IMG/VR virus record: IMGVR_UViG_3300028780_000001
Origin: a virus
Reading direction: 5' to 3' (one strand)
Length of the DNA: 64,000 nt
Shown here: positions 1 through 64,000 of the stretch, piece after piece
Layout: each line of letters starts with the position of its first letter
Position numbering within the stretch: position 1 is the first letter of the stretch
The notes under the pieces: model-generated
What the model saw: only the letters and a program-made list of their open reading frames with translations
Told to the model about the DNA's origin: nothing
Databases searched by the model: none
Position numbers and translations under genes: made by a program

Positions 1-275
1 CGAGAGGCGTCGTTACGGTCGGACCGATCACGATCCGCGTGAACGGAGAACTCTGCCGAGAGGGTAACGTGTATGTGGACCCGGCCGGATACGTCAACGT
101 CAATGACCAGCACACGGTATTTGGTCATGGTATTGATCGGGTACCCTTTGGTAATGATACTGATCTTGTGAGGGGTAAGTTCGCTGGTTTCTGCGTGGAA
201 GGCGAGAAACATTGTGTCTGTGGCGGAGACTTGCCGCGCGTTCGTGCTGATTGCACAAACTGGCGTAAGGCGTAG
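1..275 (+). CDS. hypothetical protein, 3' part (ORF open to window start)
   Basis: Frame starting at nt 3 has no stop until TAG 273-275; Cys-rich C-terminus. Confidence 0.45.
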   Translation, partial: RGVVTVGPITIRVNGELCREGNVYVDPAGYVNVNDQHTVFGHGIDRVPFGNDTDLVRGKFAGFCVEGEKHCVCGGDLPRVRADCTNWRKA

Positions 276-326
276 AATTCCTTCGAGAACGGTCGAAATT
301 TTAACCAGTATAACGAAGGACGAAAC

Positions 327-641
327 ATGACATTCAATTTCAACCAGGCTAGTGTACGGTCGCACAAGGCCGGTTCCAAGGTTCACGTTATCAAGGCGCT
401 TATCTGCCTGAAAGAAGATCGCCCTCGCAAGCCTTCCGAACTCGACGTTCTGACGAAGGCGATCGACTACATCAAGTCGCTTGAGGCGGAAGTGTCGCGT
501 CAACAGTCGAGCGTTGTCGTTGAAAATTTCAGCGTTCGTATGGAAAGCGAATCTGGCACGCTGCAGAAGATCGGCGAAGCTGTCGGCCGTGGTGCGCTTG
601 GACGCCTGTTCGGCGGAAAACAATGGCAAATCAATGAATAA
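327..641 (+). CDS. hypothetical protein
   Basis: ATG ORF, AAGGA-like RBS upstream, same-strand gene train. Confidence 0.5.
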   Translation: MTFNFNQASVRSHKAGSKVHVIKALICLKEDRPRKPSELDVLTKAIDYIKSLEAEVSRQQSSVVVENFSVRMESESGTLQKIGEAVGRGALGRLFGGKQWQINE

Positions 642-1014
642 CGGAATCGATAAAGCCGCCGTGATGTCGAAGGGCATCGAGCAATGGCGAGAACATTACA
701 TGACATCGCACGATGAAGCTCGACAAGCTTCTGTCGACCCCGACAGGAAAGAAGCTTCCATAAGGATCGAGAATGCAAGGAGCAGAAAGCGGTCGGCTCT
801 CGCGTGTATGGCCGCGACATTGCTACTTCACGATCGAGCGGTAGTTGACGTATCGAACCGACGCAAGAAAATCCGCGCCGATTTCGAGGCGGCCGGAATG
901 CTGTTACCCGGCTATCGGTTGGGCTTTATTGGCGATCGACCTATAGCGATTTCGATCGATATCCCGCTAGTCGTAAAGAATCCGTTTCATATCGCAGGCT
1001 TGACGGGAATCTAA
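634..1014 (+). CDS. hypothetical protein
   Basis: Internal ATG 634 of ORF 481-1014, overlaps upstream stop by 8 nt. Confidence 0.45.
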   Translation: MNNGIDKAAVMSKGIEQWREHYMTSHDEARQASVDPDRKEASIRIENARSRKRSALACMAATLLLHDRAVVDVSNRRKKIRADFEAAGMLLPGYRLGFIGDRPIAISIDIPLVVKNPFHIAGLTGI

Positions 1015-1286
1015 TGGCTCTCGAAAAGATTGGATTCATCCCTGTCGATCCCGTAGGCGGATCGGAGTCAGCGGCGCGAAATGGATGGTCAGGTGACATT
1101 CATCCGAACTGCATTCGGTCGACAAAGGAAGGTGCTGCGAAAGCATGGTTTCTTCGCCAGACATGGGACATCAACCAGCAACACGCCTTCTATACGGCGA
1201 CCAGTGGCGCCGCCTGGTGTGAGTTCCTTGGCGTTCAGTTCAAGACGGTCTTTGTAGGAGAACTTACTAATGCTTTCCAGTCATAA
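1014..1286 (+). CDS. hypothetical protein
   Basis: TAATG stop-start overlap with upstream gene. Confidence 0.5.
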   Translation: MALEKIGFIPVDPVGGSESAARNGWSGDIHPNCIRSTKEGAAKAWFLRQTWDINQQHAFYTATSGAAWCEFLGVQFKTVFVGELTNAFQS

Positions 1287-1575
1287 GCCCAATTTTGTCG
1301 AGGACGGCATGCATAAGCCCGGCGCGCTCGCGAACAAGCCGGAAGAGTTCGTGTTTGTGACTGCCTCAGTTCCATACGGTTATCGATGGTATCAGGTGGC
1401 GATGTGCCAGGACGATATAGACCGTGATGTTCACGACCTGTTCGCGCATAGCCTTCAATCAACGGTCTTCGTCGGGCTCCATGACGGGACGTTCAAAACC
1501 TTTACGACGCTCACGGCATGGAGCGAATTTCTGTCAGGCTTCCGAGGGGCGGTCAATGATAAACGGACTTCTTGA
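1270..1575 (+). CDS. hypothetical protein
   Basis: ATG ORF in gene train; start uncertain (alt ATG 1309). Confidence 0.45.
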   Translation: MLSSHKPNFVEDGMHKPGALANKPEEFVFVTASVPYGYRWYQVAMCQDDIDRDVHDLFAHSLQSTVFVGLHDGTFKTFTTLTAWSEFLSGFRGAVNDKRTS

Positions 1576-1894
1576 ATTTCGGGAAGAGCGCGACGAAGCT
1601 CGCATGCGCTTGCGAACGGAAATATTTCGTCAGACGCTAGACCAGTCATCGCGGGGTCGATCCGTCTGGAGATCGTTCCTCGCGATGGGCGATCAGGCTC
1701 TACATACTAGCGTCGGAACCCCACGTAGCGCCAAGGAGAGGTGGCGTGATGCGTATCGCGATACTCGAAAACGCGATAGGGAGATTTGCAAGTCGATTTC
1801 AAGCATTACAAGCCAATGGATGTCAACGTACGTCAAATGCATCGTTGCGCCGCGCAAGATAGATTCATTGCTAGGTCGACCTAGTGGTTTTTAG
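1556..1894 (+). CDS. hypothetical protein (basic)
   Basis: Internal ATG 1556 of ORF 1424-1894. Confidence 0.4.
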   Translation: MINGLLEFREERDEARMRLRTEIFRQTLDQSSRGRSVWRSFLAMGDQALHTSVGTPRSAKERWRDAYRDTRKRDREICKSISSITSQWMSTYVKCIVAPRKIDSLLGRPSGF

Positions 1895-1970
1895 AATTGT
1901 CGACGCGTTTCGATTGATGTAGTATCGGGTCTCGTCGACGTTGTTCGACTTTTATAGAAAGGAACAGAAA
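1871..1970 (+). promoter_or_regulatory. early promoter-leader cassette (variant copy)
   Basis: Palindrome CTAGGTCGACCTAG 1871-1884 + T-run; -35 TTGTCG 1897-1902, 17-nt spacer, -10 TAGTAT 1920-1925; AGAAAGGAACAGAAA 1956-1970 then ATG 1971. Confidence 0.55.
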
Positions 1971-2420
1971 ATGAAAGAATTTCCACTGTCAATACTTCGC
2001 GAAGCAAACATCAAGCGTCTTCCGCAGTTTCGCGATCGCCAAGGAAACCTTGCACACACGCATCCGCAGGGGAAGTGCTGGTCGCCGGATCGATGGATGA
2101 ATGCTGTAACCGGCGAAGTGGGCGAACTTGCTGGCGAGCTTAAAAAGGCTGCGCGCGGTGACTATGGCCTGGATACGCGGTACGCGATGGACCATAACGT
2201 CGACGCCATTCCTGAATCCGTCAAGTTAAAGATCGCTCAAGAAATGGCCGACGTGGTTACATACCTTGATTTGCTGGCGATTCAATTCGACATCGATCTA
2301 GGTCAGGCGATCAAGGATAAGTTCAACATCGTTTCGGGACGCGTCAACTCGTCGATTTGCATCGTCGAGTTTTCCGACGGAACGTTTGTTGTTTCCGACG
2401 GCAACGAAATCCCCTTCTGA
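1971..2420 (+). CDS. MazG-like nucleoside triphosphate pyrophosphohydrolase
   Basis: EVGELAGELKK and EMADVVTYLDLLA helices typical of all-alpha MazG family; ATG directly after cassette leader. Confidence 0.65.
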   Translation: MKEFPLSILREANIKRLPQFRDRQGNLAHTHPQGKCWSPDRWMNAVTGEVGELAGELKKAARGDYGLDTRYAMDHNVDAIPESVKLKIAQEMADVVTYLDLLAIQFDIDLGQAIKDKFNIVSGRVNSSICIVEFSDGTFVVSDGNEIPF

Positions 2421-2429
2421 CCGGTTTAT

Positions 2430-2813
2430 ATGGCCCGCTTTCACTGCCGTTGCCGTCACTGTCGCACGCGTCGGGTGCTGAAGCAACACCCAACCGGGTA
2501 CACGGCTGTTCCGCAGTGCCGCGTGTGTGGAAAACGCTTCTATACGTTCAAAAACAAGCTGGTCGGTCCTATATTCGTCGTCGACAAATGGATGCAGCGC
2601 CGTACGAAGAAGAATCGCGCAATGGGCTGTATGTGCATCGGCTATAAATGGGAAGGTAACATGACCGGAGCCATGCATCGTCGCGGCTCGAAGCAATGCT
2701 GGTTCAGGGCGAACGGCGATCAACGCGTGTACGGTGACTCGGATTATTTTATGGACCCTGACATAGAAAGGATGGATTATGAAAGCAACACAGAAGTTTT
2801 ACGCGCGGCCTGA
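2430..2813 (+). CDS. zinc-ribbon protein
   Basis: CRCRHC...CRVC cysteine pairs at N-terminus. Confidence 0.5.
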   Translation: MARFHCRCRHCRTRRVLKQHPTGYTAVPQCRVCGKRFYTFKNKLVGPIFVVDKWMQRRTKKNRAMGCMCIGYKWEGNMTGAMHRRGSKQCWFRANGDQRVYGDSDYFMDPDIERMDYESNTEVLRAA

Positions 2814-3009
2814 TAAAGCGCCGACGACCGAAGTCGTACCCGTACTCGCGAATCACGCGGTCGACGGCGATCGCGGCGTGAACCTTCGCTTTATCGCCGT
2901 CGGTGAAAGCGCAGCATCCGGCGAAATGCATGTTCGCATGTCGAGCTTCGAAGCGCTGTCGCTCGCGGCTGAAATCGTGCTGAAGGTTGCGCGAGCGAAA
3001 GTGTTCTAA
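2779..3009 (+). CDS. hypothetical protein
   Basis: GAAAGGA RBS 7 nt upstream of ATG. Confidence 0.5.
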   Translation: MKATQKFYARPDKAPTTEVVPVLANHAVDGDRGVNLRFIAVGESAASGEMHVRMSSFEALSLAAEIVLKVARAKVF

Positions 3010-3389
3010 TGCAACGCGCCTTTACGCTAGATGGCTGGGGTAATGGCCCGCTCTTCGCACCTGTCGTGAAGCAAAGACCGCTCGCACGCCCGAAAGGTCT
3101 TCAGGGTACGGTTAGAAGGCGTCAGGAGAGGGGGCGTACGCCTCGCTGGGCCGATCGGAAGGCAATGGCGGCAATCTACCGTCAAGCGCGCCTGTTGACC
3201 CGTCTAACGGGCGAATTATGGGTCGTTGACCATATCGTTCCACTGTTCGGAAAGTACAACGGCGCCCATATCGTGAACGGCTTGCATTGGGAAGGGAACA
3301 TGCGGGTCGTTCATTGGCGTGAAAACGCACTCAAGGGGAATTTTGAATGGCCCGATATGCCGGTTAAACAGTTAGAGTTTTTACTCTAA
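3009..3389 (+). CDS. HNH endonuclease
   Basis: VDHIVPL...NGLHWEGNMRVVHWRENALKGN (His-Asn-His core). Confidence 0.8.
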   Translation: MQRAFTLDGWGNGPLFAPVVKQRPLARPKGLQGTVRRRQERGRTPRWADRKAMAAIYRQARLLTRLTGELWVVDHIVPLFGKYNGAHIVNGLHWEGNMRVVHWRENALKGNFEWPDMPVKQLEFLL

Positions 3390-3480
3390 TTTGGGCGATT
3401 GACGTCGAGAAAGGTCGAGAATACTATTCGTCTAACGGTTCGCAACGTGCGTTCCGATCCACAGAAAGGAATAGAAAGAA
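3372..3480 (+). promoter_or_regulatory. early promoter-leader cassette
   Basis: TTAGAG-N6-CTCTAA 3372-3389 (covers HNH stop); -35 TTGACG 3399-3404; TCGA at 3405/3415; -10 TACTAT 3422-3427; AGAAAGGAATAGAAA 3463-3477. Confidence 0.65.
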
Positions 3481-4149
3481 ATGAAAAAGATCGCTTTCGC
3501 CGTTGCAGTCGCCTTCGCTTCGATCAATGCCCACGCAGACGACTGGATGCCGCGCATTCAGGTCGGTTCCGGCTATCAGTTCTCTAAGGACATGGGCGAT
3601 GGAACCTGGATTCAGCAAGGCGCATTCAACAATCACGAGCAGACAAACGGCGCGGCGTTATCGATTGGACTCACGGGTCGTATCTGGACTAGCGGTCCAT
3701 GGTCGGTCGACTATCACCTTGACTATGTGTATTACGGCCAGCAGTCGGCCAGTGTCGACGGCGTTCCCGACAACCAGTACAACGCGCAAACCCATCGCAT
3801 TGTCGGATATCAGGGTGAACGCCTGAGCCCGTTTAACGGTCAAGGCCACGTTCAAGGTATTCCGCTCACGCTCGATATCGGCTACACGTACAACGGATGG
3901 CGCGTATCGGCTGAAGGCGGCGCTTGGGAGTACTGGAATACGTGGCACGAGTCGCTGTATGATCTGTCGAACCAATGGGTCGACCTTTCTCACGTCACCA
4001 AGCCGCAGACTGGATTCGTCGTTGGCGCTCGCGTCGAGCATGGCCCGCTGTCGCTGTCGTACCGGTACTACCAAGTCAAAGAACAGTGGAATCCGCAACC
4101 GGGACTTGTGACAGGTACTCAAATGCTCATGCTACAGTACAAGTTCTAA
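3481..4149 (+). CDS. outer-membrane beta-barrel protein with signal peptide
   Basis: MKKIAFAVAVAFASINAHA signal peptide, alternating aromatic/Gly strands, C-terminal ...LQYKF. Confidence 0.65.
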   Translation: MKKIAFAVAVAFASINAHADDWMPRIQVGSGYQFSKDMGDGTWIQQGAFNNHEQTNGAALSIGLTGRIWTSGPWSVDYHLDYVYYGQQSASVDGVPDNQYNAQTHRIVGYQGERLSPFNGQGHVQGIPLTLDIGYTYNGWRVSAEGGAWEYWNTWHESLYDLSNQWVDLSHVTKPQTGFVVGARVEHGPLSLSYRYYQVKEQWNPQPGLVTGTQMLMLQYKF

Positions 4150-4170
4150 ACTCTGTAAGGACTGTTTATC

Positions 4171-4380
4171 ATGCCAGAAAGAAAACTTTTGTCGATCTTT
4201 GTCGAGTGGCGCGATGAAAAGGGCGATCGCGATTCGGTCACGTACTACGCCGAAACGCTTGGGGATTCACGCGCCAGGCTTCGTGCTGCGCAACGGGTCG
4301 AGATTTGTCGATCGTCTCAGTTCGTGATCACCGCGTATCGTTTCGAACATAGCGACGGTTCGGTAACCAACGCTATTTAG
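4171..4380 (+). CDS. hypothetical protein
   Basis: ATG ORF; stop TAG lies inside cassette inverted repeat. Confidence 0.5.
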   Translation: MPERKLLSIFVEWRDEKGDRDSVTYYAETLGDSRARLRAAQRVEICRSSQFVITAYRFEHSDGSVTNAI

Positions 4381-4480
4381 AGTCTTTCCTCTAATTTTCA
4401 GGTTCCGTTCGTCGAGATTGTTCGATAAGATTCTTTCACGGTCGACGAACGGCCGGAACCTAGAAAGGAATAGAAAGATC
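4377..4480 (+). promoter_or_regulatory. early promoter-leader cassette
   Basis: TTAGAG 4377-4382/CTCTAA 4389-4394; TCGA at 4412/4422/4442; -10 TAAGAT 4426-4431; AGAAAGGAATAGAAA 4462-4476. Confidence 0.6.
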
Positions 4481-4732
4481 ATGGACAAGATTCGGATTAC
4501 GCCGCTCGACACGAAAAATCTTGACGAAATTACCTTGGTCGATCCACTAATTACCGCGTTTCGCAACGCGATGCGCTTCGGAAACTCCACGGTTATCGCG
4601 ATGATCAAGGGTTCTCCGTACATTTTCTTCGTCGAAAAATCTTCTCTTGGGCTCGACAAGTTTTACGCCCGACTGCTGAATGAGAACGGCGAAATCGTTG
4701 CAATCTGCGACTTCGACAGTTTCGATATGTAA
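4481..4732 (+). CDS. hypothetical protein
   Basis: ATG right after cassette leader. Confidence 0.6.
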   Translation: MDKIRITPLDTKNLDEITLVDPLITAFRNAMRFGNSTVIAMIKGSPYIFFVEKSSLGLDKFYARLLNENGEIVAICDFDSFDM

Positions 4733-4739
4733 ATCAACC

Positions 4740-4770
4740 GGGCGCCGCGAGCGCCCATTTCTTTCGTTTT
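4740..4770 (+). terminator. intrinsic terminator
   Basis: GGGCGC-cgcga-GCGCCC followed by ATTTCTTTCGTTTT. Confidence 0.6.
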
Positions 4771-4782
4771 GGAGAACGAACC

Positions 4783-5076
4783 ATGCGCACTGGACCTAAC
4801 TTCCGATCGCTTCAAATCCTGCTGAAGACCCGCGAGCAGCGTCGCGTCGACGAAGCGTTCGACGAAGCGTTCGACGATGTCACATACGATCGCTCACGCG
4901 CCGTCGAACTGGCGAAACTCGAAGACGCCGAAAAGGCGTATCACCTTTCGGCTCAATTCCGCCTTGACGTGATTCAGGAACTGATCGACGAAGGCCGCAC
5001 ACGCCAGCAAGCGGAAGGCATGACGCGGGATCAAGCGCGCCTGTTCCGTGAAGCACAACGCCTGGGCGCAATGTGA
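4783..5076 (+). CDS. hypothetical protein
   Basis: GGAGAA RBS before ATG. Confidence 0.55.
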   Translation: MRTGPNFRSLQILLKTREQRRVDEAFDEAFDDVTYDRSRAVELAKLEDAEKAYHLSAQFRLDVIQELIDEGRTRQQAEGMTRDQARLFREAQRLGAM

Positions 5077-5576
5077 ACAGCGGCGCAACCATAAGCGAGT
5101 GCGGTCTGTACCGGATGGACCTGTTCCGCATTGTTAGCAAACCAACGGCAGAGCCGATCGAGATAGTTTACGTTGGTGTGAATCCGTCGACGGCCGGTCC
5201 TTTAAATGACGACCAGACCATCGCAAAACTTCGCGAGTTCACGAGGCGATCTGGCGCCTTCAAGTTCTCTATTGTCAATCTGTTCGCCTATCGCTCGACC
5301 GACGTAAAGGAACTCGCCAAGGTTTCGGACCCGGTCGGAAAATTGAACAACAGGGCTATTAGCGATGCGCTCGCGCGCTCGGATATCGTCGTCCCAATGT
5401 GGGGGTCGCGGAACAAGCTTCCGAAGGTTCTATGGCCGCGCATCGATGAAGTTGTCGACGGGATTCGACGCTCGAACAAGCTGGTTATGACGTTCGGATT
5501 CACAAAGACCGGCGACCCTAAACACCCTTTGATGCTTGGGTACGACACCAAGCTAACACTATGGAACCTGGAATGA
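5073..5576 (+). CDS. DUF1643-like protein
   Basis: SECGLYRMDLFR, VGVNPSTAG, IVNLFAYRSTD motifs as remembered for DUF1643; GTGA overlap start. Confidence 0.55.
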   Translation: MNSGATISECGLYRMDLFRIVSKPTAEPIEIVYVGVNPSTAGPLNDDQTIAKLREFTRRSGAFKFSIVNLFAYRSTDVKELAKVSDPVGKLNNRAISDALARSDIVVPMWGSRNKLPKVLWPRIDEVVDGIRRSNKLVMTFGFTKTGDPKHPLMLGYDTKLTLWNLE

Positions 5577-5779
5577 AATTCGCATCTAGCCTTTGGCTCG
5601 TTAGCGTCTATGCTGAAAGATCACACACGAATCCTTCGTGGACGACAAACGTACGAGCGACGAGCAAGCATGGCGCGATCATTTGCGCCATGACCGTTTA
5701 TCAAGGGGCGATTGGTCGCATCGAGTGCGAGCCTTTCGACGGATACGGCGAAGCGTCGCCGGAATGGACGGGCGAATGA
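5561..5779 (+). CDS. hypothetical protein
   Basis: ATG ORF, start uncertain (alt 5573). Confidence 0.4.
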   Translation: MEPGMKFASSLWLVSVYAERSHTNPSWTTNVRATSKHGAIICAMTVYQGAIGRIECEPFDGYGEASPEWTGE

Positions 5780-6003
5780 AGTCCGATCTTAAAGAAGGCG
5801 ACACACCGCCGGAAGACGTTGGCGAGATTTACGCCGACATGCACCTTCAGTTCGAGGCGCGGTATCCGACGGCGTCGCACCGCAAGATCGCGACAATGGT
5901 CGCCGTTCACTATATCGAAGAGTCGTTGCGCGTTACGCGCGAACGTGACTTGCTTCAGCTTGCGTTCGATAACCTGAAGGAGGCGGCGAAGTCGGTCGAT
6001 TAG
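5776..6003 (+). CDS. hypothetical protein
   Basis: ATGA overlap with upstream stop; stop TAG inside cassette repeat. Confidence 0.5.
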   Translation: MKSDLKEGDTPPEDVGEIYADMHLQFEARYPTASHRKIATMVAVHYIEESLRVTRERDLLQLAFDNLKEAAKSVD

Positions 6004-6089
6004 AGTGTTTCCTCTATTGCGCCGGTCGACGCTTGTCGATAGTATTCGTTCACGGTCGCGTGACCGGCGCAACGCAGAAAGGAACAGAA
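6000..6089 (+). promoter_or_regulatory. early promoter-leader cassette (short form)
   Basis: TTAGAG 6000-6005/CTCTAT 6012-6017; -35 TTGCGC 6017-6022; TCGA 6026/6036; -10 TAGTAT 6040-6045; AGAAAGGAACAGAA 6076-6089. Confidence 0.6.
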
Positions 6090-6269
6090 ATGCGTACTTT
6101 TGACGATCATAGCGGCTTGCTCAAGACCCTGGATGAAAAGCACTTCAGCGAGTTTCGCACGAAGCACGGCGCAATCCTGTTCATCGTCGGCTGTGCGCTT
6201 GTAGGCCTCCTGGTTCCCCTGTGCGGTGTTCTGTGCTTCACTAACTGGCTCGACCCGCTCTTTCACTGA
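6090..6269 (+). CDS. small membrane protein
   Basis: ATG after leader; hydrophobic AILFIVGCALVGLLVPLCGVLCF. Confidence 0.55.
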   Translation: MRTFDDHSGLLKTLDEKHFSEFRTKHGAILFIVGCALVGLLVPLCGVLCFTNWLDPLFH

Positions 6270-6272
6270 ATC

Positions 6273-6458
6273 ATGACCGCGAGCCTGCTAGACGACGATT
6301 CAATAAGCCTGGTCCGCAAGTTCGTTGCGGTCTTTGGCGCCGACGCGTACGAACGCCTGTGCGACAAGTTCGCCGGGCAACCGGACGAGCGTTTAATCTC
6401 AACCATGAAAAGGGCCTTGTATGGCGACCCGCAAGAAACCGATCCCCGTACCGATTGA
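6273..6458 (+). CDS. hypothetical protein
   Basis: ATG ORF in train. Confidence 0.4.
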   Translation: MTASLLDDDSISLVRKFVAVFGADAYERLCDKFAGQPDERLISTMKRALYGDPQETDPRTD

Positions 6459-6684
6459 AGACGCGCGCTTCATTGCGCATGGCGTAACCGACCCGGAACT
6501 TACCGAGGCCCGTACGAAGGGCTATTCGGTCGCGTTCCTGTACGAGACGAAGGGTATATCGCTCGACGAATGGCAAAAGGTCTGGTTTGCATTCCGCCCC
6601 TCGAAAGAAGAGGAAATGGAGCGGACCATGTCCGAAGCCGTCCGCACAGGCAACGCCCGCAACCCCGTTCGAATCGAGTTTTGA
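6421..6684 (+). CDS. hypothetical protein
   Basis: ATG ORF in train. Confidence 0.45.
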   Translation: MATRKKPIPVPIEDARFIAHGVTDPELTEARTKGYSVAFLYETKGISLDEWQKVWFAFRPSKEEEMERTMSEAVRTGNARNPVRIEF

Positions 6685-6686
6685 TC

Positions 6687-6905
6687 ATGCCAAACACAAT
6701 CAGACATACCCATCGCCTCATGCGAATCAAAGACGGCCTGTCGTTCGTCGTCGAAATCGAACTGAACATTGATGAAATCGCACAGTCGCTGGCGGCACGC
6801 GCGATCGAGTCGAAGAGTCAGAAGTCGCAAGCCTTGAACGGCGATATCAAATGCAGGGTGATTTCTACCGGCGACGATATCCAGAAGAAGACACTACAGG
6901 TTTGA
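6687..6905 (+). CDS. hypothetical protein
   Basis: Internal ATG 6687 of ORF 6570-6905, 2 nt after upstream stop. Confidence 0.45.
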   Translation: MPNTIRHTHRLMRIKDGLSFVVEIELNIDEIAQSLAARAIESKSQKSQALNGDIKCRVISTGDDIQKKTLQV

Positions 6906-6908
6906 GCC

Positions 6909-7274
6909 GTGGCAAAGGACCGTTCAGACTATCTCTTTACGCGCAAGACCATTCGAGAGAGTATCCCCCTCAGAAGTGGCCTTGAGGCCCGCGAGATAGC
7001 GGCTGTGAGCGGTTACTCGCTGATTTCTGTACGCAGGGTCATTGCAGAACTAAAAGCCGCTGGTGACGTCTTCATCATTAGCTGGAAGGTCGAGCGAGAC
7101 GAGGAAGGATTTCCAACAGGCCAGCCGCGAGCACTTTATGCGCGTGGTGCGAAACGACCGGATGCACCGCGACCGGCGCCGATACCTAAGCCGCTTGTTT
7201 ACAAGCGCTATCGCGGGCGACGTGATCGCAAGCGCATTCACTTACGTTTATTTGGGGATGTCAATGAGTCTTGA
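6909..7274 (+). CDS. winged-helix-like DNA-binding protein
   Basis: REIAAVSGYSLISVRRVIAELKAAGDV helix-turn-helix-like segment; basic tail. Confidence 0.45.
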   Translation: MAKDRSDYLFTRKTIRESIPLRSGLEAREIAAVSGYSLISVRRVIAELKAAGDVFIISWKVERDEEGFPTGQPRALYARGAKRPDAPRPAPIPKPLVYKRYRGRRDRKRIHLRLFGDVNES

Positions 7275-8013
7275 AGAATTGATGAATAGCATGGCCGGAA
7301 ATCTGTTGTTCCGCTCGAACCGGTTCAAGGGAACGGTCATTGCGCTGTGCAATCTGACGACGAACTTCGTCGAGCCGTGGATTGTTGGCGGATACCTCGT
7401 GATCATGGTCGACCCGCAGCACGAGCGCACGTACTTTGACGGCTTCGCGGTGTATCGCATCAAGTCGACGATTCTCGAAGCGCTTCCCTTCCTTCGTCGC
7501 GCCATGATGCAAACGAAAGTCGTTTTCGTCGCTGGCTTTCCGCCTTGCACCGATATGGCGGTGAGCGGGGCTCGCTGGTTCGAGCACAAGCGCAAGCTTG
7601 ACTCGATGTTTCAGGCGAAGGCGGTCGCGGTTGCCGAACAGTGTCGAATGGTTGGCGAGCTATCCGGCGCACCGTACCTTGTCGAGCAACCTGTAAGCGT
7701 GCTATCGCGTGTTTTTGGTAAGCCGCAGCATAGCTTTCATCCATGGCAATACACAGCCTACTGCGACGAGGACAATTACACGAAGCGTACGAACCTATGG
7801 ACGGGCAACGGCTTCGTCATGCCTGGTCCGAGTCGCTTCCCTGATACGCCAGCGCCCGATGACCGCATTCATAAAGCGCCGCCGGGAGAAGATCGAGCGA
7901 ACTTCCGCAGCGCAACGCCAAAGGGCTTCGCGCGAGCGGTCTATTGCCACAATGCACCGCATATTGTCGAAATGCGTCGACTGGAAATGGAAGCTTACCC
8001 GGACTCCCTGTAA
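7258..8013 (+). CDS. C5-cytosine-methyltransferase-fold protein (motif I degenerate)
   Basis: GFPPCTDMAVSG (PC motif), VEQPVS (ENV-like), TNLWTGNGF; Gly-loop position reads LCNLTTNF. Confidence 0.55.
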   Translation: MSMSLEELMNSMAGNLLFRSNRFKGTVIALCNLTTNFVEPWIVGGYLVIMVDPQHERTYFDGFAVYRIKSTILEALPFLRRAMMQTKVVFVAGFPPCTDMAVSGARWFEHKRKLDSMFQAKAVAVAEQCRMVGELSGAPYLVEQPVSVLSRVFGKPQHSFHPWQYTAYCDEDNYTKRTNLWTGNGFVMPGPSRFPDTPAPDDRIHKAPPGEDRANFRSATPKGFARAVYCHNAPHIVEMRRLEMEAYPDSL

Positions 8014-8126
8014 TGGAAGATACCCTCACAACCGCCGGTTGCCTTGTGGTGATCATTCTTGTCTGCTGGATTTTCGCGGAAGGAATAAATCTCTTCGGGC
8101 GCTGGCTGTGGAGCAGGAAACGATGA
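8013..8126 (+). CDS. small membrane peptide (37 aa)
   Basis: TAATG overlap; TTAGCLVVIILVCWIF hydrophobic core. Confidence 0.35.
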   Translation: MEDTLTTAGCLVVIILVCWIFAEGINLFGRWLWSRKR

Positions 8127-8479
8127 GAACGCAAGACCTTGAACGAGCTATTGTCCAGTGTAAGAAATTCTTTGTCAGTCCTAAGCATGGTCGCGCCGTC
8201 TATGAGTACAGCGATATTCGTGAGGTGCTCGCGACGAACAAGGTCGACGCGACAAAGATTACTAACGGAATGATGGGTCGCATGATCGCCAGATTTGGCG
8301 GGTTTGTTCTCCATCAGTCGACGATCGGCGGTAGAACTGTTTCGACGGTTCAGGCCGCGCCGGAACGTATCGAGCAATTGCGCAAGCTGGTGTCGAGCTA
8401 CGTCGACAAGCCGTCAAAAGGGTCGAACGGCGTGCGTTTTGGCGCCGGTCCAAAATACTCAACAAGGGCGAGGTTCTAA
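8123..8479 (+). CDS. hypothetical protein
   Basis: ATGA overlap with upstream stop. Confidence 0.5.
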   Translation: MRTQDLERAIVQCKKFFVSPKHGRAVYEYSDIREVLATNKVDATKITNGMMGRMIARFGGFVLHQSTIGGRTVSTVQAAPERIEQLRKLVSSYVDKPSKGSNGVRFGAGPKYSTRARF

Positions 8480-8697
8480 TGAGTCAGTCGCGCAAGGGTT
8501 CGGCGTTCGAGGCGCTAACCAACATTGCAATCGGAATCGTCGTGTCGATGATCGCGAACGCTACCGTTTTTCCGCTTTTCAACTTCCATCCGTCGGGCTC
8601 GCAAAACTTCGAGATTACGGCAATCTACACCGGCATTTCCTTCGTGCGATCGTACCTGATTCGTCGGATGTGGAATTCCATAGGGACAAGGGTCTAA
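8479..8697 (+). CDS. small membrane protein
   Basis: TAATG overlap; two hydrophobic segments. Confidence 0.55.
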   Translation: MSQSRKGSAFEALTNIAIGIVVSMIANATVFPLFNFHPSGSQNFEITAIYTGISFVRSYLIRRMWNSIGTRV

Positions 8698-8699
8698 TC

Positions 8700-8951
8700 A
8701 TGTATTGGGATTCAGAAGGGGAATGTTTCCGCTACAAGATCACGGAAATTAACTGGTCGGACATCGCCAAGGCGTACGCGCGCTGCAATGCTATCGTCAT
8801 ATCGAACATCGTCGGCTGGACCCAGTACGGTTTTCGGGATATTTCGACCGGCGCGACGATCATGGAGACGCGCATAGGTGTAACCTCCTATCGTGCGCTG
8901 TACGTTGCCATGGTCAAATATGTCGCAAGCAAACAAGGTGCGTCGAAATGA
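8700..8951 (+). CDS. hypothetical protein
   Basis: Internal ATG 8700, 2 nt after upstream stop. Confidence 0.5.
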   Translation: MYWDSEGECFRYKITEINWSDIAKAYARCNAIVISNIVGWTQYGFRDISTGATIMETRIGVTSYRALYVAMVKYVASKQGASK

Positions 8952-9247
8952 ATCGAAGCGAAGCGATGGATATTATTCAGCGGTCGATCAATGACGCGAA
9001 GATGAGCCTTCCCTGTTTTCTGGTCGACCTTGGCAAGGTGTTCGGCGGTGCATACGCAGGAATTGCAATCGTGTTCGCGGACAACGAAGACGCTGCAGCG
9101 CGCCTCGTGAACCAGACATACAAAGACGCCCTTCACCTGAACCCGTCTTCGTTCGGCCAGCACACCAACCGCGAGCGTCAGTGCAAGGCTTCTGATTGCG
9201 ATCGCATGGACTCGTCGGTGCCGGGCGCATTTATCGTAATGGGGTGA
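8948..9247 (+). CDS. hypothetical protein
   Basis: ATGA overlap. Confidence 0.5.
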   Translation: MNRSEAMDIIQRSINDAKMSLPCFLVDLGKVFGGAYAGIAIVFADNEDAAARLVNQTYKDALHLNPSSFGQHTNRERQCKASDCDRMDSSVPGAFIVMG

Positions 9248-9251
9248 TATC

Positions 9252-9434
9252 GTGAAAGAATCGAAACGCGTCGACAACCGGGTATTTTGCGATACATGCA
9301 ACAGCTTGCGATCGAAAGACTGCAGCCGGGCAGATTGCGGTATGCGCATCGAGGTTACAGCCGTTCCAAAGGATGATGTCTACTTTATCGCTGAAGGCTG
9401 CAGCGTAACCACACGTAAGGCCATGCTGGATTAG
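9252..9434 (+). CDS. Cys-rich small protein
   Basis: GTG start; CDTC...CSRADC. Confidence 0.4.
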   Translation: MKESKRVDNRVFCDTCNSLRSKDCSRADCGMRIEVTAVPKDDVYFIAEGCSVTTRKAMLD

Positions 9435-9446
9435 GAAGGTGTCGCG

Positions 9447-9599
9447 ATGGACGATTTCGGAACGCTTATTTCGAACACGCCAGCGTACGCGCACGGCGCA
9501 TGCCTTTGCGGTTTCTTCGTGTTTATGATGTGTGCGGAGTGCAACATGTCCGAACACTTTCACGACGAACTGCTTCGCGCGTACGGTGCGATTGAATGA
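9447..9599 (+). CDS. Cys-rich small protein (50 aa, below ORF-track cutoff)
   Basis: AGGAAGG RBS 6 nt upstream of ATG 9447; read by hand. Confidence 0.4.
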   Translation: MDDFGTLISNTPAYAHGACLCGFFVFMMCAECNMSEHFHDELLRAYGAIE

Positions 9600-9766
9600 A
9601 CCAATCGTACATGTTAATGTTCGTTTTTGGCTTCTTTACCGGGCTCGTTGCTGTCGGATGGTTCATTGTATTTTTGTCGCGGTATCGTGAAGTGCAGTTT
9701 AAGAAATTGGAGAATTCGACATGGGTCGACAAACGATTTGGGATGGTCGAGGACTACCCGAAATAG
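9596..9766 (+). CDS. small membrane protein (56 aa, below cutoff)
   Basis: ATGA overlap; MLMFVFGFFTGLVAVGWFIVFL. Confidence 0.4.
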   Translation: MNQSYMLMFVFGFFTGLVAVGWFIVFLSRYREVQFKKLENSTWVDKRFGMVEDYPK

Positions 9767-9996
9767 GCGACGAGGTTCTGTTCGATACGGCTTCGTCTGG
9801 CTGGTGTCGGGGATTCGTAGACCGCTTCGAAGTTGTTAGAAAGAATCCAAGCCAGTGCAAGCATGATTCGTACGCATGGCGGATCGAAGTGCATATGGTC
9901 TGTCGCGATGCCGGGCGCGAGACGTATCCCATGATGCGTTTTCTTGAGGAAGTGTTTCCGCTTACGCATCAAATATTGATCAAGGCGGAGAAATGA
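9721..9996 (+). CDS. hypothetical protein
   Basis: ATG ORF in train. Confidence 0.5.
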   Translation: MGRQTIWDGRGLPEIGDEVLFDTASSGWCRGFVDRFEVVRKNPSQCKHDSYAWRIEVHMVCRDAGRETYPMMRFLEEVFPLTHQILIKAEK

Positions 9997-10268
9997 AGCG
10001 CGACTCCATCCAGGCGCGTGATATCACGCCGGGAATGACCATTGTTCCGCCGATCCGCACCATGCGCCACGCGCTCGTCGAGCGGGTCAGGCGCGATGGC
10101 GACGGGCTCGTGATCGATACGCAAGGCACACCATTCGATAAGAATGACATTCCGCGAAACATGCGCAATCACAACACATCCTATATAGTTCTCGTGACCG
10201 ACATCGGCCTGAAATCTTACGACGCAAACCAGGTCGTTGACGTTCTGGTATATGAACCTCATGGCTAA
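9993..10268 (+). CDS. hypothetical protein
   Basis: ATGA overlap. Confidence 0.5.
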   Translation: MKRDSIQARDITPGMTIVPPIRTMRHALVERVRRDGDGLVIDTQGTPFDKNDIPRNMRNHNTSYIVLVTDIGLKSYDANQVVDVLVYEPHG

Positions 10269-10446
10269 ACCAAGCGGAGGGAGGGGTATTCGTCGGCGCG
10301 GCCTGATATGGGGTCAATCGTTCGAAGGTCCGGGTACGATTGGATACTGTTACATCAAGTGTCTTAAATGCCCCAATGCGACGCAGCGCGACAGACCTTT
10401 GTGTCGGCTGTGCAGTGAGAAAGAAAACAGAAGGCGGATGAAATGA
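10261..10446 (+). CDS. zinc-ribbon small protein
   Basis: CYIKCLKC...CRLC. Confidence 0.45.
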   Translation: MAKPSGGRGIRRRGLIWGQSFEGPGTIGYCYIKCLKCPNATQRDRPLCRLCSEKENRRRMK

Positions 10447-10742
10447 GCGCAACGTATGTGTATTTAGTATCCGCGTACACGTCGCACGAGTCCTGCAATG
10501 TCATCGCATGCTTCTCGCTTGAGCGCGATGCCAAGGCGTTCGCGGATCGCTGCAGAAAGTATGATGAGAAGAAGCCGCATGTTCCTTATCTCAACGAACC
10601 AGACGAAAACTGGACGCGTTGGGAAAAGGCGAACGGGCGCTGGTACGATCGGCATCCGGCGAAGCTGCATTCAGAGCCAGACGCTTATATCGTTGAGGGT
10701 ATCAGGTTGCGACCGGCCGTCATGAAAAAGGTCCCGAAATGA
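10443..10742 (+). CDS. hypothetical protein
   Basis: ATGA overlap. Confidence 0.55.
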   Translation: MSATYVYLVSAYTSHESCNVIACFSLERDAKAFADRCRKYDEKKPHVPYLNEPDENWTRWEKANGRWYDRHPAKLHSEPDAYIVEGIRLRPAVMKKVPK

Positions 10743-11056
10743 ACCTTGATAACGTTTTGGTCGTATCGTTCGAAACGCTCGTCGAGTCTGTACGGCATAT
10801 CTCTATGGACCCGGAGAAGATCAGGATTCTGATTCTTATATCGAAGACAGATAAGCCTCACTACGTCACAAATTGGGACGGAAAGGTTTTGAAAGTTAAC
10901 CCGCCTGTCAGGATGACATGTCCCTTAGACTCTGTTGAGTTTCCATGCAATAACAAGATCGCCACCGAGTTCGATCCGTTGTCGGCGTTGTCGGCGTGCT
11001 TTCGTTGCCGCGCTGTCGTTTGTGCCGTCGACAAAGGTCGAATCTTTTCGGATTAG
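10739..11056 (+). CDS. hypothetical protein
   Basis: ATGA overlap; stop TAG inside cassette repeat. Confidence 0.55.
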   Translation: MNLDNVLVVSFETLVESVRHISMDPEKIRILILISKTDKPHYVTNWDGKVLKVNPPVRMTCPLDSVEFPCNNKIATEFDPLSALSACFRCRAVVCAVDKGRIFSD

Positions 11057-11115
11057 AGTGTTTCCTCTAGGCATGTTAGCGATACACTAGACGCCTAAAC
11101 CAGAAAGGAATCAGA
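11053..11115 (+). promoter_or_regulatory. truncated cassette (repeat + leader, no TCGA boxes)
   Basis: TTAGAG 11053-11058/CTCTAG 11065-11070; TACACT 11083-11088; AGAAAGGAATCAGA before ATG 11116. Confidence 0.45.
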
Positions 11116-11400
11116 ATGTCCGATCCAAGGCAAACCCATCTTCGCTTTCTCCTTGACGCAGAGTACCGTTATCTAGGCGAGCCCATGGCGAAGGTAATAG
11201 ACGACGTTCTGCTTCTGTTGCCCGACCTGGTAGAGGATCGCGACGCGCTCGCGCAGGATGTCAACGCCGGTTTGAGTGAAGAGCACCGCGAGGCACAGAA
11301 GCGCCTCGAAAAGAAGCGCCGCGAGTTCTCGTCTGTTCTCTGTCAGGTCGAGCACCTTCGACAGGTAATCAGGCAGTATTACAGGAACACTTCGATATGA
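11116..11400 (+). CDS. hypothetical protein
   Basis: ATG after leader. Confidence 0.55.
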   Translation: MSDPRQTHLRFLLDAEYRYLGEPMAKVIDDVLLLLPDLVEDRDALAQDVNAGLSEEHREAQKRLEKKRREFSSVLCQVEHLRQVIRQYYRNTSI

Positions 11401-11807
11401 ACAAGACACCGTTTATCACGATGAAGAAGCAGGTTCGCCACATCATACCGGGCGATATCATCGTAAGCTCGACCATGGGCGCCAAGCTCGTTACGTACGC
11501 TGCACGAAGCATTGATGGTAACTTCGTTTTTTTCTTCGGACTGCCTAACGAAAAGGGCGAGTTCGACGACGAAAAGGGGACGGGCAGACGCGTTAGTGTC
11601 GACCGATTTTGGGGCGAAACTGAGTTCACCGTGATCGTTGGCGTTACCCCGACGAGTGCCGAGATTCTGCTTTTGCGAGAACAACTCGCCGCGCGTGATG
11701 CTGCGCTGGACGCGGTACTGAAGCTTGCCACGTCTCAGGCCGGTCCGCTCAATCCGGCCTGCTTCGACATCGTTGCTTTGCTTGATCGGAACGGGGTTCG
11801 GATATGA
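11397..11807 (+). CDS. hypothetical protein
   Basis: ATGA overlap. Confidence 0.55.
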   Translation: MNKTPFITMKKQVRHIIPGDIIVSSTMGAKLVTYAARSIDGNFVFFFGLPNEKGEFDDEKGTGRRVSVDRFWGETEFTVIVGVTPTSAEILLLREQLAARDAALDAVLKLATSQAGPLNPACFDIVALLDRNGVRI

Positions 11808-12190
11808 ACGAGAAAACCACCCCCGTGTCGCGCCGTCGCTTCGAGGTTGAAATTCGTGTTGTCGAAGTCGTTGACAACCCGGCGTACTACGACCCGTACG
11901 CAGAACAAAATTTTCGCTCGACAACGACCCATGATCTTTTCGACGCGGGCAATCCAAAGTTCGGCATGAAGTCAGGGTCGGATGTCCAGAAGACGATCAA
12001 GAAAGACGTCGGATATGCCGAAGTATCGTTCGACTTTAGCCTGTTGGAATTCTCGAAGTACTTGCGCGACGGTGCGATGGAAGCGATGCTGGAAGATCGC
12101 GTAAAGAATGCGGTGTTCGCATGCATCGTCGACAAGTCTTTTGGTATCGTTACGCAGCTTGTCAAGTGGTTTAAAAGGAATCCATCATGA
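11804..12190 (+). CDS. hypothetical protein
   Basis: ATGA overlap. Confidence 0.55.
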   Translation: MNEKTTPVSRRRFEVEIRVVEVVDNPAYYDPYAEQNFRSTTTHDLFDAGNPKFGMKSGSDVQKTIKKDVGYAEVSFDFSLLEFSKYLRDGAMEAMLEDRVKNAVFACIVDKSFGIVTQLVKWFKRNPS

Positions 12191-12417
12191 AAATAAGAGC
12201 CGTTCGCGTGGGCGAGCTTAGACTGGGCGCGATTATTCGTTGGCCGATCGACCAGACGCTCTACCATCGCGTCAAGGGTATCACGCGCAACCCCGGTAAC
12301 ACGGCGCTTGTAAAGGTCGACGGCGGACGTTCTATTGGCTTCTCGATCGACGAGCATGTCTATGTGCTTGAAGACGAACCGGCGCTGATCGTACTGGACG
12401 CTTTACAACTCGGATGA
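12187..12417 (+). CDS. hypothetical protein
   Basis: ATGA overlap. Confidence 0.5.
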   Translation: MKIRAVRVGELRLGAIIRWPIDQTLYHRVKGITRNPGNTALVKVDGGRSIGFSIDEHVYVLEDEPALIVLDALQLG

Positions 12418-12629
12418 CAGTCGACGAGCTTCGAGCCCTGATCAACGACCCGTCTGTTCGCGGTGACCTTGTTGTAATGGTTCCTGACGATATGGCGTTG
12501 TTTGGTGAGTCATCACCCGATGTCGCGCGCGTATCAAGACCAAGATTCTTCATCGGTTCCGACAAGTGCGAGCCCGACGACCCGAAAGCAAACTTCTTCT
12601 ACATCGGACCAAAAGGATTTAACGAATGA
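12414..12629 (+). CDS. hypothetical protein
   Basis: ATGA overlap. Confidence 0.5.
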   Translation: MTVDELRALINDPSVRGDLVVMVPDDMALFGESSPDVARVSRPRFFIGSDKCEPDDPKANFFYIGPKGFNE

Positions 12630-13039
12630 AGCCCAATTCAAACACCTATTTCGGTCGCTATCGAATTTACCTTCGAGAGGCGTCGACCGGTATGTTGATC
12701 GCGCCGTTCAGTCCGCACCTTTGGGATAGATTCATCGACAGCCTGGTTGACGTCATTATGACGCTGGTAACGTTCGCCTTCCTTATTGGGTGTATCTGCG
12801 TCTATCCGGTCGCCGTGGCACTCTTCGCCCTTTTCGCGTGCGAGGGTGACCGACTCAGAGCAAAGCGATACGAAGCATACTTGTCTCGCATGTCGAAGGA
12901 AATCAAGAGTTTCAGCAATGCCGACAAGGTCGAGTTTCTGAGCGTGCCGGACGGGTATTGTGACAAACCAATGGACGATGTGTGGATATGTACTCGCGGT
13001 AGGGGTCACGAAGGCCCGTGCGCGGACGAACGCCCATGA
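12626..13039 (+). CDS. membrane protein
   Basis: Two hydrophobic helices (VIMTLVTFAFLIGCICVYPVAVALFALFA). Confidence 0.55.
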   Translation: MKPNSNTYFGRYRIYLREASTGMLIAPFSPHLWDRFIDSLVDVIMTLVTFAFLIGCICVYPVAVALFALFACEGDRLRAKRYEAYLSRMSKEIKSFSNADKVEFLSVPDGYCDKPMDDVWICTRGRGHEGPCADERP

Positions 13040-13193
13040 CCGATCCCGTCACGGAAGATACGGAGCCGTACCGCTCCCGCGATTTCTTTACATGCGGTTT
13101 ATGCGGCGGCTCTGGCTGGGTGCCTCGCGACCCTGACATCGGAACCGATCAGGAATGTTTCGTTTGCGACGGGAAGGGAGAAGTTACAGATTA
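13035..13193 (+). CDS. DnaJ-type CxxCxGxG zinc-finger miniprotein (52 aa, below cutoff)
   Basis: CGLCGGSG and CFVCDGKG read by hand; ATGA overlap; stop TAG inside cassette repeat. Confidence 0.5.
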
Positions 13194-13289
13194 GAGGCTT
13201 CACTCTAATTTAGTTAGTGACAAGCGTCGACCGCATTCGATATGATTCGTTTGCGGTCGACGTGATCGCGATACCAGAAAGAGATAGAA
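13190..13289 (+). promoter_or_regulatory. early promoter-leader cassette
   Basis: TTAGAG 13190-13195/CTCTAA 13202-13207; -35 TGACAA 13217-13222; TCGA 13226/13236/13256; -10 TATGAT 13240-13245; AGAAAGAGATAGAA before ATG 13290. Confidence 0.65.
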
Positions 13290-13532
13290 ATGTCCGCACT
13301 TTCCGAAATCAACAGCAAGCGCTTCAATCGTGCTTCGCGTTTGTCCTTCAAGTTGATCGATCAGCAAGCCTCGAAGGCTATCGATCCGCGCGTAACGCGC
13401 CGGTTGGCTCGCATCGTTCTTTCCGCGATGCGTAACGGAATTCTCAAAGACGGTTATAAGCCGTCCAACGGTCTGAAGCGTGTCGCTCGCTACGGCCACA
13501 AGCGCAGGGCGCAACCCAAGGTTAATCCGTGA
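13290..13532 (+). CDS. basic small protein
   Basis: ATG after leader; Arg/Lys-rich. Confidence 0.55.
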   Translation: MSALSEINSKRFNRASRLSFKLIDQQASKAIDPRVTRRLARIVLSAMRNGILKDGYKPSNGLKRVARYGHKRRAQPKVNP

Positions 13533-14077
13533 CTTGGGAAACAACCCTTCAGGCTTTAGGTGCGGGCTCGCATTGCGTCGAACTCGCGTCGAGCAACGGG
13601 CGCTTTACCGCGCTCGTGAAGGTAACCGACAAGGGCTTTGTCCACCTGTTCAAGAAGCCCGACGAAGGCGACATGTACACGCCTTGGCTGCTCGTGCGCG
13701 GCGATCGCCTCGAACACCTGGCGAAGATCGAAGTAGAATTGTGGGCGTATCAGAACGCGGAACTAATGCGCCAGTTTGAACAGCCGCAAACGCGTCATTT
13801 TCAAGGATCAATCGTGAGCAAATTTCAAGTAGACCAAATCTGGCGCGCGAAACAACCAGCGAACTCGGGCGGTCTCGTTAATGACCGCGTGATCATATAC
13901 GTCGGTTCGTTCGGGCAGGTCCAGTACGACTCGCCTTCCGTTGCACACGGCCGTCGCTATCCAACCGTCGGCGAAGCCGTGTTCGATAAATGGGCCGGTC
14001 GCCTTATCGAAGAAAAAGAACTGCCTCTGGACGAATGGGCGCCGTGGAACTTTCAGAACAGGGTCGCAAACAAATGA
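13529..14077 (+). CDS. hypothetical protein
   Basis: GTGA overlap start. Confidence 0.5.
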   Translation: MTWETTLQALGAGSHCVELASSNGRFTALVKVTDKGFVHLFKKPDEGDMYTPWLLVRGDRLEHLAKIEVELWAYQNAELMRQFEQPQTRHFQGSIVSKFQVDQIWRAKQPANSGGLVNDRVIIYVGSFGQVQYDSPSVAHGRRYPTVGEAVFDKWAGRLIEEKELPLDEWAPWNFQNRVANK

Positions 14078-14322
14078 AGCTACTACTCGACGGCGAGCGC
14101 AAGGAAGTCCGCGCATCGCGACAATGGTCTATGTTCAAGCACAAAGGATTCAGAGTGACCGCGCATCGGGAAGACTGCGATACGCCTTTCGTCGAGGTTG
14201 AACTTGCGTTCGGAACCGACGTTAAAGACGGTTCTTTGAAGTACCACATGACCGATGTCGAAGCGCTCGACCTGATTGATCGTCTGCAATCCGCCCTTTC
14301 TATTTTGCCTTCGAGTAAGTAG
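14074..14322 (+). CDS. hypothetical protein
   Basis: ATGA overlap. Confidence 0.5.
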   Translation: MKLLLDGERKEVRASRQWSMFKHKGFRVTAHREDCDTPFVEVELAFGTDVKDGSLKYHMTDVEALDLIDRLQSALSILPSSK

Positions 14323-14336
14323 TGAAACGCCCTTCG

Positions 14337-14355
14337 TTTATACGCATCGACTTTG
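14337..14355 (+). promoter_or_regulatory. degenerate copy of TTTATGCGCATAAACTTTG element
   Basis: TTTATACGCATCGACTTTG. Confidence 0.3.
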
Positions 14356-14441
14356 TCGAGAATGGTCTGTACTTCAGCGTATCATTCAATGGTAGAGTGC
14401 CTTAAGGCGTTAATCGCACGCGTTCCCGGAGGAGGTTGATT

Positions 14442-14657
14442 GTGACTGTCGTGACGAAGAAGTTTCCCGAAGAGTGGATGACGCTAGACGGTCGCCGGAT
14501 CGCCGTGTCTGACATGGACGAGGATCACGTACGCGCCGTACTGAACATGATCCTGAAGCGTCGCCGGTTACGCGCACGCTTGCGTCTGGAACTGAAAGCT
14601 CTTGATGAATGGGCCGAAGAATGCATCAACGACGATGCGAAGTGGGGTAAGTCTTGA
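14442..14657 (+). CDS. hypothetical protein
   Basis: GGAGGAGG 14428-14435, GTG 14442 at 6-nt spacing (track start TTG 14436 abuts RBS). Confidence 0.5.
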   Translation: MTVVTKKFPEEWMTLDGRRIAVSDMDEDHVRAVLNMILKRRRLRARLRLELKALDEWAEECINDDAKWGKS

Positions 14658-14851
14658 ACCATCCGTTAGAAGACCTAAGCGTCCATCTGTAAAAGGCCTA
14701 CGTCGATATCGCCGAGGCGTTCAATGCGACGTTTCCGCCGATCGGCGATGCTCATGTAATATCGAAGGTGCGGTCGCTCATGCAGGAGGCTTCAGACAAG
14801 CTCGAACATGCTAAGGGCCTGGTTACGAGTGAGATATGCCGATCGCGTTAG
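14654..14851 (+). pseudogene. ORF interrupted by in-frame TAA (14690-14692)
   Basis: TTGA overlap start; protein-like reading LNHPLEDLSVHL*KAYVDIAEAFNATFPPIGDAHVISKVRSLMQEASDKLEHAKGL...; stop TAG in cassette repeat. Confidence 0.25.
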
Positions 14852-14950
14852 AGCCTTTCCTCTAATTCTCCGCTAGACGCATGTCGACACTTTTCGATAT
14901 TATTCGCTTGCGGTCGACGAAGACCGGGCCTAGAAAGGAACAGAAAGATC
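14848..14950 (+). promoter_or_regulatory. early promoter-leader cassette
   Basis: TTAGAG 14848-14853/CTCTAA 14860-14865; TCGA 14884/14894/14914; -10 TATTAT 14898-14903; AGAAAGGAACAGAAA 14932-14946. Confidence 0.65.
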
Positions 14951-15229
14951 ATGGCGACCATCCAAATCCGCGCGCAAGACCTGAAGATTGGCGACAGGCT
15001 GGTTTTCTCCGCACACAAGACCGTCGAGCTAACCGACGTCGTCAAGGCGCCCACTTCCGGCCGTGTGTACGTCTCCTGGATGGAATCGAACGAGACGCGT
15101 ACCGGCATGATCGAGCACGATTACCACTTCGATTCGTACCTGTCGTTCGCAGCGATTGAAGTCGTCGAGGGCTTGCGCGAGATTGACGCCGACGGCTTCG
15201 CGACGTATCACCTTCCGTTCAAGCTGTAA
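14951..15229 (+). CDS. hypothetical protein
   Basis: ATG after leader. Confidence 0.6.
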   Translation: MATIQIRAQDLKIGDRLVFSAHKTVELTDVVKAPTSGRVYVSWMESNETRTGMIEHDYHFDSYLSFAAIEVVEGLREIDADGFATYHLPFKL

Positions 15230-15256
15230 AATCAAGCGAGCCCGGCGCGAGTCGGG

Positions 15257-15272
15257 TTTATGCGTATAAACT
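15257..15272 (+). promoter_or_regulatory. TTTATGCGTATAAACT element
   Basis: Near-palindrome after GCCCG..CGGGT hairpin; 27 nt upstream of ATG 15299. Confidence 0.45.
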
Positions 15273-15298
15273 CTTCGCTTAACAGAAAGGAATAGAAC

Positions 15299-15703
15299 AT
15301 GAAAACCCTGATTATCGAGCCGTTCAAGCAAATGACCTTCCGCATGCTCCCGTTCGATCGCGTATGGGACTTGGAAATGATCGGCGGTATTCTCGAACTG
15401 ATCGACAGCGGCGTCGGATATTGGGCGGTCGACGAGGCGCCGGAGCCGCACCAATTGCCGTTGCTCTTCGTGCTCACCGAACAAGAGCCATTGAGTGCTG
15501 AAGGTCCGCAAACGCACCGCGTCGACCTGGCGACTGTCGCATGCGGTATCAATCGCATTCTGTCGGGCTCGTGCGAAGTGAACGTCGACGCGATCGGCAA
15601 CATCGCGAAGTTCGTCGCGACAAACGACCTATCGCACGTCGATATCGAAGACATGGACCTGATCGTCCAGGCTGGCGTGTACGGCAAGATCGTGTTCGGG
15701 TGA
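15299..15703 (+). CDS. hypothetical protein
   Basis: AGAAAGGAATAGAAC leader then ATG. Confidence 0.6.
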   Translation: MKTLIIEPFKQMTFRMLPFDRVWDLEMIGGILELIDSGVGYWAVDEAPEPHQLPLLFVLTEQEPLSAEGPQTHRVDLATVACGINRILSGSCEVNVDAIGNIAKFVATNDLSHVDIEDMDLIVQAGVYGKIVFG

Positions 15704-15831
15704 AAATACGCCACCTGAAGAAACGACCGCGACCCGTCGAGCGAGCATGGATTTACGGCGGTCGTTTCACCGTACCAAAAGAGACGGTCGACGCGATCAC
15801 CGCTTGGCTTAAGTCTTTCATTCGCATGTAA
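15700..15831 (+). CDS. small basic protein (43 aa)
   Basis: GTGA overlap; below ORF cutoff as trimmed. Confidence 0.3.
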   Translation: MKIRHLKKRPRPVERAWIYGGRFTVPKETVDAITAWLKSFIRM

Positions 15832-15839
15832 AACCGCGC

Positions 15840-15861
15840 GACTTTATGCGCATAAACTTTG
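15840..15861 (+). promoter_or_regulatory. GACTTTATGCGCATAAACTTTG element
   Basis: Perfect 14-bp palindrome TTTATGCGCATAAA 15843-15856; GAGG RBS and ATG 15873 follow. Confidence 0.5.
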
Positions 15862-15872
15862 AGGTAAGCATC

Positions 15873-16127
15873 ATGGCACGAAAGAAAATGAATGCGGCCG
15901 AACGTATCGCTGCGCTGGTTGAGCGGGCAAAGTTAAATGGTCGTGCGCGTATCACGCTGAAGCGCAACCACAGGCTAGGGTTTAGCCGCGAGGTAGTCGA
16001 GTGCTACCTGTCGGGTACCGTCTACCGAAACGGGCAGTACGTCGGCCGGCGACTGTTTTTCAGTCTTAACGGAAATAGAATCTCCCGTTCTAAGCTGCTG
16101 GGCATCATGATGGATTGGCTTGAATGA
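15873..16127 (+). CDS. hypothetical protein
   Basis: GAGGTAAG RBS then ATG 15873. Confidence 0.55.
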   Translation: MARKKMNAAERIAALVERAKLNGRARITLKRNHRLGFSREVVECYLSGTVYRNGQYVGRRLFFSLNGNRISRSKLLGIMMDWLE

Positions 16128-16537
16128 GCCTCGTCCACGTAAGCGGATACGCGCACGTCAATCCGGTCGACGTCGCCAAGGTCGAGGGGTTTCCTCTGAC
16201 GCTGTCGATCGTCGTCACGATGCGCAATGGCGACGCGCTCACGCGGTACGTCGACGAGAAGGACATCGCCGAACTCATGGAGCCTTCTACGGATGACCCG
16301 GCGACCTGGTCTGAAAGGCAGTTTAATTTGTGGCTTACGATCCACCATCCGAGTATGGGAGACTACACATCAGAGGCGGGCCGAAGATACCAAATGTATA
16401 CGAACAAGGGTCGCCGGATGACCGTGTTCGATTGGGAACTTGAAGCGGTGAACGACCATAAGCCTTGCGTCGACCGCGAGAGCGCGTTTGCCCTTAAGCT
16501 GTCTTCGTACGTGGCGCTTTTTAATCGGGCCAGTTAG
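16124..16537 (+). CDS. hypothetical protein
   Basis: ATGA overlap. Confidence 0.55.
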   Translation: MSLVHVSGYAHVNPVDVAKVEGFPLTLSIVVTMRNGDALTRYVDEKDIAELMEPSTDDPATWSERQFNLWLTIHHPSMGDYTSEAGRRYQMYTNKGRRMTVFDWELEAVNDHKPCVDRESAFALKLSSYVALFNRAS

Positions 16538-16744
16538 AATCATCGACATGCATATTCTTCGAATCCTTTTCGCGCTTGTGTCGCTCCCGTGCGTGGGAAT
16601 GGCTTGGCGCCAACCGCTGATCGATCGACAAAAGTCGACGCGTCGCAATACCCGGCCGGGTCAACTTGATTATGGCTAGGTGATCGCGGTTCGATCGTCA
16701 CGCACGACGGTTGACCGCCGACGACAATCTGACGCCGATAGAAG

Positions 16745-16799
16745 AATCGCCCGCGCTGGACGTAGACCGTTAATCTACTGGCGCGGGCGATTTGCTTTT
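16745..16799 (+). terminator. intrinsic terminator
   Basis: AATCGCCCGCGC 16745-16756 pairs GCGCGGGCGATT 16781-16792, then TGCTTTT. Confidence 0.6.
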
Positions 16800-16905
16800 A
16801 GAGGGATCGCTCTAATTTTTCTGTTTGCGACGTCGAGAAACGTCGATATGATTCGGTCATGGGTTGCAGCACGGAGCCGCGACCGGATAGAAAGGAATAG
16901 AAATC
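16798..16905 (+). promoter_or_regulatory. early promoter-leader cassette
   Basis: TTAGAG 16798-16803/CTCTAA 16810-16815; -35 TTTGCG 16824-16829; TCGA 16833/16843; -10 TATGAT 16847-16852; AGAAAGGAATAGAAA 16889-16903. Confidence 0.65.
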
Positions 16906-17130
16906 ATGTCACAAGCCCAATACCTCGTTGCAGATAAAGCGGTAGAGGCGTATGACGCTTTCGTGTTCACTTCGGTTGGGCGCGAGTTCAATCAGGGCCG
17001 TGCCGACGTTCTGGCTTGGGTTGCTGCGGACGAATGTAAGAAAGCTGCGCGCGACAAGGCGCTGAACCATATGACTCAAATGTATTATCACGAGCAGGCG
17101 AAAAACTTCGTCGCGATCATTGCGGATTAA
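16906..17130 (+). CDS. hypothetical protein
   Basis: ATG after leader. Confidence 0.6.
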   Translation: MSQAQYLVADKAVEAYDAFVFTSVGREFNQGRADVLAWVAADECKKAARDKALNHMTQMYYHEQAKNFVAIIAD

Positions 17131-17220
17131 AGATCACGGCGCGTCGCGGGTTTCCAGTACCGATCAGGCGACGCGCAAAGAGCGCTGCGTTCGAGCGTGT
17201 GAATCCGACGGCACAAAGAG

Positions 17221-17255
17221 AAAGGCCCGAAGCGCTTATGACGCGACGGGCTTTT
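17221..17255. terminator. bidirectional terminator at convergent junction
   Basis: AAAGGCCCG...CGGGCTTTT: A-run 5' and T-run 3' of a GC stem. Confidence 0.5.
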
Positions 17256-17272
17256 GTGCTTTCAGACTCGCG

Positions 17273-17294
17273 CAAAGTTTATGCGCATAAAGTC
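17273..17294 (-). promoter_or_regulatory. GACTTTATGCGCATAAACTTTG element (inverted copy)
   Basis: 22/22 identical to 15840-15861 but on minus strand, immediately after stop of 17300-17827. Confidence 0.5.
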
Positions 17295-17299
17295 GACGG

Positions 17300-17827
17300 T
17301 TATCGGGGCTTCGTCGGCCAGGTCGAGTTCACGCTACCATGCATCGTGTCCATCGCGTTACCGGCTTGCGAACCGCCCACCTTGAACGCTTGACGCTGTT
17401 CGGTGAGTGCCGCGCCCGAGTTCGCCTTGGCCTTGATTTCTGCCTTCGCCTCGTCCATTACCGACGGGCTTTTGGTCGTGCGCAACTCGCCTTCAGGTTC
17501 GGTCTTCACGCCTTCGCCCACGATTGCGTGGTCGACGACCGGAACCTTCAATTCGACATGCTGTTCGCCAAACGATTCGCCCGTGTGCTCGACTTCGACG
17601 TTGATCACGCCTTGCGCCGGTTCGGTTGACGTGATGGTTGCGCCGATCACTTGCGGCTCGACAGCGGTCACAGGTTCTGTAGCGCCGATAGGCTTCACTT
17701 CAAGCGGATCGTTACCCGGCGTTGCGATCGACGCAACTGCAGCTTGAGCTTCGTTTGCAGCGGTCAATGCTGCCTGGACTGCTTGCGACTCGGTTACATC
17801 GGCTTCGGTTGATTGGACGTCGGACAT
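17300..17827 (-). CDS. strongly acidic protein
   Basis: About 20 D/E vs 3 K/R in first ~112 aa (hand count). Confidence 0.55.
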   Translation of the reverse strand: MSDVQSTEADVTESQAVQAALTAANEAQAAVASIATPGNDPLEVKPIGATEPVTAVEPQVIGATITSTEPAQGVINVEVEHTGESFGEQHVELKVPVVDHAIVGEGVKTEPEGELRTTKSPSVMDEAKAEIKAKANSGAALTEQRQAFKVGGSQAGNAMDTMHGSVNSTWPTKPR

Positions 17828-17937
17828 ATCATTTTCCTTACAATTGATTAGAGCCCTTTAGACGGGCCGTTGGGAATTTTGGCTACCCTATCCTTAGTAG
17901 AACATCACGAACGGAAAGGATGCCGTGCTAACGCGAT

Positions 17938-18837
17938 TTAGCTGGCATTTTCAGAAGGTGTTTCGCCTCTCATTTTCGCCTCGAACGCGATCGCTTCTGG
18001 CGAACCAGGCGAAGGGTGTTTGAAAGCTTGCGGATTGCCCTCGCTCGAACCCGGATCGCGGTCCAGTTCGTCGCGATAGAAATCGTCGAGCGACTTCGTT
18101 GCCTTCGTCGTTCCCGCCTCGTCGACGACCGTAATTCCGTAGATCACCTGAAGCGAATCGATAGCCTTGGCGCGAACGGTCTCGCGCACAAACGGATTGT
18201 TGAGCAGCGACAACCAATGCCAAATGGCGTGCTTGACCGAAAACATGCGCGAAAGCGGCGTGGCGCCGAAGCGCTTGGCGAACACCTGGCGATAGACGAT
18301 GTTGTGCTCAAGCGCTTCGATGCGCGCGAACAGGTGCATGTCGCCGTAGTCGGTGCCAAAGACGCGGATGAATGCCCGCTCTGGATTCCAACCCATCACG
18401 CGGTAGTCGGCGTAGTCGCTGATCAGTCCGATATTGTCGTTGGCAAACCCCTGATCGCGAAAGGCTCTGGCGGGCTGCACCTCACTCGTGACGATATCGC
18501 GCTCGCGGTTCTCGTCCATCCATTCGTCGAGGTTTTTGGCGACATCGCCGCGAGTCGAATCGTTAAGCGCCTTGACCGCAGCTTCGAATTCTCCCGGCGA
18601 GCGCGTGTCGTGGACTTCCCAGTTATCCGGCTTCTTGTCGGGCATGCGGGATTCACGCTTTGTCCGGGCTGCAGACTTAGCCGCGACCTTCAAACGCTCT
18701 TCGTGCGTATCCAGTGCGGGATTGACCGGCTTTATGCGGTTCGGTGCCTTGGGCTTGGCTGGCGTGATGCGTTTAGCCGCTGCGCTCGTACTGGCGTTCT
18801 TTCCGGGCTGCTTGGGCGTCTTTGGGCGTTCGGTCAT
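17938..18837 (-). CDS. hypothetical protein with basic disordered N-terminus
   Basis: 299-aa ORF; no recognisable motif. Confidence 0.55.
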   Translation of the reverse strand: MTERPKTPKQPGKNASTSAAAKRITPAKPKAPNRIKPVNPALDTHEERLKVAAKSAARTKRESRMPDKKPDNWEVHDTRSPGEFEAAVKALNDSTRGDVAKNLDEWMDENRERDIVTSEVQPARAFRDQGFANDNIGLISDYADYRVMGWNPERAFIRVFGTDYGDMHLFARIEALEHNIVYRQVFAKRFGATPLSRMFSVKHAIWHWLSLLNNPFVRETVRAKAIDSLQVIYGITVVDEAGTTKATKSLDDFYRDELDRDPGSSEGNPQAFKHPSPGSPEAIAFEAKMRGETPSENAS

Positions 18838-18871
18838 GGCCGCGAGGATCGTCGAGATTCGATAGGATTCG

Positions 18872-18898
18872 ATTATACCGACATTGGGCGCTTGTCAA
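18872..18898 (-). promoter_or_regulatory. sigma70-consensus hexamers, 15-nt spacer
   Basis: Minus strand TTGACA (18898-18893) and TATAAT (18877-18872) upstream of ATG 18837. Confidence 0.45.
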
Positions 18899-19133
18899 GC
18901 TAAAAAGTTCGATACGGCTATGCAGCGGTAGAAAACTGACGATTGCATTACTGCAAAACAATATAGCCTTTCAGTTTGCCGCAAGTGTTTGATTTGATAG
19001 CAAATTACGTTCCTTACACAGTTGACATAATGAATTCTATCGATCTTTCAGTGTGCAGGCGTATTGAAAGAATATGACAAGTGTCGCTTGTCACTTTACG
19101 GTCTAGTTGGGATATCCAGCACTCTTGACTCTC

Positions 19134-19312
19134 TCAACTATCCGTTCAACTTTCGAAAGTCCAAGCCAGCAAACGGATTGCGGTTGATAGTTGTATATAT
19201 ATATAATTGTATGATCTATATATATATATATATACATTACACACCCATATGCTTTGGGCGGTATTTTTAACTTCCACTCCAACTAACTTGCCAACTATCA
19301 AAGTCACAACTA
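19134..19312. repeat. AT-rich origin-like region: TA tracts and CAACTA iteron-like repeats
   Basis: (TA)6 19194-19205, (TA)9 19217-19234; YCAACTW at 19134, 19146, 19279, 19291, 19306; inverted GTTGATAGTTG 19183-19193. Confidence 0.5.
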
Positions 19313-19551
19313 TTCGCGGCAATGTCCAGTATATTCAACAACCTGCGCGGACATCCTCAAGTATTTCCTTAGCTATTCACTCGACGTCACGCCTTTGCCA
19401 TGGCTTCGCGGCTCTCAGGTGTGACCTTCCGACGCCGGGCAGCAGACAGGGCGTTCCTATACCCATAGAAGCGACAGTGGAAGGTTCGCGCAGTGCTTCC
19501 AATGGAAAAGCCGCCCGAAGGCGACCTGACCACATACACGCCGCACATAGA

Positions 19552-21186
19552 CTAGAATCCCGTAACCTTGGCTTTCCGGGGCGTACCGGTCGCGGAGTCG
19601 ACATGACCGTCCCCCTCGAAATCTTTCATATTCCCTACTTCTTCATCGAACGACTTGACGTCCGTAAACTGGCTAAACAGATACCCGGCATAGCCGCCCG
19701 TGAACAGGTGCTCTTTCGCGCCAAGCGCGAGCATCTTTGGCCGAAGGTGTTTCCAGAACGGTTTGACGTGTTTAAGCGTATCCTGAAAAAACATCTTGAA
19801 CTCGCTGGTCTTGACCCCAATACAGCGGTGACCGCCTACCTTACGAATCCATACGAACTTGCCGGGAAACTGCTTCAGCATTTCAACCAGGTAGATGTCA
19901 AACACATCGTCGTTGATCGTGCCTCTATCCTGAGACATTTCCGTGATGCTGAAGTCAAATACCCTCTTCGACACCCGTCGAACCATGTCGCGGTACTCGT
20001 CGATGCCGTTCGACTCGATCCATGCGCGGGCTTCTGCCATGATCTGCCAGAGGTTTTCGCGCACAAGGGAAAAGTCGGCCTTGAAATCCTGCTTCCATTG
20101 CTGCTTACCGGCGACGTCGGGCAACTGGCCACAGAACATCGGGTAAAAGCGACGATTGCCGGTGTCGTCCCGTAACAGACCCTCGTACTTGTTCGCATCC
20201 ATGATCGTAATCCACTGGCGCGGTTGATGAATGACGCCCTCGAACTTGTACGAGAACTTGTCATGCGTACGTGTGATGGTGTCTTTCATGCGATTCAGGT
20301 CGGATTTTGAGAAGCCGCTCATTTCGCCGACCGAGGCTATCACCGACTGACCCGTGATTTCACGAAGGAAATCGACCTTGTTGCCGTCGAGATTAAGCTG
20401 AACGCTATCCGACTCAGGATCGCCCGTCACGATGCGCGTCAACAGCTTTCCGAAGTAGGATTTACCGCACCCTTGCGAACCGATCAGCGTCAGGACGATC
20501 GGCGCTTCTTCGCCGGGAAACATGCAGCGACAATAAAGAGACAGCCAGAAGTAGAAGCCGAACTCCTTGTTGAGCGGCGTTGTCTGGCTGTCGAACATAT
20601 CGATCAGGGCCGTCTGCATGCGATCAACCCCATCCCATTCCGGGATCAGCTTCTCAAGCCTGACCTTCAGGTCATTCTGGCGATTCCGCAGCGCGTACTG
20701 GCGCACGGCCTTGATGACCTTGTCGAGTTCCAGCTTACGCAACCCTACAGCATTGTAAGCGTCCAGATAGTCGGTACCATCATAAAAATCATCCATGATG
20801 ACACCCTTGTGATCGACGATCCGGCCGCGAAACTCGTCGAAGTGCGGGCGCTGGCCGGTACCCTTGAACAGGTAGTCGAGCACGATGCGCTTGTTCGTAT
20901 CGGTCGGTTCCGGCATGGCGATAAACATGTCGCCCATGCGAACCTTTTTGATGTCCGCGAACTGGATAACATCGGCGATTTCCTTGCCGCGCTCCACCAG
21001 TGATTCAATCTTGACGGCTTCCTCGACCCGTTGCTCTTTTTCCCGGTATGCAACGACGCGCGCGGCCTTCTGTTCGGTCGCCACCTCTTCGGCCTGCTCT
21101 GCATAGCCCTGCGCTTCCAGTTCGAACATGTCGATCGTCTGGTTGTCCTCTTCGACTTCGCTAGGTTTGGTAATTTTTCGTGCCAT
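19552..21186 (-). CDS. VapE/D5-type primase-associated helicase
   Basis: Walker A LIGSQGCGKSYFGKLL; size and context. Confidence 0.75.
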   Translation of the reverse strand: MARKITKPSEVEEDNQTIDMFELEAQGYAEQAEEVATEQKAARVVAYREKEQRVEEAVKIESLVERGKEIADVIQFADIKKVRMGDMFIAMPEPTDTNKRIVLDYLFKGTGQRPHFDEFRGRIVDHKGVIMDDFYDGTDYLDAYNAVGLRKLELDKVIKAVRQYALRNRQNDLKVRLEKLIPEWDGVDRMQTALIDMFDSQTTPLNKEFGFYFWLSLYCRCMFPGEEAPIVLTLIGSQGCGKSYFGKLLTRIVTGDPESDSVQLNLDGNKVDFLREITGQSVIASVGEMSGFSKSDLNRMKDTITRTHDKFSYKFEGVIHQPRQWITIMDANKYEGLLRDDTGNRRFYPMFCGQLPDVAGKQQWKQDFKADFSLVRENLWQIMAEARAWIESNGIDEYRDMVRRVSKRVFDFSITEMSQDRGTINDDVFDIYLVEMLKQFPGKFVWIRKVGGHRCIGVKTSEFKMFFQDTLKHVKPFWKHLRPKMLALGAKEHLFTGGYAGYLFSQFTDVKSFDEEVGNMKDFEGDGHVDSATGTPRKAKVTGF

Positions 21187-21191
21187 ATCGA

Positions 21192-22193
21192 CTACGCTCC
21201 GATTCTTTCAGACAGTAATCCTGTCATTTTCAATGTTTGTCGACCGTTCTCGAATGTCTTAGAGATTTCACGAAGCAAATCTCGACCGTGAATTTCTTCG
21301 ATTCCTATATCACTTCCCGTTAAGTACTTACCCTCGTTCATTACAACGGTGACGCCGGAAGTACTTATTACCGATTTACTATTCGGAGATTCGAGCCACC
21401 CCAAAAACACGTTACGGGTGAAAACTTCAGTCATTCCGCTGTCGATAAGATGCGGCCCATCGAAGTCGATTTCGTAACGGTCGGATTTATATAAACGCTT
21501 GATTCTCCGCTCCACGTCGGCGCATAGTCGACCATCTTCGAAATGAACAAGCGATCGAAGCGGCATAGATAATCCTTCGATCGCACCGAATTGAGAGGCT
21601 CTATTTGCCGGTTCGAAGTTAGTAATTCCAATCTTGAAATTTCCAGGACGAATAATCCCACCTTCACTCAGGAATTCACGAGAGTACAGGAACCCTGGAA
21701 TGTCTGGATTGAACCCTCCCGTACCGCGCTCCATATGGACGCATATCTCGTCAAGCCACCTATTTCTCCACGCAGCGTCGTACGCACTCATTGACCCCTT
21801 CTTAAATTCGTTCCGAGTCCTACACCCCTTAGCTTCCAACCTGCACGTTTCTAATGTCCATGTCGTACGGACCTTTTCCATATGAGCGCATATCTCGTCA
21901 AGCCAACCATTATTCCGCGCGGCTTGGTATATACCACTTGACCCCTTCTGAAATTCGTACCGCGTCCGATACCCCTTAGCTTCTGACTTGCACCTTTCGA
22001 AGGTCCACGCCGTACGGACCTTTTCCATATGAGCGCAGATTTCATCAATCCACCTATTTCGAAAAGCGGCTTGGTATGTACCACCTGACCCCTTCTGAAA
22101 TTCGTACCGCGTCCGATACTTCGCCGCTTCTGACTTGCACCTTTCGAAGGTCCATTTTGCCGGGAGACCCATCCCCTCAAATCCTCGCGTCAA
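21192..22193 (-). CDS. T5orf172/GIY-YIG-like homing-endonuclease-like protein with 3 N-terminal repeats
   Basis: C-terminal GFLYSREF...FKIGITNFEPANRASQF; three 49-aa WTFERCKSEA...ICAHMEKVRT repeats. Confidence 0.6.
   Translation of the reverse strand: MTRGFEGMGLPAKWTFERCKSEAAKYRTRYEFQKGSGGTYQAAFRNRWIDEICAHMEKVRTAWTFERCKSEAKGYRTRYEFQKGSSGIYQAARNNGWLDEICAHMEKVRTTWTLETCRLEAKGCRTRNEFKKGSMSAYDAAWRNRWLDEICVHMERGTGGFNPDIPGFLYSREFLSEGGIIRPGNFKIGITNFEPANRASQFGAIEGLSMPLRSLVHFEDGRLCADVERRIKRLYKSDRYEIDFDGPHLIDSGMTEVFTRNVFLGWLESPNSKSVISTSGVTVVMNEGKYLTGSDIGIEEIHGRDLLREISKTFENGRQTLKMTGLLSERIGA
21714..22154 (-). repeat. 3 x 147-bp in-frame tandem repeat
   Basis: Units 22154-22008, 22007-21861, 21860-21714; long identical nucleotide runs between units 1 and 2. 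Confidence 0.8.
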
Positions 22194-22521
22194 ACGAATA
22201 ACTCACATACTGCGGCGCTTCGAGCCCGGCCGCGAACTTTGCGACTTCCTCTTTGGTCGGCTGCACGATCTTGAACGACACTTCGCGCGCCGGTTTCATC
22301 GGCCACACCGACAGACACCACGCTTGCGGATTGTTTGCGGAGGCATCATGTGAGCGCTCGACGCAGTTCGCCCAACGACCCATTGCATATTCGAACGCGA
22401 CGTCGATCGAAGACGCCTTGACGCAGTCAATCACCTTTCCCGTTTCGCCGTCATTCCGTGACTTCCGCACGACATACCATTCGATCGACCTGGCGTCCAT
22501 AATCCTTTCTTTATCAATCAT
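22177..22521 (-). CDS. hypothetical protein
   Basis: ATGA overlap with upstream gene. Confidence 0.5.
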   Translation of the reverse strand: MIDKERIMDARSIEWYVVRKSRNDGETGKVIDCVKASSIDVAFEYAMGRWANCVERSHDASANNPQAWCLSVWPMKPAREVSFKIVQPTKEEVAKFAAGLEAPQYVSYSFDARI

Positions 22522-23726
22522 TTGACAATCTCCGAATATTCAGATAATGCAAAGTCCTGTTGCTGGCGGTTGCGGATTTCCAGCAGGTCGGTGATGTAAC
22601 GTATCACGATGTAATCGACAAATGTCGACCAGGTGCGTTTGTTGGTCTTGCGACAGGTGTCATGCGCGCAACCGAACACGTAGTCGTATTCGGCGCCGGG
22701 AATGCGATCGCGGAAGTAGGCGCCTCCGGTATCGCCGTTAGAGTGCTCGTCTCCCCACGGGCATTGAATGCGGTACTTGCCGCTCATGTTCTGGACGACG
22801 GCTCCGTTCGAGCCCTCACCCATTTGCATGTCGTCAAGGATTTTGACGGCCAGCTTCAGCCAATAGTGATTGAACCAGTCGTCGATATCGGCGTTGGCGA
22901 GTTCAGATTCGCTTCGGACCTTTGCGACGGGCTTGACCACTGAAAATCCAAAGCGTGCTGCGATATGAGCAATTCCATACCGTCTCGCATAGTCTGCACA
23001 AACCAGTCGAGCTCGATACGGATTTTCTCCCGCTGCTCCGGTGTCATTTGATAAGGGATACTTAAGGGTTCCATCAGGCTTACGTTTGTTATTGATCCCC
23101 ACGGGCATCCGGCCATAGCGCGAGACGTCTCGAATCGTGGTGTCTCCGCCCTTTTTGACAAGTACTCCCGCGACGAATCCGGTAAGGAACGCTTTAAACT
23201 GAACCATGTCGGCGCAAGGCTCATCCAGGAAGTACCAGCATTGATAGTTGTTGGGGGAAGTCTCAACGATGGCAGTAGGCTCAAGTACTCGTCGAATATC
23301 GTCAAGTCCGAGTCCGCCTTTGGACCCAGTGCCTGTGCCGACATCGTCAACCATGAGTGCAAGCCCATGGCCGAAAGACTGTTCGCCGCGCCAGTAGCGC
23401 ATTTGTCCGGTGCGCGGGTTGGGTGTTTTGATGGACGATGAAATGCACGCATAGCAGTTGTCGTTCCCATTGATGTACTTGCCGTCTGACCACGCGACCG
23501 GCCACCATCCGGCATTCAGTTTCTTGCCGTCCGCGTCGACCTGTACCGTTGCTTCCCTGGCATAACCAACCATCACCCGCTCTTCTTCGGGTATGCCCCT
23601 ACCGAGTTCTCGAAGAAACTCTTCGGCCATGGCTACCTGTTCACGCAAGTTCAATTTCTGGTCCCTTTCTAGTCTTTCGTCGACAAGTGGCGATCTTACG
23701 CTACCGCTTTTCGGTAAGCAATACAT
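22518..23726 (-). CDS. primase-polymerase-like protein with C-terminal Cys/His cluster
   Basis: LMVDDVG, VETSPNNYQCWYF (AEP-like by eye), CPWGDEHS...CAHDTC; ORF extends to 23891 but that would overlap the divergent gene and promoters. Confidence 0.45.
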   Translation of the reverse strand: MYCLPKSGSVRSPLVDERLERDQKLNLREQVAMAEEFLRELGRGIPEEERVMVGYAREATVQVDADGKKLNAGWWPVAWSDGKYINGNDNCYACISSSIKTPNPRTGQMRYWRGEQSFGHGLALMVDDVGTGTGSKGGLGLDDIRRVLEPTAIVETSPNNYQCWYFLDEPCADMVQFKAFLTGFVAGVLVKKGGDTTIRDVSRYGRMPVGINNKRKPDGTLKYPLSNDTGAAGENPYRARLVCADYARRYGIAHIAARFGFSVVKPVAKVRSESELANADIDDWFNHYWLKLAVKILDDMQMGEGSNGAVVQNMSGKYRIQCPWGDEHSNGDTGGAYFRDRIPGAEYDYVFGCAHDTCRKTNKRTWSTFVDYIVIRYITDLLEIRNRQQQDFALSEYSEIVK

Positions 23727-23756
23727 AGTTGTGAAAAATTCCCCAACTTTTACCGG

Positions 23757-23847
23757 TTGAAATCTCGACGGTTCTCGACTACTATCCATATGCCCGGTGT
23801 GCGCCGGGTCCGCTTGTTGCGGTGAACACCAAAAGAAAGGCTTAGAA
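23757..23847 (+). promoter_or_regulatory. cassette-type promoter + leader for helicase operon
   Basis: -35 TTGAAA 23757-23762, 17-nt spacer with TCGA 23765/23775, -10 TACTAT 23780-23785; AGAAAGGCTTAGAAA then ATG 23848. Confidence 0.6.
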
Positions 23848-25047
23848 ATGTCAAATATGAGCGACGTGCCCGGCAAGACCTTTTCGTTCAACGAAGGCCA
23901 GCTAGAAGCAATCCGCCTGATAAAGAAGTGGTATAGCGATTACGTATTGGGGCGCACGACGAAGCAGTGTTTCTTCCTGAACGGCGACGCGGGCACGGGC
24001 AAGACGTCGGTCGCGAAGGCTGCTGCGATCGAGTGCATGGGTGGCGAGTCGATGCTGTACCGCGTCAAGTTCATTGCGCCGACGGGTAAGGCTGCGTCGC
24101 GGCTGCGTCAGAAAGGATGTGCGGGCGCCGGTACGCTTCACCAGTTCGTTTATCGCGTGCTGGGTGAAGACGAAGAGGGCGACCCGCAATTTATGGAGAA
24201 GGTGAAGCACGACGAGAATCCGTCGCTCGTGGTGTGTGATGAGATTTCGATGATCACCGCATACGACTTTGGTACTGTCAGGCGTCGCGGTATTCCCATC
24301 CTGCAACTGGGTGACCTGAAGCAGGTACCGCCGGTCAAGGGTACGCCGTGCGTGACGCATCAGGATGCCGATTACACCCTGACCGAGACCATGCGCCAGG
24401 TAGATGAAAACGGCCAGCCCAAGCCATTGTCGAACATTATCCGGGCTGCGATGTTTCTGAGCGAAGGCAAACAGTTGCCGTGTCGCGAGTATGACGACGT
24501 CCAGGTGCGCGCCGGTATGCCGCCAATCGCCGATCTTCTGGCGCACGTCGACGAGAACGCCCAAATCCTGTGTTCGTACAATTCGACTCGCGTCGGCATC
24601 AACACCGACATCAGGAAGGCGCTTGGATTTGACGGCCCCACGCCGCAAGTGGGAGAAAAGGTAATGTGCTGGTTTAATCAGCATGGCAAGAATTTCATGA
24701 ATGGTGAGCAGGGGATCGTGCTGGGGTATCGTGAGCCCGACACGGAAGAGTGCGCCGAGGGCGACGCGCCGCAAATGCTAATGCTTACACTGCGCTCGCT
24801 CACCGACGGCCGTGAGCGTACGGTAAAGTTCAACCCCCTATCGTTCGACGCGGACGACGCGGTTGCCAAGGAAGCGCTCAAGGCGCCCGGTGGATTCCAG
24901 TTCGGGTATTGCTGCACGGCACACAAGGCCCAAGGTTCTGAGTGGGATCGCGTACTCGTGATCGAAGAGCGCATGGGTGATTACGCCAAGTTGGGCTACA
25001 CAAAGGCTACACGGGCTGCGAAGAATCTTCGCTGGTATCGGCCATAG
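23848..25047 (+). CDS. Dda/RecD-like SF1 DNA helicase
   Basis: GDAGTGKTS Walker A, VVCDEISM, TAHKAQGSEWDRVLV. Confidence 0.8.
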   Translation: MSNMSDVPGKTFSFNEGQLEAIRLIKKWYSDYVLGRTTKQCFFLNGDAGTGKTSVAKAAAIECMGGESMLYRVKFIAPTGKAASRLRQKGCAGAGTLHQFVYRVLGEDEEGDPQFMEKVKHDENPSLVVCDEISMITAYDFGTVRRRGIPILQLGDLKQVPPVKGTPCVTHQDADYTLTETMRQVDENGQPKPLSNIIRAAMFLSEGKQLPCREYDDVQVRAGMPPIADLLAHVDENAQILCSYNSTRVGINTDIRKALGFDGPTPQVGEKVMCWFNQHGKNFMNGEQGIVLGYREPDTEECAEGDAPQMLMLTLRSLTDGRERTVKFNPLSFDADDAVAKEALKAPGGFQFGYCCTAHKAQGSEWDRVLVIEERMGDYAKLGYTKATRAAKNLRWYRP

Positions 25048-25078
25048 TCTGTACTGACGATTCTTGATCAACCCAGCA

Positions 25079-25114
25079 CGGCCCGAAGTGTAGAACAGAA
25101 CCCTCTTCGGGCCG
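25079..25114 (+). terminator. stem-loop (terminator-like, weak U-tract)
   Basis: CGGCCCGAAG 25079-25088 pairs CTTCGGGCCG 25105-25114. Confidence 0.45.
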
Positions 25115-25125
25115 CTATTCAAGGA

Positions 25126-25347
25126 ATGAAAGTGTCGCTAAAATTTCTCAAGGTAAACCCGGAAACGGCAAACATTACCGCTGGCATCGCATTTATTTGT
25201 GCTGTGTTTGCGTTCTCGTTCGGCTGCTGGTACCTGGTGCTATTCAAGCTGTTGCCGTACCTGATTCATCACCTGTCGTTTAGCTGCGCGGCTAGAGTAA
25301 ATCCTCTAGTTACTTTCTCGACGATTGTCGATAAGCTTCGTCAATAG
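25126..25347 (+). CDS. membrane protein
   Basis: AAGGA RBS; two hydrophobic helices; 3' end reads through the next cassette. Confidence 0.45.
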   Translation: MKVSLKFLKVNPETANITAGIAFICAVFAFSFGCWYLVLFKLLPYLIHHLSFSCAARVNPLVTFSTIVDKLRQ

Positions 25348-25376
25348 AATCGACCCAACACAGAAAGGAATAGATC
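25292..25376 (+). promoter_or_regulatory. early promoter-leader cassette (variant CTAGAG/CTCTAG)
   Basis: CTAGAG 25292-25297/CTCTAG 25304-25309; TCGA 25318/25328; -10 TAAGCT 25332-25337; AGAAAGGAATAGA before ATG 25377. Confidence 0.5.
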
Positions 25377-25760
25377 ATGAAAAAGTTCACCCTCTCAGAA
25401 GTGCTAGTAATCGTTATGTTGTTCGCGGCTGTAATGGTCGTCGCGCGCCCGACACAGGCCCATACCGTTTGCGGACCCTACGCATGCCAGCCCGCGCCGG
25501 TGTTCGAGCCGCACGTTCTCGCCGATTATGAGCAGTCGGTCGAAGGGCATCGCCAGCGCATGACCCTGACCGATTTCGCGTGCAACGGGCGCGGTCGCGA
25601 AGCGGTGTTTGTCGACGGAAACCCCAACCATTTCATGCGCGGTTGCTGGTCGAATGGGCCACAGAACATGATCGAGATTGCATGGCCCAATGGCAACGTC
25701 GCTGAAATCCCGTATGGCGAACTGGTTAGCACGCCTTACGGTGAGAAGGTCGGTTTCTGA
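25377..25760 (+). CDS. secreted/periplasmic protein
   Basis: Signal-peptide-like MKKFTLSEVLVIVMLFAAVMVVARPTQA; paired Cys. Confidence 0.6.
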   Translation: MKKFTLSEVLVIVMLFAAVMVVARPTQAHTVCGPYACQPAPVFEPHVLADYEQSVEGHRQRMTLTDFACNGRGREAVFVDGNPNHFMRGCWSNGPQNMIEIAWPNGNVAEIPYGELVSTPYGEKVGF

Positions 25761-25877
25761 ATGGACTTCCTTCACGTTCTCGCCTTTACCGCTGGCGTGT
25801 TGCTCGTAAGCAGGTTCACGGCCGCGCCCGTGTTCGTCGGTATCGTTCTACTGTGCTACGCGGGCGGGTTTATCTGA
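25761..25877 (+). CDS. mini membrane peptide 1 (38 aa)
   Basis: Hand-translated MDFLHVLAFTAGVLLVSRFTAAPVFVGIVLLCYAGGFI; starts 1 nt after upstream stop. Confidence 0.45.
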   Translation: MDFLHVLAFTAGVLLVSRFTAAPVFVGIVLLCYAGGFI

Positions 25878-25878
25878 T

Positions 25879-26019
25879 ATGCGTCGACGCTACCGACCGC
25901 CGTCTGTGTTCGATTGCCTGTTGCTGGTTGGCGGCGTACTACTGATCATCGGCCATAACGTACTGATCGGCCTTGTGCTGATCCTGATTTCTATGCAGGA
26001 ATTTTTCGAGGGAATTTAA
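25879..26019 (+). CDS. mini membrane peptide 2 (46 aa)
   Basis: MRRRYRPPSVFDCLLLVGGVLLIIGHNVLIGLVLILISMQEFFEGI. Confidence 0.45.
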   Translation: MRRRYRPPSVFDCLLLVGGVLLIIGHNVLIGLVLILISMQEFFEGI

Positions 26020-26022
26020 CCT

Positions 26023-26124
26023 ATGTCGGTTATCGTTTTCATCGGCGGTTGCGTGCTCGTCTCGTGCGATCATCCCATCATGGGCGTACTGCTGATCCTG
26101 TGTGCGTTTGGAGTGTTCTCGTGA
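26023..26124 (+). CDS. mini membrane peptide 3 (33 aa)
   Basis: MSVIVFIGGCVLVSCDHPIMGVLLILCAFGVFS. Confidence 0.45.
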   Translation: MSVIVFIGGCVLVSCDHPIMGVLLILCAFGVFS

Positions 26125-26351
26125 AAATTATCGCCACGATCCGCTATCACGCGGACAACGACCCGGACGAAACACCGTTCTCGAACCCTGTCGACGCGAA
26201 TCGCCATGGTGATCGGCTGGCGATCGTCAAGAAAATTCGCGCGCATATGGCAAATGTTTGGGTCTTCGGCGCCGAGCAGCATGTTTACGAACTGACGAAT
26301 AATGACTGGATCGAAATCGTCTCGATCGTGCAGCGAGAAACACCAACGTAA
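26121..26351 (+). CDS. hypothetical protein
   Basis: GTGA overlap start inside ORF 26049-26351. Confidence 0.45.
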   Translation: MKIIATIRYHADNDPDETPFSNPVDANRHGDRLAIVKKIRAHMANVWVFGAEQHVYELTNNDWIEIVSIVQRETPT

Positions 26352-26366
26352 CTCGACAAGTGTCGC

Positions 26367-26396
26367 TTTACACGTTACGCCGGATTAGTTTACAAT
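26367..26396 (+). promoter_or_regulatory. sigma70-like promoter
   Basis: TTTACA 26367-26372, 18-nt spacer, TACAAT 26391-26396. Confidence 0.55.
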
Positions 26397-26426
26397 TCGA
26401 CCCAATGTAATCTATTGGGGTTGATC

Positions 26427-26837
26427 ATGATCGACGAGCAAAAGGCGCGCAAGCTCGAAGCGCTCGAAGAAATTCGACGCATGCGTGAAGAGAACAGAAA
26501 GAAGGATGCCGAAGAACGTCGATCAAACCTGATCAAGAAAGCCAAAGAACGCGACCAGGCCATTCGTGACCGTCACGACCGAAACATAGAAGGTAACCGC
26601 CGTCGACGCGGAGCGATTGGCGTATTCTGGACTAGCAGGGGTATTACCAAGCTTCACCCTTACTCGACGCGGGCCATGATCGTGCGATGGATGCGCGAGC
26701 ACCTTGCCGAAGGGCAATCGATCGATATCGACGAGCTTCACAAGAAGTGCTCGCCCTTCCTGTACGGCGCCAAGATTCGACAGCACCTGGTTCGCCTCGA
26801 AGAGTTCGGCCATATCGAGTACGTATTTAAAACGTAA
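26427..26837 (+). CDS. coiled-coil + winged-helix-like protein
   Basis: Charged N-terminal helix; C-terminal IRQHLVRLEEFGHIEY wing-like segment. Confidence 0.5.
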   Translation: MIDEQKARKLEALEEIRRMREENRKKDAEERRSNLIKKAKERDQAIRDRHDRNIEGNRRRRGAIGVFWTSRGITKLHPYSTRAMIVRWMREHLAEGQSIDIDELHKKCSPFLYGAKIRQHLVRLEEFGHIEYVFKT

Positions 26838-26846
26838 GGAATCCTT

Positions 26847-27188
26847 ATGAGAATCAAGACTCTCACGATTGCAGAAGCCAAGGTCGCTCGTGAGTCGTGG
26901 CGCCGTACGTTCGCCCTGTTTCCTGTCAGGGTTGCCGATGGGGAATGGCGCTGGCTTGAGTTCGTCGAGCGTAGAGAACTGTCGACGGTATCGAGATATG
27001 TAAGAACCTTTACGGTTCAGCATCGCGCGCCCGGCGCTGTCGATTTTTACCCGCCCTACCCTTGGCTCGTCGGAGACGGTCGTAACCGTATTTGCAATCA
27101 GGATTTTGAAGTTGAACAGCGCCGCTCCAACCGAGACCGACCTGAATTCCCCAAATCAGAAATCATAAAGGATCATCGTGCAAGCTAA
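26847..27188 (+). CDS. hypothetical protein
   Basis: AAGGAATCC RBS then ATG. Confidence 0.5.
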   Translation: MRIKTLTIAEAKVARESWRRTFALFPVRVADGEWRWLEFVERRELSTVSRYVRTFTVQHRAPGAVDFYPPYPWLVGDGRNRICNQDFEVEQRRSNRDRPEFPKSEIIKDHRAS

Positions 27189-27756
27189 TGACCGACCGCT
27201 TTACATCTTCGATCTTGACGGGACATTGGCCCTGATCGATCACCGACGACCGCTTGTCGAGGCGCCGTATATTTTCGTCGGTGACGCCGCGAATACGCAC
27301 TCGATCCATGACCCGAATCACCCGCGCAAGTACAAGACGATCGACGGGATGGTGTATCAGCAAGACCCCAATTTCAAGCCGGATTGGTCCGCGTTCTATG
27401 ACGCGTGCCACCTGGACGTGCCGAACATGCCGGTCGTGCGCACATTCAACCAGCTTTACACGATCGGCGCCGAACTCATGATCTGGTCGGGTCGCGAGGA
27501 TAGCGTTCAGGATAAGTCGATTCAATGGCTGTCGCGTGTCCTGAACATTCACGGCCATATGCTCGCGCAAATGCTCAGGATGCGCCCAACCGGCGACTAC
27601 ACGCCCGACGAGCAGCTTAAGCGCAAATGGCTCAACCAGCTTCAGCCGTCGCAGCGTCAACGCCTGACCGCCGTTTTCGACGATCGAGACAAGGTCGTAA
27701 AGATGTGGCGCGGCGAAGGCGTTACGTGCTTTCAGGTGGCGCCGGGAGAATTCTAG
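27178..27756 (+). CDS. HAD phosphatase, polynucleotide-kinase 3'-phosphatase-like
   Basis: Motif I IFDLDGTL; motif IV VFDDRDKVVKMWRGEGVTCFQV. Confidence 0.7.
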   Translation: MQANDRPLYIFDLDGTLALIDHRRPLVEAPYIFVGDAANTHSIHDPNHPRKYKTIDGMVYQQDPNFKPDWSAFYDACHLDVPNMPVVRTFNQLYTIGAELMIWSGREDSVQDKSIQWLSRVLNIHGHMLAQMLRMRPTGDYTPDEQLKRKWLNQLQPSQRQRLTAVFDDRDKVVKMWRGEGVTCFQVAPGEF

Positions 27757-27811
27757 TCATAGCACGAAATAATATCGATCATCAATTTTAACATTACTAC
27801 CAGGATAAATA

Positions 27812-28033
27812 ATGTTCTCACTACTAATCACAACCCTTAACGCAACGACGACCAACGGCAATCGCAAGTCTCCGCCGCGCCTGATCCCGGTAGGCTCGCA
27901 CACCACATCGTTTATGTCGGAAGAGTTACGAGAAGCAGCGATTACTGCGATCGACAAGTACAACGCCGATCGCTACAGCGAGGCTGTTGCGCATATCGTC
28001 GGCCATATCTCGTACATGTACGTGCGCCTGTAA
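27812..28033 (+). CDS. hypothetical protein
   Basis: ATG ORF after AT-rich gap. Confidence 0.4.
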   Translation: MFSLLITTLNATTTNGNRKSPPRLIPVGSHTTSFMSEELREAAITAIDKYNADRYSEAVAHIVGHISYMYVRL

Positions 28034-28066
28034 ATCGTCGCGAATCGTAACAATCAAGGAATCCTC

Positions 28067-29137
28067 ATGAATCAACCAATCAAGCGCGAAATGTCCGGTC
28101 GTATCGTCGTGATTAACATCGACGGCTGTATCAGTGACGATCGCTGGCGCCGGGCTCGCGTACCGGAAGGTGCCAATCAACCCGAACACTTCGCGCACTA
28201 TCACGCTGGCGCAAGCGACGATCCACCGTTGCATTTCGGTTCGGCCATTCTCATGAATCACATCGCTAACGGCGATTTCATCGTTTTCGCGACCGGTCGC
28301 TATGCGAAAGAGGCGGAATCGACCGCCGCATGGATTAGCCGGAATTTCCGTATCGAGCCGGTTACCGACTTTTCCATCCTCATGCGCGCCGACGAAGACC
28401 AACGCCCGGTCGTCGAAGTGAAGCGAGAGTTTGCCGCATACCTGAATAATTCGTTCTGCCAACAGAAGGGAATGAAAGTCGTCGCGGCATACGACAACCG
28501 TCGGGACGTTGTTGAAGTCTATCGCGAAGCCGGATTCGAATCGACCATCCTGAACGAGAACGGTGAGTTCGTCCCGTATGAAGGCGACGGCGACGACCAG
28601 AAGGCGTCGAGCGATCAACCGCTGGTTCCGACCGGCCTGCACGTACCATCGATTCAGACCGTTCGGAACGTACCGTTGCCTACCGAAATCAGAATAAACG
28701 ACTTGGTGAACGTTTCAACAATGAACACGAGCGGCGCGGAGAACAGTGTTGCGCGCGACGGGTTCGAAAAGAATATTGCCGAACTCGTCGCGTCGATCGG
28801 TTCAATAGGCTCTCTCGGCGTCGCGCTCGACGCGGGCGTTATGAAGGATGTCGGGATTCCATCGGCGCTCCCACTCGCGGAAAAAGTCGACTATAGCAAC
28901 CGGAAGCACTCGCACTATTTCAAGGACGTTCGACACCTTGATTACGTCGACGTCTACCGCGTACTGCAACTGTTCAACGTCACGGACAACGCAATCGGAC
29001 ACGCGATCAAGAAACTTCTTGTCGCCGGTTGTCGCGGCTCGAAGCCCAAAAACAGGGATATCTCCGAGGCAATCGACTCTTTGGAGCGCTGGCTCGAACT
29101 GAACGCCGAAGACTTTTTCAACCAGAACGCGACATAG
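28067..29137 (+). CDS. fusion: degenerate HAD/PNK-phosphatase-like domain + C-terminal small helical nucleotide-hydrolase-associated (DUF3310-like) domain
   Basis: VINIDGCI (Asp nucleophile is Asn), AAYDNRRDVVEVYREAGF; C-terminal HSHYFKDV...GHAIKKLLVAGCRGSKPKNRDISEAIDSLERWLE. Confidence 0.55.
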   Translation: MNQPIKREMSGRIVVINIDGCISDDRWRRARVPEGANQPEHFAHYHAGASDDPPLHFGSAILMNHIANGDFIVFATGRYAKEAESTAAWISRNFRIEPVTDFSILMRADEDQRPVVEVKREFAAYLNNSFCQQKGMKVVAAYDNRRDVVEVYREAGFESTILNENGEFVPYEGDGDDQKASSDQPLVPTGLHVPSIQTVRNVPLPTEIRINDLVNVSTMNTSGAENSVARDGFEKNIAELVASIGSIGSLGVALDAGVMKDVGIPSALPLAEKVDYSNRKHSHYFKDVRHLDYVDVYRVLQLFNVTDNAIGHAIKKLLVAGCRGSKPKNRDISEAIDSLERWLELNAEDFFNQNAT

Positions 29138-29144
29138 TCGATCC

Positions 29145-29318
29145 TTGTCGAATTAGCTCGAAATGTTGTACACTGGCTGCTCCTCGTCTCGTAAAGACAC
29201 TCAGGAGGAACAGCCAGAAAGACCGCTCAAGACAAATCCGCCCGGCCGTTTCTGGTTCGGCTCTGGTCTTCAGCCGTAACCCGTCGCACCGCACGAACAT
29301 AGAAAGAGGATAGAAAGA
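29145..29318 (+). promoter_or_regulatory. promoter plus long structured leader of the replication operon
   Basis: TTGTCG 29145-29150, TACACT 29169-29174; interrupted stem 29175-29184/29203-29215; AGAAAGAGGATAGAAAGA then ATG 29319. Confidence 0.5.
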
Positions 29319-29603
29319 ATGACAGATAAAGCATGGTCTATCGATAGCGAAGAAGAGTTGCGCAATACTCAACTTCGTCTGCAGGAACTGAAGCGTCAGA
29401 AGGATATGTCGACGGCGCGGATTCACGACAAGATCGGAAAGTACATCGACAAGACCGTTGCGGGTCACGAACTGGATTTGAGAGGGGTCAATGACTTTCT
29501 GGTTGTCCATCGTTGGGAACTGATCAATATCCTGACCGAGGGCGAGTATGCGAAACTCTTGCAGTTTCGCGCCCTTTCATTGGAACAGACCGAGAATGAC
29601 TGA
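29319..29603 (+). CDS. hypothetical protein
   Basis: ATG after leader. Confidence 0.55.
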   Translation: MTDKAWSIDSEEELRNTQLRLQELKRQKDMSTARIHDKIGKYIDKTVAGHELDLRGVNDFLVVHRWELINILTEGEYAKLLQFRALSLEQTEND

Positions 29604-29913
29604 ACGTACACGTCGAGCGCTCGCGCGTCGCGATTTTTTCAAGGGATACACACCGAACAGGCCGTCGGCAATCGCCAATTCTTTCGGTGCACCGATTCAT
29701 AAGCCGCTGTGCATCCGCAGCATGCGCCAGTATTATCGCGCCGTGAAGCTTCACAACGAGCGTGCTACTGCCGCGAGCCCGAACGGAGAAAACCTCCTTC
29801 ACATGCTGCGCGGGCAATCGCCTCATGACCATTTGAAGGACATGTCGAGTAGCCGGATTGCTCGTGACGTTCGAGACGCAAAGCGCCGCATGAGGATCGA
29901 TCATGCTGTTTAG
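29596..29913 (+). CDS. hypothetical basic protein
   Basis: Internal ATG 29596 of ORF 29548-29913. Confidence 0.45.
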   Translation: MTERTRRALARRDFFKGYTPNRPSAIANSFGAPIHKPLCIRSMRQYYRAVKLHNERATAASPNGENLLHMLRGQSPHDHLKDMSSSRIARDVRDAKRRMRIDHAV

Positions 29914-30466
29914 CATCTTCGATACCGAAACGACAGGCCTCACTAAGCATCCCGAAGCGTCGATCGAAGATCAGCCGAAGATTATCGAGTTCGGCGGAAT
30001 CATCACCGACGGCGTGAGCGTGCTCGAAGAGCTTGAGTTCAAATGTAATCCCGGGCAGGCGCTCGAAGCGGTGATTACGAAGATCACGGGATTGACCGAC
30101 GCCGACCTAAAGGACAAGCCTCCGTTCGCGTCGTACGTCGAAGACCTTCGCAACTACTTCACGAAGACGCGCGGTCGGATCGCGCATAACCTTTCCTTCG
30201 ACCGTGACATGCTGTACTACGATTGCGAGCGTGCCGGGCTGAAGCTATCCGACATCGGCTATTACGTTGACGCGCCCGGCGGATCGACAACGATCGAGAT
30301 TTGTACCGTCGAGCAAAGCTTCTTCGAGTATGGCCGAAACATGAAGCTTCAGGAACTGATCGAAATCGTCAAGGGCGAATACGTTCAGAAGCACAGGGCG
30401 CTCGACGACGTTTTACAACTGTTCGACGTGGCGAAGTTTTTGGGTATCTTCGAGGTGTTCGCATAA
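29903..30466 (+). CDS. DnaQ-like DEDDh 3'-5' exonuclease
   Basis: ExoI IFDTETTGL, ExoII AHNLSFDRDML, ExoIII HRALDDV. Confidence 0.8.
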   Translation: MLFSIFDTETTGLTKHPEASIEDQPKIIEFGGIITDGVSVLEELEFKCNPGQALEAVITKITGLTDADLKDKPPFASYVEDLRNYFTKTRGRIAHNLSFDRDMLYYDCERAGLKLSDIGYYVDAPGGSTTIEICTVEQSFFEYGRNMKLQELIEIVKGEYVQKHRALDDVLQLFDVAKFLGIFEVFA

Positions 30467-30666
30467 TGCAGGTTCTTTACATGACGGTGCAAAAGAAGCT
30501 TCCACTTACGCCGCGCGAGTGTTCGCAAATCTCCCGCGACTGTAACGTTCAAATCGTCGCGCTCGAATCGCTGTCGACAGGCTTTTTCTATTCGGTCGAG
30601 TTTATGGAAGGATCGAACAACGAAAACGTGTCGACCGTCCTTTGTCAGGTGGCTGATCCCGTATGA
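30466..30666 (+). CDS. hypothetical protein
   Basis: TAATG overlap. Confidence 0.45.
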   Translation: MQVLYMTVQKKLPLTPRECSQISRDCNVQIVALESLSTGFFYSVEFMEGSNNENVSTVLCQVADPV

Positions 30667-30854
30667 GTATGCAATATCTAAATGGCGGGTTCGAAGTGCT
30701 CGTTATCATGGCGCTTTTGCCGGACGGAAAAATTGCAGTGTGCGACGTTGATCGTGCGGGCGATGATCCGCTTGTTTCTATGGATGGCGCGCGACGTTTC
30801 GAGGTTGCAATCCAGTTTCCGCAGAAAGAAATCACGCGAGTAGAGGCAAAATGA
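30663..30854 (+). CDS. hypothetical protein
   Basis: ATGA overlaps on both sides. Confidence 0.45.
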   Translation: MSMQYLNGGFEVLVIMALLPDGKIAVCDVDRAGDDPLVSMDGARRFEVAIQFPQKEITRVEAK

Positions 30855-33682
30855 TCCAGTTCCCCCAATTGCGGGTCCGTACCGGCTTCAGCTTCAAGAA
30901 GGCATACGGACACCTTGACGACGTCACGGAACGCCTTCAGGCGATCAATACGGGGTCCGCCGGTATCGTCGACGCGGGCACATGGGGCCATGTGAAGTAC
31001 GAAGATGCCATGAAGAAAGCGGGTATCACGCCGATGTTCGGCGCCGAACTCCCGGTGATCACTGAAGGTTCCGACTTCAAGCCGCGCGCCTGGGTACTCG
31101 CGAAGGATACGCGTAAGCTGTACAACATCACGTCGCGAGCCGAACGCAACGGCGGTGTATCTGCTGTCGAACTGGCGCATTCGCGAGAAGGGCTAATCAG
31201 GTTTATGGGCGGCGCAATCCACGCACCGCACGGCGCCTTCGATTACGTCGATATCAACCCTGCGTCGATCACGCATGCGCTCAAGGCGGTTCGCTACGCG
31301 CGGCGTTTCAACATGCCAATGGTGCTTACATCGTACAACGACATGCCCGACTACAGGCATGAGTCGGACGCGTACGCATGGGAGGTTCGACAGTCTGTCG
31401 GGCCGCGCATCATTTCGGATGTCGGCGCGCTGCATGAATACCTGGTTGAGGATGCCGGTATCATGACGAACGCGGAATTTACCGACGCCGTCTATAGCAC
31501 ACATGCGATCGCCGATCAATTGAAAGACGTCAAGCTTCAGAAGGCACCACTGATCGAACTCGAAGGCGATATGGTCGCAGAAGCGCGCGAGGGCATGCGA
31601 GAACGCCTGGCGCTGGGGCACATCAAGGAATGGACACCTGAATATGAAGCGCGCTTCAATAGCGAAATTGAAATTATCAAGGCGAAAGCGTTTGACTCTT
31701 ACTTTCTGTGCGTGGCGGACCTTATCCGCTTCGCAAAAAAGAAGATGCTCGTTGGCCCGGCGCGCGGCTCGTCGGCCGGTTCACTCATTTGCTATCTACT
31801 TAGAATTACTGAAGTTGATCCGATCAAATATGGCCTTCTCTTCTATCGGTTCATTGACATCAGTCGTTCAGACTTCCCGGATATCGACATCGACTTCGCC
31901 GACACTAAACGTTACATGGTGTTTGACTACCTGAAGGAAAAGTACGGTGAACAAAACGTATCTAAGCTTGGAAACGTCAGTTTCCTTAAAGGACTGTCGA
32001 CGCTTGAAAAAGTCCGTCAAAAGTTTGCGCTCCCGTTTAGTGCGACGGACCAGGTTAAAGCCTCGCTTGTTGATTACCCTGAAGGCGACCCGCGCTATGG
32101 TTTCGCTGTACAGGACACCATTAATCAGACAGAAGCGGGGCGCGAGTTTGGTCGACGCTTTGAATCGGCCGCCGCTTGCGCGAGTGCTATCGAAGTCCAT
32201 CCGTCGCATAGCAGCGTACACGCGGCTGGGATCATCGTGTGTAACGACCCAATTAGCGACTATGCGACCGTCACGGCGGACGGCATTGCGCAAGTCGATA
32301 AACGCGATGCTGAAAAGCTTAACCTGCTCAAAATTGATGCGCTGGGCCTTCGGACCCTTGGCGTGATCGACGACGCCAATTGCGTTACGCACGACGAACT
32401 GTATGCGCTTGAACCTGTCGATCCGGCCTGTTTCAAGATGCTGGACGACGATAAGGTCGGCGGTCTGTTTCAGTTCGAGGGCGACGCGGTGCGCTCGATC
32501 ACGCGCCAAATGACGATTGACCGTTTCGACCAGATTGATCACATCACATCACTGGCGCGACCCGGCCCGATGTCGTCTGGTATGGCGAACGCCTATATCA
32601 GGAGGGCGAACGGAAAGGAGTCCGTAACATACGACATTCCGCAGCTTCGACCCATTCTGGAATCGACGCACGGCGTTATCGTGTATCAGGAACAGATTAT
32701 GTCGATCGTGAAGGACGTCGCCGGGTTCGACTGGGAACAGACATCCTCGATCCGCCGTGCGATGGGCAAGAAGATGGGCGAAGAGTACTTTAATAAAAAA
32801 CTCGAAGAGTTCGTCGATGGATGTGCCAAAACGTCAGGTGTTGCGCGCGACGACGCGACGAAGATATGGCAACAAATGCGCACGTTCGGCGCGTACGGCT
32901 TCAACCGGTCCCACAGCGTGAGTTACGGTCTTGTCACGTACTGGACGCTGTACATGAAGGTGTATCACCGTCTGGATTATGCAGCGGCTTCCTTGCGCGC
33001 CGCCAAGGACGACGAACAGGTATATGCAATCCTTCGAGAACTCGCCGCAGAAGGGGTTCCGTACACACCGATGGACCCTGACTATTCGGAAACTAACTGG
33101 ATGGTCGCAGCGGGCCGTCTAGTGGGCGGCATACAAAACGCCAAGGGATACGGCCCGGTTACCGCGCTGAAGTATATCGAGAAGCGTCGACTAGGAATGA
33201 TCACAGAGAAAGATCGGGCCAAGCTGGCGAAAGCAGAAGTCAAGTTCTCCGATATCGCAGAAGCACGGACGCGATGGGGCTGGGCCTATGATGACCCGAC
33301 GGCGATCGGCGTCACGAGCGGAAACCCCATCGTCACAATTAAAGAGGTTCGCGAGCGCGACGACTGTCTTATAATCGTCAAGCTTCGAAAGAAATCACTT
33401 GAAGACGAGAACGACCCTGTTCGACAGAAGCGTCGCGTCGAAAATGGAAAGGCCGAAAAGTATCGAGGGGCGTCGCAATTTCTAGACATGCACTGTGTCG
33501 ATGATAGCGTTGACTCCCCTGTAAAGGTTCGTTTGCGCCCGAAAGAATTTATGACGCACGGCGCATCGATCGCAAAGAACGATCCGGTAGGCGCATGGTA
33601 CCTCGTAAAAGCATGGCGTATCGGCAGTGTCTTCATTGTTAAAAACATCATTCGCATCGACGATAAGGACTGGACCCAGTGA
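30851..33682 (+). CDS. dnaE: DNA polymerase III alpha-type (DnaE-like) replicative polymerase
   Basis: GPARGSSAGSLICYLLRITEVDP, FPDIDIDF, N-terminal PHP-like region; 943 aa. Confidence 0.9.
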   Translation: MIQFPQLRVRTGFSFKKAYGHLDDVTERLQAINTGSAGIVDAGTWGHVKYEDAMKKAGITPMFGAELPVITEGSDFKPRAWVLAKDTRKLYNITSRAERNGGVSAVELAHSREGLIRFMGGAIHAPHGAFDYVDINPASITHALKAVRYARRFNMPMVLTSYNDMPDYRHESDAYAWEVRQSVGPRIISDVGALHEYLVEDAGIMTNAEFTDAVYSTHAIADQLKDVKLQKAPLIELEGDMVAEAREGMRERLALGHIKEWTPEYEARFNSEIEIIKAKAFDSYFLCVADLIRFAKKKMLVGPARGSSAGSLICYLLRITEVDPIKYGLLFYRFIDISRSDFPDIDIDFADTKRYMVFDYLKEKYGEQNVSKLGNVSFLKGLSTLEKVRQKFALPFSATDQVKASLVDYPEGDPRYGFAVQDTINQTEAGREFGRRFESAAACASAIEVHPSHSSVHAAGIIVCNDPISDYATVTADGIAQVDKRDAEKLNLLKIDALGLRTLGVIDDANCVTHDELYALEPVDPACFKMLDDDKVGGLFQFEGDAVRSITRQMTIDRFDQIDHITSLARPGPMSSGMANAYIRRANGKESVTYDIPQLRPILESTHGVIVYQEQIMSIVKDVAGFDWEQTSSIRRAMGKKMGEEYFNKKLEEFVDGCAKTSGVARDDATKIWQQMRTFGAYGFNRSHSVSYGLVTYWTLYMKVYHRLDYAAASLRAAKDDEQVYAILRELAAEGVPYTPMDPDYSETNWMVAAGRLVGGIQNAKGYGPVTALKYIEKRRLGMITEKDRAKLAKAEVKFSDIAEARTRWGWAYDDPTAIGVTSGNPIVTIKEVRERDDCLIIVKLRKKSLEDENDPVRQKRRVENGKAEKYRGASQFLDMHCVDDSVDSPVKVRLRPKEFMTHGASIAKNDPVGAWYLVKAWRIGSVFIVKNIIRIDDKDWTQ

Positions 33683-33942
33683 AGCTATCAGAACTCATGC
33701 GAGACCAGAATCGCGTAATCAAAAATGCCATTCCGGAAGCGCTCAAAACGGTACGCGGCGCTATGGCGATGGCGCTCGACTCGCCAGTCCCAGAATTTGT
33801 CGAAATGGGTCGAGAACTGGCGAGCAAAGAAGCGGTTTTTATGGCGATGGGCGCTTTCCAGTGTTACTTCGACATGATGGAACTGGTAATAAAGATCATC
33901 GATGCGGCGGAGCGGTCGCAGGAGGGTCAAGGTAATGGGTAA
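33679..33942 (+). CDS. hypothetical protein
   Basis: GTGA overlap with dnaE stop. Confidence 0.5.
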   Translation: MKLSELMRDQNRVIKNAIPEALKTVRGAMAMALDSPVPEFVEMGRELASKEAVFMAMGAFQCYFDMMELVIKIIDAAERSQEGQGNG

Positions 33943-34363
33943 CAAACAGCGCGAGTCCGCCGCGTGGAGTAATTTCTCCGACTCTATCGATAGGGGTCGA
34001 CTTCTGACGCATCGCGTCGAGAACATGGAAGGCAACGGCACGCCCGACGTTATCATGAAAAATAGCTACGGGACCGTTATATGGTGCGAGAACAAGGCGC
34101 TCGAAGTATGGCCTAAGCGCCCTACTACCTGCCCCCTAAAAAATTCGTTCGAGCGCGGTCAACTAGGCTGGATGCGTGAATGGAAATTTAAAAACGGTCA
34201 CGCGTTCTGCCTGCTGCGCGTCGAAGATAAGGAGTTCTATCTGCTCGATCCGGCATGGCGCATTGAAAATAAGACGCGCGCCGAACTGCTAATTCTGGCG
34301 AAAGCGACCGGCAAGACACAGATTATCGAATTCCTGTACGAGCTACGGAACAATGGACTATGA
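33935..34363 (+). CDS. VRR-NUC/PD-(D/E)xK-like nuclease
   Basis: GTPDVIM...VIWCENKAL (D...E.K) core; sits directly upstream of SNF2 helicase. Confidence 0.55.
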   Translation: MGNKQRESAAWSNFSDSIDRGRLLTHRVENMEGNGTPDVIMKNSYGTVIWCENKALEVWPKRPTTCPLKNSFERGQLGWMREWKFKNGHAFCLLRVEDKEFYLLDPAWRIENKTRAELLILAKATGKTQIIEFLYELRNNGL

Positions 34364-35892
34364 AAACCAAAGGAATGAAACACCAGTTGCGCGGTCTCGA
34401 CGCGAGCGAAGGCAAGCGAAACTTCGCTTTCTTTATGGAGCAGGGAACGGGAAAGACATGGGTAACGCTGGCCGACGGCGAACGATGCTTCGTCGGTAAC
34501 AAGATCGATGCTGTCGTTGTGTTCGCCCCTAAAGGCGTTCACTCGAACTGGGTTCTGCGTGAGATTCCTAAACACCTTGGTGTTGCGAGCGTTTCTTTCG
34601 CATGGAATGGGCCTGTCAAGACGAAAAAACAGAAAGAGGGTCTCGCCCGCCTGTACACGTCGGAAAGTCGCTTTACCGAGCCAACCCTTCGAATCCTGTC
34701 GATCAATTTCGAGGCGATGCTGCGACCTGAAGCGATCGAGGTTGTCCGGGAATTTATGAACAGCTTCCGCGTAATGGCTGTTGTCGACGAATCGAAGAAA
34801 ATCGGCAATCCAAAGGCGAAGCGGACCGTCAACATCATTAATGCCGGGCGCGCGGCAACCGCTCGACGAATCCTGTCGGGTAAGCCCCTTACCAAGGCGC
34901 CGATGGACCTTTTTTCTCAGTTCGATTTTCTGAAAGAGGGGTTACTTGGCACTACTTCGTATCGGGCGTTCGTGAGCGAATACGCCGTTCTGCTCGACCC
35001 CCAGTCGCCCCAAATGCAGGGTTTGATTCGCAAGATGGGTCCGAAAGCAGCGTTCGCACAGGTCGTCGCGACGGAGAAGGTCGTCGACGAGGAAACCGGC
35101 GCTACGGTCGAACGCAAGCAATACAAAAACCTCGACAAGCTCGCGGCGATGATTGCGCCGCATGTATTTCGCGTACGCAAGTCTGAGTGTCTGGACCTTC
35201 CGCCAAAGGTTTACAAGAAGGTTTATTTCGACATGACCGACGCGCAGCAGGCCGTCTATGACGAACTGAAAAACGAACTGGCATACGCGAGCCAACAGGA
35301 GGGTCCGCAGTCGTTCGTTGCAATCGCCGCGCGCGCCAAGATGCAACAGTGTACCAGCGGCTATATCAACGTCAACGGTAAGCCCGAGATCATGGCGCCT
35401 GAAGACAATCCGCGCATGCGAGAGTATCTGGACGTCGTCGATGATATCCCCGAAGACAAATCGTTCATTACGTGGGCGATCGGGCGCGAAGAGATTCGAC
35501 AGATTTGCGTCGCGCTCGAAGCAGAGGGGATATCGTATGTTGAGTATCACGGCGGCGTAAGCGACGAAGATCGGGAAATTGCAATCGATGATTTCCAGAA
35601 TGGTCGGGTCCGCGCGTTCGTCTGCAACAAGGCCGCGTATGCAGGGCTTACCCTGACGCGTGCAACGTACTCGCTTTACTACTCGTGTGATTTCGACAAC
35701 GACGTGCGCGGTCAATCCGAGGATCGCTGTCACCGTATCGGCACGACCGAAAGCGTGCTGTACGTTGACTTCATCGCTCGCGGAACGATCAATGAAGATG
35801 TTGCCGCGAGCCTGGCGTTCAAGGATCACATCGCCGATATCGTGATCGACAATGATCGAAAAGAGGTTGCGACATTCGTCGAGAATGGGTAA
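34360..35892 (+). CDS. SNF2-family helicase
   Basis: MEQGTGKT motif I, VVDESKKIGNP motif II, C-terminal helicase lobe (QSEDRCHRIGT). Confidence 0.85.
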   Translation: MKTKGMKHQLRGLDASEGKRNFAFFMEQGTGKTWVTLADGERCFVGNKIDAVVVFAPKGVHSNWVLREIPKHLGVASVSFAWNGPVKTKKQKEGLARLYTSESRFTEPTLRILSINFEAMLRPEAIEVVREFMNSFRVMAVVDESKKIGNPKAKRTVNIINAGRAATARRILSGKPLTKAPMDLFSQFDFLKEGLLGTTSYRAFVSEYAVLLDPQSPQMQGLIRKMGPKAAFAQVVATEKVVDEETGATVERKQYKNLDKLAAMIAPHVFRVRKSECLDLPPKVYKKVYFDMTDAQQAVYDELKNELAYASQQEGPQSFVAIAARAKMQQCTSGYINVNGKPEIMAPEDNPRMREYLDVVDDIPEDKSFITWAIGREEIRQICVALEAEGISYVEYHGGVSDEDREIAIDDFQNGRVRAFVCNKAAYAGLTLTRATYSLYYSCDFDNDVRGQSEDRCHRIGTTESVLYVDFIARGTINEDVAASLAFKDHIADIVIDNDRKEVATFVENG

Positions 35893-35919
35893 AGTGAGGG
35901 CTCTCACCGAAAGGTTGTC

Positions 35920-35994
35920 GTCGCGTTCATCTAGCGGTTAGGATCACAGGGTTTCATCCTGTTAACACGAGTTCGAATCTCGTACGCGACTCCA
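35920..35994 (+). tRNA. tRNA-Glu (anticodon UUC), CCA encoded
   Basis: Hand-folded cloverleaf: acceptor GTCGCGT/ACGCGAC, D stem ATCT/GGAT, anticodon stem ACAGG/CCTGT, loop GTTTCAT, T arm ACGAG-TTCGAAT-CTCGT. Confidence 0.7.
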
Positions 35995-36034
35995 AAGAGC
36001 CCTTAAGAGAATTTATAGAAAGGATCAGAAATGT

Positions 36035-36376
36035 ATGAATGAACCCCGCGTTTTCGTACCGCAAGTCGTCGAGCGTTACAACAATGACAAGGGTCGATTC
36101 GAGCCTGTCTTTGACCTTTCGACGGCAACGGTTTTCGGCACGCTAACCCCGATCCTGAATCCGACCGACAACCCGATTTACCTCGCGCGCTTAACGAGTC
36201 GTATCCGCGATGGACTGAAAGACTTCGACGCGGACCGGGACTGTTTTCTTGCAATTGGTGATCCGTCACTGATCGCCGTTTGCTCTGGACTTATCCTGCG
36301 TCGTCAGAAGCAGTTCAAGATGTTGAAATGGGATAAGAAGATGACCCGCTACATTGTTATGGATATCAACCCATGA
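36035..36376 (+). CDS. hypothetical protein
   Basis: AGAAAGGATCAGAAA leader upstream. Confidence 0.55.
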   Translation: MNEPRVFVPQVVERYNNDKGRFEPVFDLSTATVFGTLTPILNPTDNPIYLARLTSRIRDGLKDFDADRDCFLAIGDPSLIAVCSGLILRRQKQFKMLKWDKKMTRYIVMDINP

Positions 36377-37005
36377 GCGATATTCAACCGCAGCAACCCG
36401 ACACGTTTGACGATGAGCCGGGGATCAGTGCCGATGATATCTTCGGCGTGGGCGACGCGCCCGACATGACCGCTGCAGAACAGGGCGACGCGCTCGAAAA
36501 ACTGATCGAGCTTGCAGAACAGTTGCGCGCCAAAGACGCCGATGTTGTGCTCGCGAACGAAGCGCTCGCGCTGGTCAAAGGCGAAGCGGACACGCTTCGT
36601 TCGCGGACTATTCCGAACCTTATGCAGCGCCTGAAAATGATGTCTTTCACGCTCGAAGATGGTTCGGAAATCAAGATTAAGCCCGATATCAAGTGCTCGT
36701 TGACCGTCGAAAAGAAACCGGCCGCGCTTGCCTGGGTTCGCGCTCGCGGCGACGACGGGATTATCAGGAAGGAGCTTACGCTGTCATTTGGTAAGGAAGA
36801 CGAAGAGAACGCAAAGAAAGCCGAAAAGCTTTTGCGTGAACAGGGTTTTACACCAGACATCGGCGAAAATATTCACCCGCAAACGCTGAAGTCGTATGTC
36901 AAGGAGCGCATGGAAGCGGGCGATAACATTCCGCTCGACACGTTTAGCGTGTTCGAATACAAAGAAGCGAAAATAACGCTTCCCAAAAAGAAAAAGTCGA
37001 AGTAG
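36373..37005 (+). CDS. acidic N-terminus/coiled-coil protein (possible recombination or DNA-end-binding accessory)
   Basis: ATGA overlap; no firm motif. Confidence 0.5.
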   Translation: MSDIQPQQPDTFDDEPGISADDIFGVGDAPDMTAAEQGDALEKLIELAEQLRAKDADVVLANEALALVKGEADTLRSRTIPNLMQRLKMMSFTLEDGSEIKIKPDIKCSLTVEKKPAALAWVRARGDDGIIRKELTLSFGKEDEENAKKAEKLLREQGFTPDIGENIHPQTLKSYVKERMEAGDNIPLDTFSVFEYKEAKITLPKKKKSK

Positions 37006-37052
37006 CATTCAATCCGCTGTACCAACAATTTTTCAGAAAGGAATCAGAAATT

Positions 37053-37967
37053 ATGGCAACTGCAAAGAAAACCGCGTCGAGGCCTGTCGATCAGGAAGCG
37101 AAGCAAGAGGTTCTGGCGTCTGCTTCGACGGCTGTCGCCGAAGTCAAGCGCACCGCGATCGCCGCGCCGTCGTTTATGGACGCTGCGGACATGGGCGCGG
37201 GTTTCGAGGGTGCGAGCGCGGACGCTTATGCAATCCCCTTCCTGCAACTGCTTCAAAAGATGTCGCCGGTTGTCGACGAGGACAATCCGAAGCACATCCC
37301 AGGCGCCAAGGCCGGGATGTTCCTGAACACGTTGACCGGCAAGCTGTACGATGTGAAGTCGAGGCCGCTCGACATCGTACAGTCGGCGTACAAACATTCG
37401 TTCATTCTTTGGGGCTCCCGCGACGGTGATCAGGGCGGTTTCAAGGGCGAAATCTCGCCGGAAGACATGGATTCGATCGTCGCCGACGGCAAGGTCGAGA
37501 ACGTGAACGGCAAGCTGATCGTGAAGAACGCCGACGGAACGTTCGATGTCAAGAAGTCCGATTACTACTCGGACACGCGCGCCCATTACGTGATCGTGAT
37601 CGACCCGGATACCGGCGAGAGCATGGCTGCGATTCTGTCGCTGGCGTCGACGCAAATCAAGTCGTCGAAAACGCTCATGACGATGCTGCAGAACAAGAAG
37701 GTCAGTATCGGCAACAAGATCGGCACGCCCGCGACGTACGCCAATCGCATCAAGCTCACGACGACCGTTCAACAGAACGATCAAGGTACCTGGTCGACCG
37801 CCAAGTTCGATCTTGACGGTCTCGTGACGGACGCCGAAATCTTCGTTCAGGCGAAGGAGTTCCATAAGGCCGTCGCGACCGGTAAAGCGAACGTCGACTA
37901 TTCGAAATCGGTCGATACGGGCGAAGGCAATGTGACCGGCGCACCGAAGCAGGCAGAAGGCTTCTAA
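37053..37967 (+). CDS. hypothetical protein (possible ssDNA-binding/annealing role by position only)
   Basis: AGAAAGGAATCAGAAA leader then ATG. Confidence 0.5.
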   Translation: MATAKKTASRPVDQEAKQEVLASASTAVAEVKRTAIAAPSFMDAADMGAGFEGASADAYAIPFLQLLQKMSPVVDEDNPKHIPGAKAGMFLNTLTGKLYDVKSRPLDIVQSAYKHSFILWGSRDGDQGGFKGEISPEDMDSIVADGKVENVNGKLIVKNADGTFDVKKSDYYSDTRAHYVIVIDPDTGESMAAILSLASTQIKSSKTLMTMLQNKKVSIGNKIGTPATYANRIKLTTTVQQNDQGTWSTAKFDLDGLVTDAEIFVQAKEFHKAVATGKANVDYSKSVDTGEGNVTGAPKQAEGF

Positions 37968-38049
37968 ACGTTTTCCGCTGCACTGGGCAGCATCTAACCG
38001 GCCGGGCCTGTCATGGCCCGTCTATCAAAACTTTGTAGGAGTATTGCAA

Positions 38050-38274
38050 ATGTCCATTATCAACAGTATCGAAGAAGGCGCGGAAAAGGTTCTAAAGGAA
38101 GTCGAAAGCGTCTTTTCCGGCGGTGAAGTGAAGAAGGTCGAGGAAGAAATCGTCGGTGAGGCGGAAGCCGTTGCCGGTGACGTCGAGACGGATGCGAAGG
38201 ATGTCGTCGCGGAAGTCGATCCGAAGACAGAAGCACCTAGCACGCCGACTACACCGACTACGCCCGCTGCATAA
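38050..38274 (+). CDS. small acidic protein
   Basis: AGGAG RBS then ATG 38050; Glu/Val-rich, PTTPTTP tail. Confidence 0.5.
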   Translation: MSIINSIEEGAEKVLKEVESVFSGGEVKKVEEEIVGEAEAVAGDVETDAKDVVAEVDPKTEAPSTPTTPTTPAA

Positions 38275-38363
38275 GCGAACATGAAGAAGTAGACGGGCAA
38301 GTTTCATAGCAGAACGACAGGGCGCTTTGTGTGCCCTGTTCCACCATCAAGAAAGGAAAGAAT

Positions 38364-38693
38364 ATGCCATCAAAATCCCCAGCGAAAGCTGCGGCGGCAA
38401 CGGGAGTCGACCAAAACAAAGAGCAACAGTGTTCTTTGCCTACGGCGCGCGTCACCGTTCAGTCGGAAATCGAATCGATCTTTAACGCGCTCGTTACGAC
38501 CGGCGCGGAAATCGAAGCGCTCGAAAATACTCTTCTGCCGATTGCGCACGGTGGCGTCGTCGGCTCTGGCCAGTGCGGCGACACGGAACCCCCTCCGCAA
38601 CCGCAAGTGATCGACAGCCTTCGCGGCCTGTTGTCGGGCGTCGAGTCATACAACATTCGACTGTCGAATCTGCGTCACCGCCTGGCACTTTAA
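38364..38693 (+). CDS. hypothetical protein
   Basis: AGAAAGGAAAGAAT leader then ATG 38364. Confidence 0.5.
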   Translation: MPSKSPAKAAAATGVDQNKEQQCSLPTARVTVQSEIESIFNALVTTGAEIEALENTLLPIAHGGVVGSGQCGDTEPPPQPQVIDSLRGLLSGVESYNIRLSNLRHRLAL

Positions 38694-38702
38694 GGCGTTA
38701 TC

Positions 38703-38957
38703 GTGGGCATTCGGAAAGTCTTTATCGACTGCTGCAGCGAGAACGACGGTCAGAGCTATGACCTTCCTCGCGTTGCAGCCTTCTTCATGGTCTTTACCGG
38801 TTTTCCATCCTTTCTTGCCCTGACCGCGTACAGTGTTTATTCCGGCCCAGACCACCATTTCGACATGATCGCGTTCGGTACCGCGTTCGGTGCGATCCTT
38901 TCCGGTGTTGCGATGGTGACGGGCTCGATCGCATTCAAGCAACGCAGCGATTTATAA
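38703..38957 (+). CDS. holin-like membrane protein
   Basis: Two hydrophobic helices and charged C-terminus (KQRSDL); precedes spanins. Confidence 0.45.
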   Translation: MGIRKVFIDCCSENDGQSYDLPRVAAFFMVFTGFPSFLALTAYSVYSGPDHHFDMIAFGTAFGAILSGVAMVTGSIAFKQRSDL

Positions 38958-38968
38958 GGAATCCAGAA

Positions 38969-39154
38969 ATGAGTAATGAACGGACCCTCACCCGCAAACA
39001 GCTAGTCGCGGCGTTCGAGGAATGGGAAGAAGAGCGCCGCGCAGAGCCGGAAAATCACGGATTCGAGAATCTGGATGATGGACCCGTCTCAACGGTCGCA
39101 AAAATTCAGGTCGATTACGTCTTTGAACTGGTCGACCGCCAGGAGAAGGCTTAA
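38969..39154 (+). CDS. small acidic protein
   Basis: AAGGAATCC RBS then ATG. Confidence 0.45.
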   Translation: MSNERTLTRKQLVAAFEEWEEERRAEPENHGFENLDDGPVSTVAKIQVDYVFELVDRQEKA

Positions 39155-39723
39155 TGAGCATTCTGACAGACCTTGTACCCGGATCGCTCGCGGCGAAAGC
39201 GCTGATCGCTGTTGCGGTCTGCGATTTCGCCCTCGCGATCGGCGGGTATTACTACGGCCATAAGCAGGAAAAGGCCGCTTTCGACGACTATGTGCAGACG
39301 CAGAAGGCCGCAGCCGAAGCACAGGTTATCGCCAACCAGGCCGCGCTCAAAAAGCAGTCGGCCGACTTCGCCGCGCAAGTGGCGTCGATCCATTCGGAGT
39401 ACACCGACAATGCACAGCATCTTCAATCGGCGCGTGATGCCGCTCTGGCTTCCGCTGCTAGTTATTCTGGCGAGTTGCAGCGCTACCTCGCCAGTCCCCA
39501 CATCATCCGCGTTACAGTGCCCGGCGCTCCCGCCAGCGCCAGCGGAGTTGACGCAGCCGGTTCAGGCGGACTTCTTGACGGGGTATCAAGCCTTAATTGG
39601 TACCTCACCCAGCGGTTCAGCGACGCCGACGCCGACGCCAACGCCCTCAACGAAGCCATCGCCCTGATTGCAAAAGATCGAGCAGAGTGCAATGGCTCTT
39701 TGCCGGGAGTGACGCCGCAATGA
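39154..39723 (+). CDS. i-spanin (Rz-like)
   Basis: N-terminal TM helix, long coiled-coil-like Ala/Gln region, embedded lipoprotein ORF. Confidence 0.65.
   Translation: MSILTDLVPGSLAAKALIAVAVCDFALAIGGYYYGHKQEKAAFDDYVQTQKAAAEAQVIANQAALKKQSADFAAQVASIHSEYTDNAQHLQSARDAALASAASYSGELQRYLASPHIIRVTVPGAPASASGVDAAGSGGLLDGVSSLNWYLTQRFSDADADANALNEAIALIAKDRAECNGSLPGVTPQ
39437..39667 (+). CDS. o-spanin (Rz1-like lipoprotein), fully embedded in +1 frame
   Basis: MPLWLPLLVILASC lipobox, Pro-rich mature part. Confidence 0.6.
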   Translation: MPLWLPLLVILASCSATSPVPTSSALQCPALPPAPAELTQPVQADFLTGYQALIGTSPSGSATPTPTPTPSTKPSP

Positions 39724-40457
39724 TCAAACACGCCGGTCACATCCTGGCGTTCGACAAAGAACGCTTCGGAATGGGTCAGTTAGGCCCGCTCGTTAGCATG
39801 AATCCGAAGTCGTTCTTTGAAGCGGCGTACGCGTCGCTTTTCATCGGGCGCCGTCACGAACTCGAAACCGACGAACGCTTCGGGCAGTTTCTTCCCTATG
39901 TGATTCTGCGTAGGATCGCTCAGGACGGCTCCGTGACGCTGTTCGAATACCAGCGCACCAAAAAAGTCGGGGAAGACCGCCTAGGTGGCAAGAAATCGTT
40001 CGGCGTAGGCGGTCACGTCGATTTGGCCGATGTATGGATCGACGACAACAGCGTTATTGATGTTGTCGCCACGACGGCGCATGCGATCGCCCGCGAAATG
40101 AACGAGGAAATCCTGTTCAGACTCGATCCGCAAGACCCGGTCGAGTCGATAACCATCACGTTCGATGAAGCTCGATACGGAAAGGCTAAAAGCGGCGAGC
40201 GAGAATTCGAGTTCGAGCGAAACTCACTCGTGCCGATTTTTCACGGGATCATCAATGACCTGTCGGACCCCGTCGGCCGGGTTCACTTCGGCTGCGTTTT
40301 CACGATCGACATTCCGGCGTATCTTGAGCCCATGTGCCGCGAGTCGGAACTGATCACCATCGGTATGCGACCGGTATCGGACATCTCAGGCGACGACCTT
40401 GAAAACTGGTCGCGGCTGCTCCTGAACGACATCGATTTTCTTAAGGTGACTGCGTGA
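39720..40457 (+). CDS. Nudix-like hydrolase (divergent)
   Basis: GGHVDL...AIAREMNEEILF resembles a Nudix box; ATGA overlap. Confidence 0.35.
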   Translation: MIKHAGHILAFDKERFGMGQLGPLVSMNPKSFFEAAYASLFIGRRHELETDERFGQFLPYVILRRIAQDGSVTLFEYQRTKKVGEDRLGGKKSFGVGGHVDLADVWIDDNSVIDVVATTAHAIAREMNEEILFRLDPQDPVESITITFDEARYGKAKSGEREFEFERNSLVPIFHGIINDLSDPVGRVHFGCVFTIDIPAYLEPMCRESELITIGMRPVSDISGDDLENWSRLLLNDIDFLKVTA

Positions 40458-41341
40458 GCGAATTTCAGTGGCGAAAGCCCATGAAGGCCGAAGACTTCGT
40501 CGACGAAGCCCTTGTGTTTCCGTATTACGCGTCGGTCAAGCTCGACGGTTACCGGACCATCGTCGACGAATGTATCGCGCGCACATCGAGCGGCGCTCCG
40601 ATCGGTAATGATTTCGTCCGCGATTTCCTGTCGCACGAAAGCCTTGAAGGGCTCGACGGCGAACTGATCGTCGGAGCATGGAACGACAAGCGCGCGTTTC
40701 ACAACACCAGCGGCCCGGTTCGACGGAAGCACGACAATCCCGATTTTCGCCTGTTCCTGTTCGACGATCGTACGCGGCCGGGCGATACGTTCTCGACACG
40801 CTTCAGCATGCTTAAGCATCGCGTATCGGTGATCCAGTCCAGGCACAAACGCCCGATCGAAGCGCGAATCGAAGTTATCCCGCAAACGCTGATATATAAC
40901 CGGGAAGAATTATCCCGCTTCGAAGAGTCCTCGATTATGGGCGGTTTCGAAGGCGTCATGCTTACGCACCCTGAAGGGCATTACAAGTTCGGTCGTTCGA
41001 CGTTGAACGAGAACCTTCGACTAAAGGTGAAACGTTTTATCACCGAAGAGGCGCAAATCGTCGGCTACGTCGAGCAGTTACGCACGCCTGAAGGTGGCAT
41101 GATCGCTAACGAGCATACCGGAATGGTTGGCGCGTTCAAGGTGCATTCCGCGAAGTGGGGCGATTTCGACATTCAGGCGACGTCGCTTTCTTTCAAAGAG
41201 CGCAAAGAGGCATTCGACAATTTCGGCGCGATGTACAACCGCCAGATTGCATCGTTTGAATACTTCCCGCATGGCACGATTGACCGGCCGCGCCATGGCA
41301 TTTTCCGGGGAATCCGGGGCAAAGAGGACATGGCAGAATGA
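40454..41341 (+). CDS. ATP-dependent DNA ligase
   Basis: Motif I VKLDGYR, III LDGELIV, IV FEGVMLTHP, V LRLKVKRF. Confidence 0.8.
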   Translation: MSEFQWRKPMKAEDFVDEALVFPYYASVKLDGYRTIVDECIARTSSGAPIGNDFVRDFLSHESLEGLDGELIVGAWNDKRAFHNTSGPVRRKHDNPDFRLFLFDDRTRPGDTFSTRFSMLKHRVSVIQSRHKRPIEARIEVIPQTLIYNREELSRFEESSIMGGFEGVMLTHPEGHYKFGRSTLNENLRLKVKRFITEEAQIVGYVEQLRTPEGGMIANEHTGMVGAFKVHSAKWGDFDIQATSLSFKERKEAFDNFGAMYNRQIASFEYFPHGTIDRPRHGIFRGIRGKEDMAE

Positions 41342-42072
41342 CAGTGAAACTTACAACCGATATTCTGGTTGCTGGCTGCGGCTCTTCGACGGCACTTGCC
41401 GGGCAATGGCTCGCCGCGATTCAGGCCGCATGCGATGCGCAAGGTATCAGCAACAGCGCTTCAAGCACCGCTGCGTTTCTCGCGAACGTCGGTGTAGAGT
41501 CGATGGGCCTGACGAACCTTGCGGAGAACCTGAACTACACGGCGGTTCGTCTCGCCCAGGTATGGCCGCAGCGTTACGCCGTGAGCCCGCAAACAGACAC
41601 CAAGATTCCGAACAATCTCGCCGTGCTACTCGCTGGTCAGGGCCCACAAGCGATCGCGAACGATGTGTACGCTAACCGCATGGGGAACGGCCCGGCATCG
41701 AGCGGAGACGGCTGGAATTATCGTGGTCAGGGTTTGATTCAGTTGACCGGGCGTGCGCAGTATATGAATTTTTTCGCGGCCATCGACGTACCGTTGAACA
41801 CCGATACGTCAGAACTGCAAACGACCGAACTGGGCGCGTCGTCGGCCGCGTGGTTCTTTGTTGATAGCGACGCGAACGACGCGGGTATTCAGGGGGACTT
41901 CGATACGACCGTCCAGAAGATCAACGGCCAGCCGCCATGCGCGGGTAACCAGGGGTCGCTGCGACAGGCGCGCTACGCGGCTGCGTTACCGCTATGTTCA
42001 GCAGCGAATATTGTTGCGAAGAGTCAGTCGACGAAGAAAACCCAAACCACGCCCCCAGTCCCGCAACAATAG
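41338..42072 (+). CDS. GH19 chitinase-like endolysin
   Basis: NYRGQGLIQLTGRAQY and ANVGVES motifs. Confidence 0.75.
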   Translation: MTVKLTTDILVAGCGSSTALAGQWLAAIQAACDAQGISNSASSTAAFLANVGVESMGLTNLAENLNYTAVRLAQVWPQRYAVSPQTDTKIPNNLAVLLAGQGPQAIANDVYANRMGNGPASSGDGWNYRGQGLIQLTGRAQYMNFFAAIDVPLNTDTSELQTTELGASSAAWFFVDSDANDAGIQGDFDTTVQKINGQPPCAGNQGSLRQARYAAALPLCSAANIVAKSQSTKKTQTTPPVPQQ

Positions 42073-42143
42073 CAGTCAGGACCGCGCGCAACATGCGGTC
42101 TTTCACCGTCGAACCGATCACCTTCACGGCGATGGATGCGATC

Positions 42144-42190
42144 AGCCCCGCTAACTCTGGCGATGCCAAAAAGTTAGCGGGGCTTTTTTC
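42144..42190 (+). terminator. intrinsic terminator at convergent junction
   Basis: AGCCCCGCTAAC 42144-42155 pairs GTTAGCGGGGCT 42173-42184, then TTTTTT. Confidence 0.75.
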
Positions 42191-42246
42191 ATGGTGTTCT
42201 ATCGGCTCGCGGTCGCGCTTGCGAAAGCCGTGCCAGAATTTCTTCA

Positions 42247-43575
42247 TCAAGCCCCCGTATACATCACAAAGACTGCTGCCAGATACGGCGGAACGATGCT
42301 GAATGCCGTACCGCTTCCGGTGTTGCCCGACGTCGCCGTGATGCTCGTACCCGCGCCATTGACCGAAATCGGAATCGTGTTCGCCGCGACCGATACGCCG
42401 GTACCGTTACCGAAGATCTCTATCCCGGTACCGCTTACGGCCGTCGCCATATTCCCGCTCTGCTGCTGAACCGTATTTCCGCCAGCCGCACCCTGACCGA
42501 GACCCGGCGAAGAGTTTACGATGTGTGCATGGCCGGGGTCACTAACCGCGTGCGCGTGTCCTGGATCGTTAACGACGTGCGCGTGTGCGCTTTGACTCAG
42601 GCCATGAGTATGACCGGGATCATTAACGTTGACCGGGTGATTATGTTGCGGCAAGTTACCGGTCGACAGTGTCGCGGTAGAAGAGCCCCCGGTCGCGCCA
42701 GCAGCGAGCGTCGGACCCGCGCCGATCGGGAATACGCCAGCATAGTTCGGCGTGCCGTTCAGGCCATTGCACAGGTGCCAGCCGGGTCCGTAAGCGGCCT
42801 GTACTGCCGCTTCGGTCGCCGTGCCGAACCACATCCGAATTTCGCCAATGACGTATTGTGTCGAGTTCGCCCAAATCTTCCATGCGGTCCACGATCCGTT
42901 TGAGCCGCCGCGCATGAATCCAAGGCCATTACGATCGCGATAGAACTGTGTGTAATAGGTCGTCGCGCCGTTCACCCATGACATGATCTCGAGTATCCCG
43001 GCTGCAGCCTGGTTGCCGCCATTCGACGGGGTATTTGGCGAGCCCGAAACGATTGCGTCCGACTGAAACTGAAACGTGCCCGAACTCAACAGCGTGTTGA
43101 AGTCGGTCGCCTGCGTAATCAGCATGACGCCGGGACCGCCGGGACCGCCGGAAGGCATTGGAACGTTTTTGATCATCTCGCCCGAACCCTGGATATATTC
43201 CCAGTTCGGAGAAGAGCCCGGCGCCGCGACATTTCCCGCGACCAGCGAGCGGTATGGTACGGGAACGCCAGAGCCATTAGCCGCAACTACTTCGGCGTAC
43301 TGTGCATATCCCCCAGGGAAGCCTGCATACCATGGCGGACGGTTCGACGTTTGCCATGCCTGCACGGCCAGCGTCAGGGCGTTGAAAAGATAGTTCTGAA
43401 TGCCGCGCTCGACCGCCTTCGCTTGCGGGTCGCCCGAGCCAAGATTGATTTCGTAATCGGGCGTATAGCCGTTTGCAAAGTTGACGAATCCGTTCGGATC
43501 GGTCGGCGGAATAACCGTCTGATCGCCCGCATTTGCGAAAGGCGTCAGGATAAGCGGCGGGACGATAAGTGCCAT
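42247..43575 (-). CDS. tail fibre protein with tail-collar domain and HxH repeats
   Basis: IGEIRMWFG...WHLCNGLNGTPNYAGVFP collar motif; DPGHxH repeats. Confidence 0.8.
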   Translation of the reverse strand: MALIVPPLILTPFANAGDQTVIPPTDPNGFVNFANGYTPDYEINLGSGDPQAKAVERGIQNYLFNALTLAVQAWQTSNRPPWYAGFPGGYAQYAEVVAANGSGVPVPYRSLVAGNVAAPGSSPNWEYIQGSGEMIKNVPMPSGGPGGPGVMLITQATDFNTLLSSGTFQFQSDAIVSGSPNTPSNGGNQAAAGILEIMSWVNGATTYYTQFYRDRNGLGFMRGGSNGSWTAWKIWANSTQYVIGEIRMWFGTATEAAVQAAYGPGWHLCNGLNGTPNYAGVFPIGAGPTLAAGATGGSSTATLSTGNLPQHNHPVNVNDPGHTHGLSQSAHAHVVNDPGHAHAVSDPGHAHIVNSSPGLGQGAAGGNTVQQQSGNMATAVSGTGIEIFGNGTGVSVAANTIPISVNGAGTSITATSGNTGSGTAFSIVPPYLAAVFVMYTGA

Positions 43576-43578
43576 TTG

Positions 43579-45267
43579 TTAGGACTCCTGGACAACAGCG
43601 TAAGCTGTACCGGCGCACTGCGGCATGATGCCGTATGCAGGATTGTTGAGGATATCGAGAAACTGCGAAGACAGATTCATGTTCGACCCGACGCGATATT
43701 CCATATAACCACCCTGTGTAAGCGCGGGAATTGCGCCGGGGGGTGCGGTTAGCGTGAAATCGACGTTCGAGCCGTTGCCCGTGCCGAACTGTTGCGGACC
43801 CGTCGTCGTTGCCCATTGCCACGTACCCGACCAATAAAGAATCGCGCCGGTAGAGGGTACGAACGACGTCACAACGGCGCCGGTCACGTCGTTTAGCGTG
43901 TAGTCGGTCTGACTCTCAACGGTGCCGCTGGTTCTGATAAGAAGACCGCCAACCGTACCCAGTTCAAGCTGCGGATACGACAAGGTAATGGCCTTGTTGG
44001 ACCCGGTCGGATCGGGCGTTACAACCGTCGCGGCGGTCGCACTGTTCCCGCTGTTGAACGAAATCTGAACACGGTACCAGCCGGGCGTATTGGTCGCGGA
44101 TATGGAAGCCGTAGCAGAGCCGCCAGCGACTGCAATCGTCGGCGTAGAGCCCCATGTAATCGTCGCGGTCGCCGGTCCGCACGCTACCTTTGATTGTGTC
44201 GCGGTTCCCGGCTCGATATAGCAAGACAGCACGTAAATCGTGTTCAGGGCGACCGTTGATGCCGGGCCTGTCATGGCGCCAGCCGCGCTCGTCGGGGTTA
44301 CCAGAACGCCGCCGTTGGCCGTACCGTCGATCCCTGTCTCGGTTGTCCTGGTTGCGTTCGCAACGGTCCACGACCCCGACGCGACGATGTCGGTGTTCGT
44401 GGATATCAGGTTCGTGCGCGACGAGGCAGACATCGGCAACGTTCCGCCGAAGCCCGTAATCGTGAGGGATTCTCCCGTCACGTTTTGAGCCGCCTGGGTA
44501 TTGTCGGTCAGGTAGAAATAAGTCCCGGCCGCGAAGTTCCATGGCTCGCCGCCATTGAAAATGTATTGCAGCATTTGGTTAATCCACTGCTGCCGACCGT
44601 TCGACACGAGAGCGACGTATCGAAGCTGGCACGCGTAGCGGATTTCACTCAATAGGCCGACGACATTCGAACCGCCGCCGTAGAAGTTGTTGCCCACTTC
44701 GTTGTAATTTTCCGAGTCCGATGGGATCAGACTGAACGATGTCGTCGTGCCGTCGCCCGTACCGAATACGCGCGGCTGCTGAATGATCATCATCTGACCG
44801 GTGTTCTGCTGCGTTACTGTTGCCGTCCACGTCAGGGTCGCGCCAAGGGCCGGGGGCGTCGTGAACGTTACCTCATCCGTGGTGATGTTAAGCGACCAGT
44901 CTGCCGCAGGAACCGTTGTTCCGGCTTTCTGGATTGCGAGTGTACTGCCGACAAACTGAATGGGTGCGACGTTGCCGCCACCGTCGAGGAAGTTTCCGCG
45001 TTGTGCGCCATAGGCGAACGCATTCGTGATTGGATCGAAAACAAAGATGTCAAGTGGAAGGCCCAAAATGATGCACCAGACAACGAGCCCGAAAGCGTTT
45101 GCCGTCTGAAGGTCGAAGACGTTCTCTTCCCAGTTTGACCAGAACGCGGTGTTGTATTTGGTGTACCAGGTCTGCTTCGCATTGATGATCGACTGAATGT
45201 TGGGCGCGTTGTTTTGCATCCACTTCAGCGAGCGGGTCAGGGACGGATTCCAGGGCGTCATACTCAT
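43579..45267 (-). CDS. baseplate-attached tail fibre/DUF2612-like protein
   Basis: Position after baseplate J; N-terminal WMQNNAPNIQSIINAK region as remembered for DUF2612. Confidence 0.55.
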   Translation of the reverse strand: MSMTPWNPSLTRSLKWMQNNAPNIQSIINAKQTWYTKYNTAFWSNWEENVFDLQTANAFGLVVWCIILGLPLDIFVFDPITNAFAYGAQRGNFLDGGGNVAPIQFVGSTLAIQKAGTTVPAADWSLNITTDEVTFTTPPALGATLTWTATVTQQNTGQMMIIQQPRVFGTGDGTTTSFSLIPSDSENYNEVGNNFYGGGSNVVGLLSEIRYACQLRYVALVSNGRQQWINQMLQYIFNGGEPWNFAAGTYFYLTDNTQAAQNVTGESLTITGFGGTLPMSASSRTNLISTNTDIVASGSWTVANATRTTETGIDGTANGGVLVTPTSAAGAMTGPASTVALNTIYVLSCYIEPGTATQSKVACGPATATITWGSTPTIAVAGGSATASISATNTPGWYRVQISFNSGNSATAATVVTPDPTGSNKAITLSYPQLELGTVGGLLIRTSGTVESQTDYTLNDVTGAVVTSFVPSTGAILYWSGTWQWATTTGPQQFGTGNGSNVDFTLTAPPGAIPALTQGGYMEYRVGSNMNLSSQFLDILNNPAYGIMPQCAGTAYAVVQES

Positions 45268-46526
45268 GACAGGTTCACCGTCACATTACCAATTTGCAAG
45301 TTGCCCTGCTGGAATCGGGTCATAACAACCTCGTACACATACGCGCCAGGGAAAGAAGGCGCGGCGTCGCCTTGCGGTACGCATGCTACCTGGCACGTCT
45401 TGACATAGAGACCCGGATACGCAGTAAGCACGGCGCCGCTCATTTCGAAGGCGTTCACATTGGCGCCCGCGACAAGGCCCGGCTCGCCCGCAACCAGACC
45501 ATCGGCATAGTCCAGAATCGACTGGGCGATATTCGGTGCTCCGGGGGACTGTTGCGGGGTCTGCTGTACCGTTATGTTCACATAGGCGTCGTACATGATG
45601 GGCGTCGTGAACAGGACATAATACGAGACGCCGGTAACCGGGTCTTGCGTCAAAACTCCGTTCGGGCTCTGAACCGGATTACCCATCCCTGCCGCACCAA
45701 AATCCCACGGGCATCCGCTATTGTGCGAGGCATACATTGCAGCGGCGACAGCAGCCGGAGAAGGCGTACCAGCGACGCACACCCAAAGTGCTGAACCCTT
45801 GGTAAATGTCACGCCCGCGACGACGCCCGGCGATCCGGTGTTGTTCTCGACGACCTGAACTGACGTTACATTCGGAACGTTCAACAGGTTCGCATAGACG
45901 GCAGCAGCGCTTGCTGTGCCCTGTACCGCGAGTTGCTGATTTCGCTGATTCTTAAGCTGGGGGTCGGTCAGTTGTGATGCGCCCGGCGTAACGGTCGTTC
46001 CGGTTGTGCATGTCACGGAGCCAATGCCAACCTGACCGTCGATAATCTCCATTGCCCCTAGCGGGAATGGTATTGCACCGAACGCCTGAGACTGGAAAGT
46101 TGCCGAGACCGTCCCGCTGTTCGGGATGTCGATCGCCGACAGGAGGGCGAACGCGTCGCCGTTTGGCGTTTGCACGCGCGAGCCAGCAGCCCATACAGTC
46201 GTTGCATCGCCCGCGACCACGACGCCTTGCGCCACCGTCGATTTGTTAGTGCCGCGACCAATGCCGAGCAGTGAGCACGTCGCGTCCAGAAAAGTCCCGT
46301 ACGCTAGTCCGGGGTTCTGCATGTTCGCTAGTTCGGCATTATTCTTCATGACTGAAGTACGCGCCGTCGTCTCGCTCGCGATCATTGTTCCTTGCGGCGT
46401 GCTCGCGTCAGTATCCAGGGTTGCGCCGAAAGCACCAGTCCATTCCCCTTCGACGTCCGACAAAAGATCGGTCGTGTCGATCGAAATCGTTCCGGTATCC
46501 AGAAGGTAAGTGTAGGAAGCGCTCAT
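45264..46526 (-). CDS. baseplate J-like protein
   Basis: Size, position, N-terminal pattern typical of Baseplate_J. Confidence 0.65.
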   Translation of the reverse strand: MSASYTYLLDTGTISIDTTDLLSDVEGEWTGAFGATLDTDASTPQGTMIASETTARTSVMKNNAELANMQNPGLAYGTFLDATCSLLGIGRGTNKSTVAQGVVVAGDATTVWAAGSRVQTPNGDAFALLSAIDIPNSGTVSATFQSQAFGAIPFPLGAMEIIDGQVGIGSVTCTTGTTVTPGASQLTDPQLKNQRNQQLAVQGTASAAAVYANLLNVPNVTSVQVVENNTGSPGVVAGVTFTKGSALWVCVAGTPSPAAVAAAMYASHNSGCPWDFGAAGMGNPVQSPNGVLTQDPVTGVSYYVLFTTPIMYDAYVNITVQQTPQQSPGAPNIAQSILDYADGLVAGEPGLVAGANVNAFEMSGAVLTAYPGLYVKTCQVACVPQGDAAPSFPGAYVYEVVMTRFQQGNLQIGNVTVNLS

Positions 46527-47302
46527 TATGTGATCATCCCGCCCGCCGTGCGCCCGCTCGTGCCGTCCTGCTCGTGGCCGTGCCCTGCGACGACGATGCT
46601 GTCAATGGTTGTCGAAGCAGGCAGGGTGCATACCTCGTCGCCGCTCGTTCCGGTCGCCGTGAAGCCGCCATTTACTGCGGTTAGGCCGGTCACGGTCAGG
46701 TTCTGATCGATCTGAAGATTTCCCGTGATCACTCCGTTACCGTTCAGAGTCCACGTTGGTGTGGTTACAGCGCACGAGCCCGGCGCGGTGATGTTTACGA
46801 CACCATCGCCGATACTGACCCGCGTCGTGCCATCGACCGACTGAATCACCATGTTCGCGGTGTCGGCGCCGTTAATCGTGTACTTTCGAAAGACGTCAGG
46901 AACGAACCAGGAATCTTCGAAGCGGTGCTTTCGATATGAATTTGGCGGGGCCGGTGAGAGATTTTCGAGGAAGGTCGAAATATCCTTGTCCGCCGCGAGA
47001 ATCCATCCCAAATCGCCCTTTTTCAGAGGGAAGTTGATATGAAAGCCGCCGCCGCCCAACGACAGAACCGGCGCGCTGGCAATCTGGTTACGCGCTCGCG
47101 TGTTGTCGTTCACGTCAACCAGCATCACGAGCGGCTGAACGGTCGCGACGTTGGTTGTTCGGTTGTAATTGATGACTTGCGCCGGAAGCAGCTTGTTCGT
47201 CTTCAGACCGTTTGCGTTAAACAGTGCAGCCATACCCGAAGCGAAAAAACTATTTTCGCCCGGCTGTTGATTAGCTAACGGTTTGTTCTGTAGAGACGAC
47301 AA
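46526..47302 (-). CDS. baseplate central spike (Gp138-N/gp5 OB-fold-like)
   Basis: LPAQVINYNRTTNVATVQP...GGGGFHINFPLKKGDLGWIL. Confidence 0.6.
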   Translation of the reverse strand: MSSLQNKPLANQQPGENSFFASGMAALFNANGLKTNKLLPAQVINYNRTTNVATVQPLVMLVDVNDNTRARNQIASAPVLSLGGGGFHINFPLKKGDLGWILAADKDISTFLENLSPAPPNSYRKHRFEDSWFVPDVFRKYTINGADTANMVIQSVDGTTRVSIGDGVVNITAPGSCAVTTPTWTLNGNGVITGNLQIDQNLTVTGLTAVNGGFTATGTSGDEVCTLPASTTIDSIVVAGHGHEQDGTSGRTAGGMIT

Positions 47303-47377
47303 AAGACACGCCCGAAAAAGGTCGATTACGGGCGATTTTACAGCGTCGATCGTCTATATTAAGGCCGAAACAGTAAT

Positions 47378-47896
47378 CTACTTTCGGCCCTTCTGCGCAT
47401 GCTCATTTGCGAATGCCTCGCTCACTCCCTTGGCGACCATAACGTCGAACATCTTGAGCGCGTCTTCGAGCGAGTAATATTCCTCAAGCTCGCGCAAACG
47501 CGCCATATCAGCCCCAAGGAGCGCGGCGATAACCGGATCGACATAGGCCGACTCACGCGTCGCTACACCCTGCCCATCGGCTGTAAATCGCGTCGGCACA
47601 CGAACCCCCTTCCACCCCCTTGCGATCGACCACGAGTGATCGCCGACCGTCTTCAGGAGCGCTTTTAGCACGATGCGTGGTGCGAGAACATCGGCTCGAT
47701 CGAGGACGTACTGATTCACCCGTTCGCGGCTGTCAAGCGCGACCCAGTCTTCGCCAACGAGCACGTCGGTAAATTCAAGGACTGCGAGTGGAGACGAGTC
47801 GACGTCAGTTGCCAGTTCGAGCGCACGCACGGCCGCAAACTGGCGGGTTCGATATGTCACGCCGAACATTTCAAAGGTCTTGGTCTTGGTAGCCAT
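47378..47896 (-). CDS. tail/baseplate protein, unknown
   Basis: ATGA-type coupling to upstream gene; in structural block. Confidence 0.45.
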   Translation of the reverse strand: MATKTKTFEMFGVTYRTRQFAAVRALELATDVDSSPLAVLEFTDVLVGEDWVALDSRERVNQYVLDRADVLAPRIVLKALLKTVGDHSWSIARGWKGVRVPTRFTADGQGVATRESAYVDPVIAALLGADMARLRELEEYYSLEDALKMFDVMVAKGVSEAFANEHAQKGRK

Positions 47897-48780
47897 TATG
47901 CAGGAGGCGCCCCGTTTGCCTTGATATCGAAAGGGGTATCGCGAGAAGTCAGATTATATTCAAGTGCGTAAATAACATATCCAACGTTATTAAGGCTGGG
48001 ATTCATCGTCGACACGAGGGTTGCCGCGCACGACAAAAGGAGTTGCGAATTAAAAAGCACTTCGAATTCGCATCCCCATTCATCCCAAAGTGGCATGTTA
48101 ATAAATTCGTCAAGCGTAACCTGACCGGCCGATGCAATGACCGCATTAACATCCTTGACATACAGGGTATTATTGTCTACATAAGCCGCAACATTAGGGC
48201 GGTAATATGACTGAAGGTCGACAAGCAAATCTCCGACGGTATGAACCGACGCGCCGGGGTTCGTAATGACCTGATCATCATAGCTCGTCTGGCAAGCCAG
48301 ATTGACGCCCATTTGCGCAGCGATAAAAGCCGCGTATGCCTTAAACGTCATTTGTCCCGGCGGAATCTGTGTGATGTACTGGACCTTGTTGATCTGCTGC
48401 GAATAAGCCGTGATCTTCACGGCCATATTCGGCAATTCTCCAATAGGACCGGCGAGCGCGACCTGACCGACGAACACCGTAATTACGTTAGATTGTTGAC
48501 CCGGATTAGAATAACCAGCCTGTACCGTCACGCCGATATAACTCTGTTGGGTCGCGTTCGGTTGCCCGTTTTCTATATTGCGCTTGTTCCACGCCGAAAA
48601 CTGGGTGATAAGGGACGCGCGAAGACTCACCGACAAATTTGTGACGACGACTTCGCACTGCTGCTGCTGCGCGAGCGCGGCTTTCGTAATCTTGACTTTC
48701 AGGTCAAGAGATTCGTCGAGCACCACATTACCCTGCGGCATTGCAAGGGTAATGGTCAGAACGCGGGTTCCCAACGGCAT
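47896..48780 (-). CDS. tail/baseplate hub-like protein
   Basis: Immediately downstream of tape measure. Confidence 0.5.
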   Translation of the reverse strand: MPLGTRVLTITLAMPQGNVVLDESLDLKVKITKAALAQQQQCEVVVTNLSVSLRASLITQFSAWNKRNIENGQPNATQQSYIGVTVQAGYSNPGQQSNVITVFVGQVALAGPIGELPNMAVKITAYSQQINKVQYITQIPPGQMTFKAYAAFIAAQMGVNLACQTSYDDQVITNPGASVHTVGDLLVDLQSYYRPNVAAYVDNNTLYVKDVNAVIASAGQVTLDEFINMPLWDEWGCEFEVLFNSQLLLSCAATLVSTMNPSLNNVGYVIYALEYNLTSRDTPFDIKANGAPPA

Positions 48781-48782
48781 GA

Positions 48783-50924
48783 TTAACCCTTTTCCTGATT
48801 CGTGACGCTATTCACAGCGTTTTGCATATGGTACTGCATGCGGTCGTCGATCGCTTTCGCGAGTGTTTTTGCGTCCATTCCCGCACCGCTGATATAGAAA
48901 TTCATCGTTGGCGGCGTTGCCATGACCCCGCCGACACGCTGCGCGGTGAGTGATGTCGAGCCGTTCGATCCGTCGATAATCTGCTTCTTGTACGTTTCCA
49001 TCGCCGCGAGCCCGCGCTGCGCGACGAGAAGCTGATTCTTGAAATCGGCGATCTGTATTTGCGACAGGCCGATCGGATTCTGAAGGCGCGAGTTCGCCTG
49101 GTTCGCGCTATTCAGATAGCCCGCTTCGAGGTTATCGACGGTGTATTGGACGTCGCCTTTACCGATACCGCCTTGCTTCAACTGCTGCACGGGAACGCCC
49201 AGCGCGCCCGCGATCGCGTTCTGTACCTGTGTGAGCATGAGTGTGTCGCGGTTCTGGCCGATACCCGAACTCGAACCGCCGTAGTGCCCGGCGACTTTCG
49301 CTTGATAGTTAGGGTCGGAATTGCCGTTGTAATAGCCAAGTCCCTTCGACACATCGCCGCCAGCACGCTTCAGGCTTTCCGCGTAGATGCGGGCGCCAAC
49401 CATGATGTTCGCGCCCGGGTCCATTACGTCGGAGCCGCCGCCATAGGCTTTCCAGTTGCCCTTCGTTACCTGCATAAGACCGCCCGCGCCGGTCGACGAA
49501 TACTGACCGTTTCGACCGTGCGATTCAGTCTGCATGATCGCATAGAGCATTTGCGGATCGAGCCCGTACGCCGCTGCGCCCGCTGCAATTTGCGCGCTGT
49601 ACTGGCTATTTTTCCAGTCGCCGTTACCTCCGCCGCTCGTCGACATGTTGGACGGACCAGACGAGCCAGAGGCGCCCTTGACGCCCCCCGCCTGCCCGAT
49701 GTTACCCGCCCATGCCGCCCACGCCTGGTGAATGTCCACGGCCTGTGAGAACGACGCTACGGACGCCGCGAACAGGTTCATTGCAAGCGTCGTCTGGTTG
49801 GCCGTCTGGATACCGGCCTTGTTCGACTCGTCCATCTTGTCGACGATATCGCTTGCTTTTTTCTGCTCTTTTTTCTTGTCTTCGGCCTGCTTCGTTTCAG
49901 CCTGTTTTTGAGCAGGCGACGGCGCGTCGGGAATCCAGAAGTGGCCCGGTCCAAAGTGACCAGGGCCGGTCGCGCCAGGTGTCGACGATGCGGGTTGACT
50001 GGGTACAAAGTGGCCGTTGACGATTTTCCCGGGTGTCGGCGCGTTTGGCGTCGTTACCTTGTTCATTGCGTCGACGATCTTCGTGATCCATCCAACGAAC
50101 TTTTCTGCGGCGGGTAACAGGTGCTCACCGAGCGATATTTCGAGTTCGTTTATCGTTTCCTTGAACTTTCCAAGCTCGTCGTTAAATTTTGCGAGACTAT
50201 CTTCTGACTGCTGGCGTTGCGTGATTTCTGTCGTCGTAAGCTGGTTGATGTCGCCGATCGCCGGTCCAAGCTTTTGAAGCGTCAAAAGCCAGTCCTGAGA
50301 GAAGCCGGTCGACTTCGCGATACCCTTCACCTGATCGGACGACTTGCCTTGAAGCGACGAAGCAATCTGGCGCATTTCGTCGTTCAGACCGGTCGGCTTA
50401 TCGTACGATCCCGGATCGACGCCAAGGAACTGCTTCATTTGGAAACGCTTCATTCCCGACGGATCGGCGAACGCGTCATTCGACATTTGCGACAGGCGCT
50501 TGACGCCTTCTAGCGCACCGTCACGGCTCACCATGCCGCCCGAGCCATTGGCGAAGGCTCGTTGGTAGTTCTCGATCCGCAAGCCCGACACACCCAGTTG
50601 CATTCCCGCCGCGCGCTGGGCGTTAAATTGCTCGCGAAGGTCCATTACCGACTTGACGCCGATCGCGAGTGCGCCAACTGCGACGGCTGCGACGGCGAAT
50701 TCGGCGCCTAGACCCTTGACGGCGGTCGCGACGGCGTTCAATCCCGGAACCATTTGATCGAGTTCCTTCGCCGCGCCGGATGCGAACTCTTTAAGCCCCT
50801 TACCGGCCTTCGACCCCGATTTTTCTACACCGTCCATCTTCGTCTGTAGCTTCTCAAGACGAGAAATACTGTCTTTTAGCTCGACGGTGTACTGAAGTAC
50901 GAACTTGTCAAGATCGTCGGCCAT
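48783..50924 (-). CDS. tail tape measure protein with lytic transglycosylase (SLT) domain
   Basis: Helical Ala/Gly-rich N-terminus; IMQTESHGRN...GLMQV...YYNGN. Confidence 0.85.
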   Translation of the reverse strand: MADDLDKFVLQYTVELKDSISRLEKLQTKMDGVEKSGSKAGKGLKEFASGAAKELDQMVPGLNAVATAVKGLGAEFAVAAVAVGALAIGVKSVMDLREQFNAQRAAGMQLGVSGLRIENYQRAFANGSGGMVSRDGALEGVKRLSQMSNDAFADPSGMKRFQMKQFLGVDPGSYDKPTGLNDEMRQIASSLQGKSSDQVKGIAKSTGFSQDWLLTLQKLGPAIGDINQLTTTEITQRQQSEDSLAKFNDELGKFKETINELEISLGEHLLPAAEKFVGWITKIVDAMNKVTTPNAPTPGKIVNGHFVPSQPASSTPGATGPGHFGPGHFWIPDAPSPAQKQAETKQAEDKKKEQKKASDIVDKMDESNKAGIQTANQTTLAMNLFAASVASFSQAVDIHQAWAAWAGNIGQAGGVKGASGSSGPSNMSTSGGGNGDWKNSQYSAQIAAGAAAYGLDPQMLYAIMQTESHGRNGQYSSTGAGGLMQVTKGNWKAYGGGSDVMDPGANIMVGARIYAESLKRAGGDVSKGLGYYNGNSDPNYQAKVAGHYGGSSSGIGQNRDTLMLTQVQNAIAGALGVPVQQLKQGGIGKGDVQYTVDNLEAGYLNSANQANSRLQNPIGLSQIQIADFKNQLLVAQRGLAAMETYKKQIIDGSNGSTSLTAQRVGGVMATPPTMNFYISGAGMDAKTLAKAIDDRMQYHMQNAVNSVTNQEKG

Positions 50925-50934
50925 TTATTGAATC

Positions 50935-51384
50935 CTAGTTACCCTGTTGCGCCGCGAGACCGATAGCCGGTCCCATAATGCGAGTGATTTCGACCGCGAA
51001 AGATGTCGCCATTTCGGCGCCAGCCTTCTCCCAAAACACGGGCCGGTCGGCGTGCGTCTTGGGGTCGATGCCGTTGTGTTCGAGGATTGCTTCGAAGACG
51101 CTCTCGACGTTTTGCCACGACCCAAGATGGTTGTCGATCAGTTGCGGCGTCTTCATTTCGATGCGCGCGCCGTTGTTTATCACGACCGCATAGGCGAGCA
51201 CTTCGAGCGTGTAGGCGCGACGGAATGTCTTGTCGTGCGACGCCGCGAACTCGACAAAACGCTGCTGGATATCCCATCCGTCGAGCGCCGGGAAGCGACT
51301 GATTTCGACGGCACGTTTTGTTCCGTCGGGAAGCGTAATTTCAAAATTCATGCGGAAGCCCAAAGGAAGGTCGACAAAGAGCAC
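50935..51384 (-). CDS. tail assembly chaperone-like protein
   Basis: Small acidic protein directly upstream of tape measure. Confidence 0.5.
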   Translation of the reverse strand: MLFVDLPLGFRMNFEITLPDGTKRAVEISRFPALDGWDIQQRFVEFAASHDKTFRRAYTLEVLAYAVVINNGARIEMKTPQLIDNHLGSWQNVESVFEAILEHNGIDPKTHADRPVFWEKAGAEMATSFAVEITRIMGPAIGLAAQQGN

Positions 51385-51418
51385 TCATTATCGACCCCCT
51401 TCGAGTTGCGGGCAAGCT

Positions 51419-54040
51419 TTACAGTTCGGCATCGAGCGCTATATTTGCCAACGCCAAAAACAGACCGGCGGCGGGGGTATTCGCGTTCGGAGTAATGTTG
51501 TTGCTTGTCGCGCCGCAGCCAATCGACGTCACGTTACTGGAACTAGAAATGTTAGCTGTTACGGCTGGCGTCGTGCGCATCGAAACTGGAATAGGAAGGC
51601 CTGACGTCGTGGCATTCCCCGCCGAAGGGTTGTATCCTGCTATGGCAATCCCGTTGAATCCGATGCTGTTGTGATAGCGAAGACATCGATATCCTGTAAT
51701 TCCGACATCTTCTTCTTCGAACGGCGTGCAAACAGAACCAGCCTCAAGTTGGACTTTTGTAACCCCAATCGTCGCGCCAACGGTCTGACTCCATTGTGTA
51801 GTCCCGGTGGCGCACAAGAAAGCCCCACCAGACTGCCACACATTAAGAGTCGAAGTTGCAATTCCTCCGTTGTTGATACCGCCGATGCGCAACCAAAGGC
51901 CCATTGCACTTGAACGCGGAATTGTCGCCCCGGACGGAATCGCGGGCCAGTTTATATTTACCAGTTTCGGGGTATTTGCTACGGCAGTGAACGTCCCTAC
52001 GATGCTGAAGTTTGATGTACTGTCGCAAAGTGAAACGGAATAAGTACCGCTAATGCTTGCCGTGAACAGGAACTGGACTGATATCGGCTGACCAACCATA
52101 TCGTAACAGTTGAACCCTTCAATCTGTTGCGTGATTCCGATCCAGTTATTAGTCCCGGAAAAGCTAGACGCTGCGCTTACACTCGAAGCTTGGGCGGTAC
52201 TGTACGTTACACCGTTAAAAGTTAGGGTTCCAGAAGAAAGGCTGTAGCTTCCGCCCGCGCCGTTGACCGCGCCGCAGTAACGATCGGGTCCGCCATATAC
52301 GCGCGCTCCTGCAATCGTTACTGCGGCGCGTTGCGCGAACATGCACTGGCCGTTAATTATCTTGTTCTTTCCCGATGCAGCGCTAATCTGCTGCGATCCG
52401 TCCGAGAAAGTAAGCGGGCCGCTCGCGATTGTTGGATTCGCCGTACTCATGGACGATGTCGCGGCGAACGACGCCTCTTGCGAATAGAGCGTCGCAAACG
52501 CGCTGTTTTCGATCTTAATACGCTTAAACCCAACCCCCAACGCAGTAGCTGCAACCGACCCGCCGCTAATCGACTTTGTCAGTTGTACGTACGCGGTGTT
52601 TGCCGGTGTCGTGCCGGTGGCGGTCTCGCGCGTGAAGGCGGTTCCGTTGGCGAGTGTGATTGAGCACACCGTACCAAGGTTGGCATTTGCCGAACTGAAG
52701 GCCGTCAACGTCAATGCGATGGTTCCGCTGGTCACACCGCTGGTTAGAATATCGCCAGTAAGAGACAGGGGGACCGCTGCGCCAACCGGGATGTTCTGAG
52801 AGACGTCGCTTGCTGCAGTCGTGAGCGCTAGGATGTTCGAAAACATAGAACCGCCCGCGCCCGTAGCGTCGTTCTGACCGCTGAACGTGGTACCGGTCCA
52901 GCCGATATTTCCGAATTCACCCGTACTGTTGTAGAGCAGGTTGGAATGTCCCTTGGCGCCGATCAAACCAGAAATCGTCGTATCACTTCCGATCGTCGCA
53001 CCGCCAGCGACATTCAACGCGCCAGCTACGCCAGCGCCGCCAGCGACGATCAGGGCACCTGTCGTCGGCGACGTGGAAGCCGTAGCATTGGTCACGTCTA
53101 CGGCACCCGCAAACGTCGAGGCGACCGCAGCGTTCGTTGTCGCTACATGGTCGGAAGATACGAGACCAGACGCATTGATCGCGCCGCCTACGCCTACGCC
53201 GCCCGCAACGATCAGGGCGCCCGTGGTAGGGGAAGTTGACGCGGTCGCAGACACGATATCAACGGCGCCGTCAAGCGTCGCGGTACCTCCTACCGAAAGA
53301 TTACCGGTCGAATTGATTGCACCGCCGACGCCGACGCCACCCGTAACGACGAGCGCGCCGGTTGACGGAGAAGTGGACGCGGTAGCGGCAGCGACCGACG
53401 CGGTTTGGGTAGTGACCTTTTGGGCGACCTGAAGATTCTTGCTGATACCGACGCCACCCGTAACGATCAGGGCGCCCGTTGTCGGGCCGGTCGTATCAGT
53501 CGTCGCGGTTATCTGCGCGGCACCCGCCACGTTTAGGGTCTCGCCGACGGTAAGGTTATCGCCGACCGTAACCGACAGAGCGACGCCAAGGCCACCCTCA
53601 ACGATGATTGCGCCCGTCGTCGTGCTGGTCGAGTCTTCGGTACTGGCAGCTTCGATCGGATCGGTTACGGTCAACGAGCCCGCGATGCCAACGGAGCCGC
53701 CGATATTGACGTTTCCGCCAATACCAACGCCGCCAATCACGACGATTGCGCCTGTCGTATTACTAGTCGATTGGGTCGTGGCGTTGGCGATCACCTCACC
53801 CTCGACCGTGACGTCTCCGCCGACCTGCATGTCGAGTTCAACCCCCACGCCTCCCGCGACCGTGAGCGCGCCGGTAACTGGTGACGTCGAATCGGCTGTT
53901 CCGGTAATCTGAAGGGACGTAAGGCCCGCGATCGTACCGCCTGTGATTGCAGCTTCCGCCGCGTCGACCTTTGCGTCGAACGAAGCGTTAAGCGCGGCTG
54001 CGGTTAGAATCTGACCAGGCGTATAGTTAGACGTGCTCAT
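51419..54040 (-). CDS. repeat-rich tail fibre (873 aa)
   Basis: Seven S-x-T-T-G-A-L/I-x-V-x-G-G-x-G-V repeats in aa ~49-347, non-repetitive C-terminal half. Confidence 0.7.
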   Translation of the reverse strand: MSTSNYTPGQILTAAALNASFDAKVDAAEAAITGGTIAGLTSLQITGTADSTSPVTGALTVAGGVGVELDMQVGGDVTVEGEVIANATTQSTSNTTGAIVVIGGVGIGGNVNIGGSVGIAGSLTVTDPIEAASTEDSTSTTTGAIIVEGGLGVALSVTVGDNLTVGETLNVAGAAQITATTDTTGPTTGALIVTGGVGISKNLQVAQKVTTQTASVAAATASTSPSTGALVVTGGVGVGGAINSTGNLSVGGTATLDGAVDIVSATASTSPTTGALIVAGGVGVGGAINASGLVSSDHVATTNAAVASTFAGAVDVTNATASTSPTTGALIVAGGAGVAGALNVAGGATIGSDTTISGLIGAKGHSNLLYNSTGEFGNIGWTGTTFSGQNDATGAGGSMFSNILALTTAASDVSQNIPVGAAVPLSLTGDILTSGVTSGTIALTLTAFSSANANLGTVCSITLANGTAFTRETATGTTPANTAYVQLTKSISGGSVAATALGVGFKRIKIENSAFATLYSQEASFAATSSMSTANPTIASGPLTFSDGSQQISAASGKNKIINGQCMFAQRAAVTIAGARVYGGPDRYCGAVNGAGGSYSLSSGTLTFNGVTYSTAQASSVSAASSFSGTNNWIGITQQIEGFNCYDMVGQPISVQFLFTASISGTYSVSLCDSTSNFSIVGTFTAVANTPKLVNINWPAIPSGATIPRSSAMGLWLRIGGINNGGIATSTLNVWQSGGAFLCATGTTQWSQTVGATIGVTKVQLEAGSVCTPFEEEDVGITGYRCLRYHNSIGFNGIAIAGYNPSAGNATTSGLPIPVSMRTTPAVTANISSSSNVTSIGCGATSNNITPNANTPAAGLFLALANIALDAEL

Positions 54041-54675
54041 GATAGTCTGCTCGTATCCAGAGTAAAGGGGTTCCCAAGTCCGTCGATAAGCGCGCCGGAA
54101 ACAATAGGCGTGATGCTACCGACCGCAGCCGAAATAGCTTTCGTGAGTGTGGCGAGGGGAACGACAGAAGGCGGGTTTGCGATGCTGATTCCATACGTCG
54201 ATTCGTCGGCCGGTTGTTCGGGTGCGTAACCGGTAGATTCGGCCGGTTGTGCCTGTTCGAAAACGACCACAATGCGCACGGCGGAAATCATTTCGCCTGA
54301 CTGCTCTATATCGCATTCGGACATCACCATAGACCGCGTGATTACCGACTTGGTATTGATCGACATCGTTGCTGTCAGGTTGCTGAAATAGGATATTACA
54401 CTCTTTACGGTCGACAAGTCGGAGCACAACGCCGTCACTCGAACGCGGTCTGGCGAAATGATTTTTACACTCGCGATGTCCGCCGAAAGGATCGACTGAT
54501 AGACCGTCGAATCATTAATCTGCTGGTTAGACAGCGGCTGATCAGTGTTGTCAGACGGCGTAGTAATCTCGACGTCGACTATCCCAAGGTCCGTCCAGAT
54601 AGCGGAACCGGTCGAATCGTCGGTAACCGAAAAAGAAGGCGCACCGAGTACGGTTGAGAGGATTGAGCCGGGCAT
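54037..54675 (-). CDS. tail protein, paralogue of 54698-55312
   Basis: AAGGGGG RBS before ATG 54675; shared N- and C-terminal motifs with neighbour. Confidence 0.5.
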   Translation of the reverse strand: MPGSILSTVLGAPSFSVTDDSTGSAIWTDLGIVDVEITTPSDNTDQPLSNQQINDSTVYQSILSADIASVKIISPDRVRVTALCSDLSTVKSVISYFSNLTATMSINTKSVITRSMVMSECDIEQSGEMISAVRIVVVFEQAQPAESTGYAPEQPADESTYGISIANPPSVVPLATLTKAISAAVGSITPIVSGALIDGLGNPFTLDTSRLS

Positions 54676-54697
54676 TACGCGCCCCCTTTGATCGTAT

Positions 54698-55312
54698 TCA
54701 TCCGAGCACGCTCGAATCGAGAACGAACGAACCGCCAGAGACATCAACCAGTGCGTCGCCAACAACCGGAACGATCACGGAAGCGGCCGTCGCGGCAATG
54801 GACGCCGCCAATCCCCCGACAGACTGCACCGCCGAAGAAATCGTCTGAAGACCCTTGTCAATCAGTGTCGAGTCGGCGGGTTGCGCAACGGTCTGCTGGC
54901 CCGTGCTGCTTTTGTTCTGCGTCAACAGTTCCTTGAATGCCAGTCTGACCGGGCTCGCCGACAACATATCGGCAGTTTGCTTGATCGCGGCTTCGTTCAT
55001 CATCATGTTGCGAAGCACCAGGCCGCGCGACTTGATTGTGTACGTGCTCGTGCGATCGAGCAGGGCAGAGTTAAGCATGGCGAGACTGTCGAGCGTCGGC
55101 GCGAACACGTCGATTTCCGTCACCATCGGCTCGACAACGCGCGCATCGACAACCGTTGTTCCGTCTTCCCGCTTGTGGCGAAAAATCTTCGAGCGCAGCT
55201 TTATCACGACCTTTGACACGCCGCACGCCTGTGCGATGTTGATCGCTGTCGCATCGCTGGTGACGGTCAGGGAAGGCGCCGAAAGTGCGCTCGAAAGGAT
55301 CGTGTTCGCCAT
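54698..55312 (-). CDS. tail protein, paralogue of 54037-54675
   Basis: MANTILSSALSAPSLTVT... / ...GDALVDVSGGSFVLDSSVLG. Confidence 0.5.
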   Translation of the reverse strand: MANTILSSALSAPSLTVTSDATAINIAQACGVSKVVIKLRSKIFRHKREDGTTVVDARVVEPMVTEIDVFAPTLDSLAMLNSALLDRTSTYTIKSRGLVLRNMMMNEAAIKQTADMLSASPVRLAFKELLTQNKSSTGQQTVAQPADSTLIDKGLQTISSAVQSVGGLAASIAATAASVIVPVVGDALVDVSGGSFVLDSSVLG

Positions 55313-55318
55313 GGCGCT

Positions 55319-55816
55319 TTACAGCAGAGGTCCGATGTTTTGTGCGACGCTCTGGACGAGTTCAGACGCGCTCTGAGCCCCCGCGAACGTCCCGAACACG
55401 AAGTGATAGACATTCCCCTTCTTGCGCCCTTGCGCGGTCAGGGAGTCGGCCAGAGCGCCGGAAAGAATGGTACCGTTCGACATCGCGACCTTGCCGCCAT
55501 CCGCGTAGCAAATGACGCACGATGTCGTGTCCACGATCGGCAACAATTGCGGGCTCGACTTGCGCATTTGCATCAGGACTTTCAGGTTAGAGTCGTCGCT
55601 GCTGTTCGGTATGACGCCTACAGAAAGAAGCAGTGGAGACGTCTTATCGAACGTGAAAATCGATCCGTCGTAAAGCTTTTCGTACCCCGAAACTTCTGTG
55701 TTCTCGACATTCAGCGCGTCTTCATCATCCGCGAAAGACGACAGGGTGAAGCCGACCGGAAACGACGTCGTTGCAATAATCGTTATGCCGGTCCCGAAAC
55801 CGCTGATATCGATCAT
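55319..55816 (-). CDS. second tail-tube-like protein (paralogue of 56847-57314)
   Basis: DISGFG...ATTSFPVGF..SSFADDEDAL aligns with tube N-terminus. Confidence 0.5.
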   Translation of the reverse strand: MIDISGFGTGITIIATTSFPVGFTLSSFADDEDALNVENTEVSGYEKLYDGSIFTFDKTSPLLLSVGVIPNSSDDSNLKVLMQMRKSSPQLLPIVDTTSCVICYADGGKVAMSNGTILSGALADSLTAQGRKKGNVYHFVFGTFAGAQSASELVQSVAQNIGPLL

Positions 55817-55822
55817 GCGCTA

Positions 55823-56071
55823 TTACGCGGCCGGTGCAACGTTGGCGGCGTCCTTTTGAAGTTGTTCGGCTGCAGCCTGAAGTGCGACCGCTTCTTCAGC
55901 GATCTGCGCGGACGTTTTATGGACAACAACAGATTCCGGCGTCGGACCGGTCGAAATCGGATGCGCCGTGAGAGGGGCTTCTGCCTGAAGCACTGACGAA
56001 GGCTTCGACGCCTTGAAATTCTTGACGTCGATGTTGATCACGCCGTGCGATACAGATTGTGCGGTCATCAT
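55823..56071 (-). CDS. hypothetical structural protein
   Basis: ORF in structural operon. Confidence 0.45.
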   Translation of the reverse strand: MMTAQSVSHGVINIDVKNFKASKPSSVLQAEAPLTAHPISTGPTPESVVVHKTSAQIAEEAVALQAAAEQLQKDAANVAPAA

Positions 56072-56076
56072 TTCAC

Positions 56077-56487
56077 CTATACGGATGCTTGATTTGATGT
56101 CGAAGTGTTCGATACGGTGATCTGGTCATAGATCGTCGTCACGTCCGCTTCGTACGTAAACTGGGCCTCACTCAGGCCGCTGTTCGGATTGATCGCCGTC
56201 GTCGGTGTGATCGTCAACGACGAAATCCCCGTGACGTCCGGGGCTTCGAGAATGTTATTTTCGAGCGACTCGCGCGCCAGGTCGTAATCCGGCTGGGGCG
56301 TAAATACCGTTCCAAAATAGTCGACTCCATCCGCCGTGTTGTACTGGTTTTCGCCGAGTACCATCAACGTTTTTTGCAGGATGTTTTGTGCGCACGCGGG
56401 CGCTCCGGTCAGAAAGCCAAGGTTGCGGCCGTCAACCAGATACATATCATTGTTTTCGTTGCATGCGATGGTCATGGTTGCCATCAA
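56077..56487 (-). CDS. hypothetical structural protein
   Basis: ATGA overlap with upstream gene. Confidence 0.5.
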   Translation of the reverse strand: MMATMTIACNENNDMYLVDGRNLGFLTGAPACAQNILQKTLMVLGENQYNTADGVDYFGTVFTPQPDYDLARESLENNILEAPDVTGISSLTITPTTAINPNSGLSEAQFTYEADVTTIYDQITVSNTSTSNQASV

Positions 56488-56843
56488 ATCACCCCAGCTT
56501 GAAGCGCATCCGTGAACTCCGCTATTTCATCCTGTTCGAGGTAGTACAGATTGCACGACGCACTAAACTCGGTCCAGTCTGCGTCGCTGTCGAACATGAA
56601 GTTGCCGAAATTCGGCTGATACATGTAAGGGTAAGGAAGCAGACCGATACCGCCGAAACAGCGAATTCCGTTTATAAGCGGAAAAGGACTTGCCGAACCG
56701 GCGGGGTCGGTTGATAGAACAGAACGGCTCACGTCCGCACACATATGATTCACGGCCTGATAGACGTGAATCGTCCACAAAACCCCGTCTGCGTTGAACG
56801 AGATTTGCTGGTTAGGTACCTGTTCGAGCGGAATCGCGAGCAT
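56484..56843 (-). CDS. hypothetical structural protein
   Basis: ORF in structural operon. Confidence 0.5.
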   Translation of the reverse strand: MLAIPLEQVPNQQISFNADGVLWTIHVYQAVNHMCADVSRSVLSTDPAGSASPFPLINGIRCFGGIGLLPYPYMYQPNFGNFMFDSDADWTEFSASCNLYYLEQDEIAEFTDALQAGVI

Positions 56844-56846
56844 GCA

Positions 56847-57314
56847 TTACGCCGTCGTTCCCGGCGGGTTCTGGCGCGTCACCTGGCCGAACTTGAACGA
56901 AAAACGCTTGCTCTTCGCCTTGCCCTCTGCGGTACCCGACTGGACAACCGGACCGGTCACCATCTTGCCGTCCGAGCACGTCACGACCATGCCGTTCGGA
57001 TACGTCCAGACGATAGTAATTTCGTCCTGCGCGCTCGTCTTGCCCTTCGCAACGCGGTTGGCATCTTCGAGAACGGTCAGGTTCACGTCGTCGTTGGACT
57101 GCGGAATGATGGTCGTGGTGATTTCGACCAGTTGCGGCCGGGACCATGTCACGGTATCGCCGTTCGGGCCGATCGCCATATCAGCGATTTCCAGGTCGGG
57201 CGAATCGAGCGGGTCGCCGTCGTTGGCGAATGCCGTGATGTTGATACCGTTCGGGAAGGTTGTCGAGGCGACGACGTTGGCTTCTAGGCCAAATACGCTA
57301 ATGTCTTGAGCCAT
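56847..57314 (-). CDS. tail tube protein
   Basis: ~155 aa directly after sheath gene. Confidence 0.6.
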   Translation of the reverse strand: MAQDISVFGLEANVVASTTFPNGINITAFANDGDPLDSPDLEIADMAIGPNGDTVTWSRPQLVEITTTIIPQSNDDVNLTVLEDANRVAKGKTSAQDEITIVWTYPNGMVVTCSDGKMVTGPVVQSGTAEGKAKSKRFSFKFGQVTRQNPPGTTA

Positions 57315-57347
57315 TGCATAAACTCCTGTGTGATTCGGATTGTACCG

Positions 57348-57388
57348 GTCGAAGGGGTTCGACTAGCGCCGAAAACCCCTTCTTCGAC
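57348..57388 (-). promoter_or_regulatory. intercistronic stem-loop between sheath and tube genes
   Basis: GTCGAAGGGGTT 57348-57359 pairs AACCCCTT(CT)TCGAC 57374-57388; no U-tract. Confidence 0.55.
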
Positions 57389-57392
57389 AGCG

Positions 57393-58913
57393 TTAGATCA
57401 TCACATCGGAGCCGACAACCGACCGGATAGCGTCCGACTTCGAGTACACGAACTGGTAATTTGCAACCCATTCCGTAAGCTCGCTGTTCGGGTTCTCTTG
57501 CGACGTGAACGTGATCGACAGCCAGTATCCCAGCGTCTGAACCTGACGCCATGCCGTCGTGTCGCCAGTGATCGACGAAATCAACTGTTGCTGTACGGCG
57601 CTCAACGGCTTGCCGACGGAAATTACACCGTTGGTCTTCGCCGTCTGGATCGTCGGCGTCATGACGCCTAGCAGCATCGCGGCGCCGCTGTCGTCGGCCG
57701 GTACTTCAGGCACGTTCAGGAACAGGCTCATGAATTGCGCGCTGAAAGACGACTTCAGCCACATTTCATTCGCGAAGGTGTTCATATCGGTAGCGGCTTG
57801 CGATCCGCCGCAGAGAACGCCGCGCTGATAAAACGCCAGTTGTTGACCGGCCGACTGCGTCACGCCGATATAGTTTCCTCGCGATGCATCGACCAGGTTC
57901 GCCGTGTTGTCGTCGGACACTGTAATGTTCCGGTTGGCGAACTGGTAGTACATGTAATTCTGCGACGCAGCCGCCTGACTATAGTTTGTCGCCGCGAGGA
58001 TTTCGCCCGGCGACTGCTCGATATAGTCATTGGCCTGGGTCGTCGACAGGATGTTGATTCCGACGCCGCTAAAGCCGCCGATCAGCGCAAACAGCGTTTG
58101 CAGGTTCGCCAGCGGCGTCGCGAGCAAATACATGTACTGGTTGTTCTGCGAATCGGTCCACGCCGAAATCGCTTCGATCTGCGTGTTCGTGAGCGGGGTC
58201 GACGGCGTGCAGTATGCGAACGAACCGAAGTTGTTCGAGATTGCGGCCGAACTGGAAATCGCGACGTCAGGCGTTGCCGCAGCTTGACCCGGTACAAGGA
58301 TTGTGCCGCCGGTCGTCCATCCCAATAGCGCGGAGATATCGGTCGACAGTCCCGTCGGGGTTGCCGACAACGTCCCGGCACCCGAATTCGATCCGGTCAG
58401 GACGAACTGGTTCGTGTTGGTGTTATAGGTCACCGTGCAGTTCGTCAACTGCGTATCGACGTTTAGGCGAAGAGCCGTTTGCAGTGCAGCCGCGACCGCC
58501 GTCAAGGTCGAGCAGCCAGCGAACGATATAGCCGAGATCGGGATCGCTGTCGCGCCGTCATTCAACGTCAACGTGCCGGTTGTAACGCTCACGAACGAAG
58601 CGAGTACCTTGGCGATCGTGTCGCCGACGATCATCGGGGCGATAGCGGTCGAGACCCAGCGCACGAAGCTGATCAGGGACGGGCTATTGATCTTCTTGTT
58701 GACGAACGAGAAGTACGCTTGCGCACGCAGGTACTCTTCGGACTGCGTACCGAAGTATGCGCCGACAGATAGCGCGTTCGAGAACTGGGCGACAAGGCCC
58801 GGCGGAAGCACTGAGTTCTGCGTAACGAGTCGCAGGATTAGCTGGCGCTGCGCGACCGCCGCGCCCGCGCCTACGCCGGAAATGATGCTGATATACCTGC
58901 TCATCGAAATCAT
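57393..58913 (-). CDS. tail sheath protein
   Basis: 506 aa, followed by tube; N-terminal pattern as remembered for DUF3383-type sheaths. Confidence 0.7.
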   Translation of the reverse strand: MISMSRYISIISGVGAGAAVAQRQLILRLVTQNSVLPPGLVAQFSNALSVGAYFGTQSEEYLRAQAYFSFVNKKINSPSLISFVRWVSTAIAPMIVGDTIAKVLASFVSVTTGTLTLNDGATAIPISAISFAGCSTLTAVAAALQTALRLNVDTQLTNCTVTYNTNTNQFVLTGSNSGAGTLSATPTGLSTDISALLGWTTGGTILVPGQAAATPDVAISSSAAISNNFGSFAYCTPSTPLTNTQIEAISAWTDSQNNQYMYLLATPLANLQTLFALIGGFSGVGINILSTTQANDYIEQSPGEILAATNYSQAAASQNYMYYQFANRNITVSDDNTANLVDASRGNYIGVTQSAGQQLAFYQRGVLCGGSQAATDMNTFANEMWLKSSFSAQFMSLFLNVPEVPADDSGAAMLLGVMTPTIQTAKTNGVISVGKPLSAVQQQLISSITGDTTAWRQVQTLGYWLSITFTSQENPNSELTEWVANYQFVYSKSDAIRSVVGSDVMI

Positions 58914-58939
58914 GAATGTGACTCCACTTGGGTGATTGG

Positions 58940-59506
58940 TTACTGTTTCGGCTTCTGTTTGCCGTTGACTGAGCTTGCTACGCCTTGCCAGGCTTGAGAA
59001 GTGTCGATCAGCGGTTTGTCGAAGCCCTTCTGTTCAATCGTCGATTTCGCGTTGGGAGCCCAGTCACCGTCTCGAATAGCGTCGACGATACAGCCTTCGA
59101 GTTCGAGCGCGATTTGGCCTAGAACCTTTTCGGGAGCAAGCTTGCCTTTCAGCAAATCTTCGGCCATGCGCGCCTGAATTTTCTTTCGTCTTTGAAGAAA
59201 TCGCGAGTACGCCAATTGCATAAACGGACGGGGCGGAATTCTGATTATTTTCCCATCCTTACGCTTGATCGTTGCGCCGAAATTCTGTATACGCATGATC
59301 CATGCGATAGACATGCCGACTTTTTTCGGGTCTATTTCGCGATCTTTCGTTTTAACCTTTTTTCCCTGCCTATCCTTTACCGTTTTACCGCTCACCTTAC
59401 CGGCTTTATAGCGGGCCGATTCGAACCAGCCAGCTTCTATTTCGTTCTGCTTTCCAAGCGCCTGAAGCGCGGCTATATGACGGTCGACGAGTCGTGTTTT
59501 TGCCAT
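58940..59506 (-). CDS. head-tail joining/tail completion-like protein
   Basis: Position between head-tail genes and sheath. Confidence 0.45.
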   Translation of the reverse strand: MAKTRLVDRHIAALQALGKQNEIEAGWFESARYKAGKVSGKTVKDRQGKKVKTKDREIDPKKVGMSIAWIMRIQNFGATIKRKDGKIIRIPPRPFMQLAYSRFLQRRKKIQARMAEDLLKGKLAPEKVLGQIALELEGCIVDAIRDGDWAPNAKSTIEQKGFDKPLIDTSQAWQGVASSVNGKQKPKQ

Positions 59507-59508
59507 GG

Positions 59509-60165
59509 CTATACAGGGAAAGTGCCCGCTCCCTTGATACCCTCGACGACGGCACCCTGAACAATGTTTGTTGCGGGTATCGTCACTGCCAGTTGCGCCT
59601 GATACTGAACGATCAGGTCGAATGAAGGCGTCGCTTCGTAAATGTCGCGATCGTCTTTATCCCACGGATTGCGGACGGTACCGACCTTCAGTACCGATAC
59701 GTTACTCGTGCGCGTCAGTTGCTTGACGATCGTGCGCATGTTCAGGTACTGAGCGCAATAACGCACGACGTCGAGCGCGGTCGGCAATGTCAGGTCTGAA
59801 GGGTTCTGGATTACCATGGCCGAAACCTGAAAATGCGCTTCGATCCACTGCTTTTCCGTCTTCGTGTAAGTACCCTGCGGATTGGGCGGCGTATCCGGCG
59901 TCGGCGGGTTATACGTGCTCTGAACAGCGGGCCAGCCGTACCGATCGTCAAACTGACGCTCAAGGTAGATCGTCCCTGCGGTAACGGCACCCTGCGGCGA
60001 CGGCTGATCGCGTTGCACGGTGAGATAGTTCCAACCGGCGAGAGCGGACGCCGCGTCGAGCGTATCGGCGACCAGGGCGAACAGTGTATTGTCGGTGTAG
60101 AGCGTCGTCACAGTACTGGGCCGGTTGCGCCGTTCTTTATGCGGCATGCGAGAACGGTCGACCAT
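59509..60165 (-). CDS. hypothetical structural protein (alt GTG start 60111 overlapping upstream TGA)
   Basis: ORF; long form overlaps upstream gene by 58 nt. Confidence 0.5.
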   Translation of the reverse strand: MVDRSRMPHKERRNRPSTVTTLYTDNTLFALVADTLDAASALAGWNYLTVQRDQPSPQGAVTAGTIYLERQFDDRYGWPAVQSTYNPPTPDTPPNPQGTYTKTEKQWIEAHFQVSAMVIQNPSDLTLPTALDVVRYCAQYLNMRTIVKQLTRTSNVSVLKVGTVRNPWDKDDRDIYEATPSFDLIVQYQAQLAVTIPATNIVQGAVVEGIKGAGTFPV

Positions 60166-60497
60166 CCATCCTGTTGAAACCAGTTCTCGCCATCCGCGAA
60201 GGCGTACAGGTCTCCGTTATAGATGAAACGGTCGCCGCTCGTGTCGCGATCGAGCGCGACCATTGCGAGAGACGCCCATACGCGTACGTAGAATTTGTTG
60301 AAATCAAGCCCCTCCTTCTGGTAGTTCGCTCGCGGTACTGCCTGGACGCTTGCAGAAAGGGTTGCTGCCTCGCCAAACGAAGCGATCCACTGACGCGCCG
60401 TATTCATCGTACGGCCGGTCGTGGCGTAATACTGTACCGATCCGAACTTGATCAGCTTGCGCGCGCGCTTGAGAAGGTTCGAGCCCGGATTGCTCAC
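60108..60497 (-). CDS. hypothetical structural protein
   Basis: ATGA overlap upstream. Confidence 0.5.
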   Translation of the reverse strand: MSNPGSNLLKRARKLIKFGSVQYYATTGRTMNTARQWIASFGEAATLSASVQAVPRANYQKEGLDFNKFYVRVWASLAMVALDRDTSGDRFIYNGDLYAFADGENWFQQDGWSTVLACRIKNGATGPVL

Positions 60498-60964
60498 CAG
60501 AAAGTACCCCCAGCCTTGCGAAAGCCGCTGCGTTCTGGCGTCGGATTACCGCCGATATATAGACCGCCGACGGCCTTGACCGCCAGCAGTGCGAGCAACT
60601 GTTGACCGTACCGCGTCTGATTCAGCCAGTAGCGCCATGGGTCATCGTCGATCGGCGGAGGGAGACTTCCAACAGAGACCGAACCGACAGAAGCCGATGT
60701 CTCGATCGATCCCGGTTCGCCCGGGTCTTCTCCCTCATCGACGTTGTTCTGATCGGCGGTGAAAAGGGTAAGGATGTGCGCGCACAACAGGTCGAGCGCC
60801 AACTGCAAAGAGTTGCCGTTCAGGATGTTGAACGAAGAATCGTACGTGCTGATATAGTCTGAAGCCACTCCCCAGTACGTCAAGATTGTGGCTTCAGGAT
60901 ATGTTGCAGCATTCCCAAAAACGGTGAATAGCGCTCGAAAATTCGTGTCGTTGTACGCGGGCAC
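60494..60964 (-). CDS. head-tail connector-like protein (DUF4054-like by eye)
   Basis: Position after capsid genes. Confidence 0.45.
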   Translation of the reverse strand: MPAYNDTNFRALFTVFGNAATYPEATILTYWGVASDYISTYDSSFNILNGNSLQLALDLLCAHILTLFTADQNNVDEGEDPGEPGSIETSASVGSVSVGSLPPPIDDDPWRYWLNQTRYGQQLLALLAVKAVGGLYIGGNPTPERSGFRKAGGTFW

Positions 60965-60967
60965 GGC

Positions 60968-61441
60968 TTACGCTCCCCATTCCTGGGCGATTTCCTTCAT
61001 CGGGGTTTTGACCTTGATTCGTTGTGCGACCGAATCCTTGGTCAGTTGCGCCTGGTTGTCGGACGGCTTCATGTTGTCTTCGACGACGCGGGCGATCGCT
61101 TTGTGATTGCTCGAAATGTCTCGATTGACGACTTCCATGCGACCATTTTTAAGGTGCTTTTGGAACAGCCAATGACCCTTCAGACTCTCGTACTGATCTT
61201 CCGTGATGGACGTCACAACGCCGCGCGCGGTCCACAAAACGTTTCCGTTTAAATCCTGAGTCTGTTCGCCGAAACCAAGACGCTGGCTAGGCCGATTGGC
61301 GCCGCCGCGAATGGTGATGGTTTCTTCGTTAATCGGCGCGACGATACGCGGTCCCTTTTCAGGGTTTTCCAGACCGATCGTGCGATACACACGATACGAC
61401 ATGGAATTCGTCATGGTCGACAAGATGTAAACGTTGGACAT
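60968..61441 (-). CDS. hypothetical head-associated protein
   Basis: First gene after capsid terminator. Confidence 0.5.
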   Translation of the reverse strand: MSNVYILSTMTNSMSYRVYRTIGLENPEKGPRIVAPINEETITIRGGANRPSQRLGFGEQTQDLNGNVLWTARGVVTSITEDQYESLKGHWLFQKHLKNGRMEVVNRDISSNHKAIARVVEDNMKPSDNQAQLTKDSVAQRIKVKTPMKEIAQEWGA

Positions 61442-61496
61442 TTTGAAACCTCTTTATCAAGTCCGGGTATGGTGCTCGAAGGCTTACCGGATCGGT

Positions 61497-61526
61497 AGAA
61501 AAGCGCGAGGTTTTAAACCTCGCGCT
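61497..61526 (-). terminator. intrinsic terminator after major capsid gene
   Basis: Minus strand AGCGCGAGGTTT/AAACCTCGCGCT perfect hairpin followed by TTTTC. Confidence 0.75.
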
Positions 61527-61560
61527 CGACATAGACCGACGTCGCCGCCGGTCGACAAGC

Positions 61561-62709
61561 TTAGATGCCAGCGACGCGGACGACTGCCCATGGGCGCTTG
61601 CAGAGTGTACCGGCCGTACCGTTCGAATAATCTTCGATGTACGACTTGGCACGCTTTTCGACACCAAGCGTAACGAACTTGGTCTGAACCAGTTGGGCGA
61701 AGGTCTCGCCGCCGTCCGTCGAGCCGTCGATTTCAGACGAGATTTCTTCTGCGAACAGATAGAAAACGTCGTCGCTACCGTCGGCCGCGCCCAGTTCCGG
61801 CGCCGATTCAACGCGAATCTTTTTGTACGTCTGGTCGAGCCAGTCGCGCACGCTCACGCCGAAGTCGGTCGTCACGGTCAGGTAATCGACTTTGTCCGTC
61901 GGCAGAGCCAACGTCATATCGACCTTTTCCGGGTTGATCTGATCTTGCGATTGCGTACGCAGTTGCACCACGGCCATACGGATGTCGCCCGTGATCGCCT
62001 GGAAAGTGCCGTTTGCCGAACCCCAACCGCCGGTAACGGACGACGAGATATAGGCTGGCAAGTTCGGATCGTTCAGGAAACCGTACGTCTGGTTGTTGCC
62101 GCTATTCCAGCCGTAGAAACCGACTGCATTTCGGAAGATTTCCAGGCCGACAGCCGAACCTTGACGCTTCGTTTCCGCGCTCGACAGACGCATCGCGGCC
62201 GAACGACCTTCTTCGAGCAGACCGACCTGGATGCCGATTTCACCGCGAACGATCGTCCGTTTGATGAAGTTCGTATTCCAGAGTGCGAGCGGAATGTTCG
62301 TGAAGTCGCCGTATTCGGTCGCGGTCGCGGCCGGTTCGACGATGCCCTGCACGATTTCCTGATCTTCCCAGCTACCGACGGTCTTCACGCCGATCAGGTC
62401 ATCGATCTTGCGAGCCGATGTCATGACCTTGATGAAACCCGGCAACCAGGTTTGCAGGAACTGGACCGGCGTCGGAACGCTCGCTGCTGTTGCGGGCGCA
62501 ACGAAGGCGGCATCCATCGCCGCGCCTGAGCCCGCGCCACCTTCGTACAGCAAGTGGACCTGTCGCAGTACGGTTGCGTGATCGAACACGATGCCAAATT
62601 CGCGTGCAATCTCTTGCACCGCTTTGGATGTGATTTGTTTCGCATCCATCGTCAACGGCACAATCTTGCGACCGCTGATCGACGAGCGAATTACGGAAGG
62701 CTTCAGCAT
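61561..62709 (-). CDS. major capsid protein
   Basis: 382 aa, flanked by hairpins, AGGAG RBS; pattern as remembered for DUF2184-type capsid proteins. Confidence 0.7.
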
Positions 62710-62742
62710 TTGTGAGAACTCCTAAAGTAGTCTCGTTGATGT

Positions 62743-62766
62743 CAGGCGCCTGTTTTAGCGCGCCTG
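62743..62766 (-). promoter_or_regulatory. stem-loop in capsid gene leader
   Basis: CAGGCGC/GCGCCTG 7-bp stem, 10-nt loop. Confidence 0.45.
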
Positions 62767-62775
62767 TGCGGTCAA

Positions 62776-63408
62776 TTACAGTTGAACGATTGCCAGGGCC
62801 GATACGGGAGCGCCGACGGCGGATGCGCCAAGCGGCGTGTTCGTAACGATGATCGGGTTGCCCGGCACAGCCAACATACCGGTCGGTACTGCCGAGCCCT
62901 TCGGAACGTACACCAGACCGCCCAACGGAATCACCATCGTGTTGTCGCCACCCGGTACGCCGACCGGAACGTAGGCGAGCGTGTCGCCGTAGTTCATCGT
63001 GACAGCGCCAGCCGTACCGTTGAAAATCTCGCACACCATACCGGTGAACATGTCGAACATTTCACCTTCCGTGCCTTGCGGAAGGTCGATCGTCGGCGCC
63101 AGCGCGCTACCAATCTGACCGTACGATGCATAGCGTTCGGGGTGGCCCAGGATGCCGTAGAAGTCGACACCGCCGACCACGACGAGATCGCTATCTGCCG
63201 CGAGCGTGGTACCGCCGGGAACGCTGCCGTCGGCCGAATAGCCGAACACGCGCGACATCCGGTTTGTGGAAAGCGCCGGGTCACTCCCGATCGAAGCCGA
63301 CGTAATGCGCGCTACCTTGCCGCGCGTTGGGCCGTGGCGTACGATCTGGCCTTGGAAACCAGTTGTGTACGCGCGCTTGACAGAAGTCTGAAGTTGACCG
63401 TTGCTCAT
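62776..63408 (-). CDS. head protein (possible decoration/cement or scaffold-associated)
   Basis: Between scaffold-like and capsid genes. Confidence 0.45.
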   Translation of the reverse strand: MSNGQLQTSVKRAYTTGFQGQIVRHGPTRGKVARITSASIGSDPALSTNRMSRVFGYSADGSVPGGTTLAADSDLVVVGGVDFYGILGHPERYASYGQIGSALAPTIDLPQGTEGEMFDMFTGMVCEIFNGTAGAVTMNYGDTLAYVPVGVPGGDNTMVIPLGGLVYVPKGSAVPTGMLAVPGNPIIVTNTPLGASAVGAPVSALAIVQL

Positions 63409-64000
63409 TAGCTCACCTTTTTGAGGTATGCCGAGACGACCGAATCACCATCGGCACCATCAGCGGCTTGGGTTGGAACAGGATTTTGTTGAACGACAAC
63501 GCCGTTTCGCAGGTTCTCGTGCGCGGTAAGGAACGCGTCGAGGGCCGTGGATTCGTGACCTTTCGGGCACTTGATTTTCAGGGCTTTTACCCCGTAAACA
63601 GCGACGTCAGTAGATGTGCAAGATGCAATATCAAGGGCGCCGTCGAATGTGCCAACCAGTTTAGACACGCCGTCCACGAAGCGAGTCTTGCGAGTAGCGT
63701 CAGCATAGAAATTACGCAGCGCAGCATCAGCACCCGTGTGCTTTCCTGCCGAAGGGCCAGGCGACGCAGAGCCTTGTCCACCTTCGCCGCTCGCCGCGCC
63801 CGGTTCGCCTTCATCCGTTCCCTCACGGACCTCAGCGGTAAGTCCCTCGACGGCGTCTTCGGTTGATTCTCCATTGGGTTCCCCGGTCTCGCCGCTCGAC
63901 GCTTCGGCGCCCATTTCGTCGCCTTCCTTTTTCGGGGTGGCGGGCGTTGCTGGTGCTGCGGCCGGTTGTGCTGGCGCGGCTTCTTCGCTACCGCCCAATG
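63408..64000 (-). CDS. scaffold-like protein, 3' part (ORF open at window end)
   Basis: Ala/Pro/Glu-rich low-complexity N-terminal region; ATGA overlap with next gene. Confidence 0.45.
   Translation of the reverse strand, partial: LGGSEEAAPAQPAAAPATPATPKKEGDEMGAEASSGETGEPNGESTEDAVEGLTAEVREGTDEGEPGAASGEGGQGSASPGPSAGKHTGADAALRNFYADATRKTRFVDGVSKLVGTFDGALDIASCTSTDVAVYGVKALKIKCPKGHESTALDAFLTAHENLRNGVVVQQNPVPTQAADGADGDSVVSAYLKKVS

Follow-up and report, generated by a model that had tools for sequence, protein, structure and literature searches.

A repeated cassette with a probable promoter and stem-loops heads the early gene blocks of an uncultivated PB1-like phage and its relatives

The PeSL cassettes of T4-type phages are promoter/stem-loop units whose definition and behaviour in gene exchange have been described (PMC2839356, PMC4122927). 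Phage 14-1 uses the host polymerase, and Pbunavirus phages carry no RNA polymerase of their own (PMC10914365). The DNA analysed here, a 64,000-nt window of IMG/VR virus record IMGVR_UViG_3300028780_000001, comes from an uncultivated PB1-like phage whose gene order parallels that of 14-1 and the Pbunavirus phages. In this window each block of early genes is headed by a cassette of about 100 bases. We consider that it is probably a composite regulatory unit of PeSL type, which would create self-contained early expression units and at the same time offer a portable patch of homology for gene exchange.

The ten sites of a preliminary description of this DNA, before the ATGs at 1971, 3481, 4481, 6090, 11116, 13290, 14951, 16906, 23848 and 25377, are all present on the + strand, directly 5′ of those genes. 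An nhmmer profile trained without the window, on 16 cassettes from related genomes, recovered seven full window copies with E values from 1e-9 to 1e-23 (14848-14948, 2.5e-23; 13191-13291, 1.6e-21; 4377-4478, 1.4e-19; 16798-16907, 2.2e-19; 6000-6091, 2.7e-15; 3372-3479, 1.2e-10; 25293-25374, 3.7e-9) and gave weaker matches to divergent copies at 1898-1971 (0.002) and 23737-23849 (0.004). The window tally is seven full copies, two divergent (1971 and 23848) and one rearranged (11116); two more copies lie in the same genome just left of the window, and this genome and seven related metagenomic phages together hold 36. Searches of the window allowing up to two mismatches gave 12 matches to AGAAAGGAAYAGA (1.3 expected) and nine to TTAGAG-N6-CTCTAA (1.0 expected), and the pattern STCGAS-N3-6-TCGA-N0-3-TAnn[AC]T occurred eight times on the + strand, always inside cassettes, and once on the - strand.

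In the standard cassette the parts follow a fixed order, in line with the modular promoter-leader unit first proposed, and conservation does extend well past both hexamers, as had been claimed. At the 5′ end stands a weak TTAGAG-N6-CTCTAA hairpin that often contains the stop codon of the upstream gene. It is followed by a predicted promoter of sigma70 type close to consensus ((G)TGACA, a spacer of 17-18 nt, TATGAT), whose spacer carries an invariant TCGA-N6-TCGA pair that reaches the -10 with its second TCGA, then by a leader with a predicted stem-loop at its start and, before the ATG, by the 8-nt extended Shine-Dalgarno sequence AGAAAGGA. Every copy is oriented as its genes are, starts at the upstream stop codon and ends at a fixed distance from the ATG. 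Many dispersed copies of about 100 nt with inverted repeats could also suggest a MITE- or REP-like selfish element, a miniature mobile repeat that came to occupy intergenic regions and is a promoter in appearance only. The gene-matched orientation, the two fixed ends and a working-looking Shine-Dalgarno in every copy make such an origin very improbable; moreover, neither terminal inverted repeats nor target duplications were noted on reading the copies, and the profile search of the window found none in the late region or in opposite-strand non-coding gaps.

The copy before ATG 13290 (13191-13289) serves as reference anatomy, with the hairpin at 13191-13208, a -35 GTGACA at 13217-13222, the TCGA pair at 13227-13240, a -10 TATGAT at 13241-13246, a predicted +1 at about 13253, the 5′ leader hairpin at 13253-13269 and the Shine-Dalgarno at 13276-13283; an 11-bp inverted repeat (GCGTCGACCGC/GCGGTCGACGT) spans the -10. 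All window copies, full or partial, lie on the + strand. The cassette before ATG 3481 (3372-3480), whose gene product is secreted and outer-membrane-protein-like, has a hairpin (3372-3389) whose TAA is the upstream stop codon, a -35 TTGACG (3399-3404), the TCGA pair (3405-3418), a -10 TACTAT (3422-3427), a leader hairpin and a Shine-Dalgarno (3463-3470). A TAG within the hairpin is the upstream stop codon both at ATG 4481 (cassette 4377-4480; hairpin 4377-4394; TCGA pair 4412-4425; -10 TAAGAT 4426-4431; Shine-Dalgarno 4462-4469) and at ATG 6090 (6000-6089), where the hairpin (6000-6017) abuts the -35 TTGCGC (6017-6022) and is followed by the TCGA pair (6026-6039), a -10 TAGTAT (6040-6045) and the Shine-Dalgarno (6076-6083). 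Both carry an inverted repeat, of 11 bp at 4481 (CCGTTCGTCGA/TCGACGAACGG, spanning the -10 and the predicted start) and GCGCCGGTC.../...GACCGGCGC, spanning the -10, at 6090. Before ATG 14951 (14848-14950) we found a hairpin at 14848-14865, a -35 TAGACG, the TCGA pair at 14884-14897, a -10 TATTAT at 14898-14903, a leader hairpin CGGTC/GACCG and a Shine-Dalgarno at 14932-14939. The cassette before ATG 16906 (16798-16905) has its hairpin at 16798-16815, a -35 read either as TTGCGA with a 16-nt spacer or as TTTGCG at 17 nt, the TCGA pair at 16833-16846, a -10 TATGAT at 16847-16852, a leader hairpin GGGTTGC/GCGACC and a Shine-Dalgarno at 16889-16896.

Several features had been ascribed to every copy and proved less general. 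Only four or five of the nine copies have the leader sequence ATTCGYTYRCGGTCGACG, and the copies at 13290 and 23848 match the ribosome-site motif imperfectly. The copy before ATG 25377 (25292-25376) has TAAGCT (25332-25337) in place of a TAnnAT -10; its hairpin CTAGAG...CTCTAG (25292-25309) has both members of the outermost pair altered, its TCGA pair lies at 25318-25331, its leader is unstructured and its Shine-Dalgarno is at 25362-25369. Instead of the common inverted repeat, the divergent copy before ATG 1971 (1881-1970) carries a different upstream hairpin, CTAGGTCGACCTAG (1881-1894), with a T run, followed by a -35 TTGTCG (1897-1902), the TCGA pair (1900-1913), a -10 TAGTAT (1920-1925), a leader with hairpin GTCGA/TCGAC and a second TCGA pair (1935-1948), and the Shine-Dalgarno AGAAAGGA (1956-1963). 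The other divergent copy (type B, 23757-23847), with orthologues in five relatives, precedes the Dda-like helicase gene at ATG 23848; it lacks the TTAGAG hairpin and has a -35 TTGAAA, the TCGA pair at 23765-23778, a -10 TACTAT at 23780-23785, two leader hairpins and the Shine-Dalgarno AGAAAGGC at 23834-23841. The copy before ATG 11116 (type C, 11028-11115), described earlier as truncated, is actually rearranged: the TCGA pair (11028-11041) precedes a hairpin (11053-11070) whose TAG is the upstream stop codon, then a second hairpin, GGCGT...ACGCC, whose loop contains TACACT, and a Shine-Dalgarno within CAGAAAGGAATCAGA. It has orthologues in relatives L137-L140, and the stem sequence of the second hairpin differs in each of L138-L140.

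Looser and partial copies were also found. The region before ATG 327 (251-326) has TTGCAC, 16 nt and TAGAAT (273-278), with the TCGA pair 3′ of the -10 (283-296) and a weaker Shine-Dalgarno, GAAGGA. The ribosome-site module occurs alone before ATG 15299 (AGAAAGGAATAGAAC, 15284-15298), located after a GC-rich terminator and the palindrome TTTATGCGTATAAA; before ATG 36035 (AGAAAGGATCAGAAATGT, 36017-36034), directly after a tRNA-Glu gene; and before ATG 37053 (AGAAAGGAATCAGAAATT, 37035-37052).

Regarding transcription, a promoter matrix from 22 copies showed TCGA-N6-TCGA without variation and, 3′ of it, TATgAT and TCG, and a generic sigma70 scan found four cassette promoters (3481, 13290, 14951 and 16906) with 9-10 of 12 consensus positions, 10 of them at 13290. 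We infer from these features promoter activity with a host sigma70-type polymerase. T7-like and N4-like polymerases typically use long conserved promoters, and N4 virion polymerase promoters are hairpins, so that more than 20 conserved nt around the start site and the presence of hairpins could point to an RNA polymerase or sigma factor encoded by the phage itself. This is hardly credible, since hexamers and spacing follow the sigma70 pattern, no RNA polymerase gene or unexplained ORF of polymerase size was found in the window or the 9.7 kb to its left, and the gene order is that of phages encoding no such enzyme (PMC10914365). Furthermore, the cassette hairpins, with 6-nt loops and 45-60 nt upstream, differ from N4 promoters.

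The upstream hairpin contained 154 Watson-Crick, 9 G-U, 2 A-C and 3 other pairs in 28 copies, with a stability of -3.9 to -8.9 kcal/mol; GC-rich terminators of the same genome range from -12.6 to -19.5. Termination at this hairpin is doubtful, since it is weak and some copies lack the T run. Leaders folded better than shuffles in 31 of 34 cases (mean z -2.0) with differing stem sequences, and the stem opened within 0-5 nt of the predicted +1, mostly within 0-3 nt. Scores of single leaders were modest once dinucleotides were preserved (eight of nine window leaders below zero, z -0.15 to -2.1), and the type B leader showed one compensatory change in 12 pairs. An inverted repeat of 8-13 bp around the -10, whose whole region folds at about -20 to -29 kcal/mol, is limited to about 9 of 22 copies (~40%); its arms vary, from CCGCA/TGCGG to CCGTG/CACGG between orthologous copies.

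RNase III sites lie between T7 early genes, and the hairpins might likewise process or stabilise long read-through early RNAs, with the hexamers secondary. The lean of mispairs to sense-strand G-U, the two-sided change in the 25292 copy, the weakness of the upstream hairpin as a terminator, and the strong predicted folding and differing arms of the long inverted repeat would all fit. We regard this reading as unlikely: RNA processing needs neither near-consensus hexamers nor the precise spacing between -35, TCGA pair and -10 kept in 36 copies, many G-U cases were, on our reading, inherited within one orthologous set (about 5 independent events vs 2), the long inverted repeat is confined to a minority of copies, and Rfam gave no family match.

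In the PeSL-like explanation that we favour, the weak AU-rich stem-loop around the upstream stop codon, in most cases with a short T run behind it, would delimit the previous unit and may act as a leaky attenuator or as a 3′-end or processing hairpin. Transcription would then start about 7 nt past the -10 of the predicted host promoter, and the RNA would open almost immediately with a stem-loop protecting its 5′ end. In ~40% of copies the same 3′ arm could pair instead with the promoter spacer, so that in read-through RNA from upstream the -10 and start site would lie in the loop of an 8-13-bp hairpin. Finally, the Shine-Dalgarno and an A-rich spacer would drive strong translation of the first gene. 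The conservation past the hexamers would result mostly from these stacked modules (stop-codon hairpin, leader stem-loop and Shine-Dalgarno) together with recombination.

The TCGA pair stands apart, being present in the spacer of all 36 cassettes with six variable inner bases. The window contains 54 TCGA-N6-TCGA sites (283-61124, unstranded; 49 below position 40200) vs 4.2 ± 1.9 expected, compared with about 10 for each other spacing, and the enrichment requires complete TCGA on both sides. Non-cassette sites lie mostly within early and middle genes, some at positions kept between orthologues, with triples at 29138/29148 and 34689/34699. In all eight genomes the density was 1.0-1.4 per kb in early and middle DNA vs 0.14-0.33 per kb in late DNA, and the excess was not found in 14-1, BcepF1 or IMG/VR relatives. 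Sigma70 recognition explains neither the invariant pair nor its genome-wide excess, and an excess confined to early and middle DNA in this clade is the pattern expected from a sequence-specific DNA-binding factor. The simplest reading of the pair is a binding site for a putative factor acting on top of the PeSL-like cassette. A stronger version, in which the cassettes share their sequence because a phage or host protein reads this pair and either shuts off all early promoters together or is required to turn them on, seems to us rather improbable, though well above the other alternatives. A cassette copy does precede a gene of the same genome whose product belongs to Pfam family DUF6011; this family is also annotated on 14-1 gp12, which reportedly binds the RNA polymerase alpha subunit (PMC10914365). 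On the other hand, the -35 and -10 are near enough consensus for sigma70 to act by itself, about 40 of the 54 sites are intragenic with no enrichment close to gene starts, no DNA-binding domain was found among 30 small proteins examined, and such a factor leaves hairpins, leader and ribosome site unexplained; it is also compatible with the PeSL-like explanation rather than exclusive of it. For the "something extra" once proposed to recognise the unit, this pair is the one feature that speaks, most of the additional conservation consisting of ordinary modules.

Recombination between copies, within or between genomes, would insert, delete or replace gene blocks while keeping expression intact, and the ~100 nt in common would allow it to be homologous. 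In the seven related metagenomic phages, where the neighbouring protein is 69-96% identical to that of the window, cassettes are 69-95% identical between genomes and the flanking 150 nt mostly about 50%, the level of unrelated sequences. A copy in L143, lying between unrelated genes, matches positions 14882-14949 at 97% identity. Between the window and its closest relative, 7 of 11 insertion, deletion or replacement gaps abut a cassette edge, and 38 of 138 homology endpoints fall inside cassettes (6.3 expected), an excess due in part to non-orthologous cassette matches. At the 16906 locus, an extra gene in L139 is enclosed by two cassettes, and four other genomes have a single cassette, whose 5′ flank just upstream of the hairpin resembles the first L139 cassette and whose leader and ribosome site resemble the second; the locus shows the apparent footprint of recombination between two cassettes. 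The copies are, judging from these comparisons, portable recombination junctions, alike across genomes while flanking genes change. Junctions at cassette edges would also be expected from gene replacement by illegitimate recombination with selection keeping the cassette alone.

The 4-6-4 layout of TCGA-N6-TCGA resembles the phage 434 operator, and alternatively can be read as direct repeats 10 bp apart. As for the whole unit, genes appear to be swapped between related phages at these cassettes as they are at the PeSL of T4-type phages, and the PeSL promoter/stem-loop cassette is the closest known analogue, the one described here belonging to an unrelated lineage.

A cassette of about 100 nt, consisting of an inverted repeat, a sigma70-like promoter and a conserved leader that runs to just before the ATG, had been proposed in the preliminary description to precede the genes starting at 1971, 3481, 4481, 6090, 13290, 14951, 16906, 23848 and 25377, with a truncated copy before 11116. 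The repeated element is real at these sites; the 11116 copy is rearranged and not simply truncated. The ribosome-site motif gave 12 matches in the window against 1.3 expected and the hairpin motif nine against 1.0, and the eight plus-strand matches to the promoter-core pattern each fell within a cassette. The suggested scan of the genome with a motif model was performed with an nhmmer profile built, as an independent test, from 16 cassettes of related genomes only. This profile recovered seven full copies (E from 3.7e-9 to 2.5e-23) and the divergent copies at 1971 (E 0.002) and 23848 (E 0.004), and nothing convincing was found beyond them on either strand of the window. Altogether, ten copies lie within 1-25.4 kb, a region of small genes of unknown function, and no copy was found in the late region of the window. 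The ribosome-site module also occurs without the rest of the cassette before 15299, 36035 and 37053. Two further cassettes were located in the 9.7 kb of the same genome to the left of the window, one of them as the first early promoter, adjoining the terminase gene, and the other (L146, the left-hand segment, 5551-6161) before the gene for a 168-residue DUF6011 protein. DUF6011 is the Pfam family annotated on gp12 of Pseudomonas phage 14-1, for which binding to the alpha subunit of RNA polymerase has been reported (PMC10914365).

The window covers most of the genome, ~73.5 kb in full, of an uncultivated myovirus whose lineage is Pbunavirus/BcepF1-like and not T4-type. Early genes occupy 1-17.1 kb (+ strand), replication genes 17.3-23.6 kb (- strand), and nucleotide-metabolism and replication genes 23.8-42.1 kb (+ strand), and structural genes run from 42.2 kb on (- strand). 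Three tandem 147-nt copies were seen at 21730-22170, the later ones 80% and 69% identical to the first, within the - strand ORF 21192-22193, whose product accordingly contains internal 49-residue repeats. From 17.9 kb on, the gene order matched that of 14-1 and other Pbunavirus phages, with protein identities of 26-62%; no 14-1 homologue was found for any gene in 1-17.1 kb, and megablast returned no match to 1-12000 among GenBank phages. Named relatives are distant, the tail sheath being 61% identical to that of BcepF1 (NC_009015) and 59% identical to that of Luteibacter phage Pluto. Exact proteins of the window were present on more than 40 metagenomic contigs, and homologues of the protein encoded at 17938-18837, 69-96% identical, were found on metagenomic contigs of 42-75 kb, seven of which were fetched for comparison (L137 to L143, L137 being the closest relative). 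The cassette was present in all seven, with 36 cassettes across the eight genomes, window included. It was absent from the more distant relatives, namely IMG/VR contigs whose Dda helicase is 57% identical, 14-1 and BcepF1, and a search of IMG/VR with DNA patterns for the ribosome-site motif and the promoter core yielded chance single matches only.

Alignment of 22 copies on the promoter revealed a (G)TGACA-like -35 element, a spacer of 17-18 nt and a TATGAT -10 element, with TCGA-N6-TCGA-TATgAT-TCG invariant or almost so. The predicted -35 and -10 elements are thus sigma70-like and properly spaced, and four window cassettes scored 9-10 of 12 in a generic sigma70 scan. A promoter for a single-subunit phage polymerase was also considered, and is very unlikely in view of this sigma70-type layout and of the lack of a polymerase gene: no T7-like or N4-like ORF was found in the window or in the 9.7 kb to its left. 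A promoter of another make, TTGCTT, 17 nt, TAAGAT and no TCGA pair, was seen at the RepB-like primase gene (- strand, 23630-23760), which probably begins not at the ATG at 23630 but at a TTG some 27 nt upstream of it; this TTG is preceded by AGAAAGGGACCAGAAA and by that promoter, a divergent partner of the 23848 cassette.

The upstream hairpin, TTAGAG-N6-CTCTAA, is followed by ATTT in most copies, and a T-rich tail is usual. In five window copies (3389, 4380, 6003, 11056 and 13194) the upstream gene takes its stop codon, TAG or TAA, from the hairpin. Inspection of the six pairs in each of 28 copies gave 154 Watson-Crick, 9 G-U, 2 A-C and 3 other combinations; the outer pair was altered on both sides in one copy, and the loops varied freely, with reverse-complement versions among them. 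A hairpin of other sequence takes the same position in the 1971 copy and in some copies of the relatives L141 and L143. Because the centre of the palindrome lies at about -43.5 or -53.5, we considered that it might be the site of a CRP-like activator, and did not adopt this in view of the copies with differently sequenced hairpins and of mispairings that lean to G-U. As a hairpin, the TTAGAG element is weak, with 2 G-C among its 6 stem pairs, 2-7 T within the next 9 nt and an energy of -3.9 to -8.9 kcal/mol, compared with -12.6 to -19.5 kcal/mol for the clear GC-rich terminators of the window, and for this reason we hesitate to call it a terminator. These GC-rich hairpins with T runs stand at other gene-block ends (4738-4772, 15236-15262, 17222-17262, 25078-25125 and 42150-42195), so conventional terminators exist in this phage in addition to the TTAGAG hairpin. 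A perfect palindrome, TTTATGCGCATAAA, was observed three times against 0.12 expected (15257-15270, 15843-15856 and 17278-17291), each time in an intergenic gap directly after a terminator-like hairpin, and it also adjoins a cassette hairpin in the relative L142. This palindrome has the appearance of a regulatory site, such as an operator.

With the leader start set 7 nt after the -10 for folding, a predicted position, 31 of 34 leaders folded better than their shuffles (mean z -2.0). For the nine window leaders, dinucleotide-preserving shuffles gave z values of 0 to -2.1, with eight leaders below zero. In most copies the stem begins 0-3 nt from the predicted 5' end (0-5 nt over all copies), and several unrelated stem sequences occur among the copies. 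The leader of the helicase gene forms two hairpins, with one compensatory pair across five genomes. Stem-loops at the 5' terminus, such as that of the ompA leader, stabilise mRNA against RNase E; the leader hairpins are like them in their position near the 5' end, a likeness that comes from folding on a predicted start site. In about 9 of 22 copies, promoter spacer and leader together form an inverted repeat of 8-13 bp enclosing the -10 and the predicted start, with arms that differ among copies (CCGCA/TGCGG vs CCGTG/CACGG in orthologous copies). This is the position in which the stem-loop of T4-type PeSLs (promoter-early stem-loop cassettes) is most often found (PMC2839356). At its 3' end, the cassette carries AGAAAGGA, an A-rich spacer and the ATG, the distance from AGAAAGGA to the ATG being 6-19 nt, and 7-10 nt in most copies. 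The 16S 3' tail of the host would presumably read ...CCUCCUUUCU-3', as predicted from this Shine-Dalgarno sequence. For engineering, the cassette would offer a small and portable expression unit, ready for reuse when its host has been identified. No Rfam 15 family matched it at the gathering score, and the sole match in the window was a tRNA-Glu at 35920-35991. The gene for this tRNA (anticodon TTC, 35920-35994) is flanked by the helicase gene on one side and by a gene bearing a cassette-type ribosome site on the other.

The TCGA pair of the promoter spacer was found to be far more widespread than the cassette. The window contains 54 instances of two TCGA sites at a distance of exactly 10 nt, located from 283 to 61124 and with 49 of them below 40200, against 4.2 ± 1.9 expected from dinucleotide shuffles (a ~13-fold excess); other spacings, from 4 to 44 nt, occur about 10 times each. 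Each cassette spacer holds one pair, about 40 others lie elsewhere, mostly within genes, and triple arrays are present at 29138/29148 and 34689/34699. In all eight genomes the density in early and middle DNA was 1.0-1.4 per kb, and it dropped to background (0.14-0.33 per kb) where the structural genes lie, as seen in the window and in two relatives. Within-gene pairs occupy orthologous positions in the RepB-like primase gene (six of six genomes) and in the other primase gene (five of seven). The excess was not found in 14-1, BcepF1 or the IMG/VR relatives.

Several explanations of the pair were weighed. A role as a marker of gene starts was rejected, as the pairs are not concentrated there (37% vs 30% in the null). 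A small hairpin was also rejected, on account of the bases beside the TCGAs, which are rarely complementary, and of TCGAC-N4-GTCGA, which occurs 0 times. The excess requires a complete TCGA at both sides, and CG-N8-CG alone is at 1.1-fold; this lack of enrichment rejects the consensus transcription pause signal (G-10, Y-1, G+1). The simplest reading of the pattern would be that a sequence-specific DNA-binding factor of the clade or of the host reads the pair. A more specific version, which we regard as possible but rather unlikely, is that an undescribed clade-specific regulator, perhaps phage-encoded, binds the pair in the spacer of every early promoter and at about one site per kb of early and middle, but not late, DNA. 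It would in this way time the whole non-structural half, for example through shut-off or compaction, and the cassettes would be those members of a genome-wide system of binding sites that are embedded in promoters. No DNA-binding domain able to read the pair was detected by Pfam scans of 30 small proteins.

Phage repressor operators offer a parallel for this geometry: those of phage 434 have the form ACAA-N6-TTGT, also a 4-6-4 arrangement, and C1 operators are scattered over the P1 genome. Like these, the TCGA pair spans 14 bp, has 4-bp half-sites one helical turn apart, overlaps the core promoter and is present in many copies per genome. Unlike these, it has no known cognate protein and most of its sites lie within genes; its flanks hint at a direct and not at an inverted repeat. 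The genome-wide 10-nt phasing of TCGA, limited to early and middle DNA, is a clear, testable signature of an undescribed factor.

Comparison of the window with its relatives pointed to gene shuffling at the cassettes. In 16 comparisons the cassettes were 69-95% identical, whereas the 150 nt downstream were at background (~50%) in 15 and the 150 nt upstream in 12. The window and L137 are ~90% identical in their alignable parts, and of the 11 gaps between them (insertions, deletions or replacements), 7 adjoin a cassette edge, which is either the first hairpin base or the ATG. Homology endpoints were six-fold enriched in cassettes, an excess that stems partly from matches between non-orthologous copies. 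The cassette at 14882-14949 shows 97% identity to an L143 copy set between unrelated genes. In L139, two cassettes flank one 77-codon gene at a place where the window, L137 and L138 have a single cassette, as does L142, judged by its matching leader. The sequence just 5' of the hairpin of the single cassette matches the first cassette of L139, and its leader and ribosome site match the second. This double- versus single-cassette topology is that described for PeSL-mediated insertion or excision (PMC2839356). Within the window itself, segment-by-segment identity tables gave no clear sign of chimeric copies.

The product of the gene at 3481-4149 has 222 residues, begins with a signal peptide and carries at its C-terminus ...YKF, an ending typical of outer-membrane beta-barrels. 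It had no Pfam hit, and scans of bacterial genomes with this outer-membrane-protein-like gene and with a neighbouring protein gave no close match. Since this gene and one small gene form a unit between two cassettes, it looks like an acquired accessory gene.

The conservation beyond the promoter hexamers had been taken as the mark of a reader in addition to sigma70. That view is only partly supported: the TCGA pair does call for an additional factor, but stacked modules, and the role of the cassettes as recombination joints, explain most of what is conserved beyond the hexamers.

BcepF1 has a repeated early cassette of its own, composed of AAAAGTGTTGAC, 17 nt and TAnnnT, with an inverted repeat or terminator whose loop contains the -10, often a T run next, and a CGGAGATAAC ribosome site and ATG at its end; examples precede 6268, 7430, 11163, 12582, 16219 and 29925 of its genome (L148). 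We know of no published description of these early promoter repeats. BcepF1 thus resembles the window phage in having a repeated early promoter/ribosome-site cassette with a conserved CGGAGATAAC before the ATG, and differs from it in cassette sequence, with no profile match and no TTAGAG hairpin. This analogous but unrelated cassette suggests that the design has arisen more than once. Phage 14-1 has the same genome architecture as the window phage, but shares no early gene with it and has neither a multi-copy cassette nor a TCGA excess. It carries a pair of 79-nt promoter-leader repeats (665-743 and 4437-4515, - strand, 80% identical) upstream of two early genes, an instance of cassette reuse on a small scale. 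This phage is reported to rely on host RNA polymerase; ONT-cappable-seq mapped 26 sigma70-like promoters in it, and several of these showed activity in reporters (PMC10914365). On the basis of the BcepF1 cassette and the 14-1 repeat pair, the design seems to be common, and unnamed, in the wider group.

Among described systems, the nearest is the PeSL cassette of the T4-type phages RB49, phi1, PST and nt-1 (PMC2839356, PMC4122927). Both are repeated intergenic sequences of ~100 nt, clustered among small genes of unknown function, with the stop codon of the preceding gene in A/T-rich sequence, sigma70-like -35 and -10 elements, a Shine-Dalgarno sequence and the ATG. Both have a stem-loop near or over the promoter, represented here by the upstream hairpin (28 copies) and the -10 inverted repeat (~9 of 22). 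In both, insertions, deletions and replacements between related phages sit at cassettes, and where one phage has two cassettes around one gene, a relative has just one, which is chimeric. Every structural and comparative PeSL feature that can be judged from sequence was found here, at least in predicted form. The phage is Pbunavirus/BcepF1-like and its cassette has no sequence similarity to PeSLs, so we consider it an analogue and not a homologue. Its upstream stem is AU-rich (TTAGAG/CTCTAA), unlike the GGGG/CCCC stem of PeSLs (PMC2839356), it has up to three distinct stem-loops, and its spacer contains the invariant TCGA-N6-TCGA, a motif enriched throughout the early and middle DNA as well. 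PeSLs have been demonstrated to act as promoters and terminators and to form mini-circles (PMC2839356, PMC4122927). In a full-text literature search, PeSLs were discussed almost only for T4-type and giant phages. The data presented here broaden the PeSL idea from T4-type phages to a phage group that is unrelated to them and common in the environment. According to this idea, early genes are driven by repeated terminator/promoter/ribosome-site cassettes, which are also the joints for gene swapping between phages.

Follow-up and report, generated by a model that had tools for sequence, protein, structure and literature searches.

Why does a short palindrome stand at the head of one transcription unit after another in a phage genome, with the stop codon of the preceding gene inside it? 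We examined this question in a 64,000-nt stretch (the window) of an uncultured phage of ~73 kb, IMG/VR record IMGVR_UViG_3300028780_000001, together with related genomes; the material consists of metagenome assemblies and was analysed computationally throughout. The phage is a lytic myovirus, distantly related to PB1-like phages and probably infecting Paraburkholderia. Its replication and tail genes are nearest to those of PB1-like Pseudomonas phages (DNA polymerase, 56% identity), and it looks strictly lytic, neither an integrase nor a repressor having been seen. About 50 small genes of the early region have no family match, and many of them are missing from relatives.

Copy number and conservation of the repeat

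A first-pass annotation of this DNA had described a TTAGAG-N6-CTCTAA inverted repeat at seven positions, plus a variant at 25292. The repeat is genuine. Its exact form occurs five times in the window (3372, 4377, 13191, 14848 and 16798) and not once in 100 shuffles; a relaxed pattern (Y/R ends, one mismatch) adds 6000 (CTCTAT), 11053 (CTCTAG) and 25292 (CTAGAG/CTCTAG), giving eight copies against 0.10 expected. The positions listed earlier hold with one exception, the copy placed at 13190-13207, which lies at 13191-13208. The first early promoter, which lies just beyond the window, has a ninth copy (L022:5461). Our survey of five related phage genomes yielded 41 copies in total, 8-10 per genome, clustered in ~18 kb of small genes, and a core with at most one mismatch is found at these sites only.

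Of the 41 copies, 40-41 have the half-sites TAGA and TCTA unchanged, which defines a core of TAGA-N8-TCTA, and base pairs 2-17, 3-16 and 5-14 never change. The spacer is always 6 nt long and its sequence varies freely: 26 different spacers are present among the 41 copies, they run either way round (TGTTTC and GAAACA), and their centre is A/T-rich. Covariation of the arm pairs across the 41 copies is no better than in shuffles, 215-243 of 500 of which reached the same score. Double changes are limited to one, at the outermost pair, and 11 cells are unpaired; uncompensated changes in the arms are G6>A, G4>A, C13>G and C13>T.

Table 1. Repeat copies, promoter cassettes and adjoining features. Positions refer to the window.
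Feature	Position	Strand	Description
Repeat copy c1	3372..3389	+	TTAGAGTTTTTACTCTAA; HNH-like gene 3009-3389 reads through and stops on the right-arm TAA
Cassette 1	3372..3483	+	Repeat, T-run, TTGACG-N17-TACTAT with two TCGA boxes, leader, AGAAAGGAATAGAAAG, ATG of gene 3481-4149
Cassette 2	4377..4483	+	Repeat 4377-4394 TTAGAGTCTTTCCTCTAA; upstream 69-aa gene 4171-4380 stops on the left-arm TAG
Cassette 3, short-spacing class	6000..6092	+	Repeat 6000-6017 TTAGAGTGTTTCCTCTAT abutting -35 TTGCGC; 22 nt to -10 TAGTAT
Gene upstream of cassette 3	5776-6003		Stop is the TAG of the repeat at 6000
Copy c4	11053..11118	+	Repeat 11053-11070 TTAGAGTGTTTCCTCTAG, then GC hairpin and Shine-Dalgarno; canonical promoter absent
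Gene upstream of copy c4	10739-11056		Stop is the repeat TAG
TCGA double box	11027-11041		Upstream of copy c4
Cassette 5	13191..13292	+	Repeat 13191-13208 TTAGAGGCTTCACTCTAA; GTGACA-N18-TATGAT; gene 13036-13194 stops on the TAG
Cassette 6	14848..14953	+	Repeat 14848-14865 TTAGAGCCTTTCCTCTAA; TAGACG-N18-TATTAT
Frame upstream of cassette 6	ends 14851		Gene remnant with internal stop
Cassette 7	16798..16908	+	Repeat 16798-16815 TTAGAGGGATCGCTCTAA
Canonical terminator hairpin	~16745-16797		-28 kcal/mol, immediately 5' of cassette 7
Cassette 8, short-spacing class	25292..25379	+	Repeat 25292-25309 CTAGAGTAAATCCTCTAG; heads rightward replication-gene operon
Cassette-like promoter and leader	1876..1973	+	Degenerate repeat CTAGTGGTTTTTAGAA, overlapped by palindrome CTAGGTCGACCTAG
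Sites orthologous to 1876..1973			CTAGAGGGTTTATTCTAA in L026; TTAGAGTGTTTATTCTAA in L027

Promoter cassettes, gene exchange and embedded stop codons

The palindrome forms the 5' end of a cassette that spans 66-112 bp and has sharp edges; after it come a short T-run, a sigma70-like promoter with two conserved TCGA boxes in its spacer, a leader, a strong AGAAAGG Shine-Dalgarno sequence and the ATG. Such cassettes head most transcription units of the ORFan-rich early region (Table 1). A -35/-10 pair lies 0-9 nt past the repeat in seven of the eight window copies, and a generic promoter scan also detected four of these seven promoters. The two classes of gap to the -35 element reported at the outset (8-9 nt and ~0 nt) apply to the same seven copies and not to 11053, whose family has no convincing promoter after the repeat. 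From the repeat end to the -10 element there are 30-32 nt in most copies, while two families have 22 nt and one has 12 nt. These 10-bp steps are suggestive, though few independent events lie behind the classes. The earlier statement that the repeat lies upstream of each promoter was too strong: near 23760-23800 and near 1900, promoters of this type come with a degenerate repeat or none, and a relative (L008, 71%) keeps a 97%-identical promoter next to a degenerate repeat.

One check proposed with the initial description was whether related phages exchange cassettes at the repeats. Starts of pairwise homology blocks fall within 6 nt of a repeat start in 62 of 378 cases against 1.9 expected, with a modal offset of 0; many of these starts are matches between paralogous cassettes and mark the edge of the unit, but not necessarily crossovers within the palindrome. 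Among the blocks that start at repeats, 45 of 61 end between -10 and +12 nt from the next start codon. Individual loci agree. Gene 10739-11056 is found in the window phage alone, and homology returns exactly at 11053. L007 has a 418-nt insertion immediately before the copy at 13191, and around copy 14848 the shared sequence is confined to 14847-14957. L021 carries an additional gene ahead of the copy orthologous to 3372 and, at L021:14368, a hybrid junction at which the gene upstream of copy 14848 meets the promoter that belongs to copy 13191; L026 carries a cassette-ORF-cassette unit. These genome comparisons show that related phages have exchanged genes precisely at the cassettes, by insertion, deletion, replacement and one hybrid junction, and the idea of a recombination joint, one of the options first listed, has gained from them, with relatives' homology starting at repeat position 1. 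Genes are inserted, deleted, replaced and permuted there because the repeated cassette supplies homology, which is why shared sequence begins at the first base of the palindrome. The palindrome itself may promote recombination or may only mark the edge of the repeated homology.

The left-arm TAG is the stop codon of the upstream gene in ~20 of the 41 copies. Ten or more independent gene ends coincide with it, versus one family on a right-arm stop, and TAG is the rarest stop genome-wide (15 of 73); no gene ends inside copy c0 or inside the families of 16798 and 25292. Six embedded stops had been named for the window. Those at 3389 (TAA), 4380, 6003 and 11056 (TAG) are correct, that given as 13193 is at 13194 (TAG), and the frame with its end at 14851 amounts in the window to no more than a 27-aa ORF; its intact 67-aa counterpart in L021 also stops on the repeat TAG. 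Close packing of genes against the cassette partly accounts for the embedded stops, as does, in some families, the joint transfer of the cassette with the final codons and the TAG. The bias of gene ends toward the left-arm TAG is genuine but only partly explained, and it falls outside the prediction of a purely DNA-level role for the palindrome.

Candidate readers of the palindrome

We favour, at a probability of roughly 0.55, the reading that the palindrome is the edge of a repeated, shuffled promoter cassette and a putative DNA site for a dimeric protein, and not an ordinary terminator. The weak hairpin, invariant core, free spacers, lack of covariation and persistence at c0 and 16798 lead us to read it as a protein-recognised DNA palindrome, and the dyad symmetry, conserved half-sites and fixed 6-nt free spacer fit the site of a dimeric DNA-binding protein. 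TAGA-N8-TCTA would be recognised sequence-specifically by the putative dimer, which would act on all cassette promoters together. Control of early promoters is its likeliest role, with insulation or recombination targeting possible too; attenuation through the weak hairpin and T-run, if any, would be secondary. Regulator families (HTH, RHH) were sought among the ~50 early proteins in PHROGs, Pfam and NCBIfam and none matched. Several small, basic proteins that are conserved throughout the genomes remain candidate binders. The original proposal of a dimeric activator at about -50 survives in its dimeric part, which the conservation fits; a simple activator does not fit the three -10 distance classes or the 11053 family. 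Against the favoured reading itself stand the missing match to a regulator, the three distance classes, the promoters of the same type that lack the repeat, the L008 promoter next to a degenerate repeat, the bias of gene ends toward the left-arm TAG, and the TTT after most long-class repeats, which is what a terminator would be expected to show.

The palindrome might instead be a weak intrinsic terminator or attenuator, as in classical promoter-early stem-loops (PeSLs), with a hairpin and U-run that partly stop read-through and insulate the cassette, and with a stop codon in the stem as genes are packed against their terminator. The position of the repeats at gene ends, with 5'-arm stops in about half of the copies, speaks for such a role, as do three or more T within the first 4 nt 3' of the repeat in 25 of 41 copies, TTT being conserved in most long-class cassettes, and PeSL stem-loops have been demonstrated to terminate transcription (PMC2839356). 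In some copies the stem gains length from flanking bases and then reaches -9 to -11 kcal/mol. However, the core hairpin, already judged weak for a terminator in the first-pass annotation, is predicted at only -3.7 to -5.9 kcal/mol with two G-C pairs, versus -12 to -28 kcal/mol for the phage's canonical terminators, and a terminator scan picked up none of the repeats. The T-run is missing in 16 of 41 copies, and single changes in the arms break pairs without compensation. At c0, where the sole upstream gene is the divergent terminase and no same-strand transcription arrives from upstream, the arms are still identical in all five genomes, and the 16798 family always stands directly behind a strong terminator (-28 kcal/mol in the window). 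On balance we consider a terminator unlikely.

Two further explanations appear very improbable to us. An RNA element read by a protein or the ribosome, in which the stop-codon hairpin links the end of translation to mRNA processing, stability or release, would account for the frame bias toward the left-arm TAG and for the U-G tolerated at the outer pair in eight copies, but A-C and G-G mismatches are as common as wobble pairs and covariation is absent. RNA-binding proteins usually read loops, whereas the spacer, which would form the loop, is irrelevant in its sequence and occurs either way round. Several copies also have no gene end inside. An RNA processing or ribosome-release hairpin had been among the options offered at first; the TAG bias leaves some probability for a translation-linked role, while the missing covariation, the free loop and c0, with no upstream transcript, speak against it. 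The other is a phage-encoded nuclease or recombination protein that would recognise the repeat and actively direct breaks or strand exchange to the edges of cassettes, making shuffling site-directed and not a by-product of homology; one candidate is the early HNH-like protein encoded at 3009-3389. This protein (pI 11.3) is 80-86% conserved in all five genomes and adjoins a repeat copy; homology edges fall very sharply at repeat position 1, a hybrid junction lies at a repeat, invariant palindromic arms around a free spacer are found with many dimeric nucleases, and the authors who described PeSLs made the same speculation for their conserved stems (PMC2839356). Yet nothing links the HNH-like protein to repeat recognition, its family assignment is weak (PHROG E = 3e-4; no match in Pfam, NCBIfam or PDB), plain homologous recombination between repeated cassettes predicts equally sharp edges, and a phage cleaving its own genome at ~10 sites requires further assumptions.

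More broadly, the palindrome could be the site of a dedicated phage protein, whether a small DNA-binding protein or the HNH-like nuclease, that fixes the joining points of gene units. We regard this as improbable. If true, it would mean a lytic phage with site-directed cassette exchange whose joint also supplies a stop codon, functionally an integron-like device without an integrase, with a fixed gene-to-repeat reading frame and a single-base-sharp homology edge as its footprints.

Comparison with known systems

The P1 C1 operators, RK2 KorB sites and phiC31 conserved inverted repeats are operators of dimeric regulators that recur at many promoters. They share with the palindrome a short dyad site with conserved half-sites and a free spacer, many promoters per replicon and a variable distance to the -35 element. 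The palindrome differs in also forming the sharp edge of a recombining cassette and in its carrier, an apparently strictly lytic phage in which a search of the early proteins for a cognate regulator returned no match. Integron attC sites are likewise imperfect inverted repeats at the 3' end of an exchangeable unit, often over a stop codon, in which conserved outer cores enclose a variable centre. Here, in contrast, each unit has its own promoter, the element is 18 bp long versus 57-141 bp, and ordinary homology accounts for the exchange; we reject identity with attC, since no integrase is among the genes called in the early region and in its flanks, and the units are not promoterless. In temperate phages the immunity repressor binds stoperators, 13-bp sites that are asymmetric and depend on orientation. 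As with our repeat, many copies of a short site lie in small gaps at gene ends, some over stop codons, and an effect on transcription running through the sites has been proposed; our element, however, is palindromic and its phage has no recognisable repressor. Stoperators of cluster A mycobacteriophages are mentioned in PMC12266134.

The closest parallel is the PeSL cassette of T4-type phages (Arbiol et al., 2010, PMC2839356; Comeau et al., 2014, PMC4122927), a unit that extends from the upstream stop codon as far as the downstream ATG and comprises a stem-loop, an A/T-rich stretch, a sigma70-like promoter and a Shine-Dalgarno sequence. Both systems have this composite layout, with a stem or palindrome, an early promoter and a Shine-Dalgarno sequence between stop codon and ATG, and numerous copies in an ORFan-rich early region. 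In both, the stem sequence is conserved inside a lineage, indels and replacements between close relatives fall at cassettes, and cassette-ORF-cassette units are present. The carrier here is a ~73-kb relative of PB1-like phages, not a T4-like (Tevenvirinae-type) phage, and the stem, at -4 to -6 kcal/mol, is weak and rich in A/T, whereas that of PeSLs is a G/C-rich, effective terminator. Further differences are the invariant arms around a spacer that is free to vary, the lack of covariation, the stop codon within the stem in a fixed frame, and the additional conserved TCGA boxes of the promoter. Judged by their sequence organisation, the cassettes match a variant of the PeSL type, here in a distant relative of PB1-like phages.

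Repeat-bearing cassettes of the early region

The exact palindrome TTAGAG-N6-CTCTAA occurs five times in the window and not once in 100 dinucleotide-preserving shuffles; when Y/R outer positions and one mismatch are allowed, eight copies are found against 0.10 expected. All of them lie within plus-strand gene arrays. When no more than one mismatch is allowed, the core TAGAG-N6-CTCTA is present 41 times over five genomes, always at these intergenic sites. The repeat described in the first-pass annotation was borne out with small corrections: all but one of its coordinates hold, and the copy placed at 13190-13207 occupies 13191-13208. Copies and their families are named here by window start.

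Coordinates of repeat copies and other features in the window (the last row lies outside it)
Feature	Coordinates (strand)	Called gene end in repeat	Promoter from generic scan	TCGA double box (examples)	Remark
Repeat copy	3372	3389 (right-arm TAA)	3399-3427	3404-3418	exact; ORF 3009-3389 reads through the copy
Repeat copy	4377	4380 (left-arm TAG)			exact
Repeat copy	6000	6003 (left-arm TAG)		6025-6039	relaxed pattern
Repeat copy	11053	11056 (left-arm TAG)		11027-11041 (5' of repeat)	relaxed pattern
Repeat copy	13191	13194 (left-arm TAG)	13217-13246	13226-13240	exact
Repeat copy	14848		14874-14903		exact
Repeat copy	16798		16825-16852	16832-16846	exact
Repeat copy	25292				relaxed pattern
Palindrome CTAGGTCGACCTAG	1876-1889 (+)				perfect, 14 bp
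HNH-like protein	3009-3389 (+)				126 aa, pI 11.3
Beta-barrel-like early gene	3481-4149 (+)
DNA methyltransferase	7264-8013 (+)				mid early region; phrog_757, E = 1e-64
Gene of window phage only	10739-11056
G/C-rich hairpin	11071-11101				11053 family; L027:12734-12765
Likely pseudogene or assembly variant	14654-14851 (+)
Region without called genes	18838-19551				~700 nt
Promoter without repeat	about 23760-23850 (+)				TTGAAA-N17-TACTAT
tRNA-Glu (anticodon TTC)	35920-35994 (+)				sole tRNA in window
Repeat copy c0	L022:5461				TTAGAGGGTTTTGTCTAA

On its 3' side the repeat is followed by a short T-run, a -35/-10 pair, a leader, purine-rich AGAAAGGAATAGAAA and the ATG, a clear promoter being missing in the 11053 family. 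The promoter is sigma70-like, with two TCGA boxes 10-11 bp apart in the spacer between -35 and -10, and the leader often contains GGTCGACG. Four cassette promoters were recovered independently by a generic promoter scan. The cassette spans 66-112 bp from position 1 of the repeat to the ATG. The repeat arms are conserved equally with the -10, the TCGA boxes and the Shine-Dalgarno, and the -35 region and spacer are loose. The distance from repeat end to -10 is mostly 30-32 nt, 22 nt in families 6000 and 25292, and 12 nt in family 11053; these 10-bp steps are suggestive of helical phasing, with about three independent events. In families 6000 and 11053 the TCGA double box also lies directly 5' of the repeat, within the end of the upstream ORF. 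The boxes may be a second regulatory site.

Several neighboring elements were recorded. In the 11053 family a covarying G/C hairpin comes after the repeat; its arms vary by genome with complementarity kept (in relative L027, AGGCTTCC...GGAAGCCT), and its loop contains a TAnAnT hexamer. The repeat-less promoter, which has two TCGAC boxes, a leader hairpin and a Shine-Dalgarno, lies where the primase operon and gene 23848-25047 diverge. The 14-bp palindrome lies just 5' of a cassette-type promoter and overlaps a degenerate TTAGAG repeat; its counterpart in relative L021 (about 3150-3165) is TTGGGTCGACCCAG, a compensated change. The region without called genes separates two minus-strand genes and contains promoter-like TCGA/TAnnAT elements; matching gaps of roughly 640-720 nt exist in L007, L008 and L012. 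An origin of replication or a non-coding RNA may lie there.

Gene exchange at cassettes in the phage and its relatives

The window encodes a DNA polymerase, a primase-helicase, a tail sheath and a lytic tail protein. Among deposited phages, PB1-like Pseudomonas myoviruses are nearest, with only 56% amino-acid identity in the polymerase, and megablast searches of deposited phages with 14 kb and 20 kb of window sequence gave no nucleotide-level match. Many ENA and JGI metagenomes contain circularly permuted contigs of ~73.4 kb that encode an identical helicase protein; a helicase query of viral contigs for related loci returned none. The contigs are from peat or bog samples. The composite pattern of repeat, 50-80 nt and AGAAAGGAA had 0 matches in viral contigs and 6 unrelated chance matches each in metagenome contigs and isolate genomes, all of them collections without this lineage. 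The beta-barrel-like gene encodes an outer-membrane-type protein that shares 57-63% identity with chromosomally encoded proteins of several Paraburkholderia species, and the gene is probably host-derived. Because of this likeness and of helicase homologs in Paraburkholderia and Caballeronia records, the host is probably Paraburkholderia. Four loci reached through helicase homologs (L009, L010, L011 and L013) were rejected as phage relatives; they are integrase-bearing elements in Paraburkholderia and serve as a host clue only.

Exact-protein look-ups yielded the early regions of four relatives, L007/L025 (helicase 96%, methyltransferase 85% identical), L026 (methyltransferase 79%), L020/L021 (nucleotide identity about 74%) and L027 (methyltransferase 68%), together with the stretch of the window phage left of the window (L022). 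The methyltransferase is 68-85% conserved in relatives. L008 (71%) is represented only by an 11.6-kb fragment. L012, a ~53% relative, lacks both the repeat and promoters of this type, and the system is therefore specific to one clade. A mapped transcriptome exists for Pbunavirus 14-1 (PMC10914365); owing to this clade specificity it is not transferable.

The repeat-bearing region consists of small genes, almost none with a family assignment. An all-against-all comparison of the five early regions gave 378 homology-block starts. Of these, 62 lie no more than 6 nt from the start of a repeat, with 1.9 expected, and 28 of the 62 are at offset 0; many repeat-started blocks are paralogous cassette matches, and these define the edges of the unit. 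Among repeat-started blocks with an identifiable start codon, 45 of 61 end between -10 and +12 nt of the downstream start codon. Individual loci show the exchange. L007 homology ends at 10730, before the gene present only in the window phage, and returns at 11053; L007 in turn has a 418-nt insertion with an extra 80-aa gene directly before copy 13191. Copy 14848 is shared with L007 only over 14847-14957, the flanking genes differing on both sides. L021 has an additional gene just before its orthologue of copy 3372, at which homology returns, and its copy at L021:14368 is a hybrid, with an upstream gene like that of copy 14848 and a promoter and leader like those of copy 13191. In L026:19448-19910 two 16798-type cassettes 350 nt apart surround a single 77-aa ORF, the arrangement expected of an excisable unit. 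Block starts, indels and hybrid together support a recombination joint, one of the options raised in the first-pass annotation.

Two reading frames meet a stop codon in the repeat: positions 2-4 read TAG, and positions 16-18 read TAA or TAG. The left-arm TAG ends about 20 called genes over the five genomes, many of them mutually unrelated, and TAG (15 of 73) is used less than any other stop in this genome. The right-arm stop is used by the 3009-3389 family only, and in two genes a TGA abuts position 1. Simple compaction predicts near-equal use of both frames, so the bias is real. Shared sequence in families 6000 and 11053 reaches about 15 nt 5' of the repeat (TCGACAAAGGTCGA-T-TAG); the last codons and stop therefore travel with the cassette in these families, which partly accounts for the bias there. 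Six gene ends had been placed within the repeat. Those at 3389, 4380, 6003 and 11056 are correct, 13193 should read 13194, and 14851 ends only a 27-aa remnant: 14654-14851 is a homologue of a 67-aa L021 gene with an in-frame stop, and is likely a pseudogene or an assembly variant. The intact L021 gene likewise ends on the repeat TAG.

Nature of the palindrome

The palindrome would form a hairpin of -3.7 to -5.9 kcal/mol, compared with -12 to -28 kcal/mol for canonical terminators of the phage, one of which stands directly before copy 16798 in every genome. Pairs 2-17, 3-16 and 5-14 never vary among the 41 copies, and pair 4-15 is constant in 40. None of the arm changes (G6>A twice, G4>A, C13>G, C13>T twice) is compensated, and the covariation score is matched by 215 of 500 shuffles. 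What is conserved is sequence, not pairing. The spacer is always 6 nt, with an A/T-rich center and 26 different sequences. Orthologous copies have wholly different spacers (TTTTTA versus GGTTTC; TCTTTC versus TAAACC or GAAACA), and the commonest is found both ways round (TGTTTC, GAAACA). A spacer free in both orientations is typical of a dimeric DNA-binding site and would not be tolerated by a loop-reading RNA-binding protein.

The leftmost copy, c0, marks the leftmost early promoter, where the sole upstream gene is the divergent terminase, with its start codon 2 nt away on the opposite strand. The arms of c0, C13>G included, are identical across the five genomes and the spacer varies. At L022:5456-5478 (1042-1064 nt left of the window start) no Shine-Dalgarno is visible for the terminase, and the palindrome would also lie within the terminase 5' leader.

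Conservation of sequence rather than pairing, the free spacer, the weak hairpin and the persistence of c0 point to a DNA site that a putative dimeric protein would recognize by its sequence, with TAGA-N8-TCTA as the core. Through this site such a protein would act on the entire early-promoter set; candidate roles are repression at the early-to-middle switch, activation, insulation and recruitment of recombination. The first-pass annotation had listed a dimeric activator site; the conservation pattern fits a candidate site for a dimeric protein, and a screen of about 50 early proteins (PHROGs, Pfam, NCBIfam; three also against PDB sequences) returned no DNA-binding family. Conserved small proteins of basic character, which would be candidates, are encoded at 2779-3009, 3009-3389, 6909-7274, 8123-8479 and 8479-8697 in the window and at L022:6013-6324. 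Other observations weigh against a protein site: the three classes of repeat-to--10 distance, the 11053 family, which has no clear promoter, promoters of the same type without a repeat (e.g. near 23760-23800), and fragmentary L008, whose promoter remains 97% identical next to a degenerate repeat.

A weak terminator or attenuator is an unlikely alternative reading of the palindrome. Most long-class cassettes (8-9 nt from repeat to -35) have a TTT just after the repeat, as a terminator would also require, but the low folding energy and the lack of compensated arm changes argue against it. The same pattern of conservation, with the spacer varying freely in both orientations, disfavors the RNA hairpin proposed earlier. 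Outside families 6000 and 11053, the left-arm frame bias may reflect a translation-linked role or a fixed joining point. That a dedicated phage protein recognizes the palindrome and directs cassette exchange is improbable; such a protein might be the HNH-like protein, which is 80-86% identical in 4 of 4 relatives and carries an HNH-type motif (VVDHIVPL...NGLHWEGNMRVVHWRENALKGN). Its PHROG endonuclease VII match is weak, and a single-sequence AlphaFold model (pLDDT 47) is unusable.

Inspection of the sequence alone led us to drop an RNase III site (stem too short), a nut/boxB-like antiterminator site (wrong position, unconserved loop), a LysR T-N11-A box (geometry misfit), a sigma54 or ECF promoter element, and a restriction-type GAG-N6-CTC target, since phages avoid rather than conserve such sites. 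Poor -35 boxes were abandoned as a sign of an activator, as several cassettes have good -35 hexamers.

Comparison with known cassette systems

To our knowledge, mobile regulatory cassettes of the promoter-early stem-loop (PeSL) type have been documented so far in T4-like phages. The system described here is of the PeSL type in both function and anatomy. In T4-type phages, PeSL cassettes run from a stem-loop through an A/T-rich stretch and a sigma70-like early promoter to a Shine-Dalgarno and ATG; indels are associated with them, and their stems are G/C-rich, effective terminators (PMC2839356, PMC4122927). Four tested PeSL features were found here, namely layout, boundaries, clustering in the variable early region and association with indels. 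In contrast, the palindrome lacks a stable terminator stem and the phage is not T4-like, and these two differences set the system apart from PeSL members. The repeats also resemble the operators that phage and plasmid regulators have in many copies, and their likeness to stoperators and integron attC sites is superficial. The protein that defines each of these was not found here.

The same architecture and shuffling signature in unrelated soil and peat phages, probably of Paraburkholderia, suggest a general way for a lytic phage to add early genes. The cassette is a compact, portable promoter/leader/ribosome-binding module for Burkholderiales, and the invariant 18-bp site is usable as bait for a phage or host regulator. 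Terminator and conserved-stem functions, confounded in T4, are separate here, the stem being weak and the arm sequence strongly constrained; such stems have long been suspected of being protein targets, and this can thereby be tested directly. The cassette principle is known; the novelty lies in the lineage, in a palindrome that is weak and invariant, and in the stop codon in a fixed frame.

Follow-up and report, generated by a model that had tools for sequence, protein, structure and literature searches.

In the 64,000-nucleotide stretch of phage DNA analysed here (the window), the tetramer TCGA recurs in pairs of the form TCGA-N6-TCGA, in which the two boxes are spaced by exactly 10 bp. The pair is strongly enriched, is selected at the level of the DNA, is conserved at orthologous positions, is restricted to one clade of phages, and occupies a defined position on predicted promoters. 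We propose, with moderate confidence, that the motif is an operator for a symmetric DNA-binding protein which would occlude RNA polymerase and would most likely be a repressor.

Results

Genome context and related loci

The window covers most of a metagenome-assembled myovirus genome of ~73 kb, whose contig family recurs in dozens of samples from ENA, JGI and Logan. Genes identified in the window include those for a tail sheath, a PolIII-alpha-type DNA polymerase, a VapE/RepB-type primase and a Dda-like helicase. Among cultured phages, the PB1-like Pbunaviruses of Pseudomonas are the closest (polymerase amino-acid identity 56-57%), and the phage has the appearance of a virulent PB1-like myovirus. 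DNA searches of the phage collection for both near and distant relatives gave no nucleotide-level match to the window. The left ~17 kb form a plus-strand array of small ORFs, the replication genes are located at 17-38 kb, and structural genes on the minus strand fill the remainder. A single tRNA-Glu (anticodon TTC, 35920-35994) lies between an SNF2-type helicase gene and Pam3 gp32-34-like genes. The minus-strand ORF 21192-22172 contains three tandem repeats of ~45 residues (WTFERCKSEA..YRTRYEFQKGS..W.DEICAHMEK); it has a weak endonuclease PHROG match and is poorly conserved in relatives.

Loci of relatives (~20 kb each) were fetched via homologs of the Dda helicase and of a methyltransferase-like protein encoded in the window. 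The motif-bearing loci compared were L008, L009, L010, L014 and L015, L014 being the early region of the L009 genome and L015 a fourth motif-bearing genome. A scan of IMG/VR with the cassette pattern described below returned three chance matches of the wrong GC content, and a search of IMG/VR with the primase found nothing.

Enrichment of TCGA pairs at a single spacing

TCGA is the commonest 4-mer in the window (804 copies), and this frequency alone would yield about 10 pairs at any spacing. The spacing histogram is flat (4-13 pairs) except for one spike of 54 pairs at exactly 10 bp; dinucleotide shuffles gave 4.2 ± 1.9 copies of TCGA-N6-TCGA (maximum 10). The spacing-10 pairs are distributed as 25, 23 and 6 over the early, middle and late thirds of the window, while the codon-phase-matched spacings 7, 13, 16 and 19 gave about two pairs per third (~5.5 over the window). 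Pairs with one mismatch were enriched about twofold in all three thirds, which amounts to ~75 such pairs genome-wide above the control spacings. Perfect and near-perfect sites together occur roughly once per 500 bp, an unusual density for a classical operator set. When all 4-mer pairs with spacings of 4-19 were scanned blindly, TCGA/TCGA was far in the lead and the runners-up were sub-words of TCGA-N6-TCGA or the conserved ribosome-binding site; no other bipartite 4-mer signal of this size was found in the window. The two-box layout described in the initial annotation, which listed eight of the 54 pairs, is therefore real. All the positions that it gave do contain the boxes, but the triplet 13226/13236/13256 was off by one (13227/13237/13257), and the degenerate box TCGC at 6056 was correctly read.

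Outside the boxes the motif carries almost no information: a weak G precedes each box, and positions 2 and 5 of the N6 show only a weak preference for A or T. The motif is its own reverse complement and its flanks carry no orientation signal. Because TCGA itself is its own reverse complement, a dyad symmetry is indistinguishable from a direct repeat. Formation of a hairpin by the two boxes was also considered as the cause of the pair, and rejected: only TCGA/TCGA was enriched and pairs of other self-complementary 4-mers were not, while the partners with one mismatch (GCGA, TCGC) would disrupt the base pairing.

Coding and intergenic copies

The initial annotation had presented the boxes as a feature of the promoter cassettes. 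The motif is not cassette-specific, since 36 of the 54 copies are within ORFs. Synonymous-codon shuffles left only 6.6 pairs inside ORFs (maximum 13; 300 trials) and reduced the total number of TCGA from 804 to 575. A rough bookkeeping suggests that perfect and near-perfect pairs account for most of the surplus of TCGA over the codon shuffles. A protein-coding cause of the pairs was ruled out by these shuffles together with the frame-matched spacings. Seventeen of the 54 pairs are intergenic, in ~10% of the window, where about one would be expected; in L009, pairs outside called genes make up 18 of 28. About 12 of the 54 perfect sites are located at predicted promoters, and the 36 ORF copies have no -10 hexamer beside them. 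Pairs did not cluster near gene starts, except for those of the promoter class (-100 to -50). Helical phasing between neighbouring pairs, as for looping, was not significant (resultant 0.18-0.25, n=33).

The pair in hairpin-promoter cassettes

Eight copies of a composite hairpin-promoter cassette are present in the window. A hairpin TTAGAG-N5/6-CTCTA(A) is followed by 9-19 variable bases, usually with a recognisable -35 (the hexamers include GTGACA, TTGACG and TAGACA/TAGACG), then by TCGA-N6-TCGA, a TAnnAT -10, the conserved ATTCGyTy and a short stem-loop; the 3′ part is the ribosome-binding site AGAAAGGAAyAGAA and the ATG (Table 1). When the cassettes were chosen by the hairpin and the ribosome-binding site alone, in the window and three related genomes, a perfect pair was found in all 24. 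It lies in the -35/-10 spacer in 21 cassettes, usually abutting the -10, and beside the hairpin on its upstream side in the three others, which form one orthologous set. In the orthologs of the 11028 cassette, in L014 (12270) and L015 (12702), the pair abuts the hairpin. Among 18 spacer-type cassettes the boxes are invariant and the -10 reads TA..AT in all, and no position of the N6 reaches 70% identity. A -10-like hexamer begins exactly at the end of a pair 18 times, versus 2.8 expected. The cassette spacers are 16-18 nt long, the boxes lie at -26 to -13, and a conserved purine 7 nt past the -10 is the predicted start site. Most cassettes have 4-5 of 6 matches to the -35. All promoters and start sites given here are predictions.

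As the initial annotation stated, the two boxes are placed within the spacer with the second at the -10: the offset is 0 at 4412, 6026, 13227, 14884, 16833 and 25318, and a TAnnnT -10 nearly abuts the remaining listed copies (offset 1 at 23765 and 3 at 3405). Sigma70-like hexamers are matched at 10 of 12 positions at 13217-13246, the best such site in the first 20 kb by a generic scan, and at 9 of 12 positions at each of 3399, 14874, 16825 and 23757; taken overall, the generic scan was not enriched over shuffles.

The hairpin elements are found at 3372-3388, 4377-4393, 6000-6016, 11053-11069, 13191-13207, 14848-14864, 16798-16814 and 25293-25308, often with ATTTT after the element. The loop reads TGTTTC, or its exact reverse complement GAAACA in L014 and L015, so both orientations of this ~18-bp element are in use. 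It may act as a weak terminator, or else as a second palindrome for protein binding.

Table 1. Coordinates of the TCGA pairs and of the associated elements in the window.
Feature	Position	Strand	Basis
Cassette hairpin TTAGAG-N6-CTCTAA, upstream of promoter	13191-13208	.	
Sigma70-like promoter GTGACA-18-TATGAT, 10/12; -10 (13241-13246) abuts second box	13217-13246	+	scan
TCGA pair TCGACCGCATTCGA in cassette promoter spacer	13227-13240	.	shuffle-tested count; position check
Predicted 5′-terminal UTR stem-loop GCGGTC-GACGT-GATCGC	13253-13269	+	fold, -8.6 kcal/mol
Conserved ribosome-binding site AGAAAGAGATAGAA and ATG of ORF 13290-13532	13276-13292	+	
Pair 4 nt past -10-like hexamer TAGAAT, over predicted start site	283-296	.	
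Pair 2 nt past -10 TAGAAT (promoter TTGCTA-18-TAGAAT), over predicted start	1900-1913	.	
Second pair near 1900, just before ribosome-binding site	1935-1948		
Pair in spacer of cassette promoter TTGACG-17-TACTAT; -10 three nt past pair	3405-3418	.	
Pair abutting -10 TAAGAT (cassette)	4412-4425	.	
Pair abutting -10 TAGTAT (cassette)	6026-6039	.	
Pair 12 nt upstream of hairpin; sole window cassette without spacer pair	11028-11041	.	
Pair abutting -10 TATTAT (cassette)	14884-14897	.	
Pair abutting -10 TATGAT (cassette)	16833-16846	.	
Pair overlapping last -10 base of minus-strand promoter TTGACA-N15-TATAAT	18859-18872	.	
Pair in spacer of Dda-helicase promoter TTGAAA-17-TACTAT	23765-23778	.	
Pair abutting -10-like TAAGCT (cassette)	25318-25331	.	
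Three TCGA boxes in 10-bp steps, covering -35 of TACACT promoter	29138-29161	.	

This anatomy bears on the sign of the regulation. A phage factor bound at the pair might recruit or re-programme the host RNA polymerase, as the T4 factor acting at MotA boxes does; in that case the cassettes would be promoters of the middle class, activated jointly. We consider such an activator or sigma-appropriation site unlikely. The 4-N6-4 architecture is that of the CII sites of lambda and P22, TTGC-N6-TTGC, which straddle the -35 of promoters lacking a good -35 and activate them (PMC2629481); here too the repeats are embedded in the promoter, in a 10-bp register and on one face of the helix. In addition, the register to the -10 is strictly fixed in 18 cassettes, certain cassettes have a poor -35 (for instance 4412, TTCCGT), and the Pbunavirus 14-1 has a second, factor-dependent class of promoters (PMC10914365). 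However, the boxes do not flank a weak -35 as CII repeats do: on spacers of 17-18 bp they occupy the stretch between the -35 and the -10 and overlap the extended -10 position. Further copies are found over the start site, and no -10 adjoins the 36 copies in ORFs. With usable -35 hexamers in most cassettes, there is no need for an activator. To our knowledge, no known activator sits between the -35 and the -10 on spacers of 17-18 bp. The MerR-type activators need spacers of 19-20 bp, and those of the cassettes, at 16-18 nt, are shorter.

Pairs at other promoters

Other pairs are located on the -10, the -35 or the start site of promoters outside the cassettes (Table 1). The pair at 18859 and its promoter (18872-18905, minus strand) are kept in L008 and L009; this promoter has perfect TTGACA and TATAAT hexamers, with a 15-nt spacer that is unusually short for sigma70. 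The triple box at 29138-29161 is also conserved in L008 and L009, and in the L010 ortholog of the 29148 promoter (L010-10351) the pair is displaced by 7 nt and adjoins the -10. In the Dda-helicase promoter, the pair at 23765 is kept in L008, L009 and L010 with a different N6. Upstream of the cassette pair at 4412, two further pairs are found within ORF 4171-4380, at 4298 (114 bp away) and 4192 (220 bp away), and the trio is conserved in L014.

Several neighbouring features were noted. Directly after the TACACT promoter, positions 29173-29219 form a conserved structured RNA with a 17-pair stem (CTGGCTG...CAGCCAG), an inner GTCT/AGAC hairpin and three compensatory pairs among four genomes; the next ORF follows after ~100 nt, and the structure may represent a leader or a small RNA. 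The ORF-free region 16540-16800 is conserved with relatives (L009 near 3224, L014 near 19291) and holds one TCGA pair and a tRNA-like segment, GGTTCGATC, for which ARAGORN and Rfam gave no call. Upstream of the tail-sheath gene, at 57320-57362, a pair lies inside a longer palindrome (GAAGGGGTT...AACCCCTTC) resembling a terminator stem, with a TACAAT -10-like hexamer 4 nt later. Since it is within a terminator-like palindrome, this late-region pair may be coincidental to the hairpin.

Conservation and clade restriction

Spacing-10 pairs numbered 17 in L008 (helicase identity 82%), 28 in L009 (72%), 11 in L010 (70%), 32 in L014 and 22 in L015, where 2.5-4 would be expected. More distant loci are motif-free: L012 (helicase identity 57%) has three such pairs, L013 (59%) two and Pseudomonas phage SN none, and the spacing-10 spike is absent from Burkholderia phage Bm1. 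The motif is thus confined to one clade with a Dda-helicase identity of at least 70%. In the motif-free loci the density of TCGA is half as high and its count equals the codon-shuffle expectation; only the motif-bearing genomes exceed that expectation. No hairpin-promoter cassettes were found in L012 and L013.

At orthologous positions, compared at ~80% flank identity, intergenic paired boxes were intact in 56 of 63 cases (89%) versus 19 of 42 (45%) for unpaired TCGA (Fisher p = 2e-6). This indicates that the promoter sites are under strong positional constraint, beyond neutral conservation as is expected of operators. For coding boxes the values were 32 of 46 (70%) when paired and 256 of 426 (60%) when unpaired (p = 0.27). 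The number of intragenic sites thus appears to be maintained while their positions turn over, and the function of the coding pairs is less certain because their positions are barely better kept than those of single TCGA.

The helicase promoter of L012 is a plain, box-free TTGACT/TATAAT, which argues that the boxes of its ortholog are an overlay rather than a part of polymerase recognition. It also bears on the possibility that the boxes are an intrinsic promoter element, the second TCGA making an extended -10-like contact and the first a contact in the spacer, with no separate binder. The second box does abut the cassette -10 and brings a G to -14, as in TGn promoters. The cassettes read C(-15) G(-14) A(-13), however, so that only the G fits the extended -10 and the C at -15 departs from the TGn consensus; ~85% of the pairs in the six loci have no adjacent -10, and pairs are also found past the -10, over the -35 and upstream of the hairpin. 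We know of no polymerase contact that reads -26 to -23. This explanation is improbable, and the flexible position of the pair relative to the core promoter fits better with an autonomous binder than with a polymerase contact.

The same comparisons weigh on the view that the boxes have no dedicated function and are merely the shared sequence of repeated cassettes on a TCGA-rich background, kept alike by recombination. TCGA is indeed the commonest 4-mer of the window, the genes right behind the cassettes are the least conserved, and the cassettes resemble the composite stem-loop-promoter repeats of T4-like phages (PMC4122927). Nevertheless, the N6 and the flanks vary within the cassettes where the boxes are constant, the 36 ORF copies have no cassette remnants nearby, the excess survives both synonymous-codon shuffling and the frame-matched spacing controls, and promoters outside the cassettes keep the pair across four genomes. 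We regard this view as the least probable of all.

As regards the genes next to the cassettes, tblastn found no homolog of the ORFs directly after them (4481-4732, 13290-13532, 14951-15229 and 16906-17130) in the early region of either L014 or L015, where neighbouring genes are 50-90% identical. This recalls the modular exchange of genes by the PeSL repeats of T4-like phages (see Discussion). The 222-aa product of ORF 3481-4149, behind another cassette, carries a signal peptide at its N terminus, and its beta-rich sequence resembles that of outer-membrane proteins; identity in relatives is only ~30%, and the gene may be of the moron type.

The third box lies in a predicted 5′-UTR stem-loop

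A third TCGA, 20 bp past the second, had been proposed as a further operator box, and among the listed cassettes it is present in exactly the three that were named. At 13257-13260 it spans the top of the 5′ arm and the loop of a predicted stem-loop (Table 1), contributing the end of the arm and the first loop bases, with the predicted start near 13253. Other cassettes have equivalent stem-loops of different sequence (CGGTCG/CGGCCG, CGGTC/GACCG, GCGGTC/GATCGC, GGTTGC..GCGACC), the arms of which co-vary; in 18 of 25 promoters the folding energy is -8 kcal/mol or lower, and the z-scores average -1.8. The third box itself is TCGA in only 7 of 21 cassettes and reads TCGC, TTGC, TCAC or TAGA in the others. 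An operator box at this place is not supported, since the sequence is not conserved and belongs to the co-varying stem-loop. It is best read as part of the 5′-UTR hairpin, which by analogy with other 5′ stem-loops is plausibly a stabiliser; the third box may occasionally have an auxiliary role.

Candidate binders and a methyltransferase-like gene

Among the 68 early and middle ORFs, no match to a DNA-binding family (HTH or other) was obtained with Pfam, PHROGs or NCBIfam, PDB sequence searches gave no match, and no ORF was found to be tied to the motif. Of the three binders suggested by the initial annotation, two are disfavoured. The basic protein 13290-13532 (80 aa) has no homolog in L014 and L015, which retain the cassettes. 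The ORF 26427-26837 has a conserved C-terminal winged-helix-like domain, which is also conserved, inside a longer protein, in the motif-free L012 and L013. The third, the winged-helix-like ORF 6909-7274, is syntenic in the motif-bearing L014 and L015, but it has no family match, its database homologs are near-identical ones only, and its single-sequence AlphaFold model is unreliable (pLDDT 46). Two further candidates are ORFs 26847-27188 and 27812-28033, which were found in L008-L010 but not in L012 and L013.

The ORF 6909-7274 overlaps the start of the gene 7264-8013, which encodes a small protein of 249 aa that resembles C5-cytosine DNA methyltransferases and has the catalytic motif GFPPCTD. 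The protein matches PHROG 757 and nothing in Pfam or NCBIfam. Its AlphaFold model (pLDDT 91) resembles most closely, by Foldseek, the catalytic domains of DNMT3A, DNMT3B and DNMT1, with TM-scores of 0.4-0.5. Of the motif-bearing genomes, four could be checked, and all carry the gene. As TCGA is a classical 4-bp palindromic methylation target, it could be the target of this enzyme. The paired sites would be co-methylated by a dimer, or read by a methyl-sensitive protein in the way that SeqA reads phased GATC pairs, and the activity of a promoter would differ between injected, methylated DNA and newly replicated DNA. Several data are at odds with such a signal: the TM-scores are modest, the family is very widespread (2423 matches), the loci L017 and L018, whose homologs are 64-66% identical, show no excess of pairs, and methylation alone leaves the selection for an exact 10-bp spacing unaccounted for. 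We consider it less likely than an activator, though somewhat more likely than an intrinsic promoter element.

Discussion

The initial annotation interpreted the boxes as an operator-like layout across the polymerase site, and our analysis supports this in part: they are a selected DNA element on the polymerase footprint of predicted promoters, and, judged from sequence alone, a repressor is more likely than an activator. Our favoured explanation is that TCGA-N6-TCGA would be recognised by a sequence-specific DNA-binding protein of two-fold symmetry (a dimer or tetramer) that is specific to the clade and is probably encoded by the phage, less probably by the host. Each TCGA would be a half-site, one helical turn from its partner. 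At the early cassettes and the replication-gene promoters the site would lie on the polymerase footprint, at -26 to -13, at the start site or over the -35, and the bound protein would keep the sigma70 RNA polymerase out or trap it, so that these promoters would be turned down or shut off in concert. The 36 ORF copies and the ~75 one-mismatch pairs may serve as auxiliary, cooperative or roadblock sites; alternatively, they may concentrate the protein on the phage DNA.

Several known systems resemble this organisation. The operators of lambda (OR/OL), P22 (Arc/Mnt) and P1 (C1) are likewise short symmetric sites with half-sites one turn apart, lie on the -35, -10 or start of many co-regulated promoters and occur in multiple copies per genome, the C1 operators being scattered over that of P1. 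In contrast to those systems, the present phage looks virulent, no repressor gene was recognised in it, the site has only 8 specified bases, and two thirds of the perfect copies are within ORFs. The gp71 stoperators of the Cluster A mycobacteriophage L5 are found at early promoters and also at over 20 other genomic locations, where they are proposed to stop initiation and elongation, respectively; they are asymmetric 13-mers, bound by a monomer, locked in orientation and located in short intergenic gaps of temperate phages (PMC9283540). The many extra sites besides promoters (54 perfect sites here) are common to both systems. However, the present motif is palindromic and does not follow an orientation, its copies away from promoters are mostly intragenic, and there is no sign of an immunity repressor.

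The cassettes also recall the PeSLs of T4-like phages, which are composite terminator/promoter cassettes (PMC2839356, PMC4122927) and whose repeats are proposed to be kept alike by recombination (PMC4122927). In both, a repeated stem-loop and an early promoter lie between small ORFs and the adjoining genes vary between relatives. The resemblance is functional only: the definition of a PeSL comprises just the promoter and the stem-loop, neither invariant spacer boxes nor intragenic copies throughout the genome have been described for PeSLs, and the present phage is not T4-like. In the Pbunavirus 14-1, sigma70-like promoters and a class with a CTGGG core have been described, and nothing like the TCGA pair (PMC10914365). 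In the literature searched, no mention of TCGA-N6-TCGA or its variants was found. An operator-type motif that defines a regulon would as such be of a known phage kind, and what is unusual is the high density of intragenic sites.

There is a broader, though unlikely, possibility, to which we give about the same weight as to an activator. The phased pairs might have evolved in this clade of virulent-type myoviruses as a genome-wide address, with ~50 perfect and ~75 near-perfect sites per genome and the highest density in the early and replication regions. This address would be read by a global phage regulator of a new kind. Such a regulator could be a repressor that occludes promoters and also acts intragenically, as a symmetric, intragenic counterpart of the stoperator system. 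It could also be a reader of TCGA methylation deposited by the DNMT3-like small C5-methyltransferase of the phage, which would distinguish injected from replicated DNA and thereby time the early-to-late switch.

The motif offers a simple 14-bp bait for fishing the regulator, and the cassettes would be portable, co-regulated promoters. The strong intragenic excess provides a clear example of selection acting on DNA sites within phage ORFs. Cultured PB1-like relatives are widely used therapy phages, and we know of no explanation yet for their early-to-middle switch. If the TCGA pairs are indeed an operator set, they would define a whole regulon together with a mechanism for its shut-off or timing in an uncultivated PB1-like branch.
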